Origin: a virus
IMG/VR virus record: IMGVR_UViG_3300045253_000023
Span: 64,001-128,000 of that record
DNA: 64,000 bases
Strand: one strand, 5' to 3'
Shown: positions 1 to 64,000 of the stretch, piece by piece
How the letters are laid out: every line of letters begins with the position of its first letter
Position numbering within the stretch: position 1 is the first letter of the stretch
The notes under the pieces: generated by a model
What the model was told of the DNA's origin: nothing
Database searches by the model: none
The model's input: the letters and a program-made list of their open reading frames with translations, nothing else
Translations under genes and position numbers: made by a program

Positions 1-912
1 AAAGAAGTGATTGGATTCAATCCATGCGCAGAACAATCACTGGCCAACAAAGAAACCTGCTGCTTGGCAGAAGTGTTTCTTCCAAACATCAAGTCAGAAG
101 CAGAATTGTTCAAAGTGGTCAGGCTACTCTATAAGGTCTGCAAGCATTCACTTGCACTCAAATGTCACAACAAGGACACCCAGGGAATTGTTCACAAGAA
201 CATGCGCATGGGTATCGGTGTCACTGGATATCTCCAGGCTACTGAGGAACAGCGTAGTTGGTTGGCAGAATGCTACAAGAAGCTGCGTGCCTTCGATGTC
301 GAGTACTCCAAGGCCCAGGGATTCACCCCATCCATCAAGCTGACCACTGTGAAGCCATCTGGCACGCTCTCGTTGCTCCCAGGTGTGACTCCTGGTTGCC
401 ATCCAGGATATGCTCAGCATATGATCCGTCGCATCCGTGTGGCATCCAATAGCCCACTGATTGAAGTCATCAAGAAACATGGCTATCATGTTGAATATCA
501 ACGCAAATTTGATGGCAGCAATGATTACAACACAATGGTGGCTTCGTTTCCATATTCCTATCCAGCAGGCACCAAGCTGGCCAAGGACATGTCAGCAATT
601 GATCAGCTGGAAACAGTTCGCACTCTTCAAACAGATTGGTCTGATAATTCAGTGTCTTGCACAGTGTATTATCGCAAGGAAGAATTGCCTGAGATCAAGG
701 AATATCTGGCCAAGCATTACAACAAGAACTTCAAGACACTGTCATTCTTGTTGCATTCTGAGCATGGCTTTGATCAGGCTCCATTTGAAGAGATCACTGA
801 AGAGGCTCACACCAAGATGGTGTCCAAGTCCAAGATTATCTTGACAATTGATGATGCTGGTGAACTTGATGTTGATGCTGAATGCGCAGGTGGTGTATGT
901 CCAATACGATAG
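1..912 (+). CDS. nrdJ: Class II (AdoCbl) ribonucleotide reductase, C-terminal part (5' truncated by window)
   Basis: GFNPCAE catalytic motif, TTVKPSGTLSLLPGVTPGCHP, W-DNSVSCT, C-terminal CAGGVCPIR redox tail. Confidence 0.9.
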   Translation, partial: KEVIGFNPCAEQSLANKETCCLAEVFLPNIKSEAELFKVVRLLYKVCKHSLALKCHNKDTQGIVHKNMRMGIGVTGYLQATEEQRSWLAECYKKLRAFDVEYSKAQGFTPSIKLTTVKPSGTLSLLPGVTPGCHPGYAQHMIRRIRVASNSPLIEVIKKHGYHVEYQRKFDGSNDYNTMVASFPYSYPAGTKLAKDMSAIDQLETVRTLQTDWSDNSVSCTVYYRKEELPEIKEYLAKHYNKNFKTLSFLLHSEHGFDQAPFEEITEEAHTKMVSKSKIILTIDDAGELDVDAECAGGVCPIR

Positions 913-1023
913 AATGTCCTAATTGCTTTGCGAAACCAATGAGTCGAATTCGGATGGTCAAACATCATGAAACTTGTTGGCCAACGCATATAAGTACCAA
1001 GTCAGAACAGGAGTTACCATCCA

Positions 1024-1248
1024 ATGGCAGCACTCGAAATTCCAAAGAAGAAAGAACTGCAAGAACAAGCTGATGAGATTCTTGGTCTTATTGCTTTCCA
1101 GCCTTTGACTGAAGCAGTCGAAGTTGTGAAGGAATACAACAAGAATCATGAATCGCATTTCTCGCTCGTTTACAACAACCAAACCCGAACAGCAACAGTG
1201 ATGAACAAAGGTCGTCGATTCTTTGAGATCACTCCTGACGGAATGTAA
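1024..1248 (+). CDS. Hypothetical protein
   Basis: ORF with AGGAG RBS, after TATAAGTA late-promoter-like motif at 989. Confidence 0.6.
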   Translation: MAALEIPKKKELQEQADEILGLIAFQPLTEAVEVVKEYNKNHESHFSLVYNNQTRTATVMNKGRRFFEITPDGM

Positions 1249-1264
1249 CAAAGGACATCATATC

Positions 1265-1636
1265 ATGATAAATTATGCAGCAATTGCGAAAGTGGCCCAT
1301 GAAATCAACAGAGCATACTGTCAGGCTCTCGGTGATTTTTCTCAGCAATCGTGGGAAGCAGCCCCAGATTGGCAAAAAGATTCTGCTGTCGCTGGAGTCA
1401 AATTCCATTGCGATAATCCATCAGCAACACCTGAACAGTCTCATGAGAAGTGGTTGGAAGTCAAGAAGGCTGAAGGCTGGACGTATGGTCCTGTCAAAGA
1501 TGCCGTCAAGAAAGAACATCCTTGCTTCATGCCATATGATGGCTTGCCTGTTGAGCAACGCGCCAAGGACTATCTGTTCCGCCAAACGGTACACAGCTTG
1601 AAGGACATTCTTGCCTTCCATACAAAGAACGCTTGA
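1265..1636 (+). CDS. RyR-domain protein
   Basis: SHEKWLEVKKAEGWTYGPVKDAVKKEHPCFMPYDGLP..QRAKD matches the RyR repeat. Confidence 0.85.
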   Translation: MINYAAIAKVAHEINRAYCQALGDFSQQSWEAAPDWQKDSAVAGVKFHCDNPSATPEQSHEKWLEVKKAEGWTYGPVKDAVKKEHPCFMPYDGLPVEQRAKDYLFRQTVHSLKDILAFHTKNA

Positions 1637-1661
1637 CTTCTTTGTTCAACTCAGGTAGAAT
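1633..1661 (+). promoter_or_regulatory. sigma70-like early promoter
   Basis: TTGACT-17 nt-TAGAAT. Confidence 0.8.
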
Positions 1662-1687
1662 AGATTCCCTTGTGATAGGAGTATATC

Positions 1688-2623
1688 ATGCGCATTCGTT
1701 ACGTCTCAGATTTACATCTTGAAATCTCCCGCGACAACTTTCGCTTGGACAACAAGCAGAAGGATGACGTTCTTGTTTTGGCTGGAGACATCTGCTGCTT
1801 GATGGATGTGTATCATGCTCAGGACTTCATGGAGGACGCACTGTCCACTGTGATGAAGGATGTCTACATCAACTTCATCAATGATTGCTGCAAGAAATTC
1901 AAGCATGTCATTATGGTGCTCGGCAACCACGATTATTGGGGTTTGCAGATTCAGATGCAGCCTGACAATCCTCACTATTTCCTGAGCAACAATCCTCAGG
2001 CAGACAAGAGTCCAATCATCTATCAGCATCTGGCGCAAAAGAATGCCAACTTCCATTTGCTGAGTGGTAATTCTGTCTTTGTTGACAATGTGCTCTTCAT
2101 TGGCGCGACCCTTTGGACGGATATGAAGAATGGCGACCCAATGATCTCCATCCAGTCGAAGACACATATGAATGACTGGCGCAAGATTTATGTGCAATCC
2201 AAGTATAGTTGCACTGCGATCACACCTGCTGATTGGGTCAAACTAAATAAGATTGACACTCAGAAACTCGCTGGCCAGCTCAACGCAGCAATCAAGGCCA
2301 ATGTCGAGAAGATTGTTGTTGTCACTCACATGGCTCCATTCTCCGAGTCAGTTGGTGCAAAATTCGTTGGCAACCCAATGAATCACATGTTCCACAACAA
2401 CAATTTCGGCTCAGTCAAAACAGGTGCAGTTGCGCCATTTGATCGTGCCAACATTTGGATCCATGGTCACATGCATGATGTGGTGGACTACAATGTCTTG
2501 AATGACAACGATACCGCAACTCACGTTGTTGCCAATCCACGAGGATATGTCTTCAAAGACAATCATGGCAAGTGGGTGTCTGAACGTACTAACTTCAATC
2601 CCAACCTCTTTGTAGAGATTTGA
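1688..2623 (+). CDS. Calcineurin-like metallophosphoesterase
   Basis: SDLH, AGD, GNHD, THMAP, HGHMH, NPRGY motifs. Confidence 0.9.
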   Translation: MRIRYVSDLHLEISRDNFRLDNKQKDDVLVLAGDICCLMDVYHAQDFMEDALSTVMKDVYINFINDCCKKFKHVIMVLGNHDYWGLQIQMQPDNPHYFLSNNPQADKSPIIYQHLAQKNANFHLLSGNSVFVDNVLFIGATLWTDMKNGDPMISIQSKTHMNDWRKIYVQSKYSCTAITPADWVKLNKIDTQKLAGQLNAAIKANVEKIVVVTHMAPFSESVGAKFVGNPMNHMFHNNNFGSVKTGAVAPFDRANIWIHGHMHDVVDYNVLNDNDTATHVVANPRGYVFKDNHGKWVSERTNFNPNLFVEI

Positions 2624-2626
2624 CAT

Positions 2627-3277
2627 ATGACAGCACGCCTGCGTGATTACATCCGCATATACGATGATGCGATTCCAGCTGAGGCTATCGACAAGCTGCG
2701 TCAGTTCTACTATTTCATGGAGAAGAAAGGTGATGTGAAGTTGGTTGATGTTGAGAACTATGCCAGATACTATCATGTTCCCATCACATCGTCAATCAAG
2801 GAAAAGGAAGATGAGGCGCATCTATGCCATAAGTATTTGGCAAAGGTTCAACTGCATTATTTCCAGGAATATCAGAAGCAAATTGGTATCTCACATCAAC
2901 GATTGTTCTCTTCTGAATCTGATGGCGACACCACACGCGCATACAATGAATCATTCTTCATGCGCATGTATGCTCAGGATTGTTTCGTTGGCGAGCAGTA
3001 TGATGCGCGTTGCCACAACTCTGGTCGTCGTTTCTTGTCTTCAGTTTTGTTCTTGACCAATGATGAACAGAACTCATTCCACTTCGATACTCCAGTGGTT
3101 GCTGAACCAATCAAGGCAAAGGAAGGTCGTCTTGTGATCTTCCCATCCAGTTGGCAGTATGTCCACAAGGAACTTCCACCAATTGAAACTCATCCGCGCA
3201 TCAACATCTATGGTTTCTATAGCTGGTATGATGAACTCGCGGCCATGAAGAAGATTGAAGAGGCAAAGAAATCATGA
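2627..3277 (+). CDS. 2OG-Fe(II) oxygenase-like protein (HxD degenerate)
   Basis: RRFLSSVLFL...GRLVIFPSSWQYVH pattern of phage 2OG oxygenases; QYD at the HxD position. Confidence 0.7.
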   Translation: MTARLRDYIRIYDDAIPAEAIDKLRQFYYFMEKKGDVKLVDVENYARYYHVPITSSIKEKEDEAHLCHKYLAKVQLHYFQEYQKQIGISHQRLFSSESDGDTTRAYNESFFMRMYAQDCFVGEQYDARCHNSGRRFLSSVLFLTNDEQNSFHFDTPVVAEPIKAKEGRLVIFPSSWQYVHKELPPIETHPRINIYGFYSWYDELAAMKKIEEAKKS

Positions 3278-3762
3278 GCGCAATCAACCACACACAATTC
3301 ATGAACATCGCCAAGGAAGTGGCCAAGAGTTCAAATTGTATCTCACTCCAAGTTGGTTCAATCATTGTTGTGGACAATCGTATTCGTTCCATGGGTTACA
3401 ATGGAACACCAAAAGGATTTGTGAACTGTTCTGATCTGTTTCGCGAACGCGGTCCAGAACACACTAAATGGTCCATGGATCATGAAGTACACGCGGAACT
3501 CAACGCTGTTCTCTATGCAGCAGCCGAGGGACTTCCGATCAAAGGCGGCACCATCTACACCACAGTTGAACCTTGTAAGAATTGCATGAAGCACATGATC
3601 GGCGCTCAGCTGAAATCATGTGTGTTCGATCAAGCATACTACAATGAACAATATGACGACAAGACCATCAAGCATGAGCTTGCCAAGGGATGTGGCTTCG
3701 GAGTTTATCAACTCATCAACGGGATTGCTGTCGATTGGACACTAGCACAAGATCAACCATAG
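3274..3762 (+). CDS. dCMP deaminase
   Basis: GYNGTP, HAELNA, PCKNC zinc motifs. Confidence 0.9.
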   Translation: MSAINHTQFMNIAKEVAKSSNCISLQVGSIIVVDNRIRSMGYNGTPKGFVNCSDLFRERGPEHTKWSMDHEVHAELNAVLYAAAEGLPIKGGTIYTTVEPCKNCMKHMIGAQLKSCVFDQAYYNEQYDDKTIKHELAKGCGFGVYQLINGIAVDWTLAQDQP

Positions 3763-4367
3763 GAATTGACTTCTCAATGACTTCCCCTGCGCTGTGCCGC
3801 TTCATTGGCACTCCAGGGGAGTTTTCGTTTGAAGGATGTGAGTTCCTGTTTCTCACAGGAAAGAAATTCCAACAGAAAGAACACTTGAATGGCTCCATGA
3901 TTGGCCGCCCATTCAAGGCATATCGAACAGACACAGAACGTTTTCTACTGAACGCGCATGACATCAAACACTGGGTTAAACCGTCGTCGCTGGTGGACAT
4001 ATACATTGAAGGCTATTCATTCGGGTCAAGAGGCTCAAGACTTTTTCAGATCGGCGAGGCGGTGGGAATCCTCAAGACACTGTTAATGCATGACCAGGAT
4101 GGTAGAATGATCAATGAGGGAAGGAACATATGTCCACTGGCGCCGTCGGCCATCAAGAAGTTTGCGACTGGAAAAGGCAATGCAGACAAGCAAATGATGT
4201 ACAATGCGTTCTTCAAAGAGACAGGATGCAACCTGCTCAACACATTCAAACAACTCTCCGTGGCTTCTCCCATCAATGATATTGTCGATGCATATTACAT
4301 CTGCAAATTAGGAACGACTCTGAAGGGGAATACATATACAGGTACGACAACAAAACAACCAGGATAA
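3735..4367 (+). CDS. RuvC-like Holliday junction resolvase (start uncertain)
   Basis: IGIDFS, IEGYSFGS, PSAIKKFATGKGNADK, DIVDAY. Confidence 0.85.
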   Translation: MDTSTRSTIGIDFSMTSPALCRFIGTPGEFSFEGCEFLFLTGKKFQQKEHLNGSMIGRPFKAYRTDTERFLLNAHDIKHWVKPSSLVDIYIEGYSFGSRGSRLFQIGEAVGILKTLLMHDQDGRMINEGRNICPLAPSAIKKFATGKGNADKQMMYNAFFKETGCNLLNTFKQLSVASPINDIVDAYYICKLGTTLKGNTYTGTTTKQPG

Positions 4368-4371
4368 TATC

Positions 4372-4701
4372 ATGGCAAAGGGTAGCAAGAAACAATTTGA
4401 CGATTTGAGTCCCAAAGCATTTCCTGTTGTGGGTCTCGATGCCCCAGCTGGAGAAGAGGAACAACTCATTCCATCTGAAAACACAATTGGCGATCCAAGA
4501 CCACAAACAGTTGATGGCTGGATCAAACTAAATGAACAATGGATTCGCACTGAGGCTCGTGGCCTCTATCAAGTGGTCCGTCGTTTCGTTTCCGACTTTG
4601 ATCTGCTTCCTATCATGGAATGTGATCTGCAACGATTTGAACCTTCGCTTCAAGTCCGCAGAATCCTTGAGAAGTTGCTGATCAATCACAGAAAGGCATA
4701 G
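4372..4701 (+). CDS. Hypothetical protein
   Basis: ORF in tight operon with RBS. Confidence 0.6.
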   Translation: MAKGSKKQFDDLSPKAFPVVGLDAPAGEEEQLIPSENTIGDPRPQTVDGWIKLNEQWIRTEARGLYQVVRRFVSDFDLLPIMECDLQRFEPSLQVRRILEKLLINHRKA

Positions 4702-4711
4702 GAGAAAACTT

Positions 4712-5212
4712 ATGGCAGCTGGAAAACCAGGTCGCCCACGTAAGGCACCACCAAAGACACCTGCGACAGACGCAGCTTCAGCAGCAATTGCTGAACAGGC
4801 CAAGCAGGAAAAAGAAAATGCAGAACCAGTCACTGGCGAATTCAATGCCAACGATTTGGCTCCATCTTCCGACCAAGGCAACGTCGATGCTTCTGAGGAA
4901 GATGGCGACGATGATGAACAGGAAGAAGTGCAAGATGACGATGATGCTGTTGCTTCTGATGAGAAAGAAGAACCAGCATTCAACAGCGATGACATTGAAG
5001 ATGTCAAGATTGCTGCTCTTGAATTCCTGAGCACAGATGAATGCAAAGAACTTGTTCGTCGCGGAAACAGCGCGAAGAAGATTTTCCAGATTGCTCTGCA
5101 CAACGCAGGTATGAACACTCATACACATGCATTTGCTGAGCAGATGCGCAAGCACTTCACTGACCATGCTGATGTGTTGAAAGACACTTCGGAACTCATC
5201 AAGGCACTGTAA
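4712..5212 (+). CDS. Hypothetical acidic protein with N-terminal GRPRK (AT-hook-like)
   Basis: AGGAG RBS; KPGRPRK followed by D/E-rich tract. Confidence 0.6.
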   Translation: MAAGKPGRPRKAPPKTPATDAASAAIAEQAKQEKENAEPVTGEFNANDLAPSSDQGNVDASEEDGDDDEQEEVQDDDDAVASDEKEEPAFNSDDIEDVKIAALEFLSTDECKELVRRGNSAKKIFQIALHNAGMNTHTHAFAEQMRKHFTDHADVLKDTSELIKAL

Positions 5213-5215
5213 TCA

Positions 5216-6052
5216 ATGGTTGCTTCCTTCAGGCAGTTCTCTGGAGAGCTGACCGAAAGTGGAATGTCTTTTTCAGGCATTCAAACTTCGCGCATTTCCA
5301 AAGAGAACATTGAACCTACTGTCAATTCTGTGCTGGCCAAACTGAAGAAGTATGGTTATCGCAGAAGTGACTTGTCATTGCTGGGTTCTACAGGCAAGAA
5401 GGAGAGCAGCGGTGATATTGATGTGGGCATCCACACCGAACCACTGCTCAATGCCACCAACATGTCTGAGATTGGGCCTGCTCTGAAGAAATTGCAGAGC
5501 TATCTGGCTGGTTTCTATGGCGATGTCAAATTCATCTTTGGCATGCAGCTATCCATGGGTGTGCCTGTGGTTGGATCTTCTGGAAGACCAACTGGTGAGT
5601 TTTGCCAGGTTGATTTGATGTTCACTCCATCATTGGAGACATCTTCCTTCTACTATCACTCTCCTGCCCAGAGTGAGTCTCAGTACAAGGGCGCATACCG
5701 CACCACCCTGTTGTTCGCGATTGCGATAGAGCACCAGCGCGTTGATCTAGGTGATGGTAGAGAGGAACGATACTGGTTTGACAAATGGTATGGTCTCCTG
5801 AAGGGAGTTGAAGCCAAAGTTGGCAACAAACGAGTTGCCTCTGACAAGGAAATGGTCACCAATGTTCCTGATGAGATTGTCCAGATTCTATTGGGACCAT
5901 CCTTCACAGTTGCTGATTGCAATTCATTTGAATCCATTTGGAAGGCAATCCACTCGTCAAAGTTTGTTGGTAAATCCACATTAAGTCGAGTTGTGTCCAC
6001 ATTCAAGGACATCTGTAACAAACAAAAGATGCCGTTGCCATCAGGAGTGTAA
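5216..6052 (+). CDS. Pol-beta-superfamily nucleotidyltransferase-like protein, probably head-packaged
   Basis: LLGSTGKKESSGDIDVGI (GS..DxD) and QVDLM third Asp; N-terminal SFRQF..LTE. Confidence 0.7.
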   Translation: MVASFRQFSGELTESGMSFSGIQTSRISKENIEPTVNSVLAKLKKYGYRRSDLSLLGSTGKKESSGDIDVGIHTEPLLNATNMSEIGPALKKLQSYLAGFYGDVKFIFGMQLSMGVPVVGSSGRPTGEFCQVDLMFTPSLETSSFYYHSPAQSESQYKGAYRTTLLFAIAIEHQRVDLGDGREERYWFDKWYGLLKGVEAKVGNKRVASDKEMVTNVPDEIVQILLGPSFTVADCNSFESIWKAIHSSKFVGKSTLSRVVSTFKDICNKQKMPLPSGV

Positions 6053-6055
6053 CAA

Positions 6056-7369
6056 ATGGCAACCAAGCTGTCTCCAGCCGATGTCCAGAAGTACGCAGCA
6101 TTCATCACTTCAACTTTGAAATACAAGGTGAAGAAGGTGGCTGGTAGCAAGATCACCTTGTTTGCCAAGTCATCTGATCGCATGTCTGAACTCAAAAGTC
6201 TTCAGAAGAGTTTCAAAAACAGCACCTGGGAAAACAAAGATTCATCAGTGGGTCGATTGTTTCTGAAAGACAATGGGGTGATGATCTATCTGAAAGATGA
6301 GACAGTCGGTTCTGAGTCATTGGGTATCAAAGCTGAAGCCATGGTCAAGATGGGCAAGAGCATTGTTCGTTCCAAGTGGATTGCTGGTGGCGGTGTTGAG
6401 TTTGATTCTGTTGTCCATACAGATGCGCGCACGTTGCGTGCCTCGGTTGTGGCTGCCTTCAAAGCCAATGCCAAGACAAAGAACCTGGCGCCATTCATTG
6501 ACCAACTGTTTGACAGGAAGAACTACAAGAAGATTCCATGGCCGCATGATGTGCCAGAAAATGAGCGCGCCCAGATTGCTAAGTACGTTGGTGAGGTGCT
6601 TGTGGGTTACATGGCACTTGATGGCAACTACAGCTGCATTCGCAATCTGAATCCAGGAAAGAAAGCAACTGCTGTTATCTTCCCAATGTCAGCAAACATG
6701 AAGGGAATTGATTCCATCATTGTTGTTGGCAGCAAACAGTACCCAGTTTCTTCCAAAAGCGGAACAGGTGCCTCGGCTTCCTGGTTTGCCAACATTGCGC
6801 CGTATGCTATCAAGCATCTGAATGACTTCAAGTCTTCTGAGCTCAAGACCATCGCCACATTCATCGCAAGGTCTGGTGTTGCTCCAGACAAGAGCGGAGA
6901 AGCCATTAAGTTGCTGTATCGTTATGGACTCTCTGTCATGAAGATCAAAGACATTGATCCGCTGCGCTTGTTGACCAAGGTGAAAGCACACAACAAACGT
7001 GATCCAGAAGTCATTCACATGATGTCAGAGATCAAGATGCGTGGTGAGAAGTTTCTGAATGATCCAAGAACATTACATGAAGTGATCAGCAAGTTTCCAG
7101 CATCAATCAGTGGTTTCTTCTCACGCATGATTGCGAAGAGGCTGAACTCTGATCCAGCATCCATCCAACAAATGAAAGACCTGATTGCTGCCAAAGGCTT
7201 TTGGCAAGTCAATTTGGACAAGAACAAATTCATCAAAGACAATGGCGAAATCATCTTTGATGCGAAGGTCTCCAAGGGAGGAATCAATTCTCTGAAGATC
7301 ATTGCATCCAAAGGACAGCTGACAGACCCTGGCCTCAATCGTGGTCTCCTCAATTACGAGCTCAAATAG
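6056..7369 (+). CDS. Hypothetical basic protein
   Basis: 437-aa ORF in operon; GIDS...SSK is weakly nuclease-like. Confidence 0.6.
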   Translation: MATKLSPADVQKYAAFITSTLKYKVKKVAGSKITLFAKSSDRMSELKSLQKSFKNSTWENKDSSVGRLFLKDNGVMIYLKDETVGSESLGIKAEAMVKMGKSIVRSKWIAGGGVEFDSVVHTDARTLRASVVAAFKANAKTKNLAPFIDQLFDRKNYKKIPWPHDVPENERAQIAKYVGEVLVGYMALDGNYSCIRNLNPGKKATAVIFPMSANMKGIDSIIVVGSKQYPVSSKSGTGASASWFANIAPYAIKHLNDFKSSELKTIATFIARSGVAPDKSGEAIKLLYRYGLSVMKIKDIDPLRLLTKVKAHNKRDPEVIHMMSEIKMRGEKFLNDPRTLHEVISKFPASISGFFSRMIAKRLNSDPASIQQMKDLIAAKGFWQVNLDKNKFIKDNGEIIFDAKVSKGGINSLKIIASKGQLTDPGLNRGLLNYELK

Positions 7370-7370
7370 C

Positions 7371-8531
7371 ATGTTGAAGGTCAAACCACTCAAGCAGTAT
7401 CTCACAGAACTCCTGCACTTGTCAGACGCATTTGACAAGAAGGGCGCTGACTTTGTTCAGCAGCTCATTTCACAACACGTGGTTGTTTCTGTGAAGGTCG
7501 ACAGCGCATCGCTTGTGGTCATGAATGACAATGGCACGCTGCGCTTCTATGGACGCAATGGTGCTCAAGAAATTGACCTGATCAAGCGCACTGGCTTTGA
7601 CTTCTATGAGAAGGCCATCAATCATTGCGAGAAGATGCAGTGGCGTCGACTTCCATCTGGTGTCCAGTTCTTCATGGAGATGTTTTCAGACATTCTCAAT
7701 CCAGTGATCAAGTATGCTACTCGCCCGCGCAATGACCTTATTCTATTGTTCGCAAAACGTGGTGGCAAGATTCTGCGTCCAGATGATCCAATGTTGTGGA
7801 AGGCTGCTGAGATTCTTCAGATTGGCGAACCACCATTGATCTTCTCTGGAAAATTGGATCAAGACCAGAAGGAACAAATCTTTGATTTCATCTCAGCTGA
7901 ACCATCTGAGCGCAAGCGCATTTTTGGCGGCGATGATTTCAAGTACATGATCTTGTCCATGTTTGCTGTTCCAAGAGTCACTGACTATCTGATCAAGAAT
8001 GGTCTTGAAGGTATTGTCTTGTACTTTGGCAATTCAGATGAACCAACTCCATTCAAGATTGTTGATCCAAAGTTCACAGAGAAGGTGCTTGACAAGATGG
8101 ATGATTCATCCACCTATCTTCAAGACTTGTATGATATGGCTTTCAACAATGCTGTTGGTTATGCCTCGCAGATTTTGAATCATGAATTCAAAATGTCCAA
8201 GACAAATGTTCAACAGGACTATGTTGAATTTGTGGGTCAACTCACCAAGAGGATCGTGGATTCCCAGGGCAAGCAGATACTAAGTACAGTTGGAAAGTAT
8301 CAGACATATGTTCAGAAGACGCGATACAGCGGTCTGAACATGAATCTCGCACCAACGTACATCTTGGCATATTCCAAGAAGTTCTTCTTTGTTGATGACT
8401 TGTTCAGGACGCTGCTGTTCTCTCTTCAGAAGAGTAATGTGCGCTCCAACCCTGCAAAGGGCATCACAGTCAAGGTCAAAGACGCACTGAACACAATTGC
8501 CACCATGCTCAAAGCAAAAGGACTTGTCTAA
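7371..8531 (+). CDS. ATP-dependent ligase/nucleotidyltransferase-like protein
   Basis: KVDS (motif I-like), FFME, EGIV, FKIV; N-terminal LKQYLTE. Confidence 0.55.
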   Translation: MLKVKPLKQYLTELLHLSDAFDKKGADFVQQLISQHVVVSVKVDSASLVVMNDNGTLRFYGRNGAQEIDLIKRTGFDFYEKAINHCEKMQWRRLPSGVQFFMEMFSDILNPVIKYATRPRNDLILLFAKRGGKILRPDDPMLWKAAEILQIGEPPLIFSGKLDQDQKEQIFDFISAEPSERKRIFGGDDFKYMILSMFAVPRVTDYLIKNGLEGIVLYFGNSDEPTPFKIVDPKFTEKVLDKMDDSSTYLQDLYDMAFNNAVGYASQILNHEFKMSKTNVQQDYVEFVGQLTKRIVDSQGKQILSTVGKYQTYVQKTRYSGLNMNLAPTYILAYSKKFFFVDDLFRTLLFSLQKSNVRSNPAKGITVKVKDALNTIATMLKAKGLV

Positions 8532-8532
8532 C

Positions 8533-8982
8533 ATGACATCTGGACCAATCATCTCATTCAACCGATTCCTTGCTGAATCGGATTCCCTCACATACATGAA
8601 AGTGGCTGCCAATCAAATGGTTCAGTCTTTTCGCTTTGCGCGCTCCGAAGGAGTTGATGCAATGGGACGCTGGATTGTGTTTGTTGGTGAACAAGACCCA
8701 AAATTGCTTGACTCTTCACTGCGTGCCATGGGTTATGAGTTCTTCGAAATGACCGACGATGACGGCAATGCAGTCACAGGTTACATGAAGGATTATGTGG
8801 ACTTGCAGATCATGAAGGCTTCCCGCATTGTGGCTTCTGGCACCATTGTTGGATACGAGATTGCAATCTTCGCCGACACTGATGATGTTGAGGCTCTGGG
8901 CCTGACACCAATGGAAGGTGATTCTGGCGATGGCGATTCAGCAGACGATTCATTCACAGACAACATGCGCAATCAGTTTTAA
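8533..8982 (+). CDS. Hypothetical protein, probably head-packaged
   Basis: N-terminal SFNRFLAE. Confidence 0.55.
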   Translation: MTSGPIISFNRFLAESDSLTYMKVAANQMVQSFRFARSEGVDAMGRWIVFVGEQDPKLLDSSLRAMGYEFFEMTDDDGNAVTGYMKDYVDLQIMKASRIVASGTIVGYEIAIFADTDDVEALGLTPMEGDSGDGDSADDSFTDNMRNQF

Positions 8983-9005
8983 TCATTTTCCATCCGAGGA
9001 TTGCT

Positions 9006-9584
9006 GTGAGATCATTCAAAGAATACCTGACGGAAGCACGCTCTACAACAGCGACATTTTGCTTCGGTAGGTTTCAGCCTCCGACGATTGGGCATGATAG
9101 GCTGTTGGGTGCTGTGAAAAATGAGGCGCGTGGTGGAGAATTCTTCATCTATGCGTCTCAGTCTGAAGATGGCAGGGATAATCCACTGCCATACAAGGCA
9201 AAGATTGCCATTATGAGGACAATGTTTCCTGGAGTGGCAAGCGAGATTCAGCTAGATACTAGCGTGGTGACGTTTTTTGACGCCGCCAAGAACCTAAGTA
9301 AGAAGGGATACAAGAACTTACGGATGGTTGCTGGTTCTGATCGCGTCGGAAAGTTCAAGGAATTGTTGGATAAGTACAACGGCGATCTGTACAACTTTTA
9401 CTCCATTGATGTTGTCTCGGCTGGTGAACGTGATCCAGACCAAGATGGTGTCGCAGGCATGTCAGCATCAAAGATGCGACAAGCTGTCAGAGATGACAAC
9501 TACTCAGCATTTGTTGCTGGGCTGCCAAAATCATACAAGGACAAGCAGGCTCTGTTTGACCTGCTGAAAACAAAACTCTCTTAA
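9006..9584 (+). CDS. HxGH cytidylyltransferase-like protein
   Basis: FGRFQPPTIGH, NPL, VAGSDR, SAGERDPD, MSASKMR; N-terminal MRSFKEYLTE. Confidence 0.85.
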   Translation: MRSFKEYLTEARSTTATFCFGRFQPPTIGHDRLLGAVKNEARGGEFFIYASQSEDGRDNPLPYKAKIAIMRTMFPGVASEIQLDTSVVTFFDAAKNLSKKGYKNLRMVAGSDRVGKFKELLDKYNGDLYNFYSIDVVSAGERDPDQDGVAGMSASKMRQAVRDDNYSAFVAGLPKSYKDKQALFDLLKTKLS

Positions 9585-9600
9585 GGAAAAGGACACAAAC

Positions 9601-10302
9601 ATGTCATTGACTATCAACTACACCAAACTCTTCCACCAGATTCTGAAAGAAATCAAGGAAGATGAGGACAACAAAGACAAAGTCCTCAACGGCGATGAGA
9701 AGGCCGAAGGTGATGAAACCCAAGTTGGCAAGGGTGAACTCCCAGTCAATGGTGATAAGGAAAAGATCACCAAGGGCGCGGTTGGAGAGGGTGAAGACGA
9801 CAAGAAAGATGATGACGAGATGGAAGAGGAAGAAGTCCAGAACGCTGGTGGCCCAGCTGCAAAGATTGGTTCAGGCACACTTCCTTCTGATGGCAACAAG
9901 GCTCGCATCAAGCAAGGTCAAGTTGGTGAGAATGGCCAGAAGCTGGTTGGTTCTCTCGGCGAAGATGAAAAAGATGATGACAAGAATTCCTTCATGAAAG
10001 AAGGTGAAGATGAGCTGGATGCTCTCAACGCTAAGAAAGATGAGAAGAAGGAAGGAATTGAAGACATCAACAAGGACAAGAAAGACGAAACCAAGGAAGG
10101 CGATGAAGGAAACCTCGACAACCTGAAGAAGGATGACGAAAAGAAGGAAGGCGAGGATGACGACAAGGACGCTGACGACAAGAAAGATGAGACCAAGGAA
10201 GGCGAGGATGACGACAAGGCTGACGACAAGAAGGCCGAGAAACAAGAGTCCATCCGCTTCAAGATGTTGAAGGACAGGGTTGCCCGCAAGAGCAAGAAGT
10301 AA
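9601..10302 (+). CDS. Low-complexity D/E/K-rich protein (prohead core/scaffold-like)
   Basis: KEGEDD repeats; follows CTAAGTA at 9294. Confidence 0.55.
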   Translation: MSLTINYTKLFHQILKEIKEDEDNKDKVLNGDEKAEGDETQVGKGELPVNGDKEKITKGAVGEGEDDKKDDDEMEEEEVQNAGGPAAKIGSGTLPSDGNKARIKQGQVGENGQKLVGSLGEDEKDDDKNSFMKEGEDELDALNAKKDEKKEGIEDINKDKKDETKEGDEGNLDNLKKDDEKKEGEDDDKDADDKKDETKEGEDDDKADDKKAEKQESIRFKMLKDRVARKSKK

Positions 10303-10444
10303 CAGTTTCACACACTGAGACTTTCAGTTACTTGAATGGCTGGCGACCCACAAGTTGCCAGCCATTTGTTTTGCCTATCGATTTTGCGTTTTCCATTGAA
10401 AGAATTTACTTGACTCTCTCGTAAAAGGGAGTAGAATACCCTCA

Positions 10445-10627
10445 ATGTCAACAAACAACTACACCAAACTGTCGTCTGTGATTGTGAAGCCTCGCACTGA
10501 GCGCGGCCCAGCATCCATGTCACATCTGGGTTGGGAACTTTGGATTGATCATGAGTTCAATGGTTACTTTGCATCCCAAGATGAAGCCAACAACATGGGT
10601 ATGGCATTGACTGGTCTCTTCGGTTGA
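10445..10627 (+). CDS. Hypothetical protein (leaderless)
   Basis: ATG 7 nt after the TAGAAT of promoter 10410-10437. Confidence 0.5.
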   Translation: MSTNNYTKLSSVIVKPRTERGPASMSHLGWELWIDHEFNGYFASQDEANNMGMALTGLFG

Positions 10628-10799
10628 ATGTAAACGAATTGTAAACCATAGTTGAGCAACCACTTGACTTTTGGGTTTGAAAGGCGTAATATAGCTTCTC
10701 TGGTTCGGTAAACACTTGATCTGCACTAGCAGCCCAAAATTCACCAACAGGAGAGTGTCATGTAACTGCTGTTGCTTTGTCTCACAACATAGCTAAGTA

Positions 10800-11380
10800 T
10801 TGATACATGAGATCGCGGGCGCTCAAACCAGCCCGCACTGAATTCGCGTAAGTCTGACTGATCACATAGCGAGAATGCAACTCTAGTGTAGATCGTATCA
10901 GCGTAGTGGCGCCCACGACAATGGCGCCGCCAAACATGAAAGGTTTGGGTCTGGCTGCATTATGCGCTGACCCTTTTGTATAGCAAGCCAGCCGCATGAC
11001 CGTTCCGGCAGGTGAAACCCAAAGGTCACAAATCATGGGTGCTTGCGTTTGTTTTGGTAGTTCGATCATGCCACCATAAGTCTGAGATAAGACGCGGCCT
11101 GACGACTTGTACAAAGTCCTGTAAAGTCAGGAGATGTCTAGGGAAGTTGGCACTTCCTGGATCGGTCTACCAATCTTTTGTTATGTCAACAGCGCAGGGT
11201 TGATGAGGCCTGCGTGTCCTATCCCAAGGATATCTGTCAAGAATCAAGGCAGAACGTTAAGCGTGGTTGGCTGAGCACAGCGGCCCACGGACGAGAAATT
11301 GGGAAGCCATCGTGAGAGTGCAAGGTTCCATTGTGAGAGTGGAATCCCCGCATTGAAGTTGCGGGTTGTTTGTTTCTCAT
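10800..11380 (+). ncRNA. Candidate large structured ncRNA
   Basis: No credible ORF; dense hairpins; ends just before the first tRNA. Confidence 0.5.
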
Positions 11381-11391
11381 AAAGATTACAT

Positions 11392-11484
11392 GGTCTGTGT
11401 AACTAAGAGCTAACTGGTGTGGCTGCCTGGCTGTAAACCAGGTCCCTAATGGGCATGAGGTTCGATTCCATCCATAGACCACCA
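11392..11484 (+). tRNA. tRNA-Tyr(GUA), irregular
   Basis: cctgg-CTGTAAA-ccagg, long variable arm, ACCA end. Confidence 0.75.
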
Positions 11485-11561
11485 TATTCACAGCGTTGAG
11501 GCTTTGTACTCAGATAGCTGGAATGGTTTGACGGCTTTTCCTAAAACCGTCATGAATTATT

Positions 11562-11636
11562 GGGCTGCTAGTGATAATGGGAGCACATCTGCCTTGCACG
11601 CAGAAAGTAAGAGTTCGATTCTCTTGCGGTCCACCA
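11562..11636 (+). tRNA. tRNA-Ala(UGC)
   Basis: Cloverleaf, G3:U70, ACCA. Confidence 0.9.
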
Positions 11637-11655
11637 GGTTGTGACGCTTCAATTG

Positions 11656-11722
11656 CTGTTCTAGTGTAATGGAAGCACGCCCGAATGAAAGTCGGGAAGA
11701 TGGGTTCGAGTCCCAAATACAG
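11656..11722 (+). pseudogene. Degenerate tRNA-Phe(GAA)-like
   Basis: D, anticodon and T arms present; weak acceptor stem, no CCA. Confidence 0.55.
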
Positions 11723-11763
11723 ATCGGACAATTGATATAAGCTAGATCACTGTCAAGTACCCA

Positions 11764-11857
11764 TTATCCGAATGGCGAAAGCAAAATGCACAGCCGTCTT
11801 AGAAACGGCAGGATCACTTGATCGGTGAACCTGGTTCATAGCCAGGCTGGTGTATAA
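11764..11857 (+). pseudogene. Degenerate tRNA-Leu(UAG)-like
   Basis: gccgt-CTTAGAA-acggc and cctgg-TTCATAG-ccagg arms; no CCA. Confidence 0.45.
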
Positions 11858-12067
11858 GCTGAGTCACATTTATATTCGCTCCTGGCGCATTATGCGCTGA
11901 GCAACACGTGAATAGAGAGGCGCGGGTTCGAATCCCGCATTGAGTAAGGCGTCCACAACTAGCTTGTTTGTGCACAGACAAGCATATCTCGCCATGGGTG
12001 CACCTGGTGCTGGGACGTTTTGATTGGCGTAGTGGTAGCGCACTCTTGCTTATTTTGTTGTCCAAAT

Positions 12068-12143
12068 GGGTTGCAGGTGTTATTGGCTGCATGTCAGACT
12101 CTTAATCTGTTCGGTTCGAGTTCGAATCTCGAGCAACCCACCA
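12068..12143 (+). tRNA. tRNA-Lys(CUU)
   Basis: caga-CTCTTAA-tctg, ACCA. Confidence 0.85.
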
Positions 12144-12155
12144 ATTTCAATACAT

Positions 12156-12232
12156 CGGAGTGTAGCTCAGTTTGGTAGAGCGCTTGCTTTGGGAGCAAGA
12201 TGTCGCGAGTTCAAATCCCGCCCCTCCGACCA
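12156..12232 (+). tRNA. tRNA-Pro(UGG)
   Basis: Canonical cloverleaf. Confidence 0.9.
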
Positions 12233-12422
12233 ATTTTATGTAACACAATGGCCTTGCCTATTCATCGGCTCGTCGAGCGTAACGACAGAGGCACGCCAAA
12301 TAATGGGGCACTAGGTGTAGAGCGGGTTCGAATCCCGTATGGTCCAGAATATGGGCTTGCATGGCGCTAGGACGACGGTCCGCTATTGGGGTTCGATTCC
12401 CCTTTGCTCCACTCATAATAAC

Positions 12423-12668
12423 ATGAATTATATGATCACAAAATGCCCTCGCTGTAGAGTTGATCTTGTGCTGGGAAAGGCAATTGACACTGGTTCAAGT
12501 CTATATGATAGAGCAATTTGTGCATTCAAGCGTGTCTTGAAATGGAGTGAACTACGAATTATTGATTGTCTGAAGTGTCCGAAATGTGGATTTTCAGATG
12601 ATGGCGGGTTTTCAGTTTATGAAGAACAACCTGCTCTCTTGGTGGAATTGGCAGACACGCATCCTTGA
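12423..12668 (+). CDS. Small Zn-ribbon protein (3' end overlaps tRNA)
   Basis: CPRC...CPKCG. Confidence 0.5.
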   Translation: MNYMITKCPRCRVDLVLGKAIDTGSSLYDRAICAFKRVLKWSELRIIDCLKCPKCGFSDDGGFSVYEEQPALLVELADTHP

Positions 12669-12719
12669 GGTGGATGTGCCTTTACGGGCGTGAGGGTTCG
12701 AGTCCCTTGGAGAGCACCA
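12633..12719 (+). tRNA. tRNA-Leu(GAG)
   Basis: catcc-TTGAGGT-ggatg, long variable arm. Confidence 0.9.
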
Positions 12720-12849
12720 AGAAAACAGCATCACTCAGCGAGTAGCTTGTAAACAGAGTATCTGTATCAGAAGGATGCGCTTGAAAAGTGAAAGTGCTGC
12801 TCAGGCGGGACTGATACCCTAACCGAGTCAAGAGTGAATTATTTCAAAT

Positions 12850-12925
12850 GGTCCGGAAGCTATCCTGGGAAAGCGATAGGCTGTTAACCTATGAGAGACA
12901 GGTTCGATTCCTGTACGGATCGCCA
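12850..12925 (+). tRNA. tRNA-Asn(GUU)
   Basis: atagg-CTGTTAA-cctat, GCCA. Confidence 0.85.
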
Positions 12926-12985
12926 ACAACAGAACGAGGAGTACATGTATAATGACATATTAGGTTCCTACAATGGAGTTCTAAC

Positions 12986-13216
12986 ATGTCTCGTACTTTT
13001 CGAAAGACCAGACCACGTGTGTCCAGAATTGGACAGTGGTTGTCAGCAAAAGATTCAAAGGGCAACTCACTGCCGCTGAACAAGCGCAATGTTGCTCGTG
13101 ATGGCAAGAACAAAGTCGTTTGGGTGTGCAATTGCGACTATTGCCTTGACAACAAACTACACCATCTCAAACGTCATACGACAGTTGAATGGGAAATGAA
13201 GAACATGGGTTGCTAA
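12986..13216 (+). CDS. Hypothetical basic protein
   Basis: GGAG RBS; CNCDYC. Confidence 0.55.
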   Translation: MSRTFRKTRPRVSRIGQWLSAKDSKGNSLPLNKRNVARDGKNKVVWVCNCDYCLDNKLHHLKRHTTVEWEMKNMGC

Positions 13217-13282
13217 CTCAATTGCGCAGAGTCACGCCTTTTAAGCGGAAAGATGTGGGTTCGAGTCCCACGCAACCCACCA
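13207..13282 (+). tRNA. tRNA-Lys(UUU)
   Basis: CTTTTAA loop, ACCA. Confidence 0.85.
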
Positions 13283-13287
13283 AACAT

Positions 13288-13363
13288 GCGTCCTTAACAT
13301 TGAAGGTCAATGTGCCCTCCTGAAGAGTGGGATAACTCAGTTCGATCCTGAGAGGATGCACCA
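13288..13363 (+). tRNA. tRNA-Phe(GAA), variant
   Basis: CTGAAGA loop, ACCA. Confidence 0.8.
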
Positions 13364-13372
13364 AATACCAAT

Positions 13373-13448
13373 GCACTTGTAGCTCAGTTGGTAGAGCAAA
13401 GGACTGAAAATCCTTGTGTCAGCGGTTCGATTCCGTTCAAGTGCACCA
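13373..13448 (+). tRNA. tRNA-Phe(GAA)
   Basis: Canonical cloverleaf. Confidence 0.92.
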
Positions 13449-13456
13449 GAAACAAT

Positions 13457-13506
13457 GCCGTCGTGGCCAGACACTGTACAGGGTGTGTAATCCCTGGATG
13501 GCACCA
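13457..13506 (+). ncRNA. Minihelix-like tRNA mimic ending in ACCA
   Basis: gccgtc/gatggc stem + caggg/ccctg arm; no anticodon arm. Confidence 0.5.
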
Positions 13507-13590
13507 TTTTGAGGAAGAAGAGAGAACGCAACGTTCTCCATTTGTGATAAACAACTCAAAGAAACATGCCATCTATTAGGAGACTATCCA

Positions 13591-14610
13591 ATGAAAACCA
13601 GGCAGCCATCAACAGCACCAAAGACCAAGAAGTTGGTCAACAATGTGATCTTCGTCATTGATTCATCGTCCTCCATGGACCGTCACGCTCGTGCCGTCAA
13701 TCAAGTGATCAATGATCTCATCAAACCGCTTTCTGCAACAGGCTATGCCAATCAGCAGACGCGAGTATCCCTCTACACATTCAATGATCTGGTAACCAAG
13801 CACAAGTTCTTGGTTGATCCAGTCTATCTCCAGAATTTCTCCCTCATTCCTCAAGGTTACACTGCCTTGATCGATGCCACATACACTGCGATCGCAGAAC
13901 ACCAGATTCTGGAACGTTCTGACTATGAAGACAATACCTTCTTGCTCTATGTGATCACAGATGGTGAAGAGAATCGTTCGCGTCACAATGCTGCACAACT
14001 GCGCCAGTTGTTTGCTGGATTGAATGATTCATGGACACTGGCAACAATGGTTCCAAATCAGACTGCTGTGCATCACGCTAAGAACTTCGGTTTCCCTGCT
14101 GGCAACATTGAAGTTTGGGACATCTCTTCTGATCATGGTTTTGAGGAAGTCGGTCGCACTGTTTCGCGCTCGTATTCTGACTACACCAATCTGCGTTCAC
14201 AGGGAATTCGTTCCTCCTCCAATTTGTTTCATGTGAATGCCAACAACATTTCAACACAGGCTGCGAAAGCCAATCTGCAAGAAGACTACACAGCCAAGTT
14301 GTATCCTGTGAACTTCACAGGTCAGATTCGCGAAGTGGTTGAAAGTGTCACTGGACGCCCATACATCCTTGGCGATGCGTTCTATGAACTCATGAAAAAG
14401 GAAACAGTGCAGCCGCAGAAAGAGATTGCCATTGTTCACAAGCGCGATGGCAAGAAGTATTTCGGCCGCAATGCACGCATCATGCTGGGTCTCCCGCAGA
14501 CGCCTGTCAAGGTGATCCCTGGTGACTTCGGTGATTGGCGCCTGTTTGTTCAGTCAACATCTGTCAATCGCAAGGTCGTTCCTGGAACTGCGCTGCTGAT
14601 TCGATCATAA
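13591..14610 (+). CDS. vWA-domain protein
   Basis: MIDAS motif DSSSSM, TALIDA, ITDGEEN. Confidence 0.85.
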   Translation: MKTRQPSTAPKTKKLVNNVIFVIDSSSSMDRHARAVNQVINDLIKPLSATGYANQQTRVSLYTFNDLVTKHKFLVDPVYLQNFSLIPQGYTALIDATYTAIAEHQILERSDYEDNTFLLYVITDGEENRSRHNAAQLRQLFAGLNDSWTLATMVPNQTAVHHAKNFGFPAGNIEVWDISSDHGFEEVGRTVSRSYSDYTNLRSQGIRSSSNLFHVNANNISTQAAKANLQEDYTAKLYPVNFTGQIREVVESVTGRPYILGDAFYELMKKETVQPQKEIAIVHKRDGKKYFGRNARIMLGLPQTPVKVIPGDFGDWRLFVQSTSVNRKVVPGTALLIRS

Positions 14611-14690
14611 CGCAATTCATCGCTTTACTTTGAATCAAGGCTCAGGTAGAATAAGTCTCCTGAGCCTTTTTCGTCTATGAGGAGTTTGCT

Positions 14691-14966
14691 ATGTTCGGCT
14701 GGTTGTATCGAATCATTGATCGTTCCGACGCCAAAGAGATCGCTCGCATTGAAGCACTCAATGCGCGCCTTGTTGAGTCTGAGAAGGCTCGTGAGCTTAA
14801 CTTCAAAATCTCAGCATACGAGAAGCAGAAGTCCAGTGCTGAATTCCCGCCATTGGCTCTTTCCTATGCTGATGATGGTACTCCAAAGCTGAGAGAGGCT
14901 GTATGTGCAGGTGATTTTCGTGGTCTCTCGCCAACAGATACAGGCATTGAAGTAAGTATTTTGTAA
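14691..14966 (+). CDS. Hypothetical protein
   Basis: GAGGAG RBS, upstream promoter. Confidence 0.55.
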   Translation: MFGWLYRIIDRSDAKEIARIEALNARLVESEKARELNFKISAYEKQKSSAEFPPLALSYADDGTPKLREAVCAGDFRGLSPTDTGIEVSIL

Positions 14967-15033
14967 GTTCTTGAACTTTTGGAAAATTTAGTTTAAGAAA
15001 TCGCTTGACTTTTGTTTCCAATGAGAGTAGAAT
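14964..15033 (+). promoter_or_regulatory. Early promoter cassette
   Basis: GGAAAATTTAGT box + TTGACT-17-TAGAAT. Confidence 0.8.
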
Positions 15034-15096
15034 AGCTTCTGTCAGTCAAGGTGATTGACAGTTTTCAACCCTTCCATTGATTATGAGGTCTTCATC

Positions 15097-15552
15097 ATGT
15101 TTCGTTCGAATCGTTTGGCTGCTGTTGTTTTGGGTGTGTTGATGGTTTCTTCGACCGCGTTCGCTGACAACTCGTTCAGTCGTTCGCCTGGTGGTGTTGT
15201 CAATCACAACCCTACGCCCAGCCCATTCAATCGTGTAATTCCGCGCTGGAAAATCAATATTCTGTCTGCCCAGAATGAGCTCACGAATTTCAGCAACTGT
15301 GTCATCGACACCGAATATGCGGGCAGCAACAATGCTGATCCTTCCGAAGTGTTGGTGGTCAACTGTACTGATGTTCGCTTCTGGGGTCCAGTTGGTCCGC
15401 CAGTTGGTCCTGGTCCGTATGTTGCTCCTCCTGGTTTGACGATCGCGACCGTTGTGATGAACGGTGCGAACTTCTACAACTGCACCGTGACTGGCTTGTT
15501 TCTGAACAGCAATGGTGAAACGCAGACCCAGTCGTTGACTTGTGAGTTTTGA
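15097..15552 (+). CDS. Secreted protein
   Basis: Signal peptide ending AFA. Confidence 0.65.
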   Translation: MFRSNRLAAVVLGVLMVSSTAFADNSFSRSPGGVVNHNPTPSPFNRVIPRWKINILSAQNELTNFSNCVIDTEYAGSNNADPSEVLVVNCTDVRFWGPVGPPVGPGPYVAPPGLTIATVVMNGANFYNCTVTGLFLNSNGETQTQSLTCEF

Positions 15553-15562
15553 TTGATTCTTT

Positions 15563-16105
15563 GTGTCAAAACACAGTCTTCATAGCAAGGTCCTAACAGA
15601 CCATCTGGCATCACGTGGCTTGTATGTTGACAACTATAAGCACGTGTTCCTGGACGAGCAACAGCTAGTTGTTTCCTTCCCGCTGTACACTCTCACAGGA
15701 AAGCTGGTTGGCTTTCAATACTACAGACCATTTGCTGATCCAAAGCAAAACAAGGCGCATCCTGAGCTCGGGAAGTATTTCCCTGATGTCAATGAGTTCG
15801 ATGTGCCTTTGTGGGGCACAGAGAAGTACGATCCACATCAACAGACCTGTTACCTGGTGGAAGGCATCTTTGATGCAGTTCGCTTTCACAATCTTGGACT
15901 CAACTGCCTCGCAGTGCTGTGCAACAATCCTAAGCACGCGAGAGCCCAACTGAAGGCACTTGGGTGCCGTCTTGTGGCAGTGTGTGACAACGATGTTCCT
16001 GGACGCAAACTCGCAGGGTTCGCTGACAACTTCATCATTTGCGATGGAGCTAAAGACCCTGGAGACATGACAGAGCAGGAACTGACCAAATTCCTTCAAT
16101 TGTGA
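15563..16105 (+). CDS. TOPRIM-domain primase-like protein
   Basis: YLVEGIFDA, CDND, KDPGD. Confidence 0.8.
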   Translation: MSKHSLHSKVLTDHLASRGLYVDNYKHVFLDEQQLVVSFPLYTLTGKLVGFQYYRPFADPKQNKAHPELGKYFPDVNEFDVPLWGTEKYDPHQQTCYLVEGIFDAVRFHNLGLNCLAVLCNNPKHARAQLKALGCRLVAVCDNDVPGRKLAGFADNFIICDGAKDPGDMTEQELTKFLQL

Positions 16106-16335
16106 GATACAATGAAACTTTCGTCATTTGCTAATGCAAAATACACTGGACTTCGCGAGCAGGTGGTTAAAATGCGTGAAGACCTGGAACGTCTTGGCAG
16201 TCAAGGCAGCCATGATGACTTCTACAAGATGGGTCTTCGTCATGCAATTGAGCGCATTGACATGATCCTGAAGACCAATCCTGCCAGCCACTGAGCAGGC
16301 TAAGTAAGTCCTGTACATTCACATGGATTGACAAA

Positions 16336-16617
16336 ATGAGACTCAAGGAACATGTGCTGACTGAGGGCAAGAAGACGTTGATGGAATCATCTTCGCCATA
16401 TGGCTACAGCATCAAATCAAGCACTGTTTTGACAGACAAAGAAGGAAATGTCTTCAGCAACTTTGAAGTCACTTTGTTGGTTGGAGCAAATGGAACTGTC
16501 ACTCCGTGGCTCAACTATGTAATTCGCATGGCCAAGAAGCCAGGTGAAGCGGAACACAACAGAATCAATGAACAAAACAGCGTGAATGATTTCCTCAAAA
16601 ACTATTTCCCACGCTAA
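16336..16617 (+). CDS. Hypothetical protein, probably head-packaged
   Basis: MRLKEHVLTE; CTAAGTA at 16300. Confidence 0.55.
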   Translation: MRLKEHVLTEGKKTLMESSSPYGYSIKSSTVLTDKEGNVFSNFEVTLLVGANGTVTPWLNYVIRMAKKPGEAEHNRINEQNSVNDFLKNYFPR

Positions 16618-16625
16618 CTAACAAT

Positions 16626-16711
16626 CGCGAGTTCGATCTCCGGGAGATCACTGGGCTCATAACCCAGGAGCCATAGTGCTCAAGCCTGTTCGACTCAGAG
16701 ACTCGCTACCA
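16626..16711 (+). tRNA. tRNA(CAU), initiator-like, with long variable arm
   Basis: ctggg-CTCATAA-cccag, C1 mismatch, gagc/gctc variable arm, ACCA. Confidence 0.7.
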
Positions 16712-16724
16712 TTTAAGGAAGACC

Positions 16725-17156
16725 ATGGCTGTTGCAGGATATATCAAAAATTCAGACAATGCCAATACACCGATCAACCTGAATTTGGTTGTGTCATACG
16801 GCATCAGCACCAAAGATGGTGGTTTGAGTGTTTACTTCGAGACAGTCTACGGTCGCATTCTGTGGAAGTTCGCATCTGCACAAGCAGCAACGGATGCGAA
16901 GAACCTGGTTGACACATTCGTGGCTGCGACAGCACAGAACGTCACATACTTCACGTTGACGTATACCGCTGGCGCGAACGGAACTGTCACTGGTCCAAGT
17001 CCACAAACAGTTGCTTCTGGTGGTAGCGGTCAAGCTGTTACTGCTGTTCCAAACGCTGGAAAAGCATTCGTGAACTGGAGCGATGCTTCAGTACAAAACC
17101 CACGTACAGATACAAACGTCTCTGGCAACGTGACCGTCACAGCAAACTTTGCTTAA
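16725..17156 (+). CDS. Protein with C-terminal InlB B-repeat-like domain
   Basis: FTLTYTAGANGTV...AVPNAGKAFVNWSD...NPRT...VTANF. Confidence 0.7.
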   Translation: MAVAGYIKNSDNANTPINLNLVVSYGISTKDGGLSVYFETVYGRILWKFASAQAATDAKNLVDTFVAATAQNVTYFTLTYTAGANGTVTGPSPQTVASGGSGQAVTAVPNAGKAFVNWSDASVQNPRTDTNVSGNVTVTANFA

Positions 17157-17184
17157 TCTTTAACTCTAAGGAAGGAATACAACA

Positions 17185-17430
17185 ATGACAGCTACTGTCT
17201 CTCTGATTTCAAACACTGACGTCTCAGTCAGCCCAAACATCGTGAATCCAAACATTCCTCTGGCAGCTGTTGTTTCATACGCTGCTGCAGCTGATGGTGT
17301 TCATTTGGTGTTTGAATTCGCAGGCGGCAACAGCATTGCATGGCGTTTCGCAAACAACACCAAGTTGCTTGCTGCGAAGGGTCACATTGATGCTCTTGTG
17401 ACAGCTGCACAAGCAATCGCAAACACTTAA
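17185..17430 (+). CDS. Paralogue of the N-terminal domain of 16725-17156
   Basis: Shared VVSY...F...W(K/R)FA...AK..(V/I)D..V pattern. Confidence 0.6.
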   Translation: MTATVSLISNTDVSVSPNIVNPNIPLAAVVSYAAAADGVHLVFEFAGGNSIAWRFANNTKLLAAKGHIDALVTAAQAIANT

Positions 17431-17518
17431 CGGATTGTAAACGGCATTTCATCGCCCACTTGACTTTCCGGATTCATCAGGCTATACTATCTGTCTGTTG
17501 AATCAAACCAAGAACAAT

Positions 17519-17592
17519 TCTCGGGGAGCCTGTCGGATGGGCGGTCGGCTGATAACCGTTGAAACTGAGTTCGACTCTCAGCCCGAGAACCA
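17519..17592 (+). tRNA. tRNA-Ile(GAU)
   Basis: CTGATAA loop, ACCA. Confidence 0.8.
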
Positions 17593-17601
17593 ACAATCAA
17601 T

Positions 17602-17684
17602 GCGCCAATAGTCGAGGGTGCCTTCTAAGCATTCATCCGTAACTGGAACTGAAAATGCGGGTTCGAATCCTGCTTGGTGCTCCA
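17602..17684 (+). tRNA. tRNA-Arg(UCU)-like, rearranged arms
   Basis: Acceptor, anticodon and T arms intact; no D arm at the normal place. Confidence 0.65.
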
Positions 17685-17772
17685 AAAGATACAATGTGTC
17701 ATTGCCAATGAGCTCTCTTGTTGCTGGGACAAGGGATGACGACAATGCCACAAAGGCCCAGCAAGAATTTAT

Positions 17773-17847
17773 GGGTTAGTCGTCTAACGGCAAGATAGCA
17801 GCTTCCAACACTGCCTGATGAGGGTTCGAATCCTTCCTAGCCCGCCA
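17773..17847 (+). tRNA. tRNA-Trp(CCA)
   Basis: TTCCAAC loop, GCCA. Confidence 0.75.
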
Positions 17848-18080
17848 ATTTATGTCTCATTGCGAAAGCTGAATTCTGGTGAATCGATGCCAGGAGATTC
17901 CCTTCAATGGGGAGATGGGACACGCCTATATGACAAACGAAGAAGCAATCGCAGCCAAGAGCGCGGAAGTTGAACATTACATTGGTGTCCTCAGCCGATA
18001 TGGAAGAGGGAGATGGTATGACATGGGTTGTCGTCATCTTGCTGAACTCCGTGAAGAGTTGAAGGCGCTACAAGATCAAT

Positions 18081-18155
18081 GGCTAGGTGACAGAAAGGTT
18101 ATGTGACGGCCTGCAAAACCGATACATGCTGGTTCGAATCCAGTCCTAGCTTCCA
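18081..18155 (+). tRNA. tRNA-Cys(GCA)
   Basis: CTGCAAA loop, U73. Confidence 0.88.
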
Positions 18156-18179
18156 AATTCGACTATGTACCAACACAAT

Positions 18180-18257
18180 GCACCTATCTTCTAACTGGTC
18201 TAGGAACTCTGACTTTCAATCAGAACAATGTGGGTTCGAATCCCATTAGGTGTACCA
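18180..18257 (+). tRNA. tRNA-Glu(UUC)
   Basis: tctga-CTTTCAA-tcaga. Confidence 0.9.
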
Positions 18258-18266
18258 AATTCAAAT

Positions 18267-18340
18267 GCGTCCGTAACTTAATGTAGAGGATCACCCTGTC
18301 ACGGTGGAAGGTGCGAGTTCAAGTCTCGTCGGGCGCGCCA
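18267..18340 (+). tRNA. tRNA-Asp(GUC)
   Basis: CTGTCAC loop, GCCA. Confidence 0.85.
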
Positions 18341-18348
18341 AGTTTTAT

Positions 18349-18423
18349 GGAGCCGTAAGCATCTGGTGAGGCTGCCGAGCTGTCTACTCGGTGAGGTGGG
18401 TTCGACTCCCATCGGTTCCGCCA
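18349..18423 (+). tRNA. tRNA-Asp(GUC), U37 variant
   Basis: ccgag-CTGTCTA-ctcgg. Confidence 0.85.
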
Positions 18424-18624
18424 AATTGAAATTGGGTTACAATGGTGAGATAGGTCGCGCCTATTTCTGTTGTATCCTGTATTTCCGCGCAGTGCCCATC
18501 CTCGCGTTATAAGATCGACGGCACGAATATCGCTGGAGCGTAAATGTTGTCGTCGTTGGCAATCTACACTCAAGCAGGTTCCCGATTCAAAGGGATTAAA
18601 GCCAGGTTGGCGCCAATTTTACAT

Positions 18625-18696
18625 GGGGTGTCCGCAGGGGCGGAGACTGCACTTGCAATGCGATCGCGATGGGTTCGAGTCCCATACATTCCACCA
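18625..18696 (+). tRNA. tRNA-Ala(UGC), short D arm
   Basis: CTTGCAA loop, G3:U70. Confidence 0.8.
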
Positions 18697-18704
18697 ATTC
18701 AAAT

Positions 18705-18785
18705 GCCGTAGTAACCCGCGTGTCTACGAAACACGACTCAGGTAACTGGAGGAAGATGCAGGTTCGAATCCTGTCTGCGGCTCCA
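18705..18785 (+). tRNA. tRNA-Arg(ACG)-like, rearranged arms
   Basis: cgtgt-CTACGAA-acacg close after the acceptor stem; T arm; TCCA. Confidence 0.65.
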
Positions 18786-18794
18786 AAGTTTCAT

Positions 18795-18871
18795 CGGTGT
18801 GTAGGCTAGGTTGGAGAGTCACTCGGTTTGGGGTCGAGTCCACGCAGGTTCGAATCCTGTCACACCGACCA
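18795..18871 (+). tRNA. tRNA-Pro(UGG)
   Basis: ctcgg-TTTGGGG-tcgag. Confidence 0.85.
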
Positions 18872-18879
18872 ATTTCACA

Positions 18880-18995
18880 AGGGTAGTTTCTGCATCCATA
18901 AAATCTTGTTGGTTCGACTCCAACATCTCCCGCCACTATGGGAGATGCGCCGCTTGGGCGGCACATTTGAGGTGGTGACACCTCATACTATCCTG
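18880..18995 (+). ncRNA. CAGC-handle RNA 1 (Y-RNA-like, permuted tRNA module)
   Basis: agggtagt/actatcct stem, variant TTCTGC motif; T arm, closed acceptor stem, D-like arm. Confidence 0.7.
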
Positions 18996-19189
18996 TTTTA
19001 TTGTTCCACAAGGAGTACGATATGATCGCAGGTTCAGCAGCTGGTATTCTGATTCTCATCGCATTTGTCTTGACTATTGTTGACATTGTGCGCGGCGCTT
19101 TTTCTCTGCTTCATGCTTCTGTTCTTCTTGTTGAAATTGCATTGTTGATCGGTTTCTCTGGTCCAATCTTTTTCAAATAACACAACAAC

Positions 19190-19264
19190 GCGCGATTGGG
19201 TCATTGGTTGATCACCACCTTGCCAAGGTGGATTAAATGGGTTCGATTCCCATATCTCGCTCCA
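19190..19264 (+). tRNA. tRNA-Gly(GCC)
   Basis: ccacc-TTGCCAA-ggtgg, TCCA. Confidence 0.85.
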
Positions 19265-19272
19265 AATTATAT

Positions 19273-19347
19273 GTGTCCGTAGTATAGAGGCAATTATTCC
19301 TTCCTTCCAAGTAGGAGATGTGGGTTCGATTCCCACCGGATGCTCCA
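19273..19347 (+). tRNA. tRNA-Gly(UCC)
   Basis: CTTCCAA loop, TCCA. Confidence 0.85.
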
Positions 19348-19353
19348 AAATGA

Positions 19354-19428
19354 CGCGGAATAGAGAAGTGGCATCTCGCTTGGCTCATAACCAAGAAATC
19401 GTGGGTTCGAGTCCCTCTTCCGCTACCA
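19354..19428 (+). tRNA. tRNA-fMet(CAU)-like
   Basis: CGCGG start with C1 mismatch, CTCATAA loop. Confidence 0.85.
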
Positions 19429-19480
19429 TTCACAAAGAGGCAAAATGTCCACATTGGGTTCGGCAAACAAAACAGAACCA

Positions 19481-19948
19481 GTGACATTGAAGGAATTCAT
19501 CCTCACCGAATCCTTTGAACCAGTGTCCATTCCATATGGCTTTGACTTCAAAATGAGAAACGGCAGATGGGATCATCTGGGTGGGTTTGATTACACTTTC
19601 TTCACTCTTGATGGTCTGTACTACATGGTGACATTGAAGAAGCCAAGTGGAATTGTTTCCTTTGGTACTTCAGATGAAAACACCACAGACCCAGGCTTGT
19701 ATGATCAAACACCATATCAAGCCAAAGATGCGCTACATGTTTTCAATAGCGTGATCTATGTTGCACTCCAAGGCGCCAAGAATCTCGGTTACACAAGACT
19801 CAGATTTGACGCAGCGAGCCGCGCCTTGGGTCGAGTATATGACGCAATGGTTCGCAACAAATTCTTGATCGACAAACTTGCTGGATATGGTTGGAAGTAT
19901 CTTGGCAAAGATGATGACAACAATCATATGTTTGGTCGATCCAAATAG
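19481..19948 (+). CDS. Hypothetical protein, probably head-packaged
   Basis: GTG start gives MTLKEFILTE. Confidence 0.55.
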   Translation: MTLKEFILTESFEPVSIPYGFDFKMRNGRWDHLGGFDYTFFTLDGLYYMVTLKKPSGIVSFGTSDENTTDPGLYDQTPYQAKDALHVFNSVIYVALQGAKNLGYTRLRFDAASRALGRVYDAMVRNKFLIDKLAGYGWKYLGKDDDNNHMFGRSK

Positions 19949-19954
19949 TTCAAT

Positions 19955-20030
19955 GCCCCTGTGACGGAACGGCATACGTGTCAGTCTCAAAAGCTGAATT
20001 TTGTGGGTTCGACTCCCACTTGGGGTACCA
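19955..20030 (+). tRNA. tRNA-Leu(CAA), short variable arm
   Basis: CTCAAAA loop. Confidence 0.85.
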
Positions 20031-20039
20031 AGTTTTTTT

Positions 20040-20102
20040 AGAATGCATACAGCCACCAAACCAAAGTCAAACCTGTTAAGTCTGACGACTAAATGCATTC
20101 TG
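20040..20102 (+). ncRNA. CAGC-handle RNA 2
   Basis: agaatgcat/atgcattct stem + ACAGCCACC; inner hairpin with CTGTTAA loop. Confidence 0.7.
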
Positions 20103-20110
20103 TGAGTTTT

Positions 20111-20224
20111 AGGTTGCCTACAGCAAACATTTCTATTGGTTCGACTCCAATACCTGCCGCCAAAACTGGCAAGTTCGCTCAATGGTAGAGCAATGGGCTA
20201 ATACCCCATCTAATGTGCAGCCTG
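20111..20224 (+). ncRNA. CAGC-handle RNA 3 (permuted tRNA module)
   Basis: aggttgc/gcagcct stem + TACAGC; T arm, acceptor, D arm, anticodon arm in that order. Confidence 0.78.
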
Positions 20225-20692
20225 TATTTCGTTGTCTATACATCATGAGGATATCTGATATGGTCCGTCATCTTCGTAAGGGTCGATTCGCTCTTCAGCT
20301 GCGCCGTGAAACGGCATTGAGGAATCTCAACAAGAGGATTCCACTGATTGAGCAAGAGATCGACAGATTGACCAAGGTCGGAAAGTTGACAGACATGTCA
20401 ATCCTCTTGAAGCAAGTTGATGGCAAGCACACACGTGCACTCGGTGAGAGACAATCACTGCTTCAACATGGCATCGCATAATGAGTGACTGTCCGTGGGT
20501 CGGAACTTCCAAAGAGAAGGACTGTCCTGTTGCCAAGAATGCTCCAGCCAATTGTCCATATATGAAGTCTTGTTTGTCGTTGCTTCCTCGCTTCGAACAG
20601 CAAGCCTTCCTCAACAAGAACAAACAGTCTGAGAAGTCAATCTCATCTCAGGAACTACTTGACAATCTATTGAAGTCAGGGAAACATTTATC

Positions 20693-20983
20693 ATGATGCC
20701 ACAAGTCGCTGACTTTGCCAATGGATCATTTGAGATCATTGGCGCCATCTGCAATTGGTTGAATGTTGCCACCTATTTGAAAGATCGTGTGGTGCGTGGT
20801 GTGTACTGGCCAACTTCATTCTTCTACATCGGTTGGGGTTTGTGGAATCTGTTGTATTATCCTTCGCTTGATCAGTGGTTTTCATTTGTCGGTGGTTGCT
20901 TCTTGACCGCAGGTAACATCACTTGGATCGCGTTGGTGGTCTATGACAAGGCTTTACTTTCACGCAGGACTCAGGTACAATAG
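20693..20983 (+). CDS. PQ-loop/SemiSWEET-like membrane protein
   Basis: Three hydrophobic helices, KDRVVRGVYW...WGLWNLLYY. Confidence 0.55.
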   Translation: MMPQVADFANGSFEIIGAICNWLNVATYLKDRVVRGVYWPTSFFYIGWGLWNLLYYPSLDQWFSFVGGCFLTAGNITWIALVVYDKALLSRRTQVQ

Positions 20984-21008
20984 GGTCTTGTGATACAAAC
21001 AAATCAAT

Positions 21009-21085
21009 GCACCTGTGATGTAACTGGTAAACGTGTTGGACTCAGAATCCAAATTGTGTGAGTTCGAATCTCACCAGGTGCACCA
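21009..21085 (+). tRNA. tRNA-Leu(CAG), short variable arm
   Basis: ttgga-CTCAGAA-tccaa. Confidence 0.88.
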
Positions 21086-21094
21086 AAGTTCAAT

Positions 21095-21174
21095 GCGTGC
21101 GATTGTGGGTTGGTAACTGTCTGATCAACAGTATGGTAGACCCTGAGAGTGATGAGCACTCCTCGCGCGCTCCA
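21095..21174 (+). ncRNA. Aberrant tRNA-like RNA (GAU loop, TCCA end)
   Basis: gcgtgcg/cgcgcgc stem; actgt-CTGATCA-acagt; no TTC loop. Confidence 0.5.
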
Positions 21175-21179
21175 AATAT

Positions 21180-21264
21180 GGGTTGTTGGCAGAGTGGTTA
21201 TGCACCAGACTCTTAATCTGTGACGGAAACGTCAATCTGGGTTCGATTCCCAGGCGACCCACCA
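21180..21264 (+). tRNA. tRNA-Lys(CUU) with long variable arm
   Basis: CTCTTAA loop; gacg-gaaa-cgtc variable arm. Confidence 0.85.
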
Positions 21265-21286
21265 CTATTCGTTATGAGAGGGACAA

Positions 21287-22075
21287 GTGAAGATCATCAG
21301 CAAGTTCAGAGACTTCTATGATGGAGTACAACGCACATCATTTGATGAGCATGTTCTTTACATCAGAGAAACCAAGAACATTGAATTGCAGTCTCACAAG
21401 TTTCTTCCTGTTGACCAAGACCGCTACAATGTTCTTGGAAACAGAAGTCGTTCGACATTGTTCTGCGCAGTACTCACCACGCGCAACTATGTCGCAAAGC
21501 TGGAAGGCAACCTGCTGTGTTTCTGCGGCAAGACCTACACACTGTTTCGTGTCAAGATTTACAAGAATGAATATCGATACTATGAGATGAACGACCCGAT
21601 TTGGGTTGACACTTTCCCAACATGGAAGGATGCGATGGTTTGGATTCAAACTCAAACCAATGAAGAGTTCATCATCCCAAAGTATCGAAACAAGGCAGGG
21701 CATCTTCTTGGCTATAATGAAGAAGATGCCCTGAAGGCACTTGAGACTAAGGCAAATGAGCCTTGTGATCAAGTTCATCTGGAATTCAAGAGTCCTGTCG
21801 TGTTGTTTCGTTTCAACAAGACTCGACAAATCAAAGCAAACTATTTGACACCAACGTTTGAAATTGTTGTCAACCCATGTTTGAAGGATTATCACTTCCA
21901 GCGCATCATGGATGCATATGGAACGTTTCAGGAAATCTTCATGTACCAAAGTGGAGTGCTGGCTGGTCCAGAACGTCCCATGGTGCAACTGAGCGACAAG
22001 ACCCTTATAAGTAAACATGGATTCGATGTGAAAACTTCCTTCAGGAAAGCGAAGGAAACACATCACAAAGGTTAA
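21287..22075 (+). CDS. Hypothetical protein
   Basis: 262-aa ORF MKIISKFRDFYD...HGFD.KTSFRK. Confidence 0.7.
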   Translation: MKIISKFRDFYDGVQRTSFDEHVLYIRETKNIELQSHKFLPVDQDRYNVLGNRSRSTLFCAVLTTRNYVAKLEGNLLCFCGKTYTLFRVKIYKNEYRYYEMNDPIWVDTFPTWKDAMVWIQTQTNEEFIIPKYRNKAGHLLGYNEEDALKALETKANEPCDQVHLEFKSPVVLFRFNKTRQIKANYLTPTFEIVVNPCLKDYHFQRIMDAYGTFQEIFMYQSGVLAGPERPMVQLSDKTLISKHGFDVKTSFRKAKETHHKG

Positions 22076-22080
22076 CAAGT

Positions 22081-22396
22081 GGGATGGGTACAGCACCAAA
22101 TCTAACAGAAGGCTTCGGCCATGATGTTAAACTCGGAGGCTAATTTGTGGAAGGTCCAGAAGACCTGTCTACGATGCAAGAGAACAAGAGTTGGGTTCTC
22201 CCAAGGCCATATAACAACAATGGTGTTGAAAGAGCACTATGATCTTGTCAGAGTCACAGTGGCGTGAGTGGAAGTCTGTAATCCTTCGGGTCATCAATTC
22301 TTAGTAGTTGATGTTGGATGGAAGCACATAGCACTTGAAAGAACTGAATAGGGTCCGTCACCGAAAAGACGCCTGTAAAGCCAGGAAACCATCCCG
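22081..22396 (+). ncRNA. CAGC-handle RNA 4 (316 nt)
   Basis: gggatgg/ccatccc stem + TACAGC enclosing many hairpins. Confidence 0.65.
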
Positions 22397-22411
22397 AATA
22401 CTTTTTTCAAT

Positions 22412-22488
22412 GGTGACCTAGTTGTATCTGGTGTGCATAGCTGCCTGTGAAGCAGCTGGAGAGAGTTCGATCCTCTCAGGTCACCCCA
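22412..22488 (+). tRNA. tRNA-His(GUG)
   Basis: G-1:C73, CTGTGAA loop. Confidence 0.88.
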
Positions 22489-22649
22489 AATTTTCAATGA
22501 CAAGGAGTGTCAAATGCTTACCCTCGTTCTCTGCGCTGCATCGTTTGTTGCTGGTCACGTTCTTGCTTGGCCAACCTGGCTGCAGAATGCTTGGGCCGCA
22601 ATTGTTGCAAAGTTCAGCTCAAAAGTCGAATAAGAAACACAGTTTTAAT

Positions 22650-22738
22650 GGAAGGTAAACCAGCCAGGGCGCTGGGCTTGTTTGCTAAACAAAGCGTTCG
22701 GGCAACTGAATGGTTTTCGATTAACCTGCCTTCCTCCA
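22650..22738 (+). tRNA. tRNA-Ser(GCU), 8/4 fold
   Basis: 8-bp acceptor stem, 4-bp T stem, long variable arm. Confidence 0.8.
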
Positions 22739-22745
22739 CAGTTTT

Positions 22746-22819
22746 AGGATCAATTCAGCAACCAAATCGCGGCCCACGTGGCTGCACCATGGACTGGTAG
22801 CCTCGCTACTCTGATCCTG
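22746..22819 (+). ncRNA. CAGC-handle RNA 5
   Basis: aggatca/tgatcct stem + TTCAGCAACC. Confidence 0.7.
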
Positions 22820-22827
22820 TATTTTAT

Positions 22828-22903
22828 GTTCCCTTCGTCTAGTGGTCTAGGATACCAGCCTCTCAAGTTGGGCACACGGGTTCAAATCCCGTAGGGAACA
22901 CCA
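22828..22903 (+). tRNA. tRNA-Glu(CUC)
   Basis: Canonical cloverleaf. Confidence 0.9.
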
Positions 22904-23020
22904 ATTCATAGAAAGTGAGATTCACATGTCGTTACAACATTTGTTGATCGCAGAACAAGATGGCTATACTATCCAGTCTCTGCTTGAATTTGTCATCTTC
23001 TCCTGAAGGAATTCCATATC

Positions 23021-23224
23021 ATGAGCAATGCAACTCTTCCATCCAAGTACCAACTGTTCGCTCAAGTCGCATACAAGTATGACAACAGCGATCCAGAAAC
23101 TCGTATTGGTCAGGTTGTTTCCGTCAAGTTCACTCCATCAGATGTGATTTACAATCTGGTGAATTTCAAGACAGGTGAGCTCAACGTTGATGTTCCTGAA
23201 GAGTTTGTTTCGACAATCAACTAA
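23021..23224 (+). CDS. Small SH3-like beta-barrel protein
   Basis: GQVVSVKFT..VIY; paralogue of 23436-23633. Confidence 0.55.
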   Translation: MSNATLPSKYQLFAQVAYKYDNSDPETRIGQVVSVKFTPSDVIYNLVNFKTGELNVDVPEEFVSTIN

Positions 23225-23238
23225 GTACACAACACCAC

Positions 23239-23313
23239 GCTCCAAAAGCATTAGTGGCGATGCAGTTGCCTTGTAAGCATCAGAAGAGGGTTCGATTCCT
23301 TCTTGGAGCACCA
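23239..23313 (+). tRNA. tRNA-Thr(UGU)
   Basis: CTTGTAA loop. Confidence 0.88.
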
Positions 23314-23435
23314 AATTGAAACCCTCGCTCGGCGGATCGCCTTAGATCAAGATGGCAACACTTTCTTGAAGCCTAGGACTCCGTGATCAGGTAACCAATC
23401 CTTTCCGAGCGACATCTTATTATGGAGATACACAT

Positions 23436-23633
23436 ATGTCTGGATCATTCACGTCAAACTTTGCAATCGGCGACACAGTTGTAGCATCTGTCGGTCTTAC
23501 CGAAGTTCAACATGGTGTTGTCGTTGCAGTTCGATTCACAAAGGGCAAGGTGTTCTATGACATTCTTGCTGACTATGATGCCAGGGTGTATCTCGAAATT
23601 CCATCGGATGATGTGAAAGCCTACACACCATAG
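23436..23633 (+). CDS. Small SH3-like beta-barrel protein
   Basis: FAIGDTV...GVVVAVRFT..VFY. Confidence 0.55.
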   Translation: MSGSFTSNFAIGDTVVASVGLTEVQHGVVVAVRFTKGKVFYDILADYDARVYLEIPSDDVKAYTP

Positions 23634-23756
23634 GCAACCAGTTGTGCGCATAGGCGAGTCATCGACCTGTAATTCGATGTCCTACCAGCAAACGTTATGC
23701 TGTGACCGTATGGAACAGACATGCCGCCAGGGACCGTAAGTCCCCATGAATTCAAA

Positions 23757-23833
23757 CGTGATCTGCCAGTCTGGGTGAATGGCGCAGTCTCATAAGCTGT
23801 CGAAGGTGAGTTCGAATCTCACGATCACGACCA
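23757..23833 (+). tRNA. tRNA-Met/Ile2(CAU)
   Basis: CTCATAA loop, ACCA. Confidence 0.8.
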
Positions 23834-24109
23834 CATTTATCTGGAGTTTACATTATGTCATCCGTGCCTCTCTCCAAGATTCAAGATGATGCTCCACTTG
23901 CGGCTGCCTCAGCCTCAATCTTCACAAAGCCTGTAGAAGACAAGTATGTTGGCGCTCGCCACAGCATCAAGCAAATCAAGTTGTTCCTGTCTCGTGCTAC
24001 TTCCAAGGCTGAGCGAAAGGCCATCGTGTCTCTCGCAGGTGTTGGCAAGAGGACTCATCGAAAGCACTAAATATCCTTGATAATTGACCTTGTTGAGGAT
24101 GATGACCAC

Positions 24110-24586
24110 ATGACAACTGCGGCCTGGGATGGAATTACACTTGCAGCTGATACGCTTGCAGCTGGAGAATCTGGATCATGTGAAGTAACAAAAATTCATA
24201 AGGTCAAAACCACAGGATTTGATGACCAAGAGGAAACAGTCCTATTTGTCGCGGATGGTGGACTTGAGTATGGGCCCATCATAGCACACTGGATTGCCGA
24301 GGGCATGCTAGAGGACCAAAGGCCACCCATCAAAGCCAAGTCAGACTTCCATGCGATTATCATCCGCCAGAATGGTGATGTGTATTACATGGAAGATGCG
24401 CTGGTCCCCATCAAGATTCACAACAAATTCTTCTCCATTGGTTCTGGCAACAATTATGCCATGGGAGCAATGGAAGCTGGTGCTGATGCTGAGGAATCAG
24501 TCAAAATCGCCAGCAAGTATGATCCACACACAAATGGACACATCGAAACATTGAGTTTTGAAGATTGTCCAGCTTTGTTTGTGTAA
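24110..24586 (+). CDS. HslV/proteasome-beta-like Ntn hydrolase
   Basis: N-terminal MTT..DG..LAAD; SIGSG..YAMGAM; D..T.G. Confidence 0.75.
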   Translation: MTTAAWDGITLAADTLAAGESGSCEVTKIHKVKTTGFDDQEETVLFVADGGLEYGPIIAHWIAEGMLEDQRPPIKAKSDFHAIIIRQNGDVYYMEDALVPIKIHNKFFSIGSGNNYAMGAMEAGADAEESVKIASKYDPHTNGHIETLSFEDCPALFV

Positions 24587-24593
24587 AAACAAT

Positions 24594-24670
24594 GCGTCTG
24601 TAGCTTAACTGGACAGAGACTCTGGCTTCGAACCAGAGGGGTGTGGGTTCGACTCCTGCCAGGCGCGCCA
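24594..24670 (+). tRNA. tRNA-Arg(UCG)
   Basis: tctgg-CTTCGAA-ccaga. Confidence 0.88.
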
Positions 24671-24932
24671 AGAGTTTATGCGGAAGCAGCTGGTAAGAAC
24701 AGCACGTTCAAGACCGCCATCCTGGACGTGTATGCTAAAGGGTAAGTGAGGATGGCTCACGAAAGACTAACCGCGCGTTGGTTTCCCTAAAGGTTGGCTC
24801 CCTGGGGAGTTGCTACAATTGGTGACATGGGCCGCAAGCCTGAAGAATCCAACTTCCGCCCTCTACACAACGAAACTTCTTTGACAGTCTTCAACTCAAA
24901 CATGTTTGTGCAACAAAAAGAGGAGAAGCATT

Positions 24933-25292
24933 ATGCGATCTATAATTCTATCCACAATACTTGCATTTGTCATTTCACTGGCATCTGTTTCCACACCAGC
25001 AAATGCTGGAGTTCGATTCGATGTACAAGTGCCTGTTGGTCCAGTCGTTATCTATGATGACGTTGACCTAGTTGACTCCGATGCCTGGGTTGAACCAGAA
25101 CCAGGTGTGATTATTGACTTCGGAGATTGCTGGCACTGCTATTGGAATGGTGGTTTCTGGATTGATACCCACGGACATCGTTACTTCCCACATCATGAAC
25201 GCCGAGAAGGCTTTGACCGCCATGAACATGAATGGCGCCACCATGGTGAACGACATGAGCATCGAGAATATCGAGATCATGACCGTCACTAA
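24933..25292 (+). CDS. Secreted protein with His/Arg/Glu-rich tail
   Basis: Signal peptide, YWNGGFW, HEH repeats. Confidence 0.65.
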   Translation: MRSIILSTILAFVISLASVSTPANAGVRFDVQVPVGPVVIYDDVDLVDSDAWVEPEPGVIIDFGDCWHCYWNGGFWIDTHGHRYFPHHERREGFDRHEHEWRHHGERHEHREYRDHDRH

Positions 25293-25374
25293 GTAATTGA
25301 TTTGGTGAAGTTTAATTTCGCTTTACTTTCTCCATTGACAGGCGTATAATAAGGCCATCAATGGAGAAAGTTAT

Positions 25375-25821
25375 ATGAAAGATCAAGCACTGTTGCTCGG
25401 AGAGATGATTGCTCTTGCGGCAATGGGTCACAAAGATCAGCTGGATCGTGGTGGTGCCGCATACTTCCTGCATCCGCTGCGTATTCTGTTTCGCCTGCGC
25501 ACTCGTGACAATGAGTTGATGCAAATGGCAGCAGGACATGATCTAGTGGAAGATTCAAACATCACTCTGGATCACTTGCGCGCCCTTGGATTTTCTGAGC
25601 GTGTGATTGCTGGTCTGGACTGTCTGACGCACCGTGAAGGTGAGTCATATGACGCCTACATAGATCGCATTGCAACCAATCCGGACGCAGTGCGTATCAA
25701 ACTTGAAGACCTGCGAGATAATTCTGACATCACTCGAATGAAAGGTGTCCGAGACAAAGATGTTGAACGTCTCAAGAAGTATTTCCTGGCGTTCCAGAAA
25801 TTATCTGCTCTTGTAGTGTAA
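25375..25821 (+). CDS. HD-domain (p)ppGpp hydrolase-like protein (Mesh1/SAH type)
   Basis: H.DQ.DRGG..Y..HP, HDLVED, IKLEDL.DN. Confidence 0.85.
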   Translation: MKDQALLLGEMIALAAMGHKDQLDRGGAAYFLHPLRILFRLRTRDNELMQMAAGHDLVEDSNITLDHLRALGFSERVIAGLDCLTHREGESYDAYIDRIATNPDAVRIKLEDLRDNSDITRMKGVRDKDVERLKKYFLAFQKLSALVV

Positions 25822-25901
25822 CTGGATAGCACCGACGGCCTTATACACCGTGCGCAGCCGATTACTGCCGAGCCTGAGTTCGATTCTCAGCAAGAGCACC
25901 A
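25807..25901 (+). tRNA. tRNA-Ile(UAU) with long variable arm
   Basis: CTTATAC loop; gcag/ctgc variable arm; ACCA. Confidence 0.75.
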
Positions 25902-25916
25902 CCACATGGAGTTATC

Positions 25917-26417
25917 ATGGCAACAGTGACATTGAAAGACGGAACTGTACTTGAGATATATCGCAACTACAATGACGTCAACTTTGTGATGCTGGATGAA
26001 GCAATCAAGAAAGTCAACATCCTTCGACACAAGAAAACATTCATTCAGTGGTTGTTGCGCCGTCCCGCCAAACAAATGGCATGGACACTCTTCTTCATCA
26101 AGCTGCAGGATTGGATTCAGGAACAGAATCTTGGATATTACTGCTTCAGTGAAGATCAACATCCGAACTTCGATGAAGTGTTGAAATATGGAACCTTCCT
26201 GCTTGGCGGTGTGGTTGCTGAAGCGATTGCCAAAGAACAACCATGTGTGATTGTTGACTTTCAACCAAAGGTCAACAAGGAACAAGAAATCAAGCATATC
26301 AAACCAAGAGTTGAAGACACCAAGCCTGATTTCAGACCAATGGTGGACAATGGCAAGTTCAAGATTTCAGAACTTCAACCAACAAAAGATGCGCCAAGAA
26401 TTATCTTGGCTAAGTAA
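25917..26417 (+). CDS. Hypothetical protein
   Basis: GGAG RBS, 166 aa. Confidence 0.6.
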   Translation: MATVTLKDGTVLEIYRNYNDVNFVMLDEAIKKVNILRHKKTFIQWLLRRPAKQMAWTLFFIKLQDWIQEQNLGYYCFSEDQHPNFDEVLKYGTFLLGGVVAEAIAKEQPCVIVDFQPKVNKEQEIKHIKPRVEDTKPDFRPMVDNGKFKISELQPTKDAPRIILAK

Positions 26418-26427
26418 CAAATACAAT

Positions 26428-26503
26428 GCCTGTCTCGGCGTCTGGTGATTCCATCCTCCTTACAAGTGGACACAGGTGAGTTCGATTCTCACGGCAGGTA
26501 CCA
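26428..26503 (+). tRNA. tRNA-Val(UAC)
   Basis: CTTACAA loop. Confidence 0.8.
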
Positions 26504-26511
26504 AATTCCAT

Positions 26512-26586
26512 AGTTCCTCAGCTCATCGGTAGAGCATTTGGTCGACATCCAAAAGGCGGTCAGTTCGATTCTGACAGGAACTACCA
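26512..26586 (+). tRNA. tRNA-Val(GAC), C33
   Basis: tttgg-TCGACAT-ccaaa. Confidence 0.85.
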
Positions 26587-26635
26587 TTTTACAATGTACG
26601 AGAAGAACATCTTCCTCGACATGATCAACAGTTTT

Positions 26636-26701
26636 AGGCTGTCTACAGCAACCAAGCGCCTTCGGGCACTTTCCTATCCAGGGAATCATAAGCACAGCCT
26701 G
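26636..26701 (+). ncRNA. CAGC-handle RNA 6
   Basis: aggctgt/acagcct stem + TACAGCAACC. Confidence 0.75.
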
Positions 26702-26709
26702 CTAGTTTT

Positions 26710-26802
26710 AGGATACCTACAGCCAACAATTACTGCGATTGGTTCGCAATTTGCCTTAAAAGCAAACCTAGATGGTTCAATTCCATCGTACCGCGTATCC
26801 TG
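26710..26802 (+). ncRNA. CAGC-handle RNA 7 (tRNA body with UAA loop)
   Basis: aggatac/gtatcct stem enclosing D-like, anticodon and T arms. Confidence 0.75.
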
Positions 26803-26825
26803 ATTTCTCTTATTTCAACAGTTTT

Positions 26826-27004
26826 GGAATGCCTACAGCCTATATCCGCATTTGAAGCCGAAGGTCGTGTGGTTCGATTCCCACCTGCTCCACAAGAGTG
26901 ATTTGCTCCAGTGTCATTGTCTTTCTCCAATAGTTAGCAAAATCACAGCAGATCACTCTTTTGGGGCAGTAGCTCAGTGGTAGAGCAGCGTAATGCGCAT
27001 TCCG
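26826..27004 (+). ncRNA. CAGC-handle RNA 8 (YrlA-like permuted tRNA module)
   Basis: ggaatgc/gcattcc stem; T arm, extended closed acceptor stem, canonical D arm. Confidence 0.8.
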
Positions 27005-27069
27005 TTTCTATAATGTAACCATAAGGCCACAATCCCGTGTGCCTGTTTTGATGAAAGAGGAGCATCACC

Positions 27070-28476
27070 ATGAACGCACTTTTGAATGCAATGAACCAGA
27101 CTGGTCGTACTGCGAATGGCGCAGCAACCAACTTGTCTTCGCAGTCGGCTGTTGTCGATTTGTTCTTCCTTGCTGGCGCATCACGCGGCAAAGATATCAC
27201 CAAGGCATTTGAACGTGCACTTGGCGAGAATGAAGACCTGGCAATCCGTATTCTCTTGTGGCTTCGTGATGCTCGCGAGGGTGCAGGTGAGCGTGATCAG
27301 TTCCGCAACCTGTTGAAGTATCTTGTGTCCACTGGACGCAAGGAACTCGCAGAGCGTGTGCTTGCACGTACTCCATTCCTCGGTCGTTGGGACGACGTCG
27401 TTGAGTTCCTCAATGGTGAGCTGTACCCAACTGCTGTTCGCTTGATTGAAGGCGCACTCGAGAAGCAGGACGGATTGTGCGCAAAGTGGATGCCACGTAA
27501 GGGTCTGCTTGCTGTTACATTGCGTCAGGCATTGAATCTTTCGCCAAAGCGATACCGCAAGACATTGGTCAACCTGTCCAACACTGTTGAGCAGGCAATG
27601 TGTTCTGGTGATTGGAACGACATCAACTTCTCGCATGTTCCATCGGTTGCTGCTGCGCGTTACCAGAAGGCGTTCACTCGTCATGATGGTGAGCGTTACA
27701 GTGCATATCGTGAAGAGTTGAAGAAGGCACCAGCTGATCGTGACCCAAAGGTCAAGATCAACGCAAAGGCAATCTTCCCATATGACATCGTCAAGTCTGT
27801 TCGCAGCGGCGATCGTGATGTGGCTTCAGCCCAGTGGTTGGCACTGCCAAACTTCTTGGAAGGTAGCGATGAGCGTCTGATTGTTGTCGCAGACGTTTCT
27901 GGTTCGATGAGTTCACCTGTCTCGCAGGGAACAACTGCAATGGATGTTTGTATCTCCCTGGCAATGTATCTCGCAGAGAGACTCGAAGGTCCATTCAAGG
28001 ACACATTCATCACGTTCTCGCAGCGTCCAGTGTTGCAGCGTCTGAAGGGACCATTGTACTCGCGTATTGAGCAGTTGAACAAGGCTCAGTGGGACATGGA
28101 CACCAATTTCGAGGCAGTGTTCAATCTGATTCTGAAGGCAGCGGTCGACAATGACGTTCCTCAGAGTGAGATGCCAACAAAGATTCTGGCGATCTCCGAC
28201 ATGGAGTTCAACGCATGCGGTGGATCACGCGTCAACTCGACACTGTATGACGCAATCAGCAAGAAGTACGCTTTGGCTGGTTACGAAATGCCAGGAATTG
28301 TGTTCTGGACTGTCAATGCTCGTGAGGGCAATAACCCAGTTACAATCCGTGACGCTAACACAGCGTTGGTGTCTGGTTTCTCGCCAGCGATCGTCAAGAG
28401 CGTTCTTGGTGGTAAGGACATGTCCCCAATCTCAGTGGTCCTCAAGACAGTGGGTGTGGATCGTTACAACTACTAA
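27070..28476 (+). CDS. DUF2828-family TROVE/Ro60-like protein with C-terminal vWA domain
   Basis: T.NGA, LRDAREGAGER, GRWDD, AKWMPR, VPS.A, DVSGSM, TNFEAVF, ISDMEF, IVFW, VSGFSP. Confidence 0.88.
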   Translation: MNALLNAMNQTGRTANGAATNLSSQSAVVDLFFLAGASRGKDITKAFERALGENEDLAIRILLWLRDAREGAGERDQFRNLLKYLVSTGRKELAERVLARTPFLGRWDDVVEFLNGELYPTAVRLIEGALEKQDGLCAKWMPRKGLLAVTLRQALNLSPKRYRKTLVNLSNTVEQAMCSGDWNDINFSHVPSVAAARYQKAFTRHDGERYSAYREELKKAPADRDPKVKINAKAIFPYDIVKSVRSGDRDVASAQWLALPNFLEGSDERLIVVADVSGSMSSPVSQGTTAMDVCISLAMYLAERLEGPFKDTFITFSQRPVLQRLKGPLYSRIEQLNKAQWDMDTNFEAVFNLILKAAVDNDVPQSEMPTKILAISDMEFNACGGSRVNSTLYDAISKKYALAGYEMPGIVFWTVNAREGNNPVTIRDANTALVSGFSPAIVKSVLGGKDMSPISVVLKTVGVDRYNY

Positions 28477-28491
28477 GAAGATGTAACATTC

Positions 28492-28525
28492 GTGTGGGAG
28501 CAGATCATCGCTCCCACACCTTTTC
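28492..28525 (+). terminator. Rho-independent terminator
   Basis: gtgtgggagc/gctcccacac + TTTT. Confidence 0.8.
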
Positions 28526-28543
28526 ATATAGGAGTTTGAACAT

Positions 28544-28897
28544 ATGTGTATGGTTTCAGCAGTTGGCGATTCTTGGCGTCCAATCACTCCTGGCATATGG
28601 CCATTACCAACTGGTCCGTATCCTGGTCCAGTTACTCCAAGACCAACCGTAGAACAGATTGATTCAATCTTTGATCGCATCAGCCGCGCTGAATTCGAGG
28701 CGCTGAAACGTGAGATTGAAGAACTCAAACAGCTGTTGACAGCAGCAAAGAAATTCGATGAAGCCACAGGCCAGAAAGACTGTGAGATGGAAGACAAGGT
28801 GCGCTTCCTGAAACAAATGGCAAAGCATCTGGGAGTTGATCTCAGTGATGTGTTTGATGCTAGAACCTTTGATGAAGAACCACTGATTCGCAACTGA
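28544..28897 (+). CDS. Hypothetical protein
   Basis: MCMVSAVGD...AAKKFDEATGQKDCE..K. Confidence 0.65.
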   Translation: MCMVSAVGDSWRPITPGIWPLPTGPYPGPVTPRPTVEQIDSIFDRISRAEFEALKREIEELKQLLTAAKKFDEATGQKDCEMEDKVRFLKQMAKHLGVDLSDVFDARTFDEEPLIRN

Positions 28898-28960
28898 AAA
28901 TTTCGCTTGACTTCTATATTGAATCAAGATAGAATATAGGTTCATTGATAGGAATCTGTT

Positions 28961-29470
28961 ATGAACACTTCTGAATTGGCAGCTACATCCAAACGTGATG
29001 GATATGCTACTGAAAGTTTATGTAAAGCAGTAGCATATTATGCTGGATATGATGTCGAACATACTGATCCGCATCAGAAACATGATGCTCGTTTCATTGA
29101 TCCTATTTCTCGTCAAGAATGGAAAGTTCAGATCAAGAAAGGTAGACTCAGTAAAGGTAACAAAGGATCGTTTGCTACTGTCGCAAACAAAGCTAGATAT
29201 GATCCAACTTCTGGTAGGAAAGTTCACGAAAAGATTCACTACACATCAACTCAGATTGATGCTTTCTTGACTTGGATTCCTGAGACTGGAACCTTTCATC
29301 TGATTCCATTTCATATTGCTGACAATCATTCCAAGGGAAGATTCTATTTTTCCATTGATGATTTCTTGTTTGGCAATATAACTTGTAAAGTCAAAGAATC
29401 AAACAAGAAACGAGTGTTTGCTGAACAAGAGTCAAGAAAAACCCCGAACATCTTTGATTTGGCTGACTAA
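28961..29470 (+). CDS. PD-(D/E)XK endonuclease, homing-like
   Basis: G...E, HD, KVQIK, Y....IDAF; own promoter. Confidence 0.65.
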   Translation: MNTSELAATSKRDGYATESLCKAVAYYAGYDVEHTDPHQKHDARFIDPISRQEWKVQIKKGRLSKGNKGSFATVANKARYDPTSGRKVHEKIHYTSTQIDAFLTWIPETGTFHLIPFHIADNHSKGRFYFSIDDFLFGNITCKVKESNKKRVFAEQESRKTPNIFDLAD

Positions 29471-29775
29471 GGATTCGCTATGGCGCTTGATATTGTTGTG
29501 GATGATCCACCTGTTGATTTGGTTGGTGTTGAGATCAGAGTTGGAGACACCATTGCTTTTGCCAAACGCGAAGGCAACTGTGCCACCTTGTGTCTTCGCA
29601 AGGTGCTTGAGGTTCGTTGCAAACAGGATCGATATTACAGCCACACTCATAAACAATGGGTTAGCGGCAACATTTACACCTTGTCCATATGCCCATTGAA
29701 TTCCAAATCAAAAGGCACGACACCAACTCTCAACAATGTGCTTGTTCTCAGCCGCGCAGATGGAACGAAATTGAT

Positions 29776-30102
29776 ATGAACAAAGAATTCGAAAAGACAT
29801 TCCTGACCAATACCGATGAGACAGGCCGATTCGTTGTTTCGTCTGTCAGAACTGGGCGTAAGTATTTTGTGGAAGCCATTGGTGATCCACATCGCAAATG
29901 GGGCTCAATCATCCCTGGCGATCCTTCTCACTTGGCAACCAAGAAAGGCGCAGGCAAGTATCGCGGTTCCATTGATGCTGAGAACAGCCTGATCTCTGAA
30001 GAAACTGGTTTCGTGAAGGTTCACGATCTTGAGCCTGGTATGAGTCCAATGGCCTACATTGACCATCTGGATGAACAGTATCCTGACAAACCACAAGCAT
30101 GA
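29776..30102 (+). CDS. Hypothetical protein
   Basis: FLTNTDETGRF..S.RTG..Y.VE.IG. Confidence 0.65.
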   Translation: MNKEFEKTFLTNTDETGRFVVSSVRTGRKYFVEAIGDPHRKWGSIIPGDPSHLATKKGAGKYRGSIDAENSLISEETGFVKVHDLEPGMSPMAYIDHLDEQYPDKPQA

Positions 30103-30234
30103 ATCCTTTTGTTTTCAACGAAAGGCTGACTGCCAAGTTGAATGAGATCAAGAGTCAGACATTGACTCCAGAACAAAAGAAACAAGCAGTGCATGAAGCA
30201 ATTGCATTGATGAAAGAAATTCAACAACAATTGC

Positions 30235-30307
30235 GCCCTTGCCAATAGGAATGGTGGTTGCCTCCTAAGCAACCGAGATGTGAGTTCGAGTCTCACCAAG
30301 GGCACCA
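30235..30307 (+). tRNA. tRNA-Arg(CCU), reduced D arm
   Basis: gttgc-CTCCTAA-gcaac. Confidence 0.8.
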
Positions 30308-30311
30308 ACAA

Positions 30312-30527
30312 ATTCAAGTTCCGAGCTATCGCGGGCAGTAACTCCTGTCTGAGGAAGTTCAGGACTGGCGCAAGGGACGTGTGGAAGATGGTACGGAACA
30401 TCGTTAACACCACCGTGATGATAGCCAGCAAGCCAAACAGAACTAGGGAATCTCTTGCCTATTGGTTCGGGTGGGTGCATAGTCGAATGATAGCATAAAA
30501 CAGAATCCTGGCTACGGGAACTTGAAT
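30312..30527 (+). ncRNA. rnpB: Minimal RNase P RNA
   Basis: P1, P2, P3, P4 with bulged U; GAGGAAGUUCAGGA, AGCAAG, GAAUGAUAGC, ACAGAAUCCUGGCUA. Confidence 0.85.
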
Positions 30528-30912
30528 CTCTCTTGAGGTATCCAATCATGATTGCGCGTTTGTATTTGTGGCTGTTTCCTTGGAGTTATTCTGAGAATGG
30601 ATTCAAGCGTTGGCATAAACTCTCAGGAGAATGTGAGGTTTCTTATTCCCAATGTCTCTATCCATACAAACCAATTTGGGAGAGATTTTCATGGGGCGAC
30701 AAGTAACATTGTATGATTTTCGTTGTGTTCAGATTCAGATTGGGGACGAGGTTGTTTTTGTTGATCAAAATGACTTCCGTGAAGCTGTTGTACATGACAT
30801 AACCGAGCGCGGGATTGTTGTCCTCACAAAGGATTCCCAAATGCTCACACTTGATCCTCTCAAGATTGTTGTTGTCGAGAGTTAATCAAGTCCAACACAG
30901 GAGATGTAAGAT

Positions 30913-31650
30913 ATGAATCGATTGTCAAAAATCTGTTTGTTTTTCGTTCTCGCGCTGAGCTCAGTGTTTGCTTTTGCTCAGTCCTGCCCAACCATCGCTT
31001 CAGCTGATGGCACTGTGGCGAACTTCACACAGCTGACAGGGCAGTCAAGCGTCAACTACTTCGGTGCTGGCACTGCTGTTCGTGATGTCACTTCATTCAA
31101 GTCTGTGTTCAATCTTCCAGCTGGTACAGCTGCTGAATGGCCAGGTGGCTATGGTACATTTGCCTCATTGAGTGTTCCTGGCAACAAGTATGTTTCGCTG
31201 GCGTTCAAGGTTGGCCCAAATGTGTTGCCAACAGCAGATTCACTTGCAACATCCATCTATGGTCGATACACAGTTGGTGAGAGTAGCTTTACAGCACCTG
31301 TCTCAATGACCATCAGCACTTCATGCGGTGACTTCAGCAATCCAAATGCTGCTGGTTCAACTGTTTTGAAGGGTTGTATTCTGAATCGAACCACAGCCAA
31401 CAATGGTCTTGCATGGCGCAATATTGCGAGCCAATATGGATGTCAGATTGAGAATGGCAAGTCGTATTACCTGAATCTGATCAATGCTGATATCACTGGT
31501 GTTCAACCAGGCGGCAAGGGTTCAGCAGCTTCATATTCAAACTTGACGTTTGCCAACAAGCAGAAGAATCCGCGTTGCCCAAATGGCACATGCACGATTC
31601 CAGTGTTGAATGGCTATGGCTCCTGGCCAGGCAATGTAAACCTTCCATAA
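30913..31650 (+). CDS. Secreted Cys-containing protein
   Basis: Signal peptide ending AFA; AGGAG RBS. Confidence 0.7.
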   Translation: MNRLSKICLFFVLALSSVFAFAQSCPTIASADGTVANFTQLTGQSSVNYFGAGTAVRDVTSFKSVFNLPAGTAAEWPGGYGTFASLSVPGNKYVSLAFKVGPNVLPTADSLATSIYGRYTVGESSFTAPVSMTISTSCGDFSNPNAAGSTVLKGCILNRTTANNGLAWRNIASQYGCQIENGKSYYLNLINADITGVQPGGKGSAASYSNLTFANKQKNPRCPNGTCTIPVLNGYGSWPGNVNLP

Positions 31651-31677
31651 ACGCGGAAAGTCTACAGAACCAAATTG

Positions 31678-31704
31678 ACAGGGAGCTCAGGCTCCCTGTT
31701 TTCT
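31678..31704 (+). terminator. Rho-independent terminator
   Basis: acagggagc/gctccctgt + T-run. Confidence 0.7.
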
Positions 31705-31774
31705 TGTTGGGCTTTACTTTCACTCGAAACTCAGGTATGATAGTTGAAATACAAAGGCTAAGTAGAACATCAAT

Positions 31775-31849
31775 TGGTCGCAAATCGATTGCAGCAGATA
31801 TGAGGCTTTGACCCTCAGTGACTAGGTTGGATTCCTAGGCGGCCAGCCA
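31775..31849 (+). tRNA. tRNA-Gln(UUG)
   Basis: tgagg-CTTTGAC-cctca, U1-A72, GCCA. Confidence 0.8.
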
Positions 31850-31989
31850 AATTCCATATATGAACAAGTTCAAACAATTCCTCTTCGATGATCGATATGG
31901 GCTTGCTGCCTTAGCAGCACTTGTTGGACTTGTCATCGCACTTTCGGCAATCGCTCACTATGTTGAGCATTTGCTGGGTATCAGATAAT

Positions 31990-32064
31990 TGGGGTGAGCA
32001 CAGGCGTAGGCAGAACTGCCTCTGAAGCAGTTTCTCGAAGTTTCGAATACTTCCACCCCAGCCA
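31990..32064 (+). tRNA. tRNA-Gln(CUG), irregular
   Basis: actgc-CTCTGAA-gcagt, GCCA. Confidence 0.7.
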
Positions 32065-32071
32065 ATACAAT

Positions 32072-32147
32072 TGGAGAAGAGTCGTCCAGGTGACGACAAC
32101 GGACTGTTAATCCGTGGAGGCTGGTTCGAGTCCAGCTTCTCCAGCCA
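32072..32147 (+). tRNA. tRNA-Asn(GUU)
   Basis: acgga-CTGTTAA-tccgt. Confidence 0.88.
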
Positions 32148-32156
32148 CAATTTAAT

Positions 32157-32245
32157 GGAGCGTGAACCAGCCAGGGCGCTGGAGCCGCTTGGAAAGCGTC
32201 CTGTTCGGGCAACTGAATGGTCTTCGATTGATCCGCGCTCCGCCA
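32157..32245 (+). tRNA. tRNA-Ser(GGA), 8/4 fold
   Basis: 8-bp acceptor stem, 4-bp T stem. Confidence 0.8.
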
Positions 32246-32253
32246 CAATTTAT

Positions 32254-32341
32254 GGAAGTGTAACTGTTCCGGGAACAGTCCTGCCTCGAAAACAGAGAGA
32301 ACCTGAAAGGGTTTGGGATTCGACTTCTCACATTTCCGCCA
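32254..32341 (+). tRNA. tRNA-Ser(CGA), 8/4 fold
   Basis: CTCGAAA loop, long variable arm. Confidence 0.78.
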
Positions 32342-32349
32342 AGTTTTAT

Positions 32350-32438
32350 GGAAGATGATCTGCTCTGGGAGCAGCCTTGTCTTGAAAACAAGTGGAACCA
32401 GCAATGGTTTGCAGTTCGATTCTAGCCTTCTTCCTCCA
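32350..32438 (+). tRNA. tRNA-Ser(UGA), irregular
   Basis: cttgt-CTTGAAA-acaag. Confidence 0.78.
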
Positions 32439-32447
32439 AATTATATA

Positions 32448-32530
32448 AGGATTGGTGCAGCCACCAACCAAAAGTATGCTCAAAACAACGAGCCTGTTTC
32501 ACCCCAGTAAATCCTGGGAATCCAATCCTG
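32448..32530 (+). ncRNA. CAGC-handle RNA 9
   Basis: aggattgg/ccaatcct stem + TGCAGCCACC. Confidence 0.7.
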
Positions 32531-32555
32531 AATCAACCACACAGGAAATTCTGTC

Positions 32556-33158
32556 ATGAGCACCGTGAAAAAGCCTCTGCCCAAACGCATCCTGTTTTTG
32601 GATGTTGATGGAGTTCTCAACTCCATGTGGTCCTTCCGCAACATCGGCCGCTCCTGGCCTCATTCCGATTCAAAGAAAACAGAAGCCACATACAAAACCA
32701 ACTGGATTCCTCGCGCAGTCGAGATCATCCAGAAGTTGGTCAATCATGATGAGTTCTACATTGTGATGTCATCCACATGGCGCAAGTTTGAAGACAATGC
32801 GTTCTTTGCCAAGCATCTTGGATTGCCATTGGATCGTTTCCTTGGCAACACACCTGAAGGCATTCCTGCCAATGGCAGGCTCGGAGTTGAGTACGTCATC
32901 CGTGGTCTTGAGATTGAGCACTGGTTCAAGGAAGCTATCAAGAACAAGAAGATTGATCCAAATGCCAATTACATCATCCTGGATGATGACAGCGACATGA
33001 CATTTGAGCAGAAGAAGAATCAGTTTGTCAAGACCCAGTTTGCCACCTACACTGGCAAGGATGATGAGAGCCATGGCTTGAATTGGGATCACTATGAGAT
33101 TGTGAAGACGTACATGTCTCAGTGGCCAGAGAACTCAGGTTCCCAGGCGAATAAGTAG
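32556..33158 (+). CDS. HAD phosphatase, Swiss-Army-knife RNA-repair type
   Basis: LFLDVDGVLN, SSTWR, RGLEI..W, IILDDDSDM. Confidence 0.85.
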   Translation: MSTVKKPLPKRILFLDVDGVLNSMWSFRNIGRSWPHSDSKKTEATYKTNWIPRAVEIIQKLVNHDEFYIVMSSTWRKFEDNAFFAKHLGLPLDRFLGNTPEGIPANGRLGVEYVIRGLEIEHWFKEAIKNKKIDPNANYIILDDDSDMTFEQKKNQFVKTQFATYTGKDDESHGLNWDHYEIVKTYMSQWPENSGSQANK

Positions 33159-33162
33159 AGGC

Positions 33163-33387
33163 ATGATCAAATCAATAGTTCTCTCAGCCATCCTGCTGGG
33201 CTCGATGGCTGGTTCCTCTCCACTACCATCAGTCCCAGTGTCATATCCATACAAGATGATCCTGACATTTCCGGATCGCAGCTTGGTGATATGTCCTGTG
33301 TCTGATTTTACACTTGATTATCTCACACTCACAGTGAATGCAGAAACCTGCGTCTCTGACAACATTTTCAAGAATGGGTTTGACTAG
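33163..33387 (+). CDS. Small secreted protein with DNIFKNGFD tail
   Basis: Signal peptide; C-terminal motif. Confidence 0.65.
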   Translation: MIKSIVLSAILLGSMAGSSPLPSVPVSYPYKMILTFPDRSLVICPVSDFTLDYLTLTVNAETCVSDNIFKNGFD

Positions 33388-33398
33388 GGAAAGTCACC

Positions 33399-33575
33399 AT
33401 GAAATTCAAGGACCATTATCTCACTGAGCATCTCCGCAAAGTCGGAGGCAAGTGGGCCATCGTATCGAAGTCAACTGGCAAACCTTTGCGATATTACAAA
33501 GGCGAAGGGAAACCATCCGCTGAATGGGTGGCACAACAAGAACGCTCGATCGAATACTTCAAACATCAAGGATAA
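33399..33575 (+). CDS. Small probable head protein (below ORF-track cutoff)
   Basis: MKFKDHYLTEHLRKVGGKW...ERSIEYFKH. Confidence 0.6.
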   Translation: MKFKDHYLTEHLRKVGGKWAIVSKSTGKPLRYYKGEGKPSAEWVAQQERSIEYFKHQG

Positions 33576-33717
33576 CACAACCATGAACGTACTCGTCCCA
33601 ATTCTGTTTTTCGGCGCACTGATTGCTTTCTTCGGATACAAGTATTACAAGAAGCATCACCCAACTGTTGCCCCACCAGCAGCAACTGACGCAACAAAAA
33701 AATAACAAGATTCATAT

Positions 33718-33792
33718 GCTCCTGTGGCGCAATGGCAGCGCATTTGTTTGGTAAACAAAAGGTCCTGAGTTCGATTCTCAGTTGGAGCACCA
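33718..33792 (+). tRNA. tRNA-Thr(GGU)
   Basis: TTGGTAA loop. Confidence 0.88.
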
Positions 33793-33796
33793 CTAT

Positions 33797-34237
33797 ATGA
33801 TAGAGACAATTGATATCAAGGATGTTGATCCCAAGTTGTTTGTTCAACTTGGCAGAATGACATTCCGTGATGGATCATTGATGCGCCAAGCATTGTATGA
33901 TCTTCGATCTGATCTCTATGGAAAGATGGGTGAGAACACGATGTATCCTCACAAGGGTGTCGTGTTCTTGCTTAAGATCAACAATGAGTTGGTAGGTTGG
34001 GCATTGACCCACCGTCAACTCTGCAAGATCACTCGCAAGTACGAGACACTTGGTATGTTGTGGGTCAAGACAAAGCATCGTCGCAAGGGTTATGGAACAG
34101 AGCTATACAATGCCATGTTCTATCATCACACCACAATGAGCAAATTCCAAGTCATCCCACATGATTACACCGCGAAGATGTTCTTCAGGAACTTTGGAAT
34201 CACATTCAAGGGAGTTGTTCCCATTGAACGCAAATAA
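33797..34237 (+). CDS. GNAT acetyltransferase
   Basis: WVKTKHRRKGYGTEL, AKMFF. Confidence 0.75.
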   Translation: MIETIDIKDVDPKLFVQLGRMTFRDGSLMRQALYDLRSDLYGKMGENTMYPHKGVVFLLKINNELVGWALTHRQLCKITRKYETLGMLWVKTKHRRKGYGTELYNAMFYHHTTMSKFQVIPHDYTAKMFFRNFGITFKGVVPIERK

Positions 34238-34249
34238 CAAGAGGACTGC

Positions 34250-34579
34250 ATGCCAATCTTTGAATATGACTGTGCTGAGTGTCATCAGGCGTCTGATATC
34301 CTTGTTAGACATGATTCTGACATTCCCCATTGCACTAAGTGTGGTTCTGTTAGGCTACATAGAAAGGTGTCTGCTCCCGCTTTTCATTTGAAAGGCAATG
34401 GCTGGTACAAGACGGACTTTGGTGGCAAGAAGAACCATCACACAGAACGTATTGATCATGAACCAGTCACCAAGATGGATAGTTACTTGGAAGATCGTTA
34501 TCGTGCCAATGACAAGGATGCTCATGGCGCCTTGAAGGCTGATGGTGAAAAGAATCTCAAGGATGGAGGAGTGCGATGA
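34250..34579 (+). CDS. FmdB-family zinc-ribbon protein
   Basis: MPIFEYDCAEC...CTKCG...FHLKGNGWYKTD. Confidence 0.9.
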   Translation: MPIFEYDCAECHQASDILVRHDSDIPHCTKCGSVRLHRKVSAPAFHLKGNGWYKTDFGGKKNHHTERIDHEPVTKMDSYLEDRYRANDKDAHGALKADGEKNLKDGGVR

Positions 34580-34741
34580 ACAACGGACAGGGCGATTGCA
34601 TCGATAAAGGCACTACAGATATCAAAGACCCAACAAGTTGCGATGATTATGAAGGTTTCTGACGACTTCGAAGGCTTCTAAAACAATGTTCGATGATGAT
34701 TATGAACCAGAGGAAGACATTGATCTCTGGGGCGACTTTCT

Positions 34742-34816
34742 GCTCTCAAAGCATAACTGGTGATGCAATCGCCTCGTAAGCGATAGAACTGGGTTCGATT
34801 CCTAGTGAGAGCACCA
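34742..34816 (+). tRNA. tRNA-Thr(CGU)
   Basis: atcgc-CTCGTAA-gcgat. Confidence 0.9.
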
Positions 34817-35153
34817 AATTGAGGTTGACATGATAGATGAGATCACAGTTGAAATCCAAGCAGAACTGAAAGCAGAATGGCCAGACAAGACCATTGTGTT
34901 TGATTCTGAGTACATCAGCAGAAATACTCCAGTTGGATTCTCTACTCGAAAACTCAATCATCATGTTGTTGGACCAGTAGAAACACTTATGATCAAACGA
35001 TTTGGACCAAATGGTCTTTTCGAAGAAGTGAAATATACTGGACCAATGGTCACAGCTTATAAGATTCGATACAAAGAAGAACAGCACAAGGTGATCATTG
35101 CATTGCTTGAAAAGATGCGCGGCCTTCCGGAAGAAACCATAATTTAGAACAAT

Positions 35154-35231
35154 GCGCCAGTAGTCCAATTGGTAGGAGACAACAGGCTTAGACCCTGAAC
35201 AGTGTCGGTTCGAATCCGACTTGGCGTACCA
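35154..35231 (+). tRNA. tRNA-Leu(UAG), short variable arm
   Basis: cagg-CTTAGAC-cctg. Confidence 0.88.
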
Positions 35232-35483
35232 AACAACATGGGAATTCACAATGCAACTTGACAATGAAGGTTTGACCCCAGAAACCAAGGCGCGAATTGA
35301 TGCACACCAGATCACTCTCAATGAGATGAAAGTCAAAGACCTTCATTTCTGCTGGGGTCCGGAAGCGCACAAGAAAACCAAAGAAGAACGTGCAATTGAA
35401 GTCTGCAAGGCTTTGGATGCAATCTTTGCTGGTGAATTCACTCCAGCGCCACCAATTGGCGATTCGAATCATATGGAGACAGC

Positions 35484-35909
35484 ATGAGTAGCAATGGTTG
35501 GATTGGGGTTGACTTTGATGGAACATTGGCGTTCTATGAGCGCAAGAAGTATCGCAGCGGTGAGGTTGGTCCACCAATTCCAAAAATGCTTGCTCGCGTC
35601 AAACAGATGCTTGAAGCAGGCAAGACAGTCAAGATTTTCACTGCTCGTGCGTATCCATTCACTGATGTGGATGCTGATGCTGACTACATGGCACTGCAGA
35701 TTTCAGCCAGAGCACTGCGCGGCGAACAAGCAGACAGAGCCAATGATGCGTTGCTGAACATTGCTGCCATCAGAACATTTTGTATGGATCATCTTGGACG
35801 AGTGCTCACAATCACTTGTGTCAAGGACTTCTACATGGATGAGTTGTGGGATGACCGCGCGATCCAGGTAGTTCATAACACTGGAGATCGTGCAGATGGC
35901 ACTCCGTAA
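35484..35909 (+). CDS. HAD-family phosphatase (PNKP 3'-phosphatase-like)
   Basis: WIGVDFDGTLA, IFTAR, LWDDRA. Confidence 0.8.
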   Translation: MSSNGWIGVDFDGTLAFYERKKYRSGEVGPPIPKMLARVKQMLEAGKTVKIFTARAYPFTDVDADADYMALQISARALRGEQADRANDALLNIAAIRTFCMDHLGRVLTITCVKDFYMDELWDDRAIQVVHNTGDRADGTP

Positions 35910-36325
35910 GAACGTCATTCAGGAATCAATGCGATTCTTGAAGAAGAGCATTTTGACAGAACAGGTTTCCCAGAAAGGCAATGATTTGTACATCAGTGTG
36001 TACAATGATCATATGGGTGTCTCCAAGGTTGAAAACTCAGCTGGAATGTTTCGATTCAGAATCAATGGTGAATTCATCAGACTGGATCAAAACCAGATGA
36101 ATGCACTCAGGAAGTTCATTTCATAAGGAAGTGGCAATATGACAACCAAGGTTGTAGTGATGCATGATCAACCCGAGTACGACAAGAAATTGCTTGTGCG
36201 TACAGTTCAACACGGTTCTGATTCCAATTGCCCTCATTATCAAGAGCAAACAGTTCAACCTGGTGCTCATCTGACATTCTGGGTGCATGCAAATCAGCAC
36301 TTGGTGATCAAGGAAATATAGGCAA

Positions 36326-36739
36326 ATGAAGTTCAAAGAATTCATTGACTTTTCGCCCGATTCAGACTATACTAAGATGAGGCACAGCAAGCCTCAAATC
36401 GACGATTACCCTGCCTTTGCGGATGACCTACATGCAAACAACATCGACTCCAGCGTCAGATTCGAATCAGCTGAAGACCTCATCCCTACGCAGAAGAATT
36501 TCAACGTGGCAAAGGTCAAGAAGTTTTACGATAATGATGAGGCTCGCACAGCTTTCCCTGTCACTATCTCTGAAGATAATTTCGTTGTCGACGGTCATCA
36601 TCGCTGGGCCGCATCGCTTCAGCATCGGGAAACAGTGAAATGCCATTGCATTGCGATGACACTCCAAGAATGTAACAAGTTCCTCAAGAACAAGCCTTAT
36701 ACAAGCAAGAGGGGTGTCAATGAAGATTTACAGCATTGA
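36326..36739 (+). CDS. ParB/Srx-like domain protein
   Basis: LIPTQ, ISEDNFVVDGHHRWAA. Confidence 0.75.
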   Translation: MKFKEFIDFSPDSDYTKMRHSKPQIDDYPAFADDLHANNIDSSVRFESAEDLIPTQKNFNVAKVKKFYDNDEARTAFPVTISEDNFVVDGHHRWAASLQHRETVKCHCIAMTLQECNKFLKNKPYTSKRGVNEDLQH

Positions 36740-36834
36740 GAACCTTGCAAATGGCAGGAAAGATTCTCCAGAAACAACTCAACGCAGAATAGCAGCACAA
36801 CGTAACAGAAGAAACCGTGAACAAATTCAATAAT

Positions 36835-36923
36835 GCCCTCTTGGTGTAATCAGGCAAACACGGACGTCTTAAACACGTCTTAAGCCATAAGGCTTGTCGG
36901 TTCGATCCCGACAGAGGGCACCA
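36835..36923 (+). tRNA. tRNA-Leu(UAA)
   Basis: gacgt-CTTAAAC-acgtc, long variable arm. Confidence 0.88.
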
Positions 36924-36956
36924 TCTCTTTTCGTCATATTCAGAAGGGTATTCATG

Positions 36957-37634
36957 ATGTGCGGAATAATTGGCATCGTTGCCACCAAGTCTTCGTTTCC
37001 GCTTGACAAATTCAAAGCACTTCTCCAAGAAGCCAAAATCCGTGGGCTGCATGCCACGGGATTGGCTTTTGTCGATTCTGGGAAGCTGGTTTGCGAACGT
37101 CAGGCCACCAGCGCAGAAACATTCAAGTTTCCCGAGGCAGTCGCCAAGAAGTCGACGCGGGTTGCCATTGCGCACACTCGCTACAGCACTTCGGACTTGA
37201 AGTTCAATCAGCCTATCTTTTCACCCACCAAAGCAGTTATACTAAACGGAGTGATCTCTCAAGCCGATCCTTCGGAGTGGAAGAAGCTATTTGGTGTTGA
37301 GTGCGAAGGTCGCAATGATGCAGAGATTGTGTTACGCCTGCTTGAGAAGCAAGAACATCCACTCAGTGTAGTGGACTCTTCACAGGCATGCATCTATGTT
37401 GACACTGAACTCAATGAGTTGAAGTTCTGGCGCAATGAACAGCGTCCACTGTATTGGCTGGAGACAGAAGATTGCTTGATTGTTGCTTCCACCAAGGACA
37501 TCTTCAAACGTGCTGGATTCAAACAAGCACCAAGCAATTGCACACCATGCGTGGAGTATGGCATCAATCTTCAATCTTTCAAACGCACCAGCCAAATCAT
37601 CCGCAAGGCAAATGAGGATTTACAGAATGTTTGA
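36957..37634 (+). CDS. Class II glutamine amidotransferase
   Basis: MCGIIG, RGLHATG, HTRYSTS, NQP, NGVI, RN..RPL. Confidence 0.9.
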   Translation: MCGIIGIVATKSSFPLDKFKALLQEAKIRGLHATGLAFVDSGKLVCERQATSAETFKFPEAVAKKSTRVAIAHTRYSTSDLKFNQPIFSPTKAVILNGVISQADPSEWKKLFGVECEGRNDAEIVLRLLEKQEHPLSVVDSSQACIYVDTELNELKFWRNEQRPLYWLETEDCLIVASTKDIFKRAGFKQAPSNCTPCVEYGINLQSFKRTSQIIRKANEDLQNV

Positions 37635-38514
37635 CCCCAAGACATTCACCTATGGCTTCGAAATGGAAGTGGGTGATGTGCCTCGTGCACTGATGATTCC
37701 TTCACATTTGGGAGAGTGGGAACATTCTGAGCGTGACATTGTCAATGAGCGCGAGCCATATCGAGGCATGTGTTCTGATCCAGATGGCATCAATCCACCA
37801 GTCGGCGGCGAGATCAACACCAAACCAACATTGGGATGGCCAGCTCAGGTCAAGCGCATTCTGGACATCAAAGAGTTCTGCGTGCTCTCTGGGCACATGC
37901 CCACTTCACCATTCACAACCCACAATCATCTTCATGTGCATGTCCCTGGGTTGATCGAGGACATTGGAGCACTGCGTCAATTGATGGCATACATCGGCGA
38001 CAACCAACAAACAATGGTTGACAGAGCATACCAGTTCTATGATCTGCCAACTATGAAGTTGGTTCCAAAGATCAAGACCTATTTGCAACATGATGGCGGC
38101 CGAATGTTCCATCCATGGCAGATCAAGAACATCATGTCTGCCACCAACTTCTATGACTTCATTCGCGAACACAGACGCAATCAGCGTGGCACTGTGCTTG
38201 ACCGAGTCTTGCGCAATGCAATCAACACATACTGCTTGAAGTTTGTCAAGACGGTGGAGTTCCGTTGCTTCCGCGCATCATTTGAAGAATCTAAGCTGGA
38301 ATCATGTTTCAAGGTTGTTGAAGCCTTCATGGACAATGCGCTGAATCATCCAGAGCGCAGCATGAATGAGTTCTTCAATGAGACTGAACTTGATTTGCCC
38401 ATGATGACCTTTGATTTGGAACTGGCCCGAGGCTGGGCAGCAACCAAGGTGCCTGATCTGAATGACAACATGGGCACCAGAAAGAATCGCACATATTATG
38501 AGGTGGAACAATGA
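37627..38514 (+). CDS. Amidoligase (COOH-NH2 ligase type)
   Basis: TYGFEMEV, GEINT, HLHVH, TVEFR. Confidence 0.8.
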   Translation: MFDPKTFTYGFEMEVGDVPRALMIPSHLGEWEHSERDIVNEREPYRGMCSDPDGINPPVGGEINTKPTLGWPAQVKRILDIKEFCVLSGHMPTSPFTTHNHLHVHVPGLIEDIGALRQLMAYIGDNQQTMVDRAYQFYDLPTMKLVPKIKTYLQHDGGRMFHPWQIKNIMSATNFYDFIREHRRNQRGTVLDRVLRNAINTYCLKFVKTVEFRCFRASFEESKLESCFKVVEAFMDNALNHPERSMNEFFNETELDLPMMTFDLELARGWAATKVPDLNDNMGTRKNRTYYEVEQ

Positions 38515-39095
38515 AACTTGGTCCAACAACTCGTGAAGCATTTGTCAAGGCTCTTGAGCTCACACATGATCCAAGAGACAAATTTGCCAAGACATTTCTC
38601 CGCAAGGGAGATATGGTTGGTGGTTGGGGAGAATGGACTCTTGGAGCATTCTCTGAAAGTGGTCATCTGATGGGCGCATGCATGTTGTCTGTATCCAAGC
38701 GCGAGCCACATGTGATCAATCTGCAGTTGCTTCATACCTTCGCAATGTATCGTGGTTTTGGTATTGCTTCCAAGCTCATGGCATGGGCAGTGATGTATGG
38801 TTGCGCTGTTGCCAAATACTTCCGTGTGTCATCTGAACCAGAATCCATTGAGTTCTACAAGAAGATTGGATTCTATTTCTGGGGCGAACAGAAGAGTGGT
38901 TGTGCATTGTCGATGTTTCGCTATGAAGCAGATGCCAAGTGCGCATATGATCCACATGACCCAATTATCAGTGCCGCATTGAGCTCCAAGCGTCGCGGTG
39001 GTGTTCATCAGATGTATCCAACAGAGTTTGTGACTCTCTCATACGAGCCATACAATCGCTTCCAGGATGTACCATGTCTGTCGATTACCGTCTGA
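38511..39095 (+). CDS. GNAT acetyltransferase
   Basis: RGFGIASKLM, SIEFYKKIGF. Confidence 0.8.
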   Translation: MKLGPTTREAFVKALELTHDPRDKFAKTFLRKGDMVGGWGEWTLGAFSESGHLMGACMLSVSKREPHVINLQLLHTFAMYRGFGIASKLMAWAVMYGCAVAKYFRVSSEPESIEFYKKIGFYFWGEQKSGCALSMFRYEADAKCAYDPHDPIISAALSSKRRGGVHQMYPTEFVTLSYEPYNRFQDVPCLSITV

Positions 39096-40129
39096 AAGAA
39101 AATCGCAAGCAAGCATTTGTGAAGTGGATGGTGTGGTCAATGCTCTATGAGGATTGCGACCCATCTTTGTTCATGACCAACTACCTGTTTGATCGCTTTG
39201 AAGTCAACTCAGAGCAACGACTCTGGTTGTGCTGGCTGTATGGCACCACGTACTATCTGCCAACAGCCTGGGTTATCTTCAATGAGTTCCCTGACTTTGA
39301 ACTGGTGGATCAGAAGCGTCTTGAAGATTGGAACAATGCCAACTACAAGAGGCTCCGCTATCAGACTGACACCAAGTACAACAAGGGTCATTTGCCTGCT
39401 CAGTTTGCTTCCTATCGCGCATGGATTCATTCCACTGCCAAAACACAGCGCGAGAAGTTCAAACAGTTGACCACAAACAAATGCCCAGAGAAGAACTATC
39501 AACTGGTGTTTGATGAGATCACAGGCAATCTGCACAAGTTCGGCCGATACACTGCATGGTTCTATATCCAGACCCTCAAGCACTGCGCCAAGATCAATGT
39601 TGATGCGCCCAATCTCATCCTTGAGGACTTCTCTGGCAGCAAGAGTCATCGCAATGGTCTCTGCTATGCAACTGGTCATGATGAATGGGTCAACCAGAAG
39701 CTGACCAAGGAACAAACAAACGTTCTCAATGTTGAAGCTGCCAAGATGCTCAAGGAAGTCAATCTGTACATGATGCAGCTGGACTTCACGGAGCAGGCTG
39801 ACTACTTCGCCATGGAGACCTGTTTGTGTTCCTTCAAGAAGCTGTTCCGCAAATCTCGAGGCAGGTATCTTGGATACTACCTTGACAGACAGGCTGAAGA
39901 GATCGCGAAGGTCGAGCAAGATGGTTGGAGCGGCATTTGCTGGAAACCATTATGGGATGCCCGCAATGAAACCATCAAGCGTCCTGAATTGTTGGGCGGT
40001 AATGTGGTGCCAGAGCGAATGGTCCACTTCCTAGACAATGGCTCGCTCGAAAGATTGGACTATCTGTGGCCTGAGGACAAGACCAGCACTGAGACACTCT
40101 CGTTTGATCTAACTAAATTCTCTGTATAA
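39074..40129 (+). CDS. Amino acid:DNA transferase (aGPT-Pplase clade 2-like)
   Basis: W...LYG.TY, FGRYTAWFY, SHRNGL, ETCLCSFKK, RYLGYYLDR. Confidence 0.75.
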   Translation: MSVDYRLKENRKQAFVKWMVWSMLYEDCDPSLFMTNYLFDRFEVNSEQRLWLCWLYGTTYYLPTAWVIFNEFPDFELVDQKRLEDWNNANYKRLRYQTDTKYNKGHLPAQFASYRAWIHSTAKTQREKFKQLTTNKCPEKNYQLVFDEITGNLHKFGRYTAWFYIQTLKHCAKINVDAPNLILEDFSGSKSHRNGLCYATGHDEWVNQKLTKEQTNVLNVEAAKMLKEVNLYMMQLDFTEQADYFAMETCLCSFKKLFRKSRGRYLGYYLDRQAEEIAKVEQDGWSGICWKPLWDARNETIKRPELLGGNVVPERMVHFLDNGSLERLDYLWPEDKTSTETLSFDLTKFSV

Positions 40130-40203
40130 TCAATCACTTATTGTAAGTGTTTGAATGTTTGGAAAATTTAGTGCTTGACTTTTGAGAATGACAGGAGTAG
40201 AAT
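40112..40203 (+). promoter_or_regulatory. Early promoter cassette with inverted IHF-like pair
   Basis: AATCAAtcacTTA / TAAgtgtTTGA, GGAAAATTTAGT, TTGACT-17-TAGAAT. Confidence 0.8.
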
Positions 40204-40233
40204 AGCTTCTGTCAATTGAGAGGAATGTATATC

Positions 40234-40662
40234 ATGTCAGACCGCAAATTGCTCACCATTCGTGAATTTCTCCGTGCCGAATCACAAGGTGCCTTCAAGG
40301 CTAGTGATGTGAGCACGCAATGTGCCGCAGGCTGGTATGACTGGTTCTGCCGCGATCATCTCCTGGTCGACAAGACCGCCAAGCTCACTGGCTTGCTGCG
40401 CTCAATCTGCTTGAGCAAGAAAATCAATCTTGATTCGAGCTATGTGTTTTTCAAGAACAACTGCCCCATGGTCGGCAAGTTGTATGATCAGTTCTCCATC
40501 TGCGATATCGAAACTGGTGATGTGTTGTTCTGTGTGATTCCTTCATGTGGACATACTCGCACCAGCGGCGAAGCCCAGGTCTATGCGCGCTCGAATGGAT
40601 TTGAAGAGCCTGTTGCCAAGGGCAACTGGAATGATGTAGTCGCATACTTCAACGAGGTCTAA
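40234..40662 (+). CDS. Hypothetical protein
   Basis: GWYDWFC...FKNNCP..GKLYD. Confidence 0.7.
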   Translation: MSDRKLLTIREFLRAESQGAFKASDVSTQCAAGWYDWFCRDHLLVDKTAKLTGLLRSICLSKKINLDSSYVFFKNNCPMVGKLYDQFSICDIETGDVLFCVIPSCGHTRTSGEAQVYARSNGFEEPVAKGNWNDVVAYFNEV

Positions 40663-41548
40663 TAGACATGGCCGTTGTCATCCGTCATTGGAAAACACGC
40701 ACACGCCTTCAGCATCGTTCTTTCATCTTGCAGGGTGCGCCATGGGTTTCCTTGTACAACAAGGATGGCAACGTGATGTTCTACGGCACCAAGGCACTGT
40801 TTGATGCATGTGTGCAACGTGGTTTCTTTGAGTTCGAGGAAGTTTGAAATATGAAACATCATTCGACCAATGTGATTTGCAACGTCATTCACTCAAGCGA
40901 CATATTCACTGTGTTTGAAGAAGATGCAGTGATGTTGGCTGACAGGTCGGACCTTGGTCCGCGTTCTGAATCTCAAATCTACGCCGACGCCTGTGATGTT
41001 GGGTTTGGCATTGCGTCAACCAGAACAGGTGAATATGCCTTCTTCTATCGCGATGACACCATTCGCGATTCTGAAGGCGAAGAGATATATTCTGACTATC
41101 TTCCCATCACACAATCAGTGCGTCTATTTCCACGTCTTGCTGCTTGGAAGGTTCGGGTGTTCAATGACTAACTCACATGATGCACTGGTTGGTTTCTCCA
41201 TCATTGCCAAATTGTTCGGGACTGATGAAGACAAAATTGAAACAGCACCTGCTGTTGCATTAGGTCACTATGATACGCAACTCAGAGCCGCATTCGCGTT
41301 CACGCTGTTTCCACGCAATGATTCTGCTCTGGTTGAGTTTCACCTGGAACGACTCAAGAACGAAATTCGCTTGGGGCTGTCCATAGCAATCAAAACCCTT
41401 CGCAACATGGGTATAGACAATGCGCAGTCTCGTTTCCTCAACATGAACAAGCCTCGGCCTGAAGGCACTACTGCGGAACTGGCCCAGAAGCTGGGCATCT
41501 CCAAGAGTGAGGTTCGACGCCGCAAGGCTGCTGGAACACTTTGATTTG

Positions 41549-41593
41549 TTGGAAAATTTAGTGCTTGACTTTTGCTCTCAATGAGAGTAGAAT
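41549..41593 (+). promoter_or_regulatory. Early promoter cassette
   Basis: GGAAAATTTAGT + TTGACT-17-TAGAAT. Confidence 0.8.
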
Positions 41594-42096
41594 AGGCTTG
41601 TCAATCAAAGGAATCATGCTCATGTTTCGTGCCATCCGCAAGTTCTTCTCCAAAACCACATCATATCGCTTTCATTTGATCAGCGGCGCATCAATTGATG
41701 TGCATGATGTTCTGAAGCTGAAGATCGAATGGAACAAAGAAACTCAGCATCTCAATTCATATCATGTGACTCATTCCAATCCGTCGAGCGCGAAATTGTT
41801 TTATCTTCAGGTTGATTCAATCATTGCCATTGAGGAAATCAAGTGAAACCTTCCATTCCTCAGCTCAAAATTTTGGCACATCTGAATCGTTCCACTCAAT
41901 TCGCAGGTCGGGAACCAAATGCAATAGCACTGCGCGCCTGTTTTGAACGTGGTTGGATACGACATTTGATCCCTAAGGGAAGTGCTGATTCTGTACCACA
42001 TATGTATGGAGTTTTCCAGCTGACCAAGAAAGGATTGAATGTTGTGTTTGAACATCGAATGACTCCAGACATCTATTTTTGGTACGAGAAACAAAC

Positions 42097-42543
42097 ATGA
42101 GCAAGAAAATCACCATGCGCAACTTCGACCCCAACAAGGCGAAGTGGATTGTTCTGTGCGTCAACAACATGTACATGAATGGCATTCACAATGGCATTCA
42201 GGCCGCACATGCGGCAATCAAGTTGGTGTACGTCAACGCAATTCATGATCCACGTCTTGGAGCCTGGTGCTGCAATGGTTCTGAAACACTGTGGGTCAAG
42301 CGCGGTGGAATGCAGAAAGCCATGCGTGAGTTTCGTGACCTGTTCATGAAGGCATGTCAGAAACACAAGATTCCGTTGCTGCCAAGCGCATGCTTCTATG
42401 AAGAGGCTGATGCACTGAATGGCACTCTGACTTCAATCGCATTCCTGATCCCTGATCCCGATGATCTGGCAAACTTCCCGAGCGCATACAAGCGTTTCTG
42501 GACTGAACTGGAAACCATCATGCCCAGAGGCTGGGCTTCTTAA
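42097..42543 (+). CDS. Peptidyl-tRNA hydrolase (Pth2)-like protein
   Basis: GIQAAHAA, FYE..ALNG.LTSIA. Confidence 0.55.
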   Translation: MSKKITMRNFDPNKAKWIVLCVNNMYMNGIHNGIQAAHAAIKLVYVNAIHDPRLGAWCCNGSETLWVKRGGMQKAMREFRDLFMKACQKHKIPLLPSACFYEEADALNGTLTSIAFLIPDPDDLANFPSAYKRFWTELETIMPRGWAS

Positions 42544-42573
42544 AAGAAACACACAACCACTGGAGTTTTGATC

Positions 42574-43077
42574 ATGTCGCAAAACAAGATTGACGTTGAG
42601 GAAATACGCCAGTTCATGGCGACTCAACCTGACACGACCAAGGTGTATCTCGGCTGTGACTCGGAGCGATTCAAGTCCAAGGGCAAGTGGTTTGCTGACT
42701 ACATTCTCGCCGTTGTGATCCACATCAATGGTTCCAAGGGCTGCAAGATTTTCGGCGAGATTCAGCGTGAGGCTGATCATGACCAGCGCGTCGACCGTCC
42801 ATTCACTCGAATGATGATGGAAGCGCAAAAGGTTGCTGAGCTGTATCTCTTGCTCCAGGAAGTGTTCTATGATTTTGAAGTTGAAGTCCATCTGGACATC
42901 AACCCAAATCAAAACCATGGTTCCAACTGCGCATTCCAGGCTGCTGTGGGTTACATCAAGGGCATCTGCAATGTGACTCCAATCGCAAAGCCTCATGCAT
43001 TTGCTGCATCTTATGCAGCTGACCGACTGCGTGAACTGGGTCATGTTCAGTACATCGACCAGGTGAAGGTGGCTTAA
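42574..43077 (+). CDS. RNase H-like YkuK-family protein
   Basis: VYLGCDS, RMMMEA, EVHLDIN, KP.AFAASYAAD. Confidence 0.85.
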   Translation: MSQNKIDVEEIRQFMATQPDTTKVYLGCDSERFKSKGKWFADYILAVVIHINGSKGCKIFGEIQREADHDQRVDRPFTRMMMEAQKVAELYLLLQEVFYDFEVEVHLDINPNQNHGSNCAFQAAVGYIKGICNVTPIAKPHAFAASYAADRLRELGHVQYIDQVKVA

Positions 43078-43104
43078 TTTCTCTTTCTCAACAGGAGTGT
43101 TGTT

Positions 43105-43371
43105 ATGAAGCGTTATTTTGTGTTGCAGATCGCTTTGCTTTCTGCTCTCGTTGCCGTCACCTTCACTGGTTGCACCAGCAACAATGATGCTCGAAAGGCA
43201 CTCGATGATCTCGGGTTCAAGGATATCCAGACAGGCGGATATTCAGTGTTTGGTTGTGGCAAGGAATACAGCTTCCATACCAAGTTCACTGCCACGAATC
43301 AGAACGGAAAGATCGTCACTGGCGTTGTTTGCAGTGGCTGGTTGATCGGCACTTCTGTGAAGTTCGATTGA
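43105..43371 (+). CDS. Lipoprotein
   Basis: Signal peptide with FTGC lipobox. Confidence 0.7.
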   Translation: MKRYFVLQIALLSALVAVTFTGCTSNNDARKALDDLGFKDIQTGGYSVFGCGKEYSFHTKFTATNQNGKIVTGVVCSGWLIGTSVKFD

Positions 43372-44087
43372 TGAACGATTTTCACAATCCAGACTTTGTT
43401 CGTGATTTCGTTGTATGGCACGAACAAAGAATGGTTGAACTTGGATATCCTCCCAAAATCTGCGATGAACTTCGCAGATACAGGCACAAGTTCGTTCCTC
43501 CTGCAACTCGAGAAATATCATTGGGATACAACCATGTCATTCACATATCACCCTGACTTCACAGAAGCGATGCGGGATGCCTTCTGCAATGGTGACAAGT
43601 GTCCGCAATGCCTGGGCTCCAATGTCAAGTGCGTTGGAGCCGCTCCTGATGGCATCCGCATGAATCACTTCTTCGACTGCGAGGAATGCGGTGCGCAGTG
43701 GGAAGGCGATTGACAATGCGTGTCCACTTCCATAGGCTCACAAGCAACGTTCTTGTACCCTGTTACCACAGTTGCAAGAACGTCATCTTTTCTGGATCAT
43801 TTTGGATTGGGGTGACTTGTTCATTTCCACTGGAACATTTCTTGTGGGAGAAGGTATGGCCATTCAAACTGCTGACGGCAATCCTCCTGACTCCATAGTT
43901 GTGATGTTGTGTTACAAGTGTCGTGAGCCACTCAAGTCTTTTGTCATGGGCAGCTATGAGGCATGTCCATGCGGTGTTCTTGGATACCTGTCCAATGTGA
44001 TGCCACTGCCTAAAGATCGTTGGTGGCCAATCACTTGGGCTCAGGGATTGGTCGTCTACAAACCAATCAGGGAAACGATTGTCATGA

Positions 44088-44179
44088 ACTAAATTTTCCA
44101 ACGAGTCAATGGCTTAGTGTAAGTCACTGATGATTTGGAAAATTTAGTTCTTGACTTTCTCGGTCAGTGGGAGTAGAAT
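44088..44179 (+). promoter_or_regulatory. Early promoter cassette inside an inverted repeat
   Basis: ACTAAATTTTCCAA...TTGGAAAATTTAGT + TTGACT-17-TAGAAT. Confidence 0.8.
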
Positions 44180-44219
44180 AGGCTCTGTTGTAAAGCTAAA
44201 CCACTTCCGAGGAACACCC

Positions 44220-45674
44220 ATGACCAATTGGTCGCCGCTTCAAGCCAACATCTTCCAGTTTGTGGAAGACCCGAAGGCTGGCAATGCCATCATCAACGCT
44301 GTTGCTGGTTCAGGTAAAACAACCACAATCGTTGAAGCACTCAAGCGCGTCAAGGGTACAAGCATCTTCCTTGCTTTCAACAAAAGCATTGCTGAAGAGC
44401 TCAAGAGTCGCGGTGTGAATGCCCGCACGTTCCATTCCCTCACCTACATGCCTGTGACCAAGTCAAAAGGCACCCACAACGTCGACGTTGACAAGCTCAA
44501 GAAGCTGGTCAAGACGTTGTTCTCGTATGATGAATCGCGCGTCTATGGTCTTTTCTGCCAGAAGTTGGTGGGCCTTGCTCGCCAAGCTGGCTTCGGCTGT
44601 TTGGTCACAGAATCCAAGGCAGCCTGGGAAGACATCATCGACCATTACAATCTCGACCTGGACAATGAAGGCGCGGACATGGACAAGGCCATTGAAATGG
44701 CGTCCTACCTGCTCCAAATGTCCAACAAGTCGTCGCTGGTTGACTTTGATGATCTGCTGTACATTGCAGTCAAAGACAACGTCAGCCTGCCGAAGTATGA
44801 CTTCATCTTTGTTGATGAAGCGCAGGACACCAACGCCATTCAGCGCGCCATCCTGCACAAGATCATGAAGCCGAATTCCCGCATCATTGCGGTCGGTGAT
44901 CCAGCCCAGGCCATCTATGGTTTCCGTGGTGCTGACTCCAACAGCTTGGACCTCATCAAGAGCGAATTCAAGGCTGTTGAACTGCCGCTGAGCATTTCTT
45001 ACCGTTGCCCGAAGTCTGTTGTCAAGTATGCCCAGGAATGGGTCAACCACATCCAGGCGTCAGAGACTGCGCATGAGGGTGAAGTCAAGCACATGAATCA
45101 GTCCTGGACCAACCAGCAGTTTGCCATTGGCGACCTGGTGGTTTGTCGTCGCACTGCGCCACTGATCAAGTTGGCATATAGCTTGCTGCGTGACCGCATT
45201 GGTGTCCAGGTGCTGGGTCGTGACATCGGTGAAGGTCTTAAGTCGCTGGTGCGCATGATGTCAACCAACACCATTGATCGCCTGATCGACAAACTGGACA
45301 AGTATGAAAAGCGCGAAGTCTCCAAGTTCATGCGCAAGGAACAGGAAGCCAAGGCTGAAGCAATCAAGGATCGCGTTTCTGCCATCATGATCCTGATTGA
45401 ATGTCTGGGCGAGAACAATCGCTCGGTTGATGCGCTGATCCGCATCATTGATGAGCTGTTTGCTGACAAGAAGGCTTGCGTCACGCTGTCAACCATCCAC
45501 AAGGCCAAGGGTCTGGAAGCCGACCGCGTGTTCTGGTTGGACTATGATTGGACTGCTACGTGGCCGATGGCAGTGTGGCAGAGACAGCAAGAAAGCAATC
45601 TGTGCTATGTGGCCGTCACACGCGCCAAGCAGGTCTTGCACACTCTGCAAGTCAAAGACACCAAAGCCAAATAA
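44220..45674 (+). CDS. UvrD/Rep-like SF1 helicase
   Basis: AVAGSGKTT, VDEAQD, VGDPAQAIYGFRGA, STIHKAKGLE, YVAVTRA. Confidence 0.93.
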   Translation: MTNWSPLQANIFQFVEDPKAGNAIINAVAGSGKTTTIVEALKRVKGTSIFLAFNKSIAEELKSRGVNARTFHSLTYMPVTKSKGTHNVDVDKLKKLVKTLFSYDESRVYGLFCQKLVGLARQAGFGCLVTESKAAWEDIIDHYNLDLDNEGADMDKAIEMASYLLQMSNKSSLVDFDDLLYIAVKDNVSLPKYDFIFVDEAQDTNAIQRAILHKIMKPNSRIIAVGDPAQAIYGFRGADSNSLDLIKSEFKAVELPLSISYRCPKSVVKYAQEWVNHIQASETAHEGEVKHMNQSWTNQQFAIGDLVVCRRTAPLIKLAYSLLRDRIGVQVLGRDIGEGLKSLVRMMSTNTIDRLIDKLDKYEKREVSKFMRKEQEAKAEAIKDRVSAIMILIECLGENNRSVDALIRIIDELFADKKACVTLSTIHKAKGLEADRVFWLDYDWTATWPMAVWQRQQESNLCYVAVTRAKQVLHTLQVKDTKAK

Positions 45675-45861
45675 TCAAGAGGAATCGTATCATGAGTCGC
45701 TATGTGTATGTTGTGTTCAGAGATTGGAATTACGAGGGATATGAATCTCCTGAAGATGTGTTTGGAACCAAGAAGGCTATGGAAAAGGTCTATCCTGGTA
45801 TTCAAGACGATTCCCATTGTGTTGATGACGGCACTGCTGTTTATTCCAGAATGAAGGTAAA

Positions 45862-46149
45862 ATGAGCTACATTCTCCCAATCGACTATCGAAAGCTGACG
45901 CAGAATGAGCGTCGGCTGGTTCGACTCCAGTACATTGAGCAGCAAGGTGGCAAATGTCACTACTGCAAAGGCTCGCTTGAATTCCAGCCGCCTGAAGAGA
46001 TTCGGATGAAGCCGATTGACTGGTCTTTGTTCCCTGAACTGTTCTTGAAGTATCCTGTTCATCTTCATCACAGCCATGTGACTGGGCTCACCATTGGTGC
46101 CGTCCATGCATATTGCAATGCGGTTCTATGGGTTTATCATGATGAGTAA
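45862..46149 (+). CDS. HNH/endonuclease VII-like protein
   Basis: Q.GKCHYC, VHLHHSH.TG, VHAYCN. Confidence 0.65.
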   Translation: MSYILPIDYRKLTQNERRLVRLQYIEQQGGKCHYCKGSLEFQPPEEIRMKPIDWSLFPELFLKYPVHLHHSHVTGLTIGAVHAYCNAVLWVYHDE

Positions 46150-46216
46150 GTGATTGAACTTTTGGAAAATTTAGTTTAAGAAATCGCTTGACTTTTGCTT
46201 CCAATGGGAGTAGAAT
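46147..46216 (+). promoter_or_regulatory. Early promoter cassette
   Basis: Same cassette, long-spacing variant. Confidence 0.8.
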
Positions 46217-47647
46217 AGTTTCTGTCACTTGAGGAAACACCTACATTATGAGCAACCACATTCAAACCTTCCTTCATCATGCTACCAACTGTGGCAATGA
46301 AGAAGTCGCATTGCACATCACTGCGCTTGAGGGTGATCGCTATCGCGCCGCCATTGTTTCTGCATCCAATCATGAAGACGTGGTCACCATGGAATCTGAT
46401 TGGACCATCAACATGGAAGCAACGCATGCGACCATCGTTGGCGCATTGGCGTGCCTTGATGTTTTGTGTTTTGAAGACCTGTCTTATTCTGGAGCACTCG
46501 AATGAGTTATCCTGGTCCCGTCACTCCTGTTGTTGGTATGGGCGCAACATTGCGCCTTGGTTCTGACGCCTATCCATACACGATCGTCTACGTGTCACCG
46601 AATGGCAAAACCATCCATGTGGTGGCCGATGAGCATGGGCCCAACAAGAAGACATGGCCTGATCAGGACTTCGACTACACTCCTGGCAATGGTCCGCCTG
46701 AGAAGTACAGCTTGCGCAAGAATGGTCGCTATCATGCTGTTGGTTCGGAAATGGCCACCTGGAGCGCGATCCACATCGGCAGCCGTCGCTACTATCAAGA
46801 CCCATCTTTCTGAGGATTTGACATGATTCGCGTCGGAGACACAGTTAAACTTCGCGCACGGGTTCCGCGCAACACAAACATACCTGAAGGTCGACAAGAC
46901 TTCCGCACCGCCAAAGTCATTGCATTCTTGGATACACCATACATTGGTGGCGTCCGCGTTGATCGTGATCTGAATGGTATGGTGTTTTGGAACGTTCAAG
47001 ATTTGGAGAAGGCTAAGTGACACCACGTAGAAAACTCGCTGATCGTATCAAGTTTCTTGATGAGCATAAAGACACCATCGCTCTTGTCATCGGCTTCATT
47101 GCCGCCACTGTTGTTTGGTTTGCCAAAATCATGGGAACAATATGAGCACTCAATCTCTTCGTCCAGTTTCTGTCATCGCTTCTGAAATCTATCAATGCTG
47201 GAAGCCTCGCGTCAACCCAACTGCCGCACCCTATTTGGATGCGATGCTTGATTTGGAAAGCATCAACGACAAATACTTCCTGGACAGTGGCCGCAGTGTT
47301 GTTTCGTACTTCCTGGCCAATGCTTCCTCATTCAAAGGCGAAGATGCTCGACGCATCAAGGCTGAACTCAACCAAATGTTGAAGTAGACAATCATGATCC
47401 GCGAACAGAAATATGTGATCATGGAGCATGAAGGTGTTGAGAAGGTCTTGACCTTCCCTCGACATCAAGAACATGCTGCTACTGCTCATCAACATCCAGG
47501 CACGCCAGTTGCCGCAGGTTTCTTCACATTGGAACTGATGTCAGATAGTTCCATTGAATGCGATGCCTATGGTGAGAGCTATTCACTCAATGGACTCAAG
47601 TCACGCGAAGGTGATGGTGAGTTGATCCTCAAACATATGGGAATGGT

Positions 47648-48571
47648 ATGACAACTGAACTCATGCGCAATCTGGATGACTTAGTGGTTCGCCGCTACGT
47701 CAATCTGCGCGTGAATCCAGAAGGACTGCGCATATACAAGTACAACAAGAATGTGTTCTTCAAGGATGTTTGGAAACAGAATCCATTGTTGCTTGAGGCG
47801 CGCGGCATTGTTCTCGACAAAGAGGGCAACATCGTTTCCTATCCATTCTCCAAGGTTTTCAATGATGGTGAGTGGAACCATACATTTGATCGTGGTGACC
47901 TAGTCTATGCCTCAACCAAGATTGATGGCTTCATGGCTGTGGTCACTTGGCACAATGGCAATTTGTTGGTCACATCCAGCGGCACCTTTGATTCCGACTA
48001 TGTCAGATATGCAAAGGAATGGTTGCAAGGTGAACGCGTGCGCAAGATGTGCGAACATCATCCTTCTACCACATTCATCTTTGAGATCGTGGACTCACGT
48101 ACATCAAAGGTGATTGATGAACATCTTGGAGCCTATCTCGTTGGTGCTCGTGAGAAGGTGCTTGGTTCAGAGCTATATTCTGAACAAAACTTGGATGACA
48201 TCTTTGTTGGTTACATGAAGCACACGTTTCAGTTCTTTCGTCCGAGTTGGAAGCAAGTTCCGTTTGCTTCAATTGTAGATGCTTGCGATCATGTCGATGG
48301 TGAGCATATTGAGGGGTATGTTTGCTACAACAACATTGGTGAATGCGTCAAGATCAAGACCCAATACTATCTTGTCCAGAAGTTCCTGTCGCGTACCAAT
48401 CGCAACATGGATGTCATCTGGACTGATCAAGCCAAGGCAATGAAATCATTGCCATATCATTTTGAGCGCATCATCAAAGAACTGCCTGAATGGCACTCTG
48501 CTGAAGAATGGCGCGCGCTTGATGAGAATGGCAAGTTGGCAACTCTTCGTGACATCCTTTCTGAGGTATAA
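47648..48571 (+). CDS. T4 Rnl1-like RNA ligase
   Basis: EARGIV, YPFSKVFN, KIDGFM, FEI, EGYV, KIKTQYY. Confidence 0.85.
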   Translation: MTTELMRNLDDLVVRRYVNLRVNPEGLRIYKYNKNVFFKDVWKQNPLLLEARGIVLDKEGNIVSYPFSKVFNDGEWNHTFDRGDLVYASTKIDGFMAVVTWHNGNLLVTSSGTFDSDYVRYAKEWLQGERVRKMCEHHPSTTFIFEIVDSRTSKVIDEHLGAYLVGAREKVLGSELYSEQNLDDIFVGYMKHTFQFFRPSWKQVPFASIVDACDHVDGEHIEGYVCYNNIGECVKIKTQYYLVQKFLSRTNRNMDVIWTDQAKAMKSLPYHFERIIKELPEWHSAEEWRALDENGKLATLRDILSEV

Positions 48572-48959
48572 ACACATGTGCTTGTTCTTCCACAACTGGT
48601 ATCGCGGCAAGAATGGTTTTGACACTTGTGCCAATTATGGTATCACTGGACCGCTGCCTGGTGAATTTGCATTTCATCGAACTGATAATGGTGTTTGTGT
48701 GTATCGTCGCGAACGCCATTGTCTTGATTGCGATCGTGTGGATTATGCGGTCTTGTTGCCATATGAACAACACAGCACTCGTGATTTCACTTGGGTCAAC
48801 ATCAACCACTTGTTGACAGATACAACCATTCGTCGTGCTGCGCTCAAGGTTCAGCAAATCAACGACAAGATCAAATATCTACAGGAAATCTTGCCTTTGT
48901 TTGAGAAAATACACAAAGAACGATTGAGTCGCCACATCATTCCGGATATGGAGTAACAC

Positions 48960-49343
48960 ATGTCACTTCTCGCAACCGCAACAATCCATGCTGATGGTCT
49001 TGCAGATATCAACACGCTGACTCCAAAGTCAGCATGGGACAAGAAGGTTCCTGTTGCTGTCAAACTCACAGAAGAAATGGCTGAACTTAGTCAACAACTT
49101 CTCAAGGTCTTCTACTTCGGCAAGTTCGACAACGTCCAGCACATGTATGAAGAGACTGCTGATCTTATTCTCTTGTTGGACCAGCATCTGCGCATGATCG
49201 ACCAGAACCAGGTTGACAAGTGGGTTGTGTTCAAGATCAATCGATACAAGCAACGTGAAATCAAGCGCGAAGCACTGGTTACCAACAGGGAAATCAGCTT
49301 CATTGATGATGGTGTTGGCGCGGGCGCGAGTCACACGACATGA
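48960..49343 (+). CDS. MazG-like NTP pyrophosphohydrolase
   Basis: EEMAEL...EETAD. Confidence 0.7.
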   Translation: MSLLATATIHADGLADINTLTPKSAWDKKVPVAVKLTEEMAELSQQLLKVFYFGKFDNVQHMYEETADLILLLDQHLRMIDQNQVDKWVVFKINRYKQREIKREALVTNREISFIDDGVGAGASHTT

Positions 49344-50572
49344 TAAGAAGCACTGGACGACCAACCATCTGTGTGATTGGAGTCACCGTTGATCCATCTC
49401 CATTCTTCAAAACTGTTGGAGAGGACTGGGAAGAAAAGGACTTTGATGTGTATTCATGTGCCTCAGATTCCAATCTCAATCTGATCCTTGAGCAGTATGC
49501 TCCACAGGTGATTGTCACCATTGGCAACATCGATGACTTCAAGGAATTGATGAGTGCCACATTTGAAGTGCGCCGCCATTGGCTTCACTTTGAATCGCTT
49601 GAGACGGTCAACCCTGACGCAGTGTATTGGTGCTATGTGTTGTCATCCATTCCAATCGCTGAACCTGATGCTCCGCCGCTGGTTTCGGTGTTCACTCCTG
49701 TATACAACACAGGCACCCAGAAGTTGTTGCGCGCCTATGAATCACTGAAGAGCCAAACCTGGACCAATTGGGAATGGGTCATTGTAAATGACTATTCTGA
49801 GGACAGTGACACTCAGGAAACCATTCAAGAAATCATCACGGATTATCGCGTGCGCTATGTCAACATGAATGATCCATGCGGTCGAATTGGTGAGCTCAAG
49901 GCGCATGCGTGTCGCAATTCAAATGGGTCGATTTTGGTTGAGCTTGACCATGATGACATGCTGACACCAAACTGCTTGTTCGACATCGTCAATGCCTTCA
50001 GAGAATTCCCAGAGGCAGGCTTTGCTTACACTGACTGGGCTGAACGTTATGAGAGCCACGATGGTTGTCATTCCTATGGCGATCACTATGGCTTTGGGTT
50101 CGGCTCAGCGGTTCTTCAAGAACATCCTGACTATGAGAATCCTGAAATCACCCAGAAGCGCGAGTATCTGGTCCAGATTGCTGCTCCAATCAACCCAAAG
50201 ACCATCCGACACATTGTTGGCATGCCCAATCATGTTCGCGCATTCCGCAAGAGTGTGTATCAACAGATCGGAGGCTACTCCAAATTGAATGTGGCTGATG
50301 ACTATGAACTCATGGTCAGAATGTTCCTGGCAACGCGCATGGTCCATATCCCGCGTCTGGGATACATCCAGTTCTACAATGACAATTCCATTGGCAATTC
50401 ACAGAAGACTCGCAATGCTGAAATCCAGCGCGCGGTGAAGTACATTGCTGTCAACTATGAAGATGCAATCCATGCGCGCCTGACTGAGTTGGGCATTGAG
50501 GACTATGCTTGCAGCAACGTCAAACCAGCTTCTGAAGAACAAGCCAATCTCACATCCACTCTTTCTGATTGA
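49340..50572 (+). CDS. Glycosyltransferase family 2
   Basis: VSVFTPVYN, EWVIVND, ELDHDD, ADDYEL. Confidence 0.88.
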   Translation: MIRSTGRPTICVIGVTVDPSPFFKTVGEDWEEKDFDVYSCASDSNLNLILEQYAPQVIVTIGNIDDFKELMSATFEVRRHWLHFESLETVNPDAVYWCYVLSSIPIAEPDAPPLVSVFTPVYNTGTQKLLRAYESLKSQTWTNWEWVIVNDYSEDSDTQETIQEIITDYRVRYVNMNDPCGRIGELKAHACRNSNGSILVELDHDDMLTPNCLFDIVNAFREFPEAGFAYTDWAERYESHDGCHSYGDHYGFGFGSAVLQEHPDYENPEITQKREYLVQIAAPINPKTIRHIVGMPNHVRAFRKSVYQQIGGYSKLNVADDYELMVRMFLATRMVHIPRLGYIQFYNDNSIGNSQKTRNAEIQRAVKYIAVNYEDAIHARLTELGIEDYACSNVKPASEEQANLTSTLSD

Positions 50573-50585
50573 GGACATACACATC

Positions 50586-51164
50586 ATGGCCACACGTCTG
50601 ACATCCACTCACAAGCAACAGATCGTTTTTGCTGTATTGAATCATGCCTTTGGTTATCGCGAAGGCACAATTCGCACGCGCGAAACGCAGCTGGCACATG
50701 AGGTCTATGCCAAGCTGTACACACCAGAGCAACTCAAGCAAATGAATGATCTCGGCTCAGAATTCTTTCAACATCGAACTGACATCAACATCAGAATGCC
50801 CAAGAAAGATGGGTACAATGTTTGGTTGGAACTGAGGCTCGGTGGTTCCAAACCATTTGGACACCAAACACTCCAGAGAAATCTGGATTATGCTGATTTC
50901 GGAACTGGACTCCAAGATTCATTGGGCCAGCGCATAGTGGACTTCTACCATGTAACAGAAACCATTGGAAAGGAAAAAGAAGATCGTCGTCGCGAGCTCA
51001 ACAATGCTCTGGATGGTTTTGGCACACTGCGTCAGTTGCGCGAAGCATGGCCTGAGTTGGTGCCTGTGCTTGACAAGCTGGGTCTTGAGAACAAAACTCG
51101 CCAGCTGCCTGTGGTTGTCAATCGTAGCACTCTGAATGCTGCTCTCGGCCTGCCGCCCAAATGA
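50586..51164 (+). CDS. Nmad5-family protein
   Basis: RLT...I, T..QLREAWPE, LP.....LNAALGLP. Confidence 0.7.
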   Translation: MATRLTSTHKQQIVFAVLNHAFGYREGTIRTRETQLAHEVYAKLYTPEQLKQMNDLGSEFFQHRTDINIRMPKKDGYNVWLELRLGGSKPFGHQTLQRNLDYADFGTGLQDSLGQRIVDFYHVTETIGKEKEDRRRELNNALDGFGTLRQLREAWPELVPVLDKLGLENKTRQLPVVVNRSTLNAALGLPPK

Positions 51165-51364
51165 AGGTTGTAGGTTCTACACACCGCAAGAGTTGGCCAG
51201 GAGTCGTCAAGGCTCTTGGCCAAATTAAGCGATTGATTAAGCAGCAGAAACTGCCGCAAAGTTCTGTTGTTGTGACTCCAGGTTGTAACTATTGGAAGAT
51301 CGTCTGGAGTTATCAAACGCCTGAACCCAAGGACGAAACTATTTTACAAGTGGATGATTCTCCA

Positions 51365-51406
51365 AGAAATTTAGTGCTTGACTTTTGAGTTGAATGGGAG
51401 TAGAAT
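51365..51406 (+). promoter_or_regulatory. Early promoter cassette
   Basis: AAATTTAGTGC TTGACT-17-TAGAAT. Confidence 0.8.
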
Positions 51407-51786
51407 AGTTCCGTTGTTTCGACATTCACATCACTTACTTGAGAGGAACTTTGATCATGGGTATGCGCGTCTCAACCATTCAACAGAACATCGTCAGTGC
51501 CAATCTCAGCGAAAATGACCTGCGTGCGCTCAATGCCACAGTGGTTGGTTTGCTCCGTGCTCAACATGCCAACACAATTGTGAAGGCTGCTGTGCAGTTC
51601 CGTTTTGGTCAGTTGGTTCAATTCCGCAGCAAATATGGTCAACTTGTCAAGGGCAAGGTGCTCAAGATCAATCCAAAGACCATCGTGGTTGGTGTCACTG
51701 CTCCTGGCGCGGTCACTCCGTTCACCCAGAAGTGGACTGTCACACCGACCTTGCTCCAGGCCGCTGTTTAATTTCCCAGGAAATTC

Positions 51787-52455
51787 ATGGAATCCCAAGC
51801 ACACAACACCTGGTTCACTTCTGACACTCACTTTGATCACTTCAACCTGACAAAGTATTGCCCGCGCACGCGTGGTCACTACAACAAGGAAGGAATGACA
51901 AAGACTGCGGTGTCAGAAGCCATGACCAATGATATGGTTGCTGTGTGGAACAGCCGCGTTGGTGAGAATGACGTCGTGTATCACACTGGTGACTTTGCCT
52001 TCATCTATGGCAACGCCAAGGACAAGCTGCGTCATCTGATCTCGCGCCTGAATGGTCGCATCTTCCTGACGCTGGGCAACCATGATGAGGACATCATCAA
52101 CAATCGTGCGGCTCTGACTGGTCATCCAGATCAACCATCACACATTGGACGTTTTGCCGACATTCGCGACTATCGTGAGATCAACATCGCTGGTCAGAAG
52201 ATTTGCATCTTCCATTTCCCAATGGCCATCTGGCACAAGAACCACAAGGGTGCTTGGCACCTGTATGGCCATTGCCATGGATCGTATCCTGGTCATGGAC
52301 GTGGCAAGACCATGGACATCGGTTGGGATACCAATGATCTGGGAACAGATTGGGTGCCTGGTCCGATCTCCTTTGCCGCAATCAAGCAGGTGATGGACAA
52401 GCGTGCAATTGTTGCACTGGATCATCATGACCCTGGTGCTGATCATGACATGTGA
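51787..52455 (+). CDS. Metallophosphoesterase
   Basis: SDTHF.H, GDF, GNHD, HFP, HLYGHCH. Confidence 0.9.
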   Translation: MESQAHNTWFTSDTHFDHFNLTKYCPRTRGHYNKEGMTKTAVSEAMTNDMVAVWNSRVGENDVVYHTGDFAFIYGNAKDKLRHLISRLNGRIFLTLGNHDEDIINNRAALTGHPDQPSHIGRFADIRDYREINIAGQKICIFHFPMAIWHKNHKGAWHLYGHCHGSYPGHGRGKTMDIGWDTNDLGTDWVPGPISFAAIKQVMDKRAIVALDHHDPGADHDM

Positions 52456-52903
52456 AGAACATCCAGTCCTTCATGCATGGTGCGACAAGTGCAAAGTGTT
52501 TCATGCCACTCATTATTGCGAACGCTGTCGCAAGTATCATGAGTTTCATCCAACATGGAAGGAAACTGAAGAGATGGTGATTCAGCAAATGGCGAATGAA
52601 ATCACCAAGGAAATTGATGAAAAGGTGGTGCAATACATCATTGAAAAGGCACTCAACTCATGAAACGTCCAGACAACACACGATACTATGGAGGCGACGG
52701 AACCATCCATCGCACTGGTGAACTTGATGTTGAAGTTCATGAAGGCAAGGTGGTTGCTGTTTGGTTTCGTTGCGCGATGCTTCCATTTCGTCAATGCGAT
52801 TGTGATGCTGATCGCGCTGCATCCATGAATGCTGCGTACTCCGACAATGAGAAACTGTCAATTGTCGGCATCGATTTTGCCAAATAACCTGTGAGGATTC
52901 ATC

Positions 52904-53440
52904 ATGTTACTTAATGTCAATGCTTGGTACTCTCGTTCACTGATCGGTTGGAACAAACACAGCAGAAGTGATCTGATTGAAGGATATCGAGCACCCAAAT
53001 CGCTATGTCAATTGGTGCGTTCTTTGGTGTTCCTGTATTTTGGTGTCTTCACTGGATTGTTCTTGGTTGGTTTCTGGGTCGTGATGCCAACCATATTCAC
53101 CATTGTTTGTTTCATAACTGATCCTGCCACCTGGTGGACTATCAATCTTCAAGAACACACCAAGCTGTTTTCTAGCGAAGGATTTGTTTCTCTTGGCGCA
53201 ATTGATATTGGTGCTTCAATTGGTTTGGGAATCATCTTTGGTTTGTTTTGGTTGAGAGAACAGTATCGCGAATGGGCTTATCAACGCAGAATTGTCGCGC
53301 GTAAGCGTCGTTGGGCTGAGCTTGAAGCACATTATGAAGGACGCGATCCTTTGCCAAAAGAACCCAATATCATTGCTGAATGGTTGCGTTCAATCCACAA
53401 CAAGGTTTGCCCATCCATTGATTTTGTTGAGAAAGATTGA
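52904..53440 (+). CDS. Membrane protein
   Basis: Two hydrophobic segments; SLC and KVCP motifs. Confidence 0.6.
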   Translation: MLLNVNAWYSRSLIGWNKHSRSDLIEGYRAPKSLCQLVRSLVFLYFGVFTGLFLVGFWVVMPTIFTIVCFITDPATWWTINLQEHTKLFSSEGFVSLGAIDIGASIGLGIIFGLFWLREQYREWAYQRRIVARKRRWAELEAHYEGRDPLPKEPNIIAEWLRSIHNKVCPSIDFVEKD

Positions 53441-53493
53441 TTTTGTTGTGTTTCGCGCCTAAATAGTATGTTCAATACACGGAGCATGCTGTT

Positions 53494-53817
53494 ATGAGTG
53501 ATGATGTAACTGTTGACACAACTGTCCAAGTCAGTCCAACAAAGCGAAAGGATGGACACATCTCAGCTGGCCTGAGCGCGGATCAAACATTGTTTGAGCG
53601 CGTTCAGTCAACCAAGTTGTTGTTGGCATTCTTCATTTTCTCAGTTTCGGCCGTCTTCTGTTGGTTTGGTAAGATTGACGCCAAGGCGTATTCTGACATT
53701 GCTGCATGGGTCATCATGGCATATGTTGCAGGTGATGTTGGTACGAGTGCTGTTGATGCATTCAAAAGTAAATTCTCCAACAATTTCAACCACGATCATG
53801 ATAGTGATGGTAAGTAA
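53494..53817 (+). CDS. Small two-TM membrane protein (possibly holin-like)
   Basis: Two TM helices, after late-promoter-like CTAAATA. Confidence 0.5.
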   Translation: MSDDVTVDTTVQVSPTKRKDGHISAGLSADQTLFERVQSTKLLLAFFIFSVSAVFCWFGKIDAKAYSDIAAWVIMAYVAGDVGTSAVDAFKSKFSNNFNHDHDSDGK

Positions 53818-53880
53818 TTGATGTTTTGGAAAATTTAGTTTACGATTTCGCTTGACTTTTGATTCCAAACAGCGTAGAAT
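53811..53880 (+). promoter_or_regulatory. Early promoter cassette
   Basis: TAAgtaaTTGAT, GGAAAATTTAGT, TTGACT-17-TAGAAT. Confidence 0.8.
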
Positions 53881-54990
53881 AGGCTCCTCAGTTGAAGGAA
53901 TGTCTTTATGGAATTTCAGGTGTGGTATGAACAAAATTGTCCTGCCGTGAATTATTCAAGCTGTCGTGGAATATACAATCAATTGAAGAAAATTGCTGAG
54001 CAGGCTTGGATAGAAGCACGCCAACAAGGTATTGAACTTGGCTACAAGAATGGTCACTCTGAAGGCTATTCTGAAGGTCGAGAAGAAGGATATGATGCTG
54101 GTTGGAATGAAGCTGCTACTCATTTCGATGGCGATCAACCGTAAGGATTACATCATGTTCACACAAGATTTTAATACATGGGTGCGGCAAACATATCCAG
54201 GTGGTTTAGCCAGGACCGAAGAGGCTTTGGCACGCTCAGCCTGGGATGCAGGTCGTAAATCTGGATTGGATTGGGGTGCGCACATGGAACGTCATTCCGC
54301 AGCAATGCAGTTTGATGCCACTGGCAATCCACATCGCTCATGACACTCATTATTCACGTTTCTGATTCCTACCGTCCTCGTCGTAAGTCTCGACGTTCGA
54401 AGGGCAAGGTCTGTAGCAAATACAGACCTGAGTTTCGGCCTCTGAAACTCCATGCGGATAGTCCCTTCCGTCGCCCCGTATCTGATGCGGGCATCCCATC
54501 GGGCAGCGCAATGCTGACCGCAACATTCCCCGCCACTCCCCTTCTTCCTTCCTATGAAGGGGAGCTGGCAGCGCGGGAACAAGCTGCTCAAAAGGAATCA
54601 CAGAGGCGCAAGAAGATGGTTGCTCCAATGTTCAACAAGGGCGCATATGGCTACATTGGTGATGCACCCAAAGAAATCATCCAAGGTCTTGGGAGAAAGC
54701 TGTGATTGACTACATTGCTCTGGTTGAACGCCTGAACACGCTATGGATCAAGTCAGTCACCATCGACTTTGACAATCCAGGTGTTGTTGCGATCGAACTG
54801 CGCAAGCACATGGGTGAACCTGAATCTGTCATTCTGCACGTGTATCATGCGCTGCGTGGCAACCAAATCAGTCGCAACTCAGTTGAGTATGTTTCTCATG
54901 AGGGTCTGGTGTATCGAATCCGCATCCCCATGAGGAAATATCCAAAGCCTGCTGATCCGTTTCCTGAGATCAAGAAAGGCATTGAATAAA

Positions 54991-55206
54991 ATGATCTGTC
55001 ATTGCGGCCCATACGTCACCAAGGAAATGATTGCGAAAGCAATTGACGCTGGACCGCGCCGATCCGTATCTGATATTCGCTACTTGATAGGTGCTGATGA
55101 ACTTTGCGCCACCTGTCAGGCAACAATTGACACTCTCATTGAAAAGCAACTTCTGGAGATATATCATGGCAGTCCGAAACAAGAAAGTCAAGATCACCTT
55201 GACTAA
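54991..55206 (+). CDS. Bfd-like [2Fe-2S] protein
   Basis: MICHC..VT...I..AI..G...CATC. Confidence 0.7.
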   Translation: MICHCGPYVTKEMIAKAIDAGPRRSVSDIRYLIGADELCATCQATIDTLIEKQLLEIYHGSPKQESQDHLD

Positions 55207-56109
55207 CCGCAAGCGTCTCATTCTCGCCGCAGTTGAAGAACTGGCTTCCAAGCTGGTCTACACTGACCGCAAGAATGATCCTGATCTGTCTGTCAATGAT
55301 TTTGAATCGGCAATGGTGCTGGGTGAAGTACGCATTGGTGAGATCATCGATGTATTCAAAACCCGTCTTAAAGACGGACTCTCCCACCTGAACATTCCAA
55401 AGGAAATCAAACATGGCACTGCACAAACTCGCATTGAACGCCCAGATAAAGAGGATCGCGACGAAGTATCTTTCGATGGCGAAGTGCTTGACCTTGCAGC
55501 ACAATTTGCGCGAACTGGTGAGGGAAACAGCGATCGCCATGTTCATGATCCCGAATATTGATGAGACCACAGAAGCTCATCGTGATGCAAGGATCATTAG
55601 GTTGGCATTGGATCACCTAGCAACTCGCGGCGTCATTGAAAATGATGTTTTCTTCATGGAGGGTCAACCAAATGAATCCATTCGTCTATCTCTGGAATAA
55701 GCTGTTTGTTGAGCTCCATCCAGATTCACCACTCAATCCAGATCATACTGTTGCGGCCATTGAACGATATCACACGTTCTTGAATGACCAGCAGTTTGAT
55801 TCTGTTGTGAATGCGTTTGATGCAGCATTGATTGAGGCTGTGGCTCGACGCCAGCAGTTCAACCCAATCATTGAAGTGGATGGCATCCTTAGCCCTGAAG
55901 TCCAGCTTGATCTGATCCATCATTACCAAGAATTAGGCTGGAAGAGCCTGAGCTTCAATTTCATTCCACCACATTATCTGAACAAAGATCACATGTCTGG
56001 CAGAACCACCATCGCCTTCAACAAGGTCGATCCTGCCACTGTTGAGCTCACACCACCTGGGCCTGAGTGACATCGCCTAAGTATAGCACAACAGAACCAG
56101 GAACTTCAC

Positions 56110-56409
56110 ATGAAATTCAAAGCACATCTTGCGGAAGGATTCGCCAATTATCTCGGATACTCAGGTTCCGGAATGAAGTTGCCTCGTGATCGCCAGAAAG
56201 CTGGTGAAATGAATCAAGATGACGTCAAGTACATGAGCGTCGGCAAAGAAACAGACGTGTATGAGATTGGCACTGGCGACAAGAAATATGCCAAAGTGGT
56301 GTCCATTTTCTCCACGACTGGTGGCGGACATGCTGTCACTGTTCAACTTGCTGATGCCGATGGATACTTCAAAGGCAAGAAACTCACATACAAGATCGTC
56401 AAAGGATAA
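56110..56409 (+). CDS. Hypothetical protein, probably head-packaged
   Basis: MKFKAHLAE after CTAAGTA. Confidence 0.55.
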   Translation: MKFKAHLAEGFANYLGYSGSGMKLPRDRQKAGEMNQDDVKYMSVGKETDVYEIGTGDKKYAKVVSIFSTTGGGHAVTVQLADADGYFKGKKLTYKIVKG

Positions 56410-56491
56410 TATCGCTTTACTTCTTCCTGAACTTCAGGTAGAATATACATCACAATTGAATTCACGTCATCACGATAGGGAGTCTATCAAC

Positions 56492-57568
56492 ATGAACAAC
56501 AAGCCATATGATTTGGCCGTCTACATCGGCCGTTTTCAACCCTTCCACAATGGGCATCTTCATGCCCTACTCGAAGCCCATAAGTTGGCCTCGAAAGTCC
56601 TGGTGCTCATCGGCACCAGTGAATCTCCTCGCACACCCAAGAATCCATGGACATTCCAAGAACGCGCATCCATGATCATGAATGCTGTGGAAATCAGCAA
56701 TGCGCTGGTTGGCACTGGTGATCTTATTCCAATTCCACGACGCCTGAATGACTTCATGTATGATGACACCAAATGGGTGACTCGTGTTCAACAGGAAGTT
56801 GATGATTTTATTGAACAAAATGGTGATTTGCGAACAGGCAGAGCGCCAAGGATCGTCATTGTGGGTCACGAAAAGGACGCATCCTCATACTACCTGCGCA
56901 TGTTCCCGCAATGGGAATTTGTTGACACTGGCGCAGCCCAAGAGAAACCAGTCTTGGAAGCAACCAAGATTCGACAGCTGATTTTTGAAGACAACCTGAT
57001 GTATGTTCAGTCTGTTGTCCCGCCAAATGTATACACATTCCTGAGTGCCTGGTCATCCACCACGACCTATGATGGCGTGCGTGCTGAGTATGATCACTAC
57101 AAAGAATACAAGGCCAAGTTTGCTTCCGCTCCATTTCCACCCACCTTCCTCACCGCAGATGCCTGCGTGATTCAATCTGGACACGTATTGCTGGTGCGTC
57201 GCAAGAGAGAACCAGGAAAGGGATTGTATGCGCTCCCTGGTGGTTTCGTGAATCAACATGAGACCATGGAGGATGCGGCACTGCGTGAACTCATCGAAGA
57301 AACCAACATCAAGCTGCAACCTGATGTTCTCAAGCGTTGCATTCGCTATAGTAAGGTGTTTGATGCTCCGCATCGATCATTGCGCGGTCGAACTGTCACT
57401 CAGGCATTCCTGATTCGCCTCGATGATTCCAAGCCACTGGCCAAGGTCAAGGCAGGAGACGACGCTGAGGAGGCAATGTGGGTTCCATTCAATAACGTCA
57501 TGTCAATGCGTCCAGAGATGTTCGAGGACCATTATGACATGGTGTTCCATATGATCTCAAAGGCATGA
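56492..57568 (+). CDS. Bifunctional NMN adenylyltransferase/Nudix hydrolase (NadM-Nudix, NatV-like)
   Basis: IGRFQPFHNGH, KNPWT, SSYYL, Nudix box GGFV...ETMEDAALRELIEET. Confidence 0.93.
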   Translation: MNNKPYDLAVYIGRFQPFHNGHLHALLEAHKLASKVLVLIGTSESPRTPKNPWTFQERASMIMNAVEISNALVGTGDLIPIPRRLNDFMYDDTKWVTRVQQEVDDFIEQNGDLRTGRAPRIVIVGHEKDASSYYLRMFPQWEFVDTGAAQEKPVLEATKIRQLIFEDNLMYVQSVVPPNVYTFLSAWSSTTTYDGVRAEYDHYKEYKAKFASAPFPPTFLTADACVIQSGHVLLVRRKREPGKGLYALPGGFVNQHETMEDAALRELIEETNIKLQPDVLKRCIRYSKVFDAPHRSLRGRTVTQAFLIRLDDSKPLAKVKAGDDAEEAMWVPFNNVMSMRPEMFEDHYDMVFHMISKA

Positions 57569-57830
57569 TATATGATGTATCTAATCGTTGAAGATGTGAT
57601 TGTTTACATTCCTGGTGATGAACGTTCTCGTGAATGTCCTGGCCATGGATATTCTGCGCACACTGAGACATATAAGAATGTCATCATTTGTCACGACAAA
57701 GAAGGTTTGCTTGCACAGATAAAACATCGAGACAGATATCCAGGTGGCAAGCCATACAAGATTTACGAATGCAATCGCGAACTCAAGATTGTGAAAACAG
57801 TGGATTTTTGATGTCGCATGAATTATTTTC

Positions 57831-57890
57831 TAAGTGCTTGATGATTTGGAAAATTTAGTGCTTGACTTTTCAGTTCAATGGGAGTAGAAT
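57831..57890 (+). promoter_or_regulatory. Early promoter cassette
   Basis: Same cassette. Confidence 0.8.
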
Positions 57891-58667
57891 AGTTCCTGTC
57901 ATTGAGAGGAACCTTCGCAATATGAGCACCAAGTCTGAAATCAAAGCCTTCATCCAGGAAGCTGTTGAGTATCTCGCTGACAACTATGGTGATGCGCCTT
58001 TCTGCGAAGCTGCCATCGCCATGGCGCGCGAAGACGGTCGAGATCACTATCTGGCTGAGTCATGCTCGGCTGAAGAATTTGCTGAACTTTGTGCTGAATT
58101 CGCTGAACTTGAGGCTGGCACCATATGAAAATGACTTTCTTCAAGGCTGTGGCTGAGTTTCCAATGCGGGACAAGAAACCTGGCACTGAATTGTTTTATG
58201 TTGGCACTGGTTCTTGGCCGCTGACCAAGAACTTCCTCAATTCCAAGGTCTATCCCACTGTCAAGGCAGCTGACAAAGCATTGGCATCGTTGTCCAAGAA
58301 CTATGAAGGTTGCATTCGCACGTATGTGCTTCCATTTGAATTGGAGTATGACACGCTGAATGACACCGATCAAATGCGCGAGTTCGTTGCTGAATCCATG
58401 CGATATCCGCATTCTTCTTCAAACAACAAAACTGAATTCACAGTTACACCGTAACATGGGTGTTCATGCACATAATGGCACAATGCCTGGAGCAGTGACG
58501 CCGATCTGTAACAACTGCATGATTGCTCTTTGTTTTGACATTGGTGAACAAGAATACAAGGAAGACAAAGAGTTTTGGGACAATTGGGTCTGTCGCGACT
58601 GTAATGGCGGCGAACCCTTATCGCGCCATGTATGGCGTCAACAACACATACAAGAAGGAGTTTCTGT

Positions 58668-60104
58668 ATGACAAATCGCAATCCAATTCTATCCACCGAC
58701 AGCTACAAGTTTTCACATGACAAACAATATCCGGAAGGCACTGAAGACATCTATGCCTATCTGAGCGCACGCGGGAGCCGCGTTGCAGGCTGCAATGAAG
58801 TCGTGATGTTTGGGCTTCAACCCTGGATTCATGATCGCATGTGCACTCCAGTGACGCGCAAGCATGTTGATGATGCGCGCATGTTTTGTATTGCTCATGG
58901 CGTCCCATTCAACTATGAAGGCTGGAAGTACATTGTTGAGAAGCACAATGGTTTCCTGCCTGTTGAGATTCGCGCTGTGCCTGAAGGCACCGTTGTGCCA
59001 GTTGGTATGCCAATGGTCACTGTTCATGCCACTGATCCAAAATGCGCATGGTTGACCTGCTACCTGGAAACTGACATCATGCGCGCGGTCTGGTATGGTT
59101 CGACCGTTGCCACCATTTCGCGTCATTGCAAGAAGATCATCAAGAGATATCTGGACATCACTGCTGACAATCCGGAGCAGGAAATCAGCTTCAAGCTGCA
59201 TGACTTCGGCTTCCGTGGTGTCTCGTCAACGGAATCAGCGGAGATTGGCGGCGCGGCGCACCTGATCAACTTCATGGGCACTGACACCGTTGGTGGTATA
59301 ACGCACGCAATGGAATACTATGCTGCGGATGTTTGTGGGTTCTCCATTCCCGCATCTGAACACTCCACAATGACTTCCTGGGGTCGTGACAACGAAATCA
59401 AGGCATACTGGAACATGTTGGAGCAGTATGCTGGTCAAGGCAAAACATTTGCCATGGTCATTGATTCCTACAACTGGCGCGAAGCAGTCGAGAAGCTGTA
59501 CAACAGCGGATTCTTCGATGAGGTCAAGGCGCGTGGTGCCACCGTTGTGCTCCGTCCCGACTCTGGTGATCCAACCAAGGTGCCTGTTGAACTGATTGGG
59601 CAGCTGATGTTGCTGCTTGGATATGACCGAAATGGCAAGGGATACAAGGTTCTCCCTTCTCATGTTCGAGTCATCCAGGGAGATGGCATCACCTTTGAAT
59701 CGCTGGAACAGATTCTGATCAAGATGGTGCATCATGGATTCAGCACATCGAACATTGCATTTGGTATGGGTGCTGGTCTGTTGCAGAAGTGTGATCGTGA
59801 CACATTCAAGTTTGCCATGAAGTGCTCGGCAATTCAACACTTCAATGGTTTCTGGAGTGATGTGTTCAAAGACCCAATTGATGCTCCTGACAAGAAAAGC
59901 CTGCGCGGTCGAGTGACCACAATCAAGCATGTGGATGGCACCATGAGTGTCACCACACTGGACAAGCTGCGCGAAGAGCATCGCATCCAGATGACTGAAG
60001 AAGGCGACATGAACATGCTGAACGTGGTCTATGTGTTGGATCACAATGGAATGCGTGTCAAGTTCACCAACTTTGAGGCTATTCGTGCTCGCGCTGCCGT
60101 CTGA
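58668..60104 (+). CDS. nadV: Nicotinamide phosphoribosyltransferase
   Basis: TDSYKFSH..QYP, LHDFGFRG, PASEHS, RPDSGDP, IQGDG, FGMG. Confidence 0.93.
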   Translation: MTNRNPILSTDSYKFSHDKQYPEGTEDIYAYLSARGSRVAGCNEVVMFGLQPWIHDRMCTPVTRKHVDDARMFCIAHGVPFNYEGWKYIVEKHNGFLPVEIRAVPEGTVVPVGMPMVTVHATDPKCAWLTCYLETDIMRAVWYGSTVATISRHCKKIIKRYLDITADNPEQEISFKLHDFGFRGVSSTESAEIGGAAHLINFMGTDTVGGITHAMEYYAADVCGFSIPASEHSTMTSWGRDNEIKAYWNMLEQYAGQGKTFAMVIDSYNWREAVEKLYNSGFFDEVKARGATVVLRPDSGDPTKVPVELIGQLMLLLGYDRNGKGYKVLPSHVRVIQGDGITFESLEQILIKMVHHGFSTSNIAFGMGAGLLQKCDRDTFKFAMKCSAIQHFNGFWSDVFKDPIDAPDKKSLRGRVTTIKHVDGTMSVTTLDKLREEHRIQMTEEGDMNMLNVVYVLDHNGMRVKFTNFEAIRARAAV

Positions 60105-60129
60105 GCGCACCTAAATAGAAAGAGGATAC

Positions 60130-60372
60130 ATGAGAAGAGTTCTGTTGCTGGTTTTGTTATTGGTGCTGCAAAGCATCTACGCTGCTGATGCTGGTCTGGT
60201 GATCAGTATTCCACCAGAGATGGTCGATTCCATTCTCAAGTGGCGTGTGGCAAACGGGCTGGACGTTCCATTAAAACAAGCACCAGCGCAGAACGTTCTC
60301 ATGAACAACGAAATTCACACCAAGATGGTTGATCAAACAGGAAGAGTTGTTTTCATCACCACCTCAGTGTAA
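60130..60372 (+). CDS. Small secreted protein
   Basis: Signal peptide; CTAAATA upstream. Confidence 0.55.
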   Translation: MRRVLLLVLLLVLQSIYAADAGLVISIPPEMVDSILKWRVANGLDVPLKQAPAQNVLMNNEIHTKMVDQTGRVVFITTSV

Positions 60373-60399
60373 ACCCTATTGACGTCTGCCCATGCTATG

Positions 60400-60810
60400 G
60401 GTAATTGTTGGTGTCCCAACAGGCCGTCATTGCAAGATGAGTGTATGAAGCGAGCCGAAAGGTTCTTTGGACGCGGGTTCGATTCCCGCCATCTCCACCA
60501 AAATGTATTGTGGCGACCATGGGTTCAATTCCCTTAACTCTTAGGCCGAGTGGAAGCGAATGAGGAAAAGAGCTTAGCGGCTCGACAGGTTCAAATCCTG
60601 CTCAGTACATTTTGATGGGGATGCCCAGGTTTCGACAGGGGACATGACTAGGCAAGTGGACACTCCGCCGATGTTACTGGCGATTAAAGTGAAACAAAAC
60701 TCCAAATGCAGCTAACGATGCTGTTTTCGACCAGTCTTCGAACGTTCTTCAGTTCCGCAAGGCTGCTTGATATCAACTGTGATCCCGAGTGGATTCCTCA
60801 ACGGGATATG
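60400..60810 (+). ncRNA. ssrA: Circularly permuted (two-piece) tmRNA; outer ends approximate
   Basis: T arm + CATCTCC-ACCA (ends 60500) precedes GGGGATG..TTCGAC (60617); G3:U70; tag AANDAVFDQSSNVLQFRKAA* at 60708-60770. Confidence 0.92.
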
Positions 60811-60838
60811 GAAGGGCAGGGCAACCTGCCCTTTCTTT
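60811..60838 (+). terminator. Terminator after tmRNA
   Basis: gaagggcagg/cctgcccttt + T-run. Confidence 0.8.
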
Positions 60839-60908
60839 GTATGTTGATCATGCTATTACAATGAATGTCTTGGTTGAGCGTTTGTCGCCGACAATTCAAA
60901 GGAAACTC

Positions 60909-61511
60909 ATGAAGACCAAAGGTCAGATTTTGTATACAGTGATGGACTTCACACTCCGCACCTTGTTATCGGCGCTAATGGCGCTCTTGTTCATTCTACT
61001 CGCAGTCAAAGCAGCAGAATCTCGTCATCCAGAAACATTTGTCAGCGTGGAGCTATCTGTTCCAGCATACAAGGGAGTGCAACACTCCTTTGCTGACATT
61101 GAGGATATGGCGCGCAACATTTACTATGAGAGCAGAGGCCAACCTGACTTGGGGCAAGTGGCCGTCGCACATGTTGTACTAAATAGATTGCGAGCAGGAG
61201 TGTTTGCGAACACTGTTCATGGCGTGATCTATCAGCGCCTGCCTGTTTGTCAATTCTCATGGGTGTGCCAACCACGCTATCCAATCCACGACCAAGTGGC
61301 ATGGACCAAAGCAATGGTGATTGCACAGAACGTGCTTGAAGGCAACATTGCAGACCCAACTTCTGGGTCCTTGTACTTCCACGTCACAACCCTTGGGCTC
61401 TCTTCACAAGACGACAAGATCATTTGCATCAAGGATCATGTCTTCTACAACAAGAAGCCAATTGTATATGCAAAAGACAACAACAGAACAACTCCTACAC
61501 GACGCATTTGA
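60909..61511 (+). CDS. Cell-wall hydrolase (SleB/Hydrolase_2)
   Basis: NIYYESRGQ, AVAHVVLNR, QFSW, DPT.G.LYFH, HVFY; N-terminal TM helix. Confidence 0.9.
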   Translation: MKTKGQILYTVMDFTLRTLLSALMALLFILLAVKAAESRHPETFVSVELSVPAYKGVQHSFADIEDMARNIYYESRGQPDLGQVAVAHVVLNRLRAGVFANTVHGVIYQRLPVCQFSWVCQPRYPIHDQVAWTKAMVIAQNVLEGNIADPTSGSLYFHVTTLGLSSQDDKIICIKDHVFYNKKPIVYAKDNNRTTPTRRI

Positions 61512-61692
61512 GTTCAAGCGCAAAGCTGATGCCCTTCGGGTAGTTGCGGGCGAGCTCAAGGATGCGAATGACTTCAACACCAAGACCATTGCAGCCTGCT
61601 CACTCAGGCTGGATTCTCTTGCAATATCAACCAAGTACATGCTGGATCGCTGCTGGAAGGCAATGGAAATGACACAACAGCAGACTCCCTGT

Positions 61693-61762
61693 TAACCTGT
61701 TGATTGTTTGGAAAATTTAGTTTAAGAAATCGCTTGACTTTTGCTTCTGATGGGAGTAGAAT
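61693..61762 (+). promoter_or_regulatory. Early promoter cassette
   Basis: TAAcctgTTGATT, GGAAAATTTAGT, TTGACT-17-TAGAAT. Confidence 0.8.
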
Positions 61763-62425
61763 AGGCTCCTGAGATAGGAGATTTGTGATGGTTACTGCTG
61801 AAATGCGTCGTGAGAAGTTTGCCTTTGAATTGGGTCATGAAGATCGTGCGGATTTCAACCCGCGTGCTCCTTTCGCCAATCGTCCCGCGTTTGAACGCGA
61901 CTATCATTCAACCCATCGATCCATGAATGGTCGTGCTTCGGTTCCATTTGGAGCCAAGGCCGAATTCAGAATGGTCTTGGGTCTTGGCAACACGCGTTGG
62001 GTTGCTGGTCCAATCTGGGCATATTCGCTCGTTGCGCTTGCTCCTGACAATCAGAAGCAACTCGAATCCATTGGTGTGGTGTTCTTGCCATGAAATATAT
62101 CTGGAAGGTCTCCGAAGCCCCAACTGGCCCATATCGCTCATTTCAAAAGCGTGGTTGGCCAACTGCCGAAACTCCTGCTGGCGAAGTTGTTGCCACCATC
62201 GGGTGCGTCGATGACTATCGTCCTGCTGATGTGAAGACTGGCAAACACCAGCCTCTCATTCTTCGAGTTCGCCGCAAAACATCCACATCTGAAGAAATTG
62301 AGAAGTTTGGTGGATTCCGTTGGTTGCGTATGATCAAGGAGTTCGCTACCCTCGATGAAGCCAAGGCTGCATTCAAACGTTTTGTTGACAATAACCCTGA
62401 ACATCCTTTCATCTGAGGATTCATA

Positions 62426-64000
62426 ATGAAGTCAAACATTGTCCGCAAACTCACGGACGTTGAACACGTTCGCAAGAAGCCTTCAATGTACATCGGTGGT
62501 TGTCAGCTTGAGAAGCTGAACCGCTGGACACTTGATGGTGATCAGATTGTTTTCAAGGAAGTCGAGTTTGTACCTGCGCTCCTCAAGATGTTTGATGAGA
62601 TCGTGTCCAACTCCATTGATGAAGCAATCCGCACCAACTTCAAGCACGCCAACAAGATCAATATCCAAATCAAGCCTGACCACGTCATTGTTGCTGACAA
62701 TGGGCGTGGCATTCCTGTTGTCGCATCAATCGATGACCCCAATTCCACTTCCGCTGTCATGGCACTGACCCATCTTCGCGCGGGTGCAAACTTTGAGGAT
62801 GATGGTGCGGTGTCAATCGGCACGCATGGACTCGGCGCATCACTGGTCAACATCCTGTCGCGCAAATTCATTGCATGGTCTGATGATGGCAAGAAGCGCC
62901 AGCATATCCGTTGCGCTGATCAAATGCGCGAGACCAAGACCTCAATCACCACATCGTTTGCATCTGGTGTGTCCATTGAGTATTGGCCTGACTTCTCATT
63001 CTTCGATTGCAAGAACATGTCAGGCGACCTGTCAGTGTTGCTGCAAAAGCGTGTCCATGATCTGGCGGCAAACTTTCCCCAGATTCAGTTCATGCTCAAT
63101 GGATCCAAAATCAAGGCAGCCTCCTTCAAGAACTACGTGTCCATGTTGGCACTGCCATTTGAAATTCATGAGACTGACAAGTTCAAGGTGGCTGTGGTTG
63201 CCTCTGAGGAATACAATCAAATCTCCTTTGTCAATGGCATTGACACTTATGAAGGTGGTGCGCATGTTGACTATGTTCGCGCAGTGCTCATTCCCGAGAT
63301 TCTTGGACGTCTGAAGAAGAAGTACAAGAAGCTGGACTTGGGCACGCTCGATGTCAAGAGCAAGCTGACCTTTGTTGTGATGTCAGCATCCATTCCAAAG
63401 CCCAAGTTTCGTTCGCAGACCAAGGAATACATCACCAACAGTCCTGCGGAAATGGGCAAGGTGTTTGCTGGTGTTGCTGATGAGAAGTTTGTTCGACACA
63501 TCTGCGGCAATGAAGAGATCATCAACAAGATTGTTGAGACCAAGCAGTTCAAGCTGGAGCTACAGGAACATCGCGACGCCAATGACAAACAGAAGAACAT
63601 GAAGAAGGTGCGTGTGCCAAAGCACATCCCTGCTAATGGTGATCCTGCGAAGGCAACTCTGTTCCTCGTTGAAGGCGACTCAGCAGCTGGTCCATTCACC
63701 AAGGCGCGCGATGCCGAGAAACACGGAGCATTCCCGTTGCGTGGCAAGCCTTTGAACACCTATGGCGAGAAGCCGAACACAATCCTCGGCAATGCCGAGT
63801 TGCTCCAGTTGATGTCGATCCTCAACCTGAAGTTTGGTGATGGACCAGGCACCAAGTTGAACTATGGCAAGATCGCGATCATGGCTGATGCCGACGTGGA
63901 TGGCTATAACATTTGCTGCCTGATGCTGGCCTTCTTCAATCACTGGCCATGGCTCTTCAAAGAAGGTCGAGTGTTCATTGTGCGTTGCCCGATCATGAAG
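62426..64000 (+). CDS. DNA topoisomerase II large subunit (ATPase + TOPRIM), 3' truncated; absent from ORF track
   Basis: Manual translation: EHVRKKPSMYIG, DEIVSNSIDE, DNGRGIP, VEGDSA, PLRGKPLN, DADVDG. Confidence 0.93.
   Translation, partial: MKSNIVRKLTDVEHVRKKPSMYIGGCQLEKLNRWTLDGDQIVFKEVEFVPALLKMFDEIVSNSIDEAIRTNFKHANKINIQIKPDHVIVADNGRGIPVVASIDDPNSTSAVMALTHLRAGANFEDDGAVSIGTHGLGASLVNILSRKFIAWSDDGKKRQHIRCADQMRETKTSITTSFASGVSIEYWPDFSFFDCKNMSGDLSVLLQKRVHDLAANFPQIQFMLNGSKIKAASFKNYVSMLALPFEIHETDKFKVAVVASEEYNQISFVNGIDTYEGGAHVDYVRAVLIPEILGRLKKKYKKLDLGTLDVKSKLTFVVMSASIPKPKFRSQTKEYITNSPAEMGKVFAGVADEKFVRHICGNEEIINKIVETKQFKLELQEHRDANDKQKNMKKVRVPKHIPANGDPAKATLFLVEGDSAAGPFTKARDAEKHGAFPLRGKPLNTYGEKPNTILGNAELLQLMSILNLKFGDGPGTKLNYGKIAIMADADVDGYNICCLMLAFFNHWPWLFKEGRVFIVRCPIMK

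Follow-up and report, generated by a model that had tools for sequence, protein, structure and literature searches.

In a tRNA, the chain runs from the acceptor stem through positions 8–9 into the 5′ strand of the D stem, the D loop, the 3′ strand of the D stem and position 26, and then through the anticodon arm and the variable loop to the T arm. To our knowledge, this order of the arms is treated as universal outside the organelles. A 2024 paper (PMC11551756) describes the cloverleaf as the form adopted by all known bacterial tRNAs, and phages do not figure in a 2020 review of natural non-canonical tRNAs. Here we describe a phage family that, judged on its sequences, is a tRNA in every feature other than the defining order of the arms; a full-text literature search returned no description of it.

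The D-armless tRNA-Ser(AGY/GCU) of animal mitochondria (PMC9427863; reviewed in PMC7609411) likewise has a short connector in the place of the D hairpin. However, in the mitochondrial form, whose shape departs from the usual L, the D stem, the D loop and with them the D/T elbow contact are gone. The rewired phage genes are not of this type: they retain the D-loop motif with its G18 G19, and a D stem is supported in them by covariation. The circularly permuted tRNA genes of Cyanidioschyzon and other algae (PMC3978253) share with the phage family a non-canonical order of segments. In the algal genes the 3′ half precedes the 5′ half, the acceptor ends are linked in the precursor and processing restores the cloverleaf, whereas the swap in the phage genes is internal and is predicted to persist in the mature RNA; the phage genes are not circular permutations, as the 5′ and 3′ acceptor strands lie in the normal order at the gene ends. 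The allo-tRNAs and tRNA-Sec with 8/4 or 9/3 acceptor/T branches (PMC5389517) are also natural non-canonical tRNAs recovered by sequence mining from bacteria and phages, but these alter the lengths of helices and keep the four-arm order, while the rewired family alters the order itself. Finally, with the canonical bacterial and phage tRNA-Arg (represented by a gene of the same phage and by E. coli tRNA-Arg ICG) the rewired genes share the 7-bp acceptor stem, the T arm, the encoded CCA, the anticodon loops CUACGAA and CUUCUAA, U8, A9 and the D-loop motif A14 A15 Y U G18 G19 A20. They differ from it in that the 5′ strand of the D stem and the D loop come after, not before, the anticodon arm, and in that the predicted D stem encloses the anticodon arm, producing a three-way junction from which the D hairpin is absent.

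Two arginine tRNA genes with a displaced D-loop motif

The window analyzed here is a stretch of 64,000 nucleotides, bases 64001–128000 of a virus record that is complete at 161,561 bp, is bounded by direct terminal repeats and has a G+C content of 47%. ARAGORN reports 37 tRNA genes and a permuted tmRNA, every one of them on the plus strand, and phage-like protein matches are found to a helicase, NAD salvage enzymes and a Ro60-like RNA-binding protein. A search of cultured phages for near-identical DNA returned none, and no close cultured relative was recovered. As a probe for syntenic relatives, the protein of the ORF at 19445–19948 found none; the ORF at 13591–14610 found two contigs at 51% identity, with a single ordinary tRNA-Arg(CCU) and no tRNA array.

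The tRNA-Arg set of this phage comprises a canonical tRNA-Arg(UCG) at 24594–24670 (plus strand; called by ARAGORN; Rfam 51.9 bits), against which we compare the D-loop motif and the complementary set of anticodons, a tRNA-Arg(CCU) at 30235–30304, and two rewired genes at 17602–17684 (anticodon UCU) and 18705–18785 (anticodon ACG), both on the plus strand. The initial annotation had recognized these two as Arg tRNA-like genes with good acceptor and T arms, which is borne out by direct reading of the sequence and by matches to the Rfam tRNA model RF00005 at 29.7 and 33.1 bits, respectively, barely above the gathering score of 29. ARAGORN calls neither gene. Both have a normal 7-bp acceptor stem, a normal anticodon arm of 5 bp with a 7-nt loop (CUUCUAA and CUACGAA, each canonical in its U33, purine 37 and Arg anticodon), and a normal T arm of the form GCNGG-UUCGAAU-CCUGY, whose GUUCRAAUC-type loop is part of GGUUCGAAUCC in both. 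They also carry U73 and an encoded CCA, as do the neighboring tRNA genes.

The departure from the canonical form lies in what separates these arms. As had been proposed, the anticodon arm begins only about 7 nt past the acceptor stem: the connector is 7–8 nt long in the two genes, consisting of U8 and A9 and then 5 or 6 bases. With just 5–6 nt between A9 and the anticodon stem, no D hairpin (stem 10–13/22–25, loop 14–21) is present between position 9 and the anticodon arm of either gene. Conversely, the stretch between the anticodon arm and the T arm amounts to 23 nt in the 17602 gene and 22 nt in the 18705 gene, and contains GUAACUGGA. Within it, 3′ of the anticodon arm, both genes display the D-loop motif UAACUGGA, and the core bases U8, A14, G18 and G19 are all present in the two sequences, at the new position. 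The D loop of the canonical tRNA-Arg(UCG) reads AACUGGACA, of which the AACUGGA portion matches the transposed motif. On the strength of this match, we number the motif U13 A14 A15 Y16 U17 G18 G19 A20. The alignment of both genes to RF00005 reflects the same layout, with the D arm deleted (4–5 nt versus 15 in the model) and 19–20 nt added in the variable region. Thermodynamic folding is uninformative on its own: RNAfold z-scores of −1.16 and −0.97 are unremarkable, and the minimum-energy fold of the 17602 gene differs from the fold proposed below.

In the case of the 17602 gene, which represents a subtype with an 8-nt 5′ connector (subtype B), the 5′ strand of the acceptor stem (17602–17608) pairs with 17674–17680 over 7 bp, one of them a G-U. 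The connector UAGUCGAG (17609–17616) supplies U8, A9, two extra bases, the putative strand for D-stem positions 23–25, and position 26. It is followed by the anticodon arm (17617–17633) with the UCU anticodon at 17624–17626, a stand-in for the variable loop together with the CCG strand for D-stem positions 10–12, as assigned by covariation (17634–17639), and the transposed motif UAACUGGA (U13 A14 A15 C16 U17 G18 G19 A20; 17640–17647). The strand leading from the D loop to the T stem occupies 17648–17656; its first 3 nt pair with the connector and its final U is the candidate position 48, partner of A15. The T arm GCGGG-UUCGAAU-CCUGC (17657–17673), U73 (17681) and the CCA (17682–17684) complete the gene.

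The 18705 gene, with a 7-nt connector (subtype A), has the same plan. Its connector UAACCCG (18712–18718) provides U8 and A9 and then the presumptive positions 22–26, and is followed by the anticodon arm CGUGU-CUACGAA-ACACG (18719–18735; anticodon ACG at 18726–18728), a linker ACUC with the AGG strand for D-stem positions 10–12 (18736–18742), and the motif UAACUGGA from U13 to A20 (18743–18750). A strand GGAAGAU, whose final U is again the candidate for position 48, connects the D loop to the T stem (18751–18757); the T arm GCAGG-UUCGAAU-CCUGU (18758–18774), U73 (18782) and the CCA (18783–18785) follow.

A family of rewired tRNA genes in phages

Using a strict search pattern of 24 bases spanning the moved motif and the T arm, we recovered 43 viral loci, all with the identical layout and all with an Arg anticodon, a recurrence well beyond what chance would give. 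A second pattern, which uses as its sole anchors an ACG anticodon loop and a T loop at an abnormal spacing, recovered at least 119 loci. The strict pattern was also run against 185,579 prokaryote species genomes (one per species), where it matched 9 contigs, 7 of them labeled Blastocatellia. All nine are metagenome-bin contigs with the match inside an array of 15–25 tRNA genes; for this reason a cellular origin was set aside, and we read these loci as probable phage-like arrays rather than chromosomal tRNA sets. A structure-aware parser yielded 104 distinct Arg members (76 ACG, 22 UCU, 3 UCG and 3 CCU), from which a covariance model, R1, was built. A homologue search with a custom model of this kind had been proposed at the outset; R1 retrieves 116 distinct relatives that keep the arrangement, from viral contigs and metagenome-bin tRNA arrays. 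Arg anticodons (ACG, UCG, UCU, CCU) are found in 112 of them, a share inflated by the fact that the loci were gathered with Arg-specific patterns. Membership under R1 was defined by a connector of UA plus 5–6 nt that pairs with the 2–3 nt just 5′ of a UAAYUGGN lying after the anticodon arm, an arrangement that both genes of the window possess. They score 81.9 (18705) and 66.8 bits (17602) with R1; the canonical tRNAs of the same genome all score at most 34.7 bits, so the genome has exactly two members of the family.

At least one member resides in a sequenced phage with a GenBank record: Xanthomonas phage XacN1 has a full member with an ACG anticodon, which we read directly and which lies in the record without annotation. 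BLAST further matches sequence without annotation in three phages, two of Stenotrophomonas and one of Mesorhizobium, along with shorter such segments in additional phages. Because such genes go unannotated in GenBank, as in XacN1, the Arg decoding capacity of phages would be under-counted; tRNA finders miss this wiring, which would amount to a blind spot in annotation. The family loci have a median of 11 ARAGORN tRNAs each, and the anticodon of the rewired gene is almost never repeated by an ARAGORN-called tRNA-Arg of the same locus (9/132). T5-like phages, for their part, have a 72-nt relative that apparently lacks an anticodon arm.

Could the two genes be decaying tRNA pseudogenes, left by a rearrangement in a single phage? 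Their low Rfam scores and the missing ARAGORN calls are what such genes would show, but the 116 distinct relatives occur on many unrelated contigs, every stem has compensatory changes, and R1 gives the two genes 67–82 bits, leaving this explanation with hardly any chance of being right. The family acceptor stem is 99.5–99.7% paired with compensatory changes in 7/7 pairs, the anticodon stem about 95% paired with such changes in 5/5 pairs, and the T stem 99% paired. The earlier surmise that the rearrangement is a selected alternative fold is thus upheld by stems that covary across the 116 sequences.

Covariation and the predicted fold

The pairing of the displaced segments was examined by covariation. 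In the geometry tested, the fourth base from the 3′ end of the connector pairs with the base immediately 5′ of UAAYUGGA (pair 23:12), and the third from the end with the base before that one (pair 24:11). In the anchored parse (n=104), whose counts are non-independent since the sequences are related, 23:12 is a standard pair in 104/104 (CG 76, AU 15, UA 8, GC 5) and 24:11 in 103/104 (CG 61, GC 34, AU 5, UA 2, GU 1), while one-base register shifts of these two pairs are standard in 38–63%. In the model-made alignment of the 116 relatives, which leans towards the model, the two are standard in 112/116 and 115/116, each through four to five types of pair. In a MAFFT alignment made without reference to structure (n=103) the counts are 86/103 and 100/103; the 17 failures at the first pair are a UAUACCC subgroup that MAFFT displaced by one column. 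Over the whole structure, the MAFFT alignment is 92.9% paired versus 34–46% with slid partners, and 0/500 shuffles reach that value. In an all-against-all mutual-information scan the two pairs rank among those of the acceptor and anticodon stems.

With the bases just 5′ of the motif pairing with the 5′ connector, the D stem is kept but is formed around the anticodon arm. This long-range stem is short, with two firm pairs. A third, 25:10, occurs in about half of the members and in neither gene of the window, and a fourth, which joins the connector to the first U of the motif, in about a quarter. The predicted stem of the 17602 gene, as supported by covariation, consists of C17613:G17639 and G17614:C17638; that of the 18705 gene consists of A18714:U18743, C18715:G18742 and C18716:G18741, with C18717 and A18740 mismatched. 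In addition, the three bases that follow GGA pair with the connector in the 8-nt-connector subgroup (AGC/GCU, AAC/GUU, AGU/ACU), a covariation that in the 17602 gene predicts U17612:A17648, G17611:C17649 and A17610:U17650 beyond the bulged D loop. The column pair 10:52 is paired in 15/15 (GC 9, AU 6), and the column pair 12:51 in 53/68, such that in the majority of 7-nt members, too, position 22 and the base directly following GGA tend to form a pair. As bases on both sides of the motif pair with the connector, the D loop of subtype B becomes an 8-nt bulge in a helix of 5–6 bp. An intron, or a plain insertion in the variable region, had been considered for the extra 3′ sequence and was ruled out, as the inserted part pairs with the connector.

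The annotation made at the start had placed a D-loop-like hairpin in the position of the variable arm. The location of the motif, 3′ of the anticodon arm, holds; the hairpin is not supported, since the same mutual-information scan recovers no local hairpin and no covarying pair inside the 3′ region. This also bears on the idea that the family is truly D-armless like the animal mitochondrial tRNAs, with an unpaired connector and the motif in a variable-arm hairpin. RNAfold does place a small hairpin over the motif in 18705–18785, and Rfam treats the region as an insertion in the variable region. Against this, the region has zero covarying column pairs, 99–100% of members pair their connector with the bases preceding the motif, using four to five pair types, and A14, G18, G19 and A20 are kept, which would be needless without a D arm. 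We therefore regard a D-armless fold as very unlikely.

The predicted segment order of the family is, accordingly, 1–9, 22–48, 10–21 and 49–76, with the D stem and the D loop kept and reconnected. The chain would run from the acceptor stem through U8 A9, the strand for 22–25 and position 26 into the anticodon arm, and on through a short linker, the 10–12 strand, U13 A14 A15 Y16 U17 G18 G19 A20 and 5–9 nt ending in U48 to the T arm. In this predicted fold, the D stem encloses and extends the anticodon arm across an asymmetric internal loop, with position 26 on one side and the 3–5 nt stand-in for the variable loop on the other, and the D loop forms an unpaired stretch separating the D stem from the T stem. 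A three-way junction would thus take the place of the four-way junction, with the D loop as a bulge or a junction strand.

In the known tertiary structure of tRNA, positions 8–9 adjoin 22–23, positions 44–45 adjoin 10, and position 21 adjoins 48. Since the partners of all three new joins, 8–9/22–23, 44–45/10 and 21/48, are adjacent in canonical tRNA, the joins would be short and an L shape appears feasible. By the precedent of canonical structures, the L would be kept through U8–A14, A15–U48 and the contacts of G18 and G19 with the T loop, leaving A20 exposed at the elbow. One of these contacts has a candidate trace in the alignment. Columns 15 and 48 (MAFFT) read AU in 99 members, GC in 3 and another combination in 1; C48 occurs in 3 of the 5 members with G15, all three in one subgroup, and the other two do not follow. 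The pattern is that expected of the tertiary pair, with the three cases perhaps stemming from a single event. If the family is a widespread and maintained tRNA, it would demonstrate that a strand topology other than the canonical one can give rise to the L shape.

Arginine identity, decoding and possible role of the rewiring

For E. coli ArgRS, A20 is the strongest determinant, accompanied by C35 and G36/U36; U73 likewise appears among the determinants given for bacterial Arg (PMC9976931). The set A20, C35 and G36/U36 is present in both genes and in every Arg member. It had been suggested that A20 is presented from the displaced D-loop sequence, and the conservation of the position agrees: GGA (hence A20) is invariant in all Arg members, while ten rewired relatives with GAU, UAU or CAU anticodons, which came from R1 and one additional scan, retain the long-range D stem and have GGU or GGC, that is, U20 (one C20), with A73. 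U20 and A73 are among the bacterial Ile determinants (PMC9976931). Thus, position 20 tracks the anticodon as the identity rules predict; an internal segment has been swapped, yet the D-loop identity base that the synthetase would read is kept.

We consider it likely that both genes specify working elongator tRNA-Arg, charged by the ArgRS of the host; an ArgRS gene was looked for in the phage and is absent. The host enzyme would recognize both through A20 plus C35 and G36/U36, and the ACG species would be deaminated to ICG. There is precedent for tolerance of an altered core, as a tRNA without a D arm is accepted by E. coli EF-Tu, the ribosome and HisRS (PMC11551756). The Arg codons of the phage are CGU (28%), CGC (36%), CGA (12%), AGA (14%) and AGG (7%). 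The rewired pair would read CGU/CGC/CGA (77% of Arg codons) and AGA/AGG (20%), with joint coverage put at about 85%, and the canonical tRNA-Arg(UCG) would read CGA/CGG. The Arg anticodons, within canonical loops, have been retained although the acceptor and anticodon stems diverged freely by compensatory change.

A different role, that of a conserved tRNA-shaped molecule that does not decode, would make these RNAs a decoy or sponge for a host nuclease or toxin directed at tRNA-Arg, a binder of ArgRS, or a ligand of RNA machinery belonging to the phage, such as the Ro60-like protein or a miniature RNase P encoded nearby. Several features of the phage lend themselves to such a role: the altered core is a plausible means of differing from the host tRNA-Arg, three of its four tRNA-Arg genes are structurally unusual, and the region with both rewired genes also contains the Ro60-like gene and a miniature RNase P RNA. 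The Y-RNA-like match at the Ro60-like gene is weak and stays below threshold. The miniature RNase P-like RNA is 214 nt long (30313–30526), and a pattern-based search for its relatives came back empty. The 72-nt form kept by T5-like phages, seemingly without an anticodon arm, could be read in the same way. However, the anticodon loops are canonical, the Arg-type members all have Arg anticodons that complement the canonical Arg tRNAs of the same arrays, and the acceptor stem, discriminator, CCA and T arm are retained. Moreover, A20 and U20 follow the anticodon as aminoacylation identity rules predict, so we consider a non-decoding role rather unlikely.

If the genes do decode, as we favor, the rewiring could be an adaptation that leaves intact the features on which ArgRS, EF-Tu and the ribosome depend and alters the face of the D arm that some host factor reads. 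Candidates for this factor are a defense nuclease or toxin directed against tRNAs, an enzyme of tRNA modification, and the host RNase P through its specificity domain. We regard this as possible rather than probable. If so, the Arg decoding of these phages (and in some of them the Ile decoding) would outlast an attack on, or a shut-off of, the host tRNAs, and processing might be carried out by the miniature RNase P of the phage. The family would then offer a natural L-shaped tRNA scaffold that is topologically orthogonal. It could serve as a natural scaffold for the design of orthogonal tRNAs.

As to how the order arose, we conjecture that one simple route is a partial tandem duplication of 10–48 followed by two losses. 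Long tRNA-Ile(UAU) genes with a second UAAUUGGU were considered as an intermediate of such a duplication and rejected: their extra arm resembles a second anticodon-type arm, with GAU.

Rewired tRNAs with other anticodons and a 72-nt relative

The rewired architecture, in which half of the D arm lies 3' of the anticodon arm, recurs in tRNAs with GAU, UAU or CAU anticodons at several of the loci collected outside the window (L numbers), namely at L063:310-387, L063:6052-6128, L094:9034-9110, L077:692-772, L096:2803-2892 and L096:2998-3088, and in L160, L162 and L171. These would be tRNAs for Ile, or for Met/Ile2. All of them have A73, and their transposed D-loop motif is of the UAAUUGGU type, with U20, or C20 in one case, replacing A20. 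The occurrence of the same rewiring with these anticodons therefore indicates that the architecture is not confined to arginine.

A further relative is a 72-nt element, exemplified by L148:370-441 (Escherichia phage KookSpook, PP925842.1), which is either annotated as tRNA-OTHER or left unannotated. It is present in most of the 314 GenBank phage records matched by the rewired tRNA-Arg, chiefly Salmonella and Escherichia phages of ~110-125 kb. The half running from the motif to the T arm is ~97% identical to that of the rewired tRNA-Arg, with GGU in the element as against GGA in the tRNA, and ~10 nt take the place of the anticodon arm. On this sequence comparison, the element may be a derivative of the rewired tRNA-Arg that lacks the anticodon arm.

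The rewired tRNA-Arg(UCU) is also carried by tRNA arrays on metagenome-bin contigs labeled mostly as Blastocatellia (L139-L147). These arrays comprise 15-25 tRNA genes each, within 8 kb, and several of them share a similar gene order.

Other atypical tRNA genes in the window

The fourth tRNA-Arg gene of the phage, with the anticodon CCU (30235-30304, plus strand), is recovered by Rfam at 38.9 bits but is not called by ARAGORN. The Rfam alignment shows that it is missing the connector bases 8-9, and its D arm consists of a 3-bp stem and a GGAA loop; thus, three of the four Arg tRNA genes of the phage are structurally unusual. The 95-nt tRNA-Ile(UAU) (25807-25901, plus strand) has a normal D arm, but its variable region holds an additional arm, which has GAU in a 7-nt loop and resembles a second anticodon arm. 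The same long type occurs in L161, L163, L164 and L166, and also as the 90-92 nt Ile(tat) calls of the arrays in L139-L147.

A match to the tRNA-Sec model at 32350-32434 (plus strand; 46.3 bits against a threshold of 47, with no ARAGORN call) is probably a tRNA with a long variable arm; apart from this possible case, no Ser or Tyr tRNA was found in the window. The tRNA-Leu genes for CAA, CAG and UAG (19955-20030, 21009-21085 and 35154-35231, all plus strand) are only 76-78 nt long, and so are without the long variable arm typical of bacterial tRNA-Leu. A weak tRNA-like match (20 bits; 18625-18693, plus strand) lies between tRNA-Asp and the rewired ACG gene at 18705-18785.

RNase P RNA-like and Y RNA-like elements

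A 214-nt RNase P RNA-like element (30313-30526, plus strand), starting 8 nt after the end of a tRNA gene, matches the Rfam RNaseP_arch model at 46.6 bits (E 4e-12; under the gathering score of 84). It keeps the conserved core blocks GAGGAAGUUC and AUAGUCGAAU...ACAGAA, while the specificity domain is nearly absent. A pattern scan of viral contigs recovered no relatives.

A weak match to YrlA, a Y RNA-like RNA (26859-26992, plus strand; 24.9 bits, far under the gathering score of 69), lies directly upstream of a gene (27070-28476, plus strand) whose 468-aa product belongs to PHROG 850 ("RNA-binding protein") and has been described as Ro60-like. The adjacency of this sub-threshold match to the PHROG 850 gene suggests a Ro and Y-RNA module within the tRNA region.

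Follow-up and report, generated by a model that had tools for sequence, protein, structure and literature searches.

The locus

The window, a 64,000-nucleotide stretch of a 161,561-bp phage genome, carries nine small intergenic elements with a common terminal structure, the handle, and a gene for a DUF2828-type protein. An earlier reading of the letters alone (the sequence-only reading) had placed the nine elements on the plus strand; all were located there, and the 63–316 nt it gave agree with the measured lengths. Element coordinates below include the unpaired 3′ G.

18880-18995, plus strand: handle RNA 1, 116 nt; variant motif UUUCUGC; pattern and PWM match
20040-20102, plus strand: handle RNA 2, 63 nt; minimal form, handle and a single hairpin with a 7-nt CUGUUAA loop
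20111-20224, plus strand: handle RNA 3, 114 nt; cargo folds as a complete circularly permuted tRNA-like body
22081-22396, plus strand: handle RNA 4, 316 nt; multi-hairpin cargo of no assigned kind; z −2.48
22746-22819, plus strand: handle RNA 5, 74 nt; motif AUUCAGC; two-hairpin cargo; z −3.24
26636-26701, plus strand: handle RNA 6, 66 nt; opens the tandem trio that precedes the gene
26710-26802, plus strand: handle RNA 7, 93 nt; cargo folds as an acceptor-less tRNA-like body
26826-27004, plus strand: handle RNA 8, 179 nt; ends 65 nt 5′ of the gene; z −5.26
27070-28476, plus strand: DUF2828 + DUF7788 protein gene, 468 aa; Pfam PF25043 (6.5e-52) and PF11443 (1.9e-22)
28492-28519, plus strand: strong terminator-like hairpin, 10 bp, 16 nt 3′ of the DUF2828 gene
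32448-32530, plus strand: handle RNA 9, 83 nt; motif GUGCAGC; two-hairpin cargo; z −3.18

The handle RNAs lie within the tRNA island of the phage, interleaved with the tRNA array, and many true tRNAs are called around them by ARAGORN and Rfam. Six of the nine are 4–8 kb from the DUF2828 gene, among tRNAs. Their spacers of 8–9 nt are the same as those at tRNA–tRNA junctions. Promoter-like sites at the handle RNAs are no more frequent than expected by chance, and none of the nine was seen to have a terminator of its own. The hairpin at 28492-28519 probably ends a transcription unit of the tandem trio and the DUF2828 gene. The distance of 65 nt from the trio to the ATG at 27070 had been given correctly, as had the G and T-run before six elements (20040, 20111, 22746, 26636, 26710 and 26826). 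An RNase P RNA-like gene lies at 30313-30526, an Rnl1 RNA ligase gene is also present in the window, and a HAD_SAK_2 gene (HAD, Swiss-Army-Knife RNA repair) follows just 3′ of handle RNA 9.

Anatomy of the handle

Each window element opens with a 7-nt arm and is closed by its reverse complement. In all nine, N-T-N-C-(A/T)-G-C and then a linker rich in A/C and poor in G come after the 5′ arm, and a G after the 3′ arm, as had been described. Of the 7–9 bp stem originally proposed, 7 bp form the conserved helix; extensions to 8–9 bp occur in some copies only. The "CAGC handle" named by the sequence-only reading is thus a real element, more sharply worded as a 7-bp helix, 2 nt, (A/U)C(A/U)GC and AA. 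The helix consists of the RNA's own 5′ and 3′ ends, and its second pair is always G-C. Along the 5′ strand come a 2-nt spacer, the single-stranded (A/U)C(A/U)GC-AA and the G-poor linker; past the linker there is a free-form cargo, an A-rich run, the 3′ arm and a single unpaired G.

A strict pattern (RGRNTNN + NTNCWGC, then the paired arm and G) matched nine times on the plus strand of the window and never on the minus strand, against an average of 0.08 matches, and never more than 1, in 60 dinucleotide-preserving shuffles. It revealed no further copy in the whole 161,561-bp genome. On the gene strand of related loci, 104 of 154 5′ motifs had a perfectly paired arm and G within 450 nt, compared with 8 when arms were shuffled (Fisher p 6e-33). 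The claim that the arms change together was borne out: seven of the nine window stems are fully Watson–Crick, those of 18880 and 20111 having one G·U pair each, and compensatory changes were found at 6 of the 7 handle pairs among 47 short members, counts that are inflated because most family members were chosen by a rule demanding pairing. G·U pairs in 12 of 149 family stems argue for a helix at the RNA level. In all nine window elements the outer stem closes the minimum free energy fold, and the z-scores lie between −1.25 and −5.26. Two lineages each have a uniform arm prefix (AGACC in Felix O1-like phages, UGGAC in the mycobacteriophage MsGreen).

The cargoes

Three window cargoes (elements 18880, 20111 and 26826) follow the order of YrlA RNAs. 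In handle RNA 1 (fold z −4.87), a T-arm, a sealed acceptor-like hairpin whose loop holds GCCA, and a D-like hairpin are joined by one extra hairpin. Handle RNA 3 has a T-arm, the acceptor 3′ strand, GCCA, a linker and the acceptor 5′ strand, a D-arm and an anticodon-like arm; tRNA positions 10–42 are matched with 24.1 bits. In handle RNA 8 the T-arm is followed by a long acceptor-like helix, also sealed, and then by a canonical D-arm. Handle RNA 7 keeps the normal tRNA order of D-like arm, anticodon-like arm (loop CUUAAAA) and T-arm, and its handle helix stands where a tRNA has the acceptor stem; the Rfam tRNA model aligns its three arms at 27.2 bits and leaves the acceptor unaligned.

In the whole family, T-loop motifs occur in 37 of 149 elements (1.7 in shuffles) and anticodon-loop-like hairpins in 39 of 149 (3.1 in shuffles), 9 of the 39 being T-loops counted twice. 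Many cargoes have no tRNA feature at all. The proposal of modular cargo is supported by this variety, with a single hairpin at one extreme and a whole circularly permuted tRNA at the other, and by the related phage DLP_6, where orthologous cargoes, that of handle RNA 2 among them, are kept with different arms. DLP_6 also has a 267-nt element with arms (GGGAUGG/CCAUCCC) identical to those of handle RNA 4.

The DUF2828 protein

An AlphaFold2 model of the 27070-28476 product reached a pLDDT of 83 and a pTM of 0.82. The comparison with Ro60 that had been suggested gave a clear answer: in a Foldseek search of the PDB, ranks 1–13 are all Ro60/TROVE structures (E 2.6e-9 to 1.3e-4), 12 of them with a TM-score of 0.49–0.62. 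The MIDAS site is intact, and its residues D275, S277, S279, T345 and D377 are invariant. On this model, the protein is a Ro60-like helical-repeat ring with a vWA domain.

Linkage of handle and gene

Enrichment of the handle near DUF2828 genes, set beforehand as one of the tests that could refute the proposal, proved strong and strand-specific, whether the comparison started from the gene or from the handle. The handle pattern occurs 104 times on the gene strand and 3 times on the other in 80 loci (1.38 Mb) of uncultured phages that encode a DUF2828 homologue. Within 1 kb upstream of the gene there are 57 matches, or 7.2 per 10 kb, versus about 0.2 farther off. A covariance model of the handle (R1) gave a strand ratio of 76:0 in DUF2828 loci and of 47:1 in a set including 30 independent bacterial and archaeal genome loci. 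In the window, R1 scored handle RNA 5 at 27.5 bits (E 8.5e-4) and handle RNA 7 at 26 bits, both outside its training set; the scores of handle RNA 2 (39.6 bits, E 7e-7) and handle RNA 6 (28.7 bits) are circular, these being training sequences. In the reverse test, a DUF2828 gene was present in 14 of 23 handle-bearing loci versus 2 of 57 chance matches (p 5e-8). No element was found within the available flanks of 24 of the 80 loci, at least one of which (L074) seemingly has a CGGC variant.

Six of nine whole genomes have both gene and handles (this phage, DLP_6, Bas63, KVP40, Listeria phage LMTA-148 and MsGreen), and three have neither (T4, T5-like Bas27 and phi92-like Bas62). Carriers of the handle include Felix O1-like coliphages (Bas63 among them), KVP40, a Listeria phage and a mycobacteriophage, as well as a Chloroflexi tRNA-array island and a cyanobacterium. 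The handle RNA family is real and widespread. In the cyanobacterium Aphanothece, a handle RNA lies 57 nt 3′ of the gene with no tRNA within 13 kb, and in MsGreen three handle RNAs lie directly 3′ of it; the link of gene and handle is therefore not simply one to tRNA arrays. RtcB is encoded 1.3 kb from the Listeria homologue.

Relation to known RNAs

Y RNAs have a terminal stem and a conserved 5′-strand motif (PMC4201824, PMC12135203). The YrlA-type Y RNAs of bacterial and phage Ro60/Rsr (RF02553; Chen et al. 2014, PMC4201824) resemble the handle RNAs in that their own ends form the protein-side stem with a conserved 5′-strand motif beside it, their genes, often several, are at most a few kb from a Ro60-fold gene and on its strand, and the effector side mimics tRNA (T-arm, sealed acceptor, D-arm), as in elements 18880, 20111 and 26826. 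They differ in the motif, GNCGAA(N)G in YrlA and NN-(A/U)C(A/U)GC-AA after a 7-bp helix here; the canonical Ro-binding motif (GNCGAA / CGAA) is absent from the handle RNAs. No Rfam family reaches its threshold on them, which answers the novelty check: YrlA matches handle RNA 3 over its full length at 20.6 bits and handle RNA 8 at 24.9 bits, far below the gathering score of 69, as for all window copies, and handle RNA 4 has no Rfam match. The middle MsGreen handle RNA reaches 39.3 bits against YrlA (E 2.7e-5). Most handle cargoes are unlike those of YrlA (single hairpins, tRNA bodies without an acceptor, the 316-nt RNA), there are up to nine handle RNAs per genome, interleaved with a tRNA array, and the protein matches Pfam DUF2828/DUF7788 rather than TROVE.

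The Thermus phage phiLo likewise encodes a Ro60-fold protein with partner RNA genes, Yrl1 and Yrl2, directly upstream (PMC12135203; PDB 9kop, 9l5y). Its Ro60 structures are the best structural matches of our model and the sole weak sequence match among solved structures. However, the Yrls of phiLo have the canonical CGAA bulge, and the protein they bind is a true TROVE protein, about 16% identical to the one here.

Bas63 (Escherichia phage JohannRWettstein) gp130 is 43% identical to the 27070-28476 product (E 9e-122); the PhageMaP preprint reported it as a Ro60-like protein that counters the ppl defence (PMC11482910). The two phages share the protein family and the gene order, the gene heading the tRNA array. 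The preprint did not identify partner RNAs, its authors guessing that some "tRNAs" near gp130 might be Y RNAs (PMC11482910). We find four handle RNAs between the annotated tRNAs of Bas63 (L210 3573-3640, 3740-3798, 4195-4263 and 4282-4408); two of the four lie under small minus-strand CDS annotations. Since gp130 by itself, whether supplied on a plasmid or carried by T7, is enough to rescue T7 on ppl with no phage RNA needed (PMC11482910), the handle RNAs may be dispensable for that activity, or modulate another.

Two further RNA groups show partial likeness. Dictyostelium Class I RNAs carry the motif CCUUACAGCAA. These RNAs (RF01414; Kjellin et al. 2021, PMC7919456) are 42–65 nt long, with a short 5′–3′ end helix, a variable remainder and an unpaired conserved 11-nt motif right 3′ of the 5′ arm, in which C6, C9, A10 and A11 fit the C-A-G-C-A-A spacing of the handle. 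Their known binder is an RRM protein, however, and their genes are eukaryotic and have a promoter element of their own; RF01414 matches none of the nine elements, its best match elsewhere in this genome scoring 12.3 bits. The stable RNAs C and D of T4 (rnaC/rnaD) are small RNAs with no assigned function, annotated in a phage tRNA operon. T4 has neither a DUF2828 gene nor a handle-model match, and the ACAGCAG string of rnaD is near the 3′ end, not at the handle position.

Interpretation

We consider it likely that the nine elements are small structured RNA genes and that their products are to the DUF2828-type Ro60 paralogue (27070-28476), whose binding and function we infer, what Y RNAs are to Ro60. 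The handle RNAs are most likely partner RNAs of this protein because the shared handle travels with it through phages and some bacteria.

A rather improbable alternative is that they are free-acting mimics of tRNA pieces, decoys or regulators for tRNA-binding enzymes, with the handle serving maturation and stability only and the DUF2828 protein acting in the same pathway without being a stable partner, or another protein being the binder. The enrichment of tRNA modules in the cargo would fit, as would the 7-bp helix with its unpaired G, which is like an acceptor end, the tRNA-like spacers and the activity of gp130 without phage RNAs in the ppl assay (PMC11482910). Against this stand the tight, strand-specific adjacency to one gene, seen in phages from three bacterial phyla as well as in cellular genomes that have no tRNA arrays, the uniform arm prefix within each of two lineages, and a protein fold that is that of a known binder of exactly such an RNA topology. 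We give less credence to the handle as a signal for processing or punctuation in phage tRNA operons, where RNase P, RNase E or some phage nuclease would cut, with DUF2828 a fellow rider in tRNA islands. The tRNA-like spacing between tRNAs, the chance-level promoter-like sites, the lack of own terminators and the nearby RNase P RNA-like gene agree with such a signal, but it would need neither a conserved single-stranded ACAGC-AA nor orthologous cargoes with changed arms, and the handle adjoins the gene where tRNAs are absent nearby. It is also missing from the three phages without a DUF2828 gene; a tRNA cluster was observed in T4, and T5-like and phi92-like phages presumably carry tRNA genes likewise.

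A role of the elements as cis-acting leaders in the DUF2828 mRNA, autoregulatory or riboswitch-like, is very unlikely. Many copies do lie just 5′ of the gene and on its strand, among them the tandem trio, in a probably common transcript ending at 28492-28519, but Felix O1-like phages and MsGreen have all their copies 3′ of the gene, six of the nine in the window are kilobases off among tRNAs, and multiple copies bear unrelated cargoes. Autoregulation by the protein on upstream copies is a possible corollary of the partner-RNA explanation. Decayed tRNA genes or chance inverted repeats, suggested by T- and D-arms in several cargoes and the many true tRNAs around, are hardly credible: nine copies against 0.08 in shuffles, a conserved non-tRNA handle with compensatory changes, the many cargoes without tRNA features and conservation across phyla contradict them.

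We found no published description of a Y-RNA-type particle with such a handle. If the handle RNAs are partners of the Ro60-like protein, they would be transcribed together with the tRNAs, having no promoters or terminators of their own and tRNA-like spacers of 8–9 nt, and tRNA-maturation enzymes would trim them, taking the 7-bp helix and G for an acceptor end. The ring protein would recognise the helix and the ACAGC-AA strand, as Ro60 does the Y-RNA terminal stem and 5′-strand motif. The cargo, often a tRNA piece (T-arm, anticodon-like hairpin, acceptor-less body or sealed permuted tRNA), may engage tRNA-binding factors of host or phage, e.g. nucleases, repair or modification enzymes. The RNA-repair context (HAD_SAK_2 after element 9, Rnl1 in the window, RtcB near the Listeria homologue) was counted in favour. 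The particle would thus serve to protect the translation apparatus of the phage, or act in counter-defence.

The nine handle RNAs of the tRNA island

The virus record is complete (161,561 bp, with direct terminal repeats), and the window is part of it. ARAGORN finds a tRNA island of 37 tRNA genes at 11.5-37 kb of the window, on the + strand throughout. Nine handle RNAs and a DUF2828 gene sit inside this island:

18880, 20040, 20111, 22081, 22746, 26636, 26710, 26826 and 32448 (starts), + strand, small RNA genes sharing the handle
27070-28476, + strand, DUF2828 gene

All nine elements listed in the sequence-only reading were confirmed at their coordinates on the window sequence. A strict rule demanded an arm RGRNTNN, then NTNCWGC and, at most 450 nt on, the paired arm (with no more than one G.U) followed by G. 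This rule returned exactly the nine elements on the + strand of the window and none on the - strand; there was no further copy in the rest of the phage genome. Sixty dinucleotide-preserving shuffles gave 0.08 matches per window. The core common to all lineages is a 7-bp helix (second pair G-C), 2 nt, (A/U)C(A/U)GC, AA, the cargo (the RNA between the handle arms), the 3' arm and a G. Beyond what the rule demands, the GC is followed by A in 89 of 98 relatives and then by a second A, and the six positions after this AA are nearly free of G. C never occurs immediately before the helix, the 3' arm is preceded by an A-rich run, and the base after the final G is U or A.

In the minimum free energy folds of all nine elements, the 7-bp terminal helix is the closing stem (z-scores between -1.25 and -5.26). 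The 5' and 3' ends thus pair into a stem, as in Y RNA and YrlA, with covariation in six of the seven pairs. Since most family members were chosen by a rule that demands pairing, independent support for the helix comes from the strand and position statistics and from a comparison with shuffled arms, not from the covariation table. In the related loci, 104 of 154 5' motifs have a paired arm, compared with 8 when the arm is shuffled.

Linkage of the handle to the DUF2828 gene

Homologues of the window's protein occur in 711 phage records, and a protein look-up also gave viral relatives. We surveyed 80 IMG/VR loci and the related phage DLP_6 (1.38 Mb), all oriented with the homologue on the + strand. 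The strict rule matched 104 times on + and 3 times on -. Of the 104 matches, 57 fall within 1 kb upstream of the gene, at a density 30-40 times that further off. The reverse test scanned IMG/VR with a single 14-nt form of the handle's 5' half. A DUF2828 homologue lay within the short locus in 14 of 23 cases with a paired arm and G, versus 2 of 57 without the partner (p 5e-8). The co-occurrence with DUF2828 genes proposed from the sequence alone is therefore a strand-specific enrichment (104:3; 14/23 vs 2/57).

A covariance model, CM R1, was built on 47 short members. It gave 76 matches on the strand of the gene in the IMG/VR loci and none on the other. Of 30 loci from bacterial and archaeal assemblies, which are independent of the building of the model, at least 12 have matches adjoining the gene on the same strand. 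The model misses the large-cargo members 18880, 20111, 22081, 26826 and 32448. By a relaxed rule or CM R1, at least one element is present in 56 of the 80 IMG/VR loci, which is a lower bound, and 24 loci are without a detected element. In one of these 24 (L074, 11434-11819), CGGC or CUGC appears to replace CAGC in a variant handle, whose arms GGAAUGG/UCAUUCC plus G lie about 385 nt apart. The handle family is thus probably wider than the rules used.

Handles accompany the gene in all six whole genomes that carry it, always on its strand and either close to it or inside its tRNA island. Whole-genome searches of T4, the T5-like Bas27 and the phi92-like Bas62 found neither gene nor handle. Y RNA and YrlA genes lie within about 4 kb of a Ro60 gene on the same strand; three window copies (26636, 26710 and 26826) lie 65-434 nt upstream of the DUF2828 gene in this way, and the other six are 4-8 kb from it. 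The handle is linked to the DUF2828 gene and not to tRNA arrays. The cyanobacterium Aphanothece hegewaldii has its handle RNA 57 nt past the gene, in a 13-kb neighbourhood of ordinary metabolic genes that contains no tRNA.

The protein has the fold of Ro60

DUF7788 and DUF2828 are the only Pfam domains in the window's protein at E <= 0.01; the TROVE domain (PF05731) has no match at this threshold. A profile search of PDB sequences reached the TROVE protein of the Thermus phage phiLo over 43 residues of the vWA region only (E 9e-4). An AlphaFold2 model was computed from 28 homologues (pLDDT 83, pTM 0.82). The model has the helical-repeat ring followed by a vWA domain that is typical of Ro60, and its alignment to each of the Ro60 structures spans the entire model. 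The sequence-only reading had suggested comparing a predicted structure with Ro60. In Foldseek searches of the PDB, the best 13 matches are all Ro60/TROVE (E 2.6e-9 to 1.3e-4; TM 0.49-0.62 in 12 of the 13). They comprise the proteins of phiLo, Xenopus and human and the Deinococcus Rsr; vWA-only domains rank below. The MIDAS motif (DxSxS ... T ... D) of the vWA domain is present, with D275, S277, S279, T345 and D377 invariant in the 28 homologues.

The SEA-PHAGES annotation of the mycobacteriophage members is 'Ro-like'. Gp130 of phage Bas63, which is 43% identical to the window's protein, was termed Ro60-like in the PhageMaP preprint (PMC11482910). Genetic linkage makes the window's protein a candidate for binding the handle RNAs.

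Comparison with Y RNAs, tRNA and Class I RNA

The Ro-binding motif is defined as GGUCCGA, GNCGAA(N)G or CGAA on the 5' strand (PMC4201824, PMC12135203). In the nine copies and 149 relatives, the position of this canonical motif is occupied by NN-(A/U)C(A/U)GC-AA. The remark in the sequence-only reading that no classical GGUCCGA stem is present holds for all nine. Its proposed Rfam search, with YrlA included, gave weak YrlA and partial tRNA matches only, at gathering and permissive thresholds. The best YrlA (RF02553) scores are 24.9 and 20.6 bits against a gathering threshold of 69, and the Y RNA model RF00019 has no match at the elements.

The handle RNAs resemble Y RNA and YrlA in the stem formed by the ends, in proximity to the gene on the same strand and, in three elements, in the order of T-arm, sealed acceptor and D-arm. 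They differ in a handle without GNCGAA or CGAA and in scores below the Rfam threshold, and their protein differs in having no Pfam TROVE match. Among known systems, Ro60 together with its YrlA-type Y RNAs comes nearest. Because the motif, an Rfam score at threshold and a TROVE match are missing but the architecture agrees, we file the handle RNAs and the protein as a variant of the Ro60/Y-RNA kind, set apart from YrlA.

The elements are not ordinary tRNA genes with a full cloverleaf, acceptor stem and 3' CCA or discriminator, as none of the nine is called at threshold by ARAGORN or Rfam. Element 26710 matches the Rfam tRNA model (RF00005) in the D, anticodon and T arms only, at 27.2 bits with a gathering score of 29. 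The published description of Dictyostelium Class I RNA fits the handle grammar, but a whole-genome search with its Rfam model (RF01414) at E <= 10 left all nine elements unmatched, and the region of the trio gave no match either. Kinship with these RNAs is a lead. We found no paper pairing DUF2828 with an RNA, and the papers found to use the word DUF2828 are unrelated. The PhageMaP preprint offers, as a guess only, that some tRNAs neighbouring gp130 might be Y RNAs (PMC11482910).

Cargoes

The modular design claimed for these RNAs is borne out: the handle is fixed and the cargoes range from a single hairpin to a permuted tRNA and a 316-nt RNA. Three of the nine (18880, 20111 and 26826) hold circularly permuted tRNA-like bodies in YrlA order, that is, T-arm, acceptor helix sealed by a loop, and D-arm; the loop holds GCCA in two of the three, and the other six cargoes are without such a body. 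The 20111 cargo additionally keeps an anticodon-like arm. In the 26710 cargo the arms of a tRNA body keep their normal order, and the handle helix stands for the acceptor. The 20040 cargo is a lone hairpin with a 7-nt loop. The remaining cargoes are three hairpin pairs and the 316-nt RNA (22081). Circularisation of the permuted bodies into working tRNAs was considered and dropped; the joined ends would form a helix without a loop.

Of 149 distinct relatives, 37 contain a T-loop motif (shuffles: 1.7) and 39 contain a 5-bp hairpin bearing the signature of an anticodon loop (shuffles: 3.1); nine of the 39 are T-loops counted twice. Two DLP_6 elements with arms that differ by compensatory changes carry the 20040 hairpin along with its 3' flank. 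An alignment of large cargoes shows one large class kept in seven uncultured contigs, to which the 316-nt window element has no detectable similarity. The cargoes are under selection of their own, since the hairpin is kept under differing arms and the large class is kept across contigs.

Distant lineages

A first weight matrix, made from close relatives and requiring T at arm position 5 and motif position 2, missed every distant lineage. Reading the gaps beside the gene by eye gave a broader core, with the same grammar and other arm prefixes. The Felix O1-like coliphages wV8 and Bas63 have four copies each (arms AGACCNN), between tRNAs just downstream of the gene. KVP40 has one copy after tRNA-Ser and one more by CM R1. 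Tandems of three lie just upstream of the gene in Listeria phage LMTA-148 and, with arms UGGACNN, just downstream of the 'Ro-like RNA binding protein' in mycobacteriophage MsGreen. In a Chloroflexi MAG scaffold (MKTJ01000058.1, 522 kb; locus L219, 2785-7413), the DUF2828 gene, an HNH endonuclease gene and several handle RNAs share a compact island with 25 tRNA genes; the flanks carry ordinary bacterial genes, among them those for a peptidase M24 and a solute-binding protein. This island layout recurs in a second Chloroflexota contig (L217), with 26 tRNAs.

Several further observations concern these loci. The DUF2828/DUF7788 protein of A. hegewaldii CCALA 016 (L236, 6001-8205) has 734 aa, with about 250 extra C-terminal residues in which Pfam finds no match. 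A ROOL RNA-like element (90 bits; gathering score 99.1) occupies an unannotated stretch of LMTA-148 (L203, 2469-3020), 1 kb upstream of the three handle RNAs and the DUF2828 gene. In Bas63 (L210, 4249-4523) and wV8 (L201, 9353-9610), short CDSs labelled 'hypothetical protein' on the minus strand overlie plus-strand handle RNAs; bas63_0137, bas63_0138 and WV8_gp048 are probably mis-annotations. The stable RNA D of T4 (rnaD; L241, 1054-1172, minus strand) has ACAGCAGAAAC near its 3' end, followed by the acceptor-like GGCGCACCA. This likeness to the handle may be coincidence, because T4 has neither a DUF2828 gene nor a match to the handle model.

Other genes in the window

The window contains further genes for RNAs and RNA-related proteins:

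22655-22742, 32155-32246, about 32253-32343 and 32350-32437, + strand, tRNA-like genes of ~85-95 nt with a CCA end and a long extra hairpin
30313-30526, + strand, short RNase P RNA-like gene
60408-60861, + strand, tmRNA of the permuted, two-piece type
13591-14610, + strand, second vWA-domain protein
32556-33158, 47648-48571, 56261-57568, 58632-60104 and 39074-40129, + strand, RNA-repair, NAD-salvage and amino-acid:DNA transferase genes

ARAGORN calls none of the four CCA-ending tRNA-like genes and finds no tRNA-Ser anywhere in the array. The two anticodon-like loops that were read are GCU and GGA, and one of the four genes scores 46.3 bits with the tRNA-Sec model (gathering score 47). They are probably unconventional serine tRNAs. 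The RNase P RNA-like gene starts 8 nt past a tRNA-like match at 30235-30304 and matches the whole of the archaeal RNase P model of Rfam (46.6 bits, E 1.2e-10; gathering score 84). The phage-encoded tmRNA matches RF04321 at 102 bits, and ARAGORN reads its tag peptide. The second vWA protein of the tRNA island (339 aa; PF00092 at 2.8e-8) has no detectable DUF2828 part. The RNA-repair and NAD-salvage set comprises a HAD domain of Swiss-Army-Knife RNA repair proteins, an Rnl1-type RNA ligase, an NMNAT-Nudix fusion and NAMPT. The amino-acid:DNA transferase points to hypermodified bases.

Proposed working and significance

The handle RNAs form a family of structured RNAs whose handle is constant and whose cargo varies freely, and the family is linked genetically to a protein with the Ro60 fold. 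Ro60 holds a Y RNA by the stem of its paired ends and by a conserved motif on the 5' strand, and the other end of the Y RNA recruits or gates further factors (PMC4201824, PMC12135203). Because its topology equals that of Ro60/Y RNA, the handle is by analogy probably the docking site for the Ro60-fold protein. The layout suggests that the handle RNAs would be cut out of the tRNA transcript. Spacers between a handle RNA and a tRNA, or between handle RNAs, are 8-9 nt, like those between tRNAs, and the helix with its unpaired G resembles an acceptor end. Promoter scans found promoter-like sites at chance level, and a strong terminator-like hairpin lies 3' of the gene.

RNA-repair genes are neighbours of the system: HAD_SAK_2 follows the ninth element (32448), Rnl1 lies at 47.6 kb, and RtcB is near the Listeria homologue. 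These genes and the tRNA-like cargoes point to a role in protection of the translation apparatus or in counter-defence, as does the phenotype of gp130 on ppl; this role is the weakest step of the proposal. Gp130 alone rescues T7 on ppl (PMC11482910), which argues against strict dependence on the RNAs.

A broader reading, which we consider improbable, is that the helix with ACAGC-AA is a universal dock for DUF2828-type Ro paralogues of phages, giant viruses, bacteria, archaea and possibly eukaryotes, the last on the ground that Dictyostelium Class I RNAs share the handle grammar. The particle would be a programmable platform with interchangeable cargoes of tRNA parts as decoys or adaptors. Anticodon-loop hairpins, T-arms and sealed tRNAs would then be loaded as a set per genome on one ring protein; the targets would be tRNA-targeting defence nucleases and RNA-repair enzymes, and the cargo repertoire would be a record of the host defences met by the phage.

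Ro60 and Y RNAs form a classic ribonucleoprotein whose function is still murky. DUF2828 proteins, present in more than 700 sequenced phage genomes, carry only the annotations 'RNA-binding' or 'Ro-like', and no RNA is known to partner them; the handle supplies candidate ligands for the whole clade. It is defined and searchable, and accounts for many gaps in phage tRNA islands that are unannotated or wrongly annotated. Since gp130 of Bas63 has a counter-defence phenotype in E. coli K-12 (PMC11482910) and four handle RNAs adjoin its gene, the idea is directly testable in a laboratory phage-host pair. One protein may be served by up to nine RNAs, with cargoes that differ and are often derived from tRNA.

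Follow-up and report, generated by a model that had tools for sequence, protein, structure and literature searches.

A miniature RNase P-like RNA in the tRNA array of a T4-like environmental phage is probably a working catalytic RNA

The DNA analysed here, a stretch of 64,000 nucleotides that we call the window, corresponds to bases 64001-128000 of a complete virus record of 161,561 bp with direct terminal repeats. The major capsid protein encoded there, Gp23, is of the T4 type (382 bits), and the carrier of the small RNA described below is a T4-like environmental phage; a proteobacterial host seems plausible, since a helicase of the window is about 60% identical to helicases of Pseudomonas, Xanthomonas and Variovorax phages. 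ARAGORN called 37 tRNA genes in the window and Rfam returned 32 tRNA matches, for an array of about 38 tRNA genes in all. The 32 Rfam-called tRNAs, found between 11562 and 35231, all have an encoded 3'-terminal CCA and a canonical GTTCRA T-loop, and adjacent tRNAs in this region are often separated by spacers of only 5-10 nt. Inside the array, at 27070-28476 on the + strand, lies the gene of a 468-aa protein with DUF2828 and DUF7788 domains (PHROG 850, labelled “RNA-binding protein”). A permuted tmRNA, already proposed in the preliminary description of this DNA, was recognized by Rfam at 60439-60770 (102 bits); at gathering thresholds, tRNAs and this tmRNA were reported in the window, and nothing else. 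The intervening segment of the tmRNA (about 90 nt, at about 60520-60616) contains two T-arm-like hairpins, GGGUUCAAUUCCC and CAGGUUCAAAUCCUG, and an 11-bp closing stem; shuffled sequences fold about as well (z -0.32). NAD salvage genes adjoin the tmRNA: an NMN adenylyltransferase/NUDIX fusion (PHROG 395, 1198) is encoded at 56261-57568 (+), and a nicotinamide phosphoribosyltransferase (PHROG 448) at 58632-60104 (+).

Embedded in the same array is the 216-nt element that is the subject of this study, the parts of which are given in Table 1 together with the tRNA preceding it. This upstream tRNA has an anticodon CCU as read from the sequence and was not called by ARAGORN, and its Rfam alignment lacks three model positions between the acceptor and D stems. 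Only 4 nt separate its end from helix P1 of the element, so that its 3' processing would set the 5' end of the small RNA. Neither a promoter-like nor a terminator-like site was seen next to the window copy, and tRNA-processing enzymes probably excise the RNA from the array transcript. A protein-coding reading of the element was ruled out, as no frame is open across the family of homologs.

Table 1. Coordinates in the window of the RNase P-like RNA, of its parts and of the preceding tRNA.
Feature	Position	Strand	Evidence
Upstream tRNA with encoded CCA	30235-30307	+	Rfam tRNA, 38.9 bits at 30235-30304; CCA at 30305-30307
Whole miniature RNase P RNA gene, 216 nt	30312-30527	+	RF00373 end-to-end match; homologs; covariation
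P1, 5' strand (pairs with 30517-30527)	30312-30322	+	Sequence, MFE fold
P2, 5' strand, 7 bp (pairs with 30488-30494)	30325-30331	+	Pair counts
P3 hairpin (30332-30338 with 30345-30351)	30332-30351	+	Pair counts
CR-I: J3/4 GAGGAA and P4 5' strand AG(U)UCAGGA (30356-30364)	30351-30364	+	Invariant in 12 copies; Rfam consensus match
P5, 5' strand CUGGC (pairs with GCCAG, 30424-30428)	30365-30369	+	Invariant, 100% paired
P6 pseudoknot, 5' strand in J5/7 (pairs with P17 loop, 30452-30457)	30371-30376	+	Pair counts
S-domain remnant: P7-like helix (30378-30384 with 30410-30415) and hairpin (30387-30402)	30378-30415	+	RNAalifold, pair counts
J5/15 CAA, P15 (30432-30436 with 30472-30476), P16/P17 (30440-30468), L15 GGGU (30469-30472)	30429-30476	+	Pair counts
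CR-IV AGUCGAAUGA, leading into P2 3' strand	30481-30494	+	Match to Rfam consensus UAGucGAAU
CR-V: J2/4 ACAGAA and P4 3' strand UCCUGGCU (30506-30513)	30500-30513	+	Rfam consensus match; P4 covariation
P1, 3' strand	30517-30527	+	Sequence, MFE fold, pair counts

The element had been proposed to be a phage-encoded RNase P RNA, a reading that the covariance-model match, the covariation across the family and the position in a tRNA array now bear out; every helix and motif named at the time (P1 to P4, AGCAAG, GGGU..GUGC, GAAUGA and ACAGAA) was found again at its place. The covariance models, to which the preliminary description had looked for a decision, gave a divided answer: no RNase P family reached its gathering score in the default Rfam scan, but the archaeal model RF00373 (RNaseP_arch) gave a clear match below threshold. 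Indeed, the whole of this model, positions 1-288, aligns to 30313-30526 with 46.6 bits (E = 4.4e-12 in a 551-nt search of 30150-30700 with permissive filters; 3.1e-13 per genome), and this match is the only one of its kind in the whole genome. The alignment identities include GAGGAA..UC, AGCAAG, GC.UAGUCGAAU and AACAGAA; CR-I, J5/15, CR-IV and CR-V all contain some. The score stays under the gathering score of RF00373 (84 bits; that of RF00010 is 100 bits) because most of the S-domain is missing, the alignment skipping about 117 S-domain positions of the model. When RF00010 and RF02357 were searched alone against the genome, neither gave a match at E<=10. The best Rfam matches of two relatives fall in different families, RF00010 for L228 (42.2 bits) and RF00373 for L040 (40.8 bits). 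The minimum free energy of the window RNA has a z-score of -2.46. Pairwise identity to E. coli M1 RNA was not used as evidence, as the local pairwise alignment with M1 was not significant and no better than that of the best shuffle; MAFFT, for its part, put the 5' half of M1 in the wrong place.

We gathered about 20 homologs, all of them located within same-strand tRNA arrays, from Stenotrophomonas phage DLP_6 and from uncultured phage contigs. The DLP_6 homolog (KU682439.2, 105774-106018; L001 in our set) is an unannotated element of 245 nt that was found by blastn in the gap between AAY80_165 and tRNA-Arg; the DLP_6 genome paper makes no mention of an RNase P-like RNA, and DLP_6 is the only match that blastn with three family members returned among cultured phages. 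Using two conserved stretches as search patterns, we retrieved copies in IMG/VR from complete phage genomes of 368, 436 and 465 kb, and further ones from contigs of 417 and 462 kb as well as from T4-sized contigs; six more copies came from metagenome contigs. The copy of DLP_6 and those of the huge phages were missed by Rfam even in permissive mode. Among prokaryotes, a motif scan of genomes gave no true copy among the 120 matches listed, and 400 sampled genomes of one bacterial class held no full-length RNA of the phage type. In a scan for copies that combine the CR-I motif with a very short S-region, none of the 14 hits was true.

Intact copies measure 192 to 284 nt, the window copy being among the shortest, and they differ from one another at three places: the length of P3, the hairpin of the S-region, and the position of P18, where one to three hairpins can be found. 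At several loci, tRNAs directly adjoin the RNase P-like RNA at either end: in L021, for instance, a tRNA-Ile ends where P1 starts and a tRNA-Gly starts 6 nt past the end of P1. In the copy of L218 (- strand; RNA start near reverse-complement position 2489), the region between the P5 strands is much longer, about 150 nt, and holds GAGAAUCCCGGCUGCC, which resembles the CR-V/P4 3' strand, perhaps because part of the RNA was duplicated internally, or because this stretch offers an alternative partner for pairing.

In order to assess the structure, we counted base pairs on a MAFFT alignment of 12 copies, the P1 boundaries of which were set by eye because the automatic finder had misplaced several of them. 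On these 12 copies, RNAalifold independently recovered P1, P2, P3, P5, the P7-like helix, P15 and P16/17. An explicit RNase P-style structure of 50 pairs that includes the P4 pseudoknot has 97.0% of its alignment cells paired, vs. 23-41% when the partners are slid by 1-3 columns; double-sided changes occur in 26 of the 50 pairs, and none of 500 shuffles reaches the observed values. With both P4 and P6 included (56 pairs), 96.2% of the cells are paired, vs. 26-42% in the slid controls, and 32 pairs show double-sided changes, those of both pseudoknots among them. At the sequence level, the core motifs GAGGAAG...GAC, the linker CAA and GGGU are invariant in the 12 copies, as is the CR-IV block (..GAAUGA).

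The signal is spread over most of the molecule. Every homolog has its own terminal helix P1 of 8-14 bp, whose inner four pairs include three with double-sided changes; P2 shows such changes in five of its seven pairs (98.8% of cells paired) and P3, of variable length among homologs, in four of six. The long-range helix P4 comprises 8 pairs (97.9% of cells paired), two of which change on both sides, namely columns 83/323 (GC in 10 copies, AU in 2) and 84/322 (CG in 6, GC in 6); the bulged U of the window RNA lies at 30358, and the bulge is a U in 11 copies and a C in one. In CR-V, ACA..A and GGCU are invariant. P5 is itself invariant and so provides no covariation evidence. In the 3' part of the molecule, three of the five P15 pairs and seven of the nine P16/17 pairs have double-sided changes. 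In E. coli, the GGU of L15 pairs with the CCA of the tRNA; the GGGU of L15, invariant here in the 12 copies, is on this analogy the putative CCA-binding motif. Between P15 and CR-IV, the window copy has no P18, and neither have L028, L037 and L040; the one to three hairpins found there in other copies are of uncertain homology to P18.

The P6 pseudoknot was absent from the elements listed in the preliminary description and was found here from the alignment. All six of its pairs have double-sided changes, despite the misregister of two sequences by MAFFT. In the window, the linker following P5, GCAAGGG, faces CUCUUGC in the P17 loop, and in other copies the partners change together, e.g., GUGAGAA with UUCUCAC or GCGGAAA with UUUCCGC. 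Across 17 copies with 12 distinct J5/7 linkers, a linker forms on average 7.1 contiguous pairs with its own loop, vs. 5.1 with the loops of other copies.

The claim that the specificity domain is much reduced was likewise confirmed, with only 54 nt between the P5 strands and the skipped model positions mentioned above. The catalytic domain is complete, both pseudoknots included, but very little is left of the half that contacts the tRNA elbow. The part with CR-II and CR-III, i.e., the T-loop binding site, is absent from the window RNA. What remains is a P7-like stub and one hairpin (94% of cells paired, two covarying pairs), with conserved flanks of the stub, GGGAG and ACCACCGUGAU; in other copies, the hairpin of the S-region is capped by a GNRA or a UUCG loop.

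Two huge-phage copies are interrupted. In L012, a complete 436-kb genome (site at 2856-3452, - strand), and at the same site in the related contig L025, 612 nt are inserted into the RNase P-like RNA gene; this insertion encodes a 199-aa SegE-like GIY-YIG endonuclease (PF19835, 27.2 bits) and replaces 9 nt, the 5' strands of P5 and P6 included. The insertion is 100% identical between L012 and L025, whereas about 4% of the positions differ in the RNA on either side, and Rfam detected no group I intron signature around the insertion of L012. From these sequences, the insertion has the look of a homing endonuclease that was mobile until recently and has this conserved RNA gene as its target. No second, intact copy was found in the complete 436-kb genome; as its sole copy is split and has lost the 5' strands of P5 and P6, the RNA may be dispensable, or may have been lost recently, in that phage.

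To which class of RNase P RNA does this family belong? It has to be kept in mind that it scores below the threshold of every Rfam RNase P family and is therefore filed here as a member of none. Judging from its architecture, the phage RNA is best described as a reduced bacterial type A form that has lost its S-domain, and not as an archaeal type T RNA; this assignment relies on the 7-bp P2, the 3-nt J5/15 linker, P6, and the P15-17 arm with its invariant GGGU. With the type A RNAs (RF00010; 377 nt for M1, the product of E. coli rnpB), it shares P1 to P5, the P4 pseudoknot with its bulged pyrimidine, CR-I, CR-IV and CR-V, P2 of 7 bp, J5/15 of 3 nt, the P6 pseudoknot, and P15-P16-P17 with GGU. 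It differs from them by its size (216 nt vs. about 350-400 nt), by an S-domain (P8-P14) shrunken to the P7 stub and one hairpin, by the lack of P18 in the window copy, and by being a viral gene that lies within a tRNA array without an accompanying rnpA.

The archaeal type T RNAs (RF02357; about 200 nt, in Pyrobaculum and other Thermoproteaceae) are the other natural form of similar size, with a conventional C-domain, a degenerate S-domain, P6 and no P18 (PMC3579882, PMC5839562). However, type T works with archaeal proteins and is characterized by a P2 of 3 bp, a P15 one pair shorter and a P5/P15 linker of 2 nt, whereas P2 has 6 bp in other archaea and 7 bp in bacteria, with a 3-nt linker (PMC3579882); in the phage RNA, P2 counts 7 bp and P15 5 bp, and the linker, invariably CAA, is 3 nt long. 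These differences in P2, P15 and the linker, along with the lack of an RF02357 match, indicate that the S-domain reductions of type T and of the phage RNA are convergent and do not define one family. The closest parts list is that of an engineered RNA, the E. coli C-domain known as Eco CP RPR (Mao et al. 2018, PMC5839562), which also consists of the C-domain alone with P15-17 and a P6-type contact; it is, however, a laboratory deletion, whereas the phage RNA is natural and evolutionarily maintained, has a covarying P6 of 6-8 bp and keeps a P7 stub. In CPR bacteria, the diverged RNase P RNAs (Lui et al. 2021, PMC8172020) also score too low for the Rfam thresholds, and in some lineages P12, P13, P14 and P18 are missing; each of them, however, is the sole cellular copy of its genome, and what they are described as lacking are individual helices, not the whole S-domain. 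The phage RNA, in contrast, is a supplementary copy carried by a virus, and its S-domain is nearly gone.

The engineered RNA also bears on function. Cleavage by the isolated E. coli C-domain depends on P15-17 and on a P6-type contact, which a mimic can supply; it takes place both in the presence and in the absence of C5, and in an RNA that has no S-domain the loss of P18 makes no difference. The efficiency of this C-domain is, however, about 500-fold lower than that of the full RNA (PMC5839562). All of the parts that this C-domain needs are kept in the phage RNA, which argues for an RNase P catalytic RNA; the absence of the T-loop-binding elements of the S-domain counts against function. On balance, we think that the phage RNA most likely functions as an RNase P catalytic RNA and would trim the phage pre-tRNAs and the pre-tmRNA; we infer its expression, catalysis, protein partner and benefit from comparative sequence data. 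As for the partner, the preliminary description had recognized no rnpA-like gene in the window, and this holds for the complete 161.5-kb genome, where PF00825 found no match; nor did it find any in five other carrier genomes, five of the six being complete by CheckV. Host RnpA is the partner that we propose, with lower confidence than the catalytic function itself.

The sequence of events that we envisage would begin with transcription of the RNA within the phage tRNA array and its release by the cuts that free the neighbouring tRNAs. It would then fold into P1-P5 and P15-17, with the pseudoknots P4 and P6 locking the structure, and bind the host RnpA (C5) protein. The resulting enzyme would remove the 5' leaders of some 38 phage pre-tRNAs and of the permuted pre-tmRNA, holding its substrates mainly by the acceptor stem and by pairing of the encoded 3'-CCA with the GGU of L15, not by contacts between T-loop and S-domain; the CCA encoded by 32 of 32 window tRNAs fits the retention of the L15 motif. 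The benefit to the phage would be an extra, or host-independent, RNase P RNA during the burst of phage tRNA precursors. It had also been suggested that the small S-domain is an adaptation to non-canonical tRNAs; we did not find support for this idea, since the T-loops are canonical in all 32 tRNAs and the RNA is also present in phages whose arrays score as ordinary tRNAs.

Other readings of this RNA deserve to be weighed, beginning with those in which it would not act as an efficient catalyst at all. As a decoy or sponge, it would mimic the RnpA-binding face of RNase P RNA and capture host RnpA, thereby throttling host tRNA maturation or redirecting the protein. Such a role would explain why the S-domain, important for efficient type A catalysis, is missing, and any protein binding must indeed compete for host RnpA, as no phage rnpA was found; yet a decoy would hardly need the elements of substrate binding and chemistry that are invariant or covarying here (L15 GGGU, the J5/15 adenosines, the bulged pyrimidine of P4, and P6, which positions P15-17), and blocking RNase P would be self-defeating for a phage that encodes 38 tRNAs and requires RNase P activity for them. 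We find the decoy quite improbable. The notion of a functionless remnant of a captured host rnpB fares worse: scores below all Rfam thresholds, the loss of a whole domain and the insertion tolerated in one lineage are what one would expect of it, but about 20 diverged copies maintain the fold by compensatory changes in nine helices around an invariant core, their position in tRNA arrays is conserved, and no similar full-length sequence turned up in the 400 genomes of one bacterial class or among the 120 prokaryote motif matches listed. In view of the covariation it already looks refuted, and we hold it to be scarcely conceivable.

Two further readings keep the catalytic activity but change either the partner or the substrates. 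In the former, the RNA would work without a protein, or with an unrecognised phage protein that would dock on the P7 stub or on the variable hairpins of the P18 site. The conserved flanks of the stub have no known role, most of the neighbouring ORFs have no family assignment, and reliance on a single host protein would be awkward given the apparent diversity of the hosts. Bacterial RnpA contacts CR-IV, CR-V and P15, as seen in the T. maritima holoenzyme, and RnpA proteins are broadly interchangeable among bacteria; that these very regions are kept and that RnpA is so interchangeable both weigh against a phage protein, as does the fact that no candidate gene is consistently found beside the RNA, so that this reading appears doubtful. 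In the latter, the ribozyme would have become less selective with the loss of its S-domain, and the main targets of the ribozyme would be other than standard pre-tRNAs: the two-piece tmRNA precursor, tRNA-like small RNAs or host mRNAs. Removing the S-domain does remove the T-loop checkpoint (PMC5839562), and the window also encodes a permuted tmRNA and the DUF2828/DUF7788 “RNA-binding” protein; the constant association with large tRNA arrays, however, together with the retained CCA-binding motif of L15 and the CCA of 32 out of 32 window tRNAs, points back to pre-tRNAs and makes other main targets unlikely.

RNase P RNA is seen as a housekeeping ribozyme of cells (and organelles). Among the papers covered by our full-text searches, none describes an RNase P RNA encoded by a phage, and neither the 2020 huge-phage paper nor a 2026 jumbo-phage review mentions one; in a 2024 review of RNase P, phages appear only as sources of substrates, T4 pre-tRNAs having been central to the discovery of the enzyme (PMC11143913). 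The broader proposal, which we put forward tentatively as a possibility, is that large phages carry their own natural “catalytic domain only” RNase P, working with an unrecognised phage protein, with none or with host RnpA, and that it makes phage tRNA maturation independent of host rnpB and favours the CCA-bearing pre-tRNAs of the phage during takeover. For annotation, the whole family is missed by default Rfam thresholds. The culture of one carrier, DLP_6, leaves the claim open to direct testing. If true, this would be the first virus-encoded RNase P, and it would be evidence that an enzyme of bacterial type can do without the S-domain in vivo; studies of structure and mechanism that ask what the S-domain, P6 and P18 contribute would gain a natural, evolution-tested minimal bacterial-type RNase P of about 190-285 nt, and tRNA 5' maturation would join the translation functions that large phages bring with them.

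Follow-up and report, generated by a model that had tools for sequence, protein, structure and literature searches.

Circularly permuted (two-piece) tmRNA genes and their intervening sequence were reportedly described by Keiler et al. in 2000 and by Sharkady and Williams in 2004. The spacer of such a two-piece gene is usually treated as disposable. Permuted tmRNA precursors are cut by tRNA-processing enzymes (PMC11915505), among which RNase P and tRNase Z are thought likely (PMC3985003), and one permuted-tmRNA intervening sequence (IVS) contains an intact tRNA-Ala gene (PMC11915505). The IVS studied here resembles these systems in its location between CCA and G1, its removal on maturation and its tRNA-related content. 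It differs from the tRNA-Ala example in that its cargo is not an intact tRNA, matches no model, and has two T arms together with degenerate stems. Relative to that published IVS, a degenerate cargo with two T arms, presumably derived from tRNA, is new.

Another likeness is to mascRNA, a tRNA-like fold directly 3' of the mature end of MALAT1 that is cut by tRNA enzymes and released as a small RNA (PMC8457004). The IVS may work by a similar mechanism, a resemblance drawn by analogy that implies no family membership. mascRNA is eukaryotic, forms a complete cloverleaf and undergoes proven cleavage, whereas our locus has T arms and a D-loop motif only, and its cleavage is putative.

YrlA and other bacterial and phage Y RNAs (RF02553) are similar in being non-tRNA small RNAs with a terminal stem that mimic a T arm and a D loop. 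Yet RF02553 gave no match in the IVS, which also lacks the conserved unpaired motif found after the 5' arm of the phage's own handle RNAs. Both observations led us to reject the IVS as a YrlA-type RNA. A weak YrlA match is present at 26859-26992 (+; 24.9 bits, E 0.23).

Interdigitated double T-loop modules read tRNA elbows at the distal end of T-box stem I, in the RNase P specificity domain and in the L1 stalk; in these modules, two T loops are arranged head to head on one short helix. The IVS shares with them the presence of two T-loop motifs in one RNA. However, its T loops are ordinary terminal loops of two hairpin T arms 66 nt apart, which would be an elbow rather than a reader of elbows, and we rejected assignment to this class for that reason. 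A further comparison is with tRNA pseudogenes and fragments in phage tRNA clusters, in which T arm and D loop can likewise be recognised, the remaining stems have degenerated, and normal thresholds give no tRNA call. Unlike these, the cargo of the IVS lies within a stable-RNA gene, with which it is transcribed and from whose product it is excised.

The permuted tmRNA gene and its closing helix

The source record is a complete T4-like phage of 161,561 bp with direct terminal repeats. Our window, the whole stretch of DNA analysed, is 64,000 nt long and corresponds to bases 64001-128000 of this record; the features of it that are described here lie on the plus strand. ARAGORN identified 37 tRNA genes and one circularly permuted tmRNA in the phage genome (G000). 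The tRNA genes represent 18 amino acids; tRNA-Ser and tRNA-Tyr are absent.

The permuted tmRNA lies in the window, where the Rfam model tmRNA_permuted (RF04321) scored 102 bits against a gathering score of 47, in agreement with ARAGORN. Both place the acceptor piece, which is the 3' half of the tRNA-like domain, at 60439-60500, with its T arm at 60473-60489, its acceptor 3' strand at 60490-60496 and ACCA at 60497-60500 (CCA at 60498-60500). The coding piece (60617-60770) begins with G 60617 (G1) and ends with the tag frame of 20 residues and a stop (60708-60770). An intrinsic-terminator-like hairpin (60810-60835), which together with its T run spans 60810-60845, closes the tmRNA unit. The tag is long and has an RKAA end, where related phage tmRNAs carry the usual hydrophobic ALAA or PMAA. 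Between CCA and G1, the covariance-model alignment delimits a segment of 116 nt (60501-60616) that is removed on maturation, essentially the same interval as the 60500-60616 proposed in an earlier note on this DNA. The coordinates of all parts were verified against the sequence.

The two ends of the IVS pair with each other. The 5' strand (60500-60510) and the 3' strand (60603-60613) form a helix of 11 bp with one G-U pair; apart from the outermost pair, every base pair of it has an ensemble probability of 0.9-1.0. This is the closing helix (aaaatgtattg/cagtacatttt) that the earlier note had described, and it is both real and dominant. Immediately 5' of G1 is a TGAT leader (60613-60616) with U at position -1, presumed to be the RNase P site on the basis of the tmRNA literature (PMC3985003).

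We compared these features with a family sample of 66 distinct phage IVSs, each of at least 57 nt. A flank-anchored pattern, consisting of CCACCA, 95-125 nt and then the conserved tmRNA 5' end, yielded 89 loci from IMG/VR; a stricter version yielded 15 loci from JGI metagenomes. Two further permuted tmRNAs (L030 and L031) were obtained from phages related via a neighbouring gene. A helix of at least 8 bp (8-14 bp), starting 0-1 nt past CCA and ending 4-5 nt before G1, was found in 57 of the 66 IVSs. Cognate IVS ends formed a median of 11 uninterrupted pairs, as against a median of 5 for non-cognate ends, and the 5' strand of the helix occurred in 52 different sequences. The fixed register, and the fact that pairing is kept across 52 different sequences, identify the closing helix as a conserved clamp. 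Within this large family of phage permuted tmRNAs, the clamp is thus both conserved and covarying.

TGAT forms the last four bases in 46 of the 66 IVSs and T occupies position -1 in 64; the window has both. Its helix of 10-11 bp at offsets of 0 from CCA and 4 from G1 falls within the family range of at least 8 bp. The segment in the window therefore shows all three features of the phage clamp-type IVS, namely position, helix and TGAT leader. In the permuted-tmRNA literature, we found no description of the 11-bp fixed-register clamp and TGAT leader of this phage family. A permissive helix scan of the phage genome revealed no CCA-anchored clamp cassette besides that of the tmRNA. A sigma-70-like promoter inside the IVS (60582-60611, +; 9/12 match), with a start near G1, was judged a chance match, because the match count is not above that of shuffled sequences and the family has no fixed -10 hexamer.

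The position of the clamp suggests how maturation might proceed. Beginning on the CCA end and stopping 4 nt before G1, the clamp would join the ends of the tRNA-like domain whatever the interior. By holding CCA and G1 together over a 4-by-4 internal loop, it would allow the acceptor stem to form with any cargo. RNase P would then cut at U(-1)/G1, an endonuclease cut and exonuclease trimming to CCA would follow, and the cargo would leave with the clamp as a hairpin-closed by-product of maturation.

T-arm hairpins and tRNA-likeness of the cargo

Two hairpins in the interior have the complete T-loop consensus. Hairpin 1 (60521-60533) has a 3-bp stem and a 7-nt loop. Hairpin 2 (60586-60600) has a 4-bp stem and lies 2 nt ahead of the clamp 3' strand. 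Both carry G53, U54, U55, C56, a purine at 57 (A57 in either case), A58 and C61, so that the G53-C61 pair and UUCRA loop of a tRNA T arm occur twice. Genome-wide, a rule demanding a UUCRANN loop, a closing G-C pair and a stem of at least 3 bp gave 39 matches in tRNA genes of the 161.5-kb genome and 6 weak matches on the whole minus strand. The minus strand, which is devoid of tRNA genes, was taken as the chance rate, and the resulting expectation for two matches in 116 nt is about 1e-5.

With 6 weak background matches per 161.5 kb versus 2 full-consensus matches in 116 nt, the T-arm hairpins are not due to chance. The stems are short (3 and 4 bp) and have a low ensemble probability, which is what one might expect if the hairpins were accidental T-loop look-alikes in a spacer without history. 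Given the background rate, and the additional D-loop-type motif at tRNA spacing described below, that explanation is extremely improbable. The earlier note was thus correct in recognising two T-arm hairpins here.

The thermodynamic support for the fold as a whole is less clear. The nearest-neighbour ensemble gives the two T-arm hairpins probabilities of only 8% and 27%, and a fold made to contain both is 2.4 kcal/mol less favourable. The hairpins are therefore possible without being predicted; the folding model ignores tertiary contacts, from which T loops gain stability. The whole IVS folds at -31.5 kcal/mol (z -1.38), and 18 of 200 shuffles were equally good, which means that it is no more stable than shuffled sequence. 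Between the T arms, the earlier note had placed a ctctt/aagag helix (60538-60542 with 60568-60572, spanning 60538-60572). This helix, whose loop would measure 25 nt, has a pairing probability of about zero, and 5-mer matches like it are to be expected by chance. Of the proposed double-T-loop fold, the closing helix and both T arms remain, while the middle helix and a stability above shuffles do not. A partial match to the tRNA-Sec model and the fold with T arms forced both point to a small hairpin of 4-5 bp (60570-60583) in the place of a variable or anticodon arm.

Searching 60503-60614 against Rfam, tRNA included, returned no family up to E 10 except for a partial tRNA-Sec match over the variable arm and T arm (12.3 bits, E 4.7). 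The IVS does not yield a cloverleaf above the gathering score of RF00005, the canonical test of a tRNA. ARAGORN at its 80% threshold called no tRNA in the native IVS sequence; at 60%, the cloverleaf drawn over 60538-60608 had a good T arm and a D loop, but its anticodon stem was weak and only 4/7 acceptor pairs formed. A permuted-tRNA reading was rejected, as ARAGORN gave only poor models on the duplicated IVS. The tRNA-Sec model also matches at 32350-32434 (+), with a score of 46.3, just under the gathering score of 47.

A D-loop-type motif of 9 nt with a GG end (60545-60553) precedes the GGTTC of T arm 2 by 34 nt, and of the two T arms only this one has a D-loop GG at tRNA distance. The earlier note had called the IVS a double tRNA-elbow mimic; with a D-loop-type partner at tRNA spacing for the 3' T arm only, this is at best half right. 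In IMG/VR, the combination of this motif and a T arm 24-38 nt apart occurs in 119 viral stretches, 110 of them inside canonical tRNA genes, mostly tRNA-Cys. The gap is 34 nt in the IVS, compared with 31-32 nt in 93 phage tRNA-Cys genes. Since the motif pair is found mostly in canonical tRNAs, the 3' two-thirds of the cargo has a tRNA skeleton, of which the acceptor and anticodon stems are degenerate. Comparison with the phage's own tRNA-Cys gave no significant similarity beyond the T arm.

The IVS is also collinear with the phage's tRNA-Leu(TAG) and with the tRNA-Ser of a related phage (z ~3.5), which is not significant after multiple-test correction. In its 5' third (60509-60541), the cargo is reminiscent of the phage's tRNA-Gly(GCC), from the variable loop through the T arm to the acceptor 3' strand. 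Anchored flank identity, tested against all 37 tRNAs, was 15/24 between the flanks of hairpin 1 and tRNA-Gly(GCC) against a median of 8, again not significant after multiple testing. As neither similarity remains significant once the number of tRNAs compared is taken into account, the cargo cannot be assigned to a particular donor. Moreover, A57 is present in both T loops of the IVS but in only 3 of the 36 scored tRNA T loops of the phage. As A57 is so rare in the resident tRNAs, the T arms of the IVS are not fresh copies of typical resident tRNAs.

The reading that we favour, with somewhat better than even confidence, is that the cargo is a tRNA-derived passenger without a separate task, excised by tRNA-processing enzymes; the enzymes, the tRNA origin and the passenger status are all inferred. 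Under this passenger reading, the first part of the cargo (60509-60541) would be a T arm followed by a stretch resembling an acceptor 3' strand. The second part (60538-60608) would be a nearly full-length tRNA skeleton, with D-loop-type motif, central hairpin and T arm, whose acceptor and anticodon stems no longer pair well. The T arms would be the recognisable remains of tRNA genes acquired in a very tRNA-rich genome. In its simplest form, a fragment comprising the end of one tRNA gene and the greater part of the following one would have entered the slot.

Full T-arm hairpins outside tRNA calls are also found at 11927, 12327, 12392, 12494, 18674, 18913, 20140, 26776, 45920 and 51617 (+). Most other orphan T arms of the genome lie within the tRNA-cluster region. 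At 12327 and 12392, two T arms follow each other at 65 nt, a spacing equal to that in the tmRNA spacer; no tRNA model matches this stretch. Kinship with this two-T-arm stretch (12296-12412) was rejected, as its sequence is unrelated to the IVS beyond the T arm.

Relatives of the cargo and its possible roles

In GenBank phages, blastn matched only the tRNA-like domain and found no relative of the interior. The exact two-T-arm pattern had no matches in IMG/VR, and none of the 89 IMG/VR and 15 JGI metagenome loci retrieved with the flank-anchored patterns has a close homologue of the cargo, although near-identical records may have been excluded from these searches. Relatives identified through the neighbouring gene have at most 57% amino-acid identity; only two of them have a permuted tmRNA, each with a different cargo. 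In these two, L030 (IVS of 133 nt) and L031 (156 nt), which are the nearest relatives by tmRNA, the clamp is present, the interiors are unrelated and T loops are absent. Covariation was seen for the clamp helix across the 66 IVSs; for the cargo, neither a homologue nor covariation was found.

T arms are rare and scattered in the family, with an occurrence of ~3-5%. In the unbiased sample, a T-loop-like hairpin was found only in L063 and in the L100 group. In the L100 group, the likeness is probably accidental, since the hairpin differs from one relative to another. L137/L138 and L225 came to light as further IVSs with T arms in two targeted scans. Two other candidates were discarded: L199 is actually a standard tmRNA preceded by two tRNA-Thr genes, and in L152 the boundary had been mis-assigned. 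We also scanned 185,579 species genomes of bacteria and archaea for permuted tmRNAs in which CCACCA is immediately followed by a T arm, and obtained no example; the 10 bacterial matches were all due to chance, and none was a tmRNA. The earlier note had reasoned that a disposable spacer would not keep two T loops. With no homologue of the cargo, no T loops in L030 and L031 and T arms in so small a part of the family, such 'keeping' lacks support.

Like T arm 2 of the window, the T arms of L063, L137/L138 and L225 adjoin the clamp helix, which hints at a structural role. In L137 (1601-1720), L138 (3191-3310) and L063 (3000-3130), a perfect T arm directly follows the clamp 5' strand, which is not a tRNA topology. 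The whole 76-nt IVS of L225 (896-971) is a cloverleaf-like tRNA mimic with a perfect T arm flush with the clamp, an 8-bp acceptor from the clamp helix, a small D arm without GG, and a weak anticodon-like arm with a 6-nt loop.

Possibly, T arm 2 stacks on the clamp to form the top half of a tRNA-like structure. A tRNA enzyme, be it RNase P or another, would be recruited by this structure and would cut directly behind CCA; the cargo would then contribute to 3'-end formation of the acceptor piece in the way that mascRNA contributes to that of MALAT1. The geometry is partly suitable, with T arm 2 only 2 nt from the clamp 3' strand and a G60512-C60601 pair that can extend the stack. The cloverleaf-like IVS of L225 is in line with such a role, and 3' ends can be defined by tRNA-like elements (PMC8457004). 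However, the distance from the T loop to the base of the helix would be ~17 bp, compared to 12 bp in tRNA, which would place the cut within the helix itself. The 5'-side position of T arm 1, and of the T arms in L063 and L137, is contrary to tRNA topology. Furthermore, ~95% of the family presumably matures without a T arm, which is thus not needed. Altogether, we consider such a role in cis quite unlikely.

An alternative explanation is that the IVS is a selected, stable small RNA whose T loops, one of them with a D-loop-type partner, mimic tRNA elbows. Such an RNA would act in trans and might bind, for instance, an elbow-reading enzyme or RNP from either phage or host. This might be suggested by the T arms, which are perfect and not due to chance, and by the clamp, which would protect both ends of the released RNA. 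The phage further possesses an RNase P-like RNA as well as other non-tRNA RNAs with T arms, and a non-coding IVS subfamily with conserved motifs and covarying hairpins, described below, shows that the cargo of an IVS can be a selected RNA. Against this stand the lack of a homologue and of covariation in the IMG/VR and metagenome searches, and the absence of any matching Rfam family. In addition, the fold is not above shuffles, the T arms form in only a minority of the ensemble, the central helix that had been proposed does not hold up, and ~95% of the family members do without T arms. On balance, a selected small RNA appears unlikely. The earlier note's interpretation is therefore retained in one part: clamp and T arms show that the segment is not a featureless spacer, but the middle helix and the 'kept' T loops are unsupported.

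Still more specifically, the excised, clamp-closed spacer might be a selected tRNA-elbow decoy or adaptor, with T arms that would engage an elbow-reading partner during infection. Candidate partners are the phage's RNase P-like RNA, the phage's Ro60-like particle or a host tRNA-targeting defence. The first of these appears to be without most of its elbow-reading domain. We regard a decoy or adaptor as improbable; if it were true, the tmRNA gene would double as a delivery vehicle for a regulatory RNA. The RNase P-like RNA was recognised by a full-length, below-threshold match to the RNase P RNA model RF00373 at 30313-30526 (+; 46.6 bits, E 2e-10), directly after a tRNA.

Several observations also run counter to the passenger reading that we prefer, among them the placement of T arms beside the clamp in other phage IVSs. 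Both T arms are perfect (28 nt without a consensus or stem defect) and retain a purine at position 57. Perfect T arms beside poor acceptor and anticodon stems form a pattern that selection on the T arms alone would give. The tRNA origin itself is deduced from a single sequence, and the tRNA similarities fail multiple-test correction. As this is one sequence without conservation, the observation carries modest weight.

Exchangeable interiors across phage tmRNAs

The interiors of the 66 distinct IVSs are unrelated to one another. In combination with the family-wide clamp, this shows that the phage tmRNA IVS is a clamped slot with exchangeable cargo, which includes unrelated RNA, micro-ORFs and tRNA-like folds. 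In phages, the spacer of the two-piece tmRNA is therefore a clamped slot with varied cargo, and our window adds to its contents a cargo, presumably tRNA-derived, with two intact T arms. Should the excised RNA prove stable and active, ordinary tRNA processing would be making a second, tRNA-like product from a stable-RNA gene, in a phage where unusual tRNA-like RNAs are already present. As debris, it would still document the movement of tRNA fragments into such slots.

One non-coding subfamily of IVSs (L034, L038, L054, L064, L100, L122, L123 and L125) shares a conserved core of 35-45 nt, in which a motif is succeeded by a GCGGA/TCCGC hairpin; a hairpin with a covarying stem follows. Indels that would shift the frame exclude coding in this subfamily.

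Micro-ORFs of 24-59 codons are present in 17 of the 66 IVSs and start 6-15 nt into the segment, just inside the clamp. The IVS of the window has no ORF of at least 22 codons starting near the clamp, and hence no sign of protein coding. Several of the micro-ORFs are hydrophobic, and several use the TGA of the TGAT leader as stop. They were found in L078, L076, L091, L066/L067/L073, L108/L121, L079/L093/L081, L083, L090, L040/L098 and L134. Between L108 and L121, the DNA differs while the micro-ORF peptide is kept.
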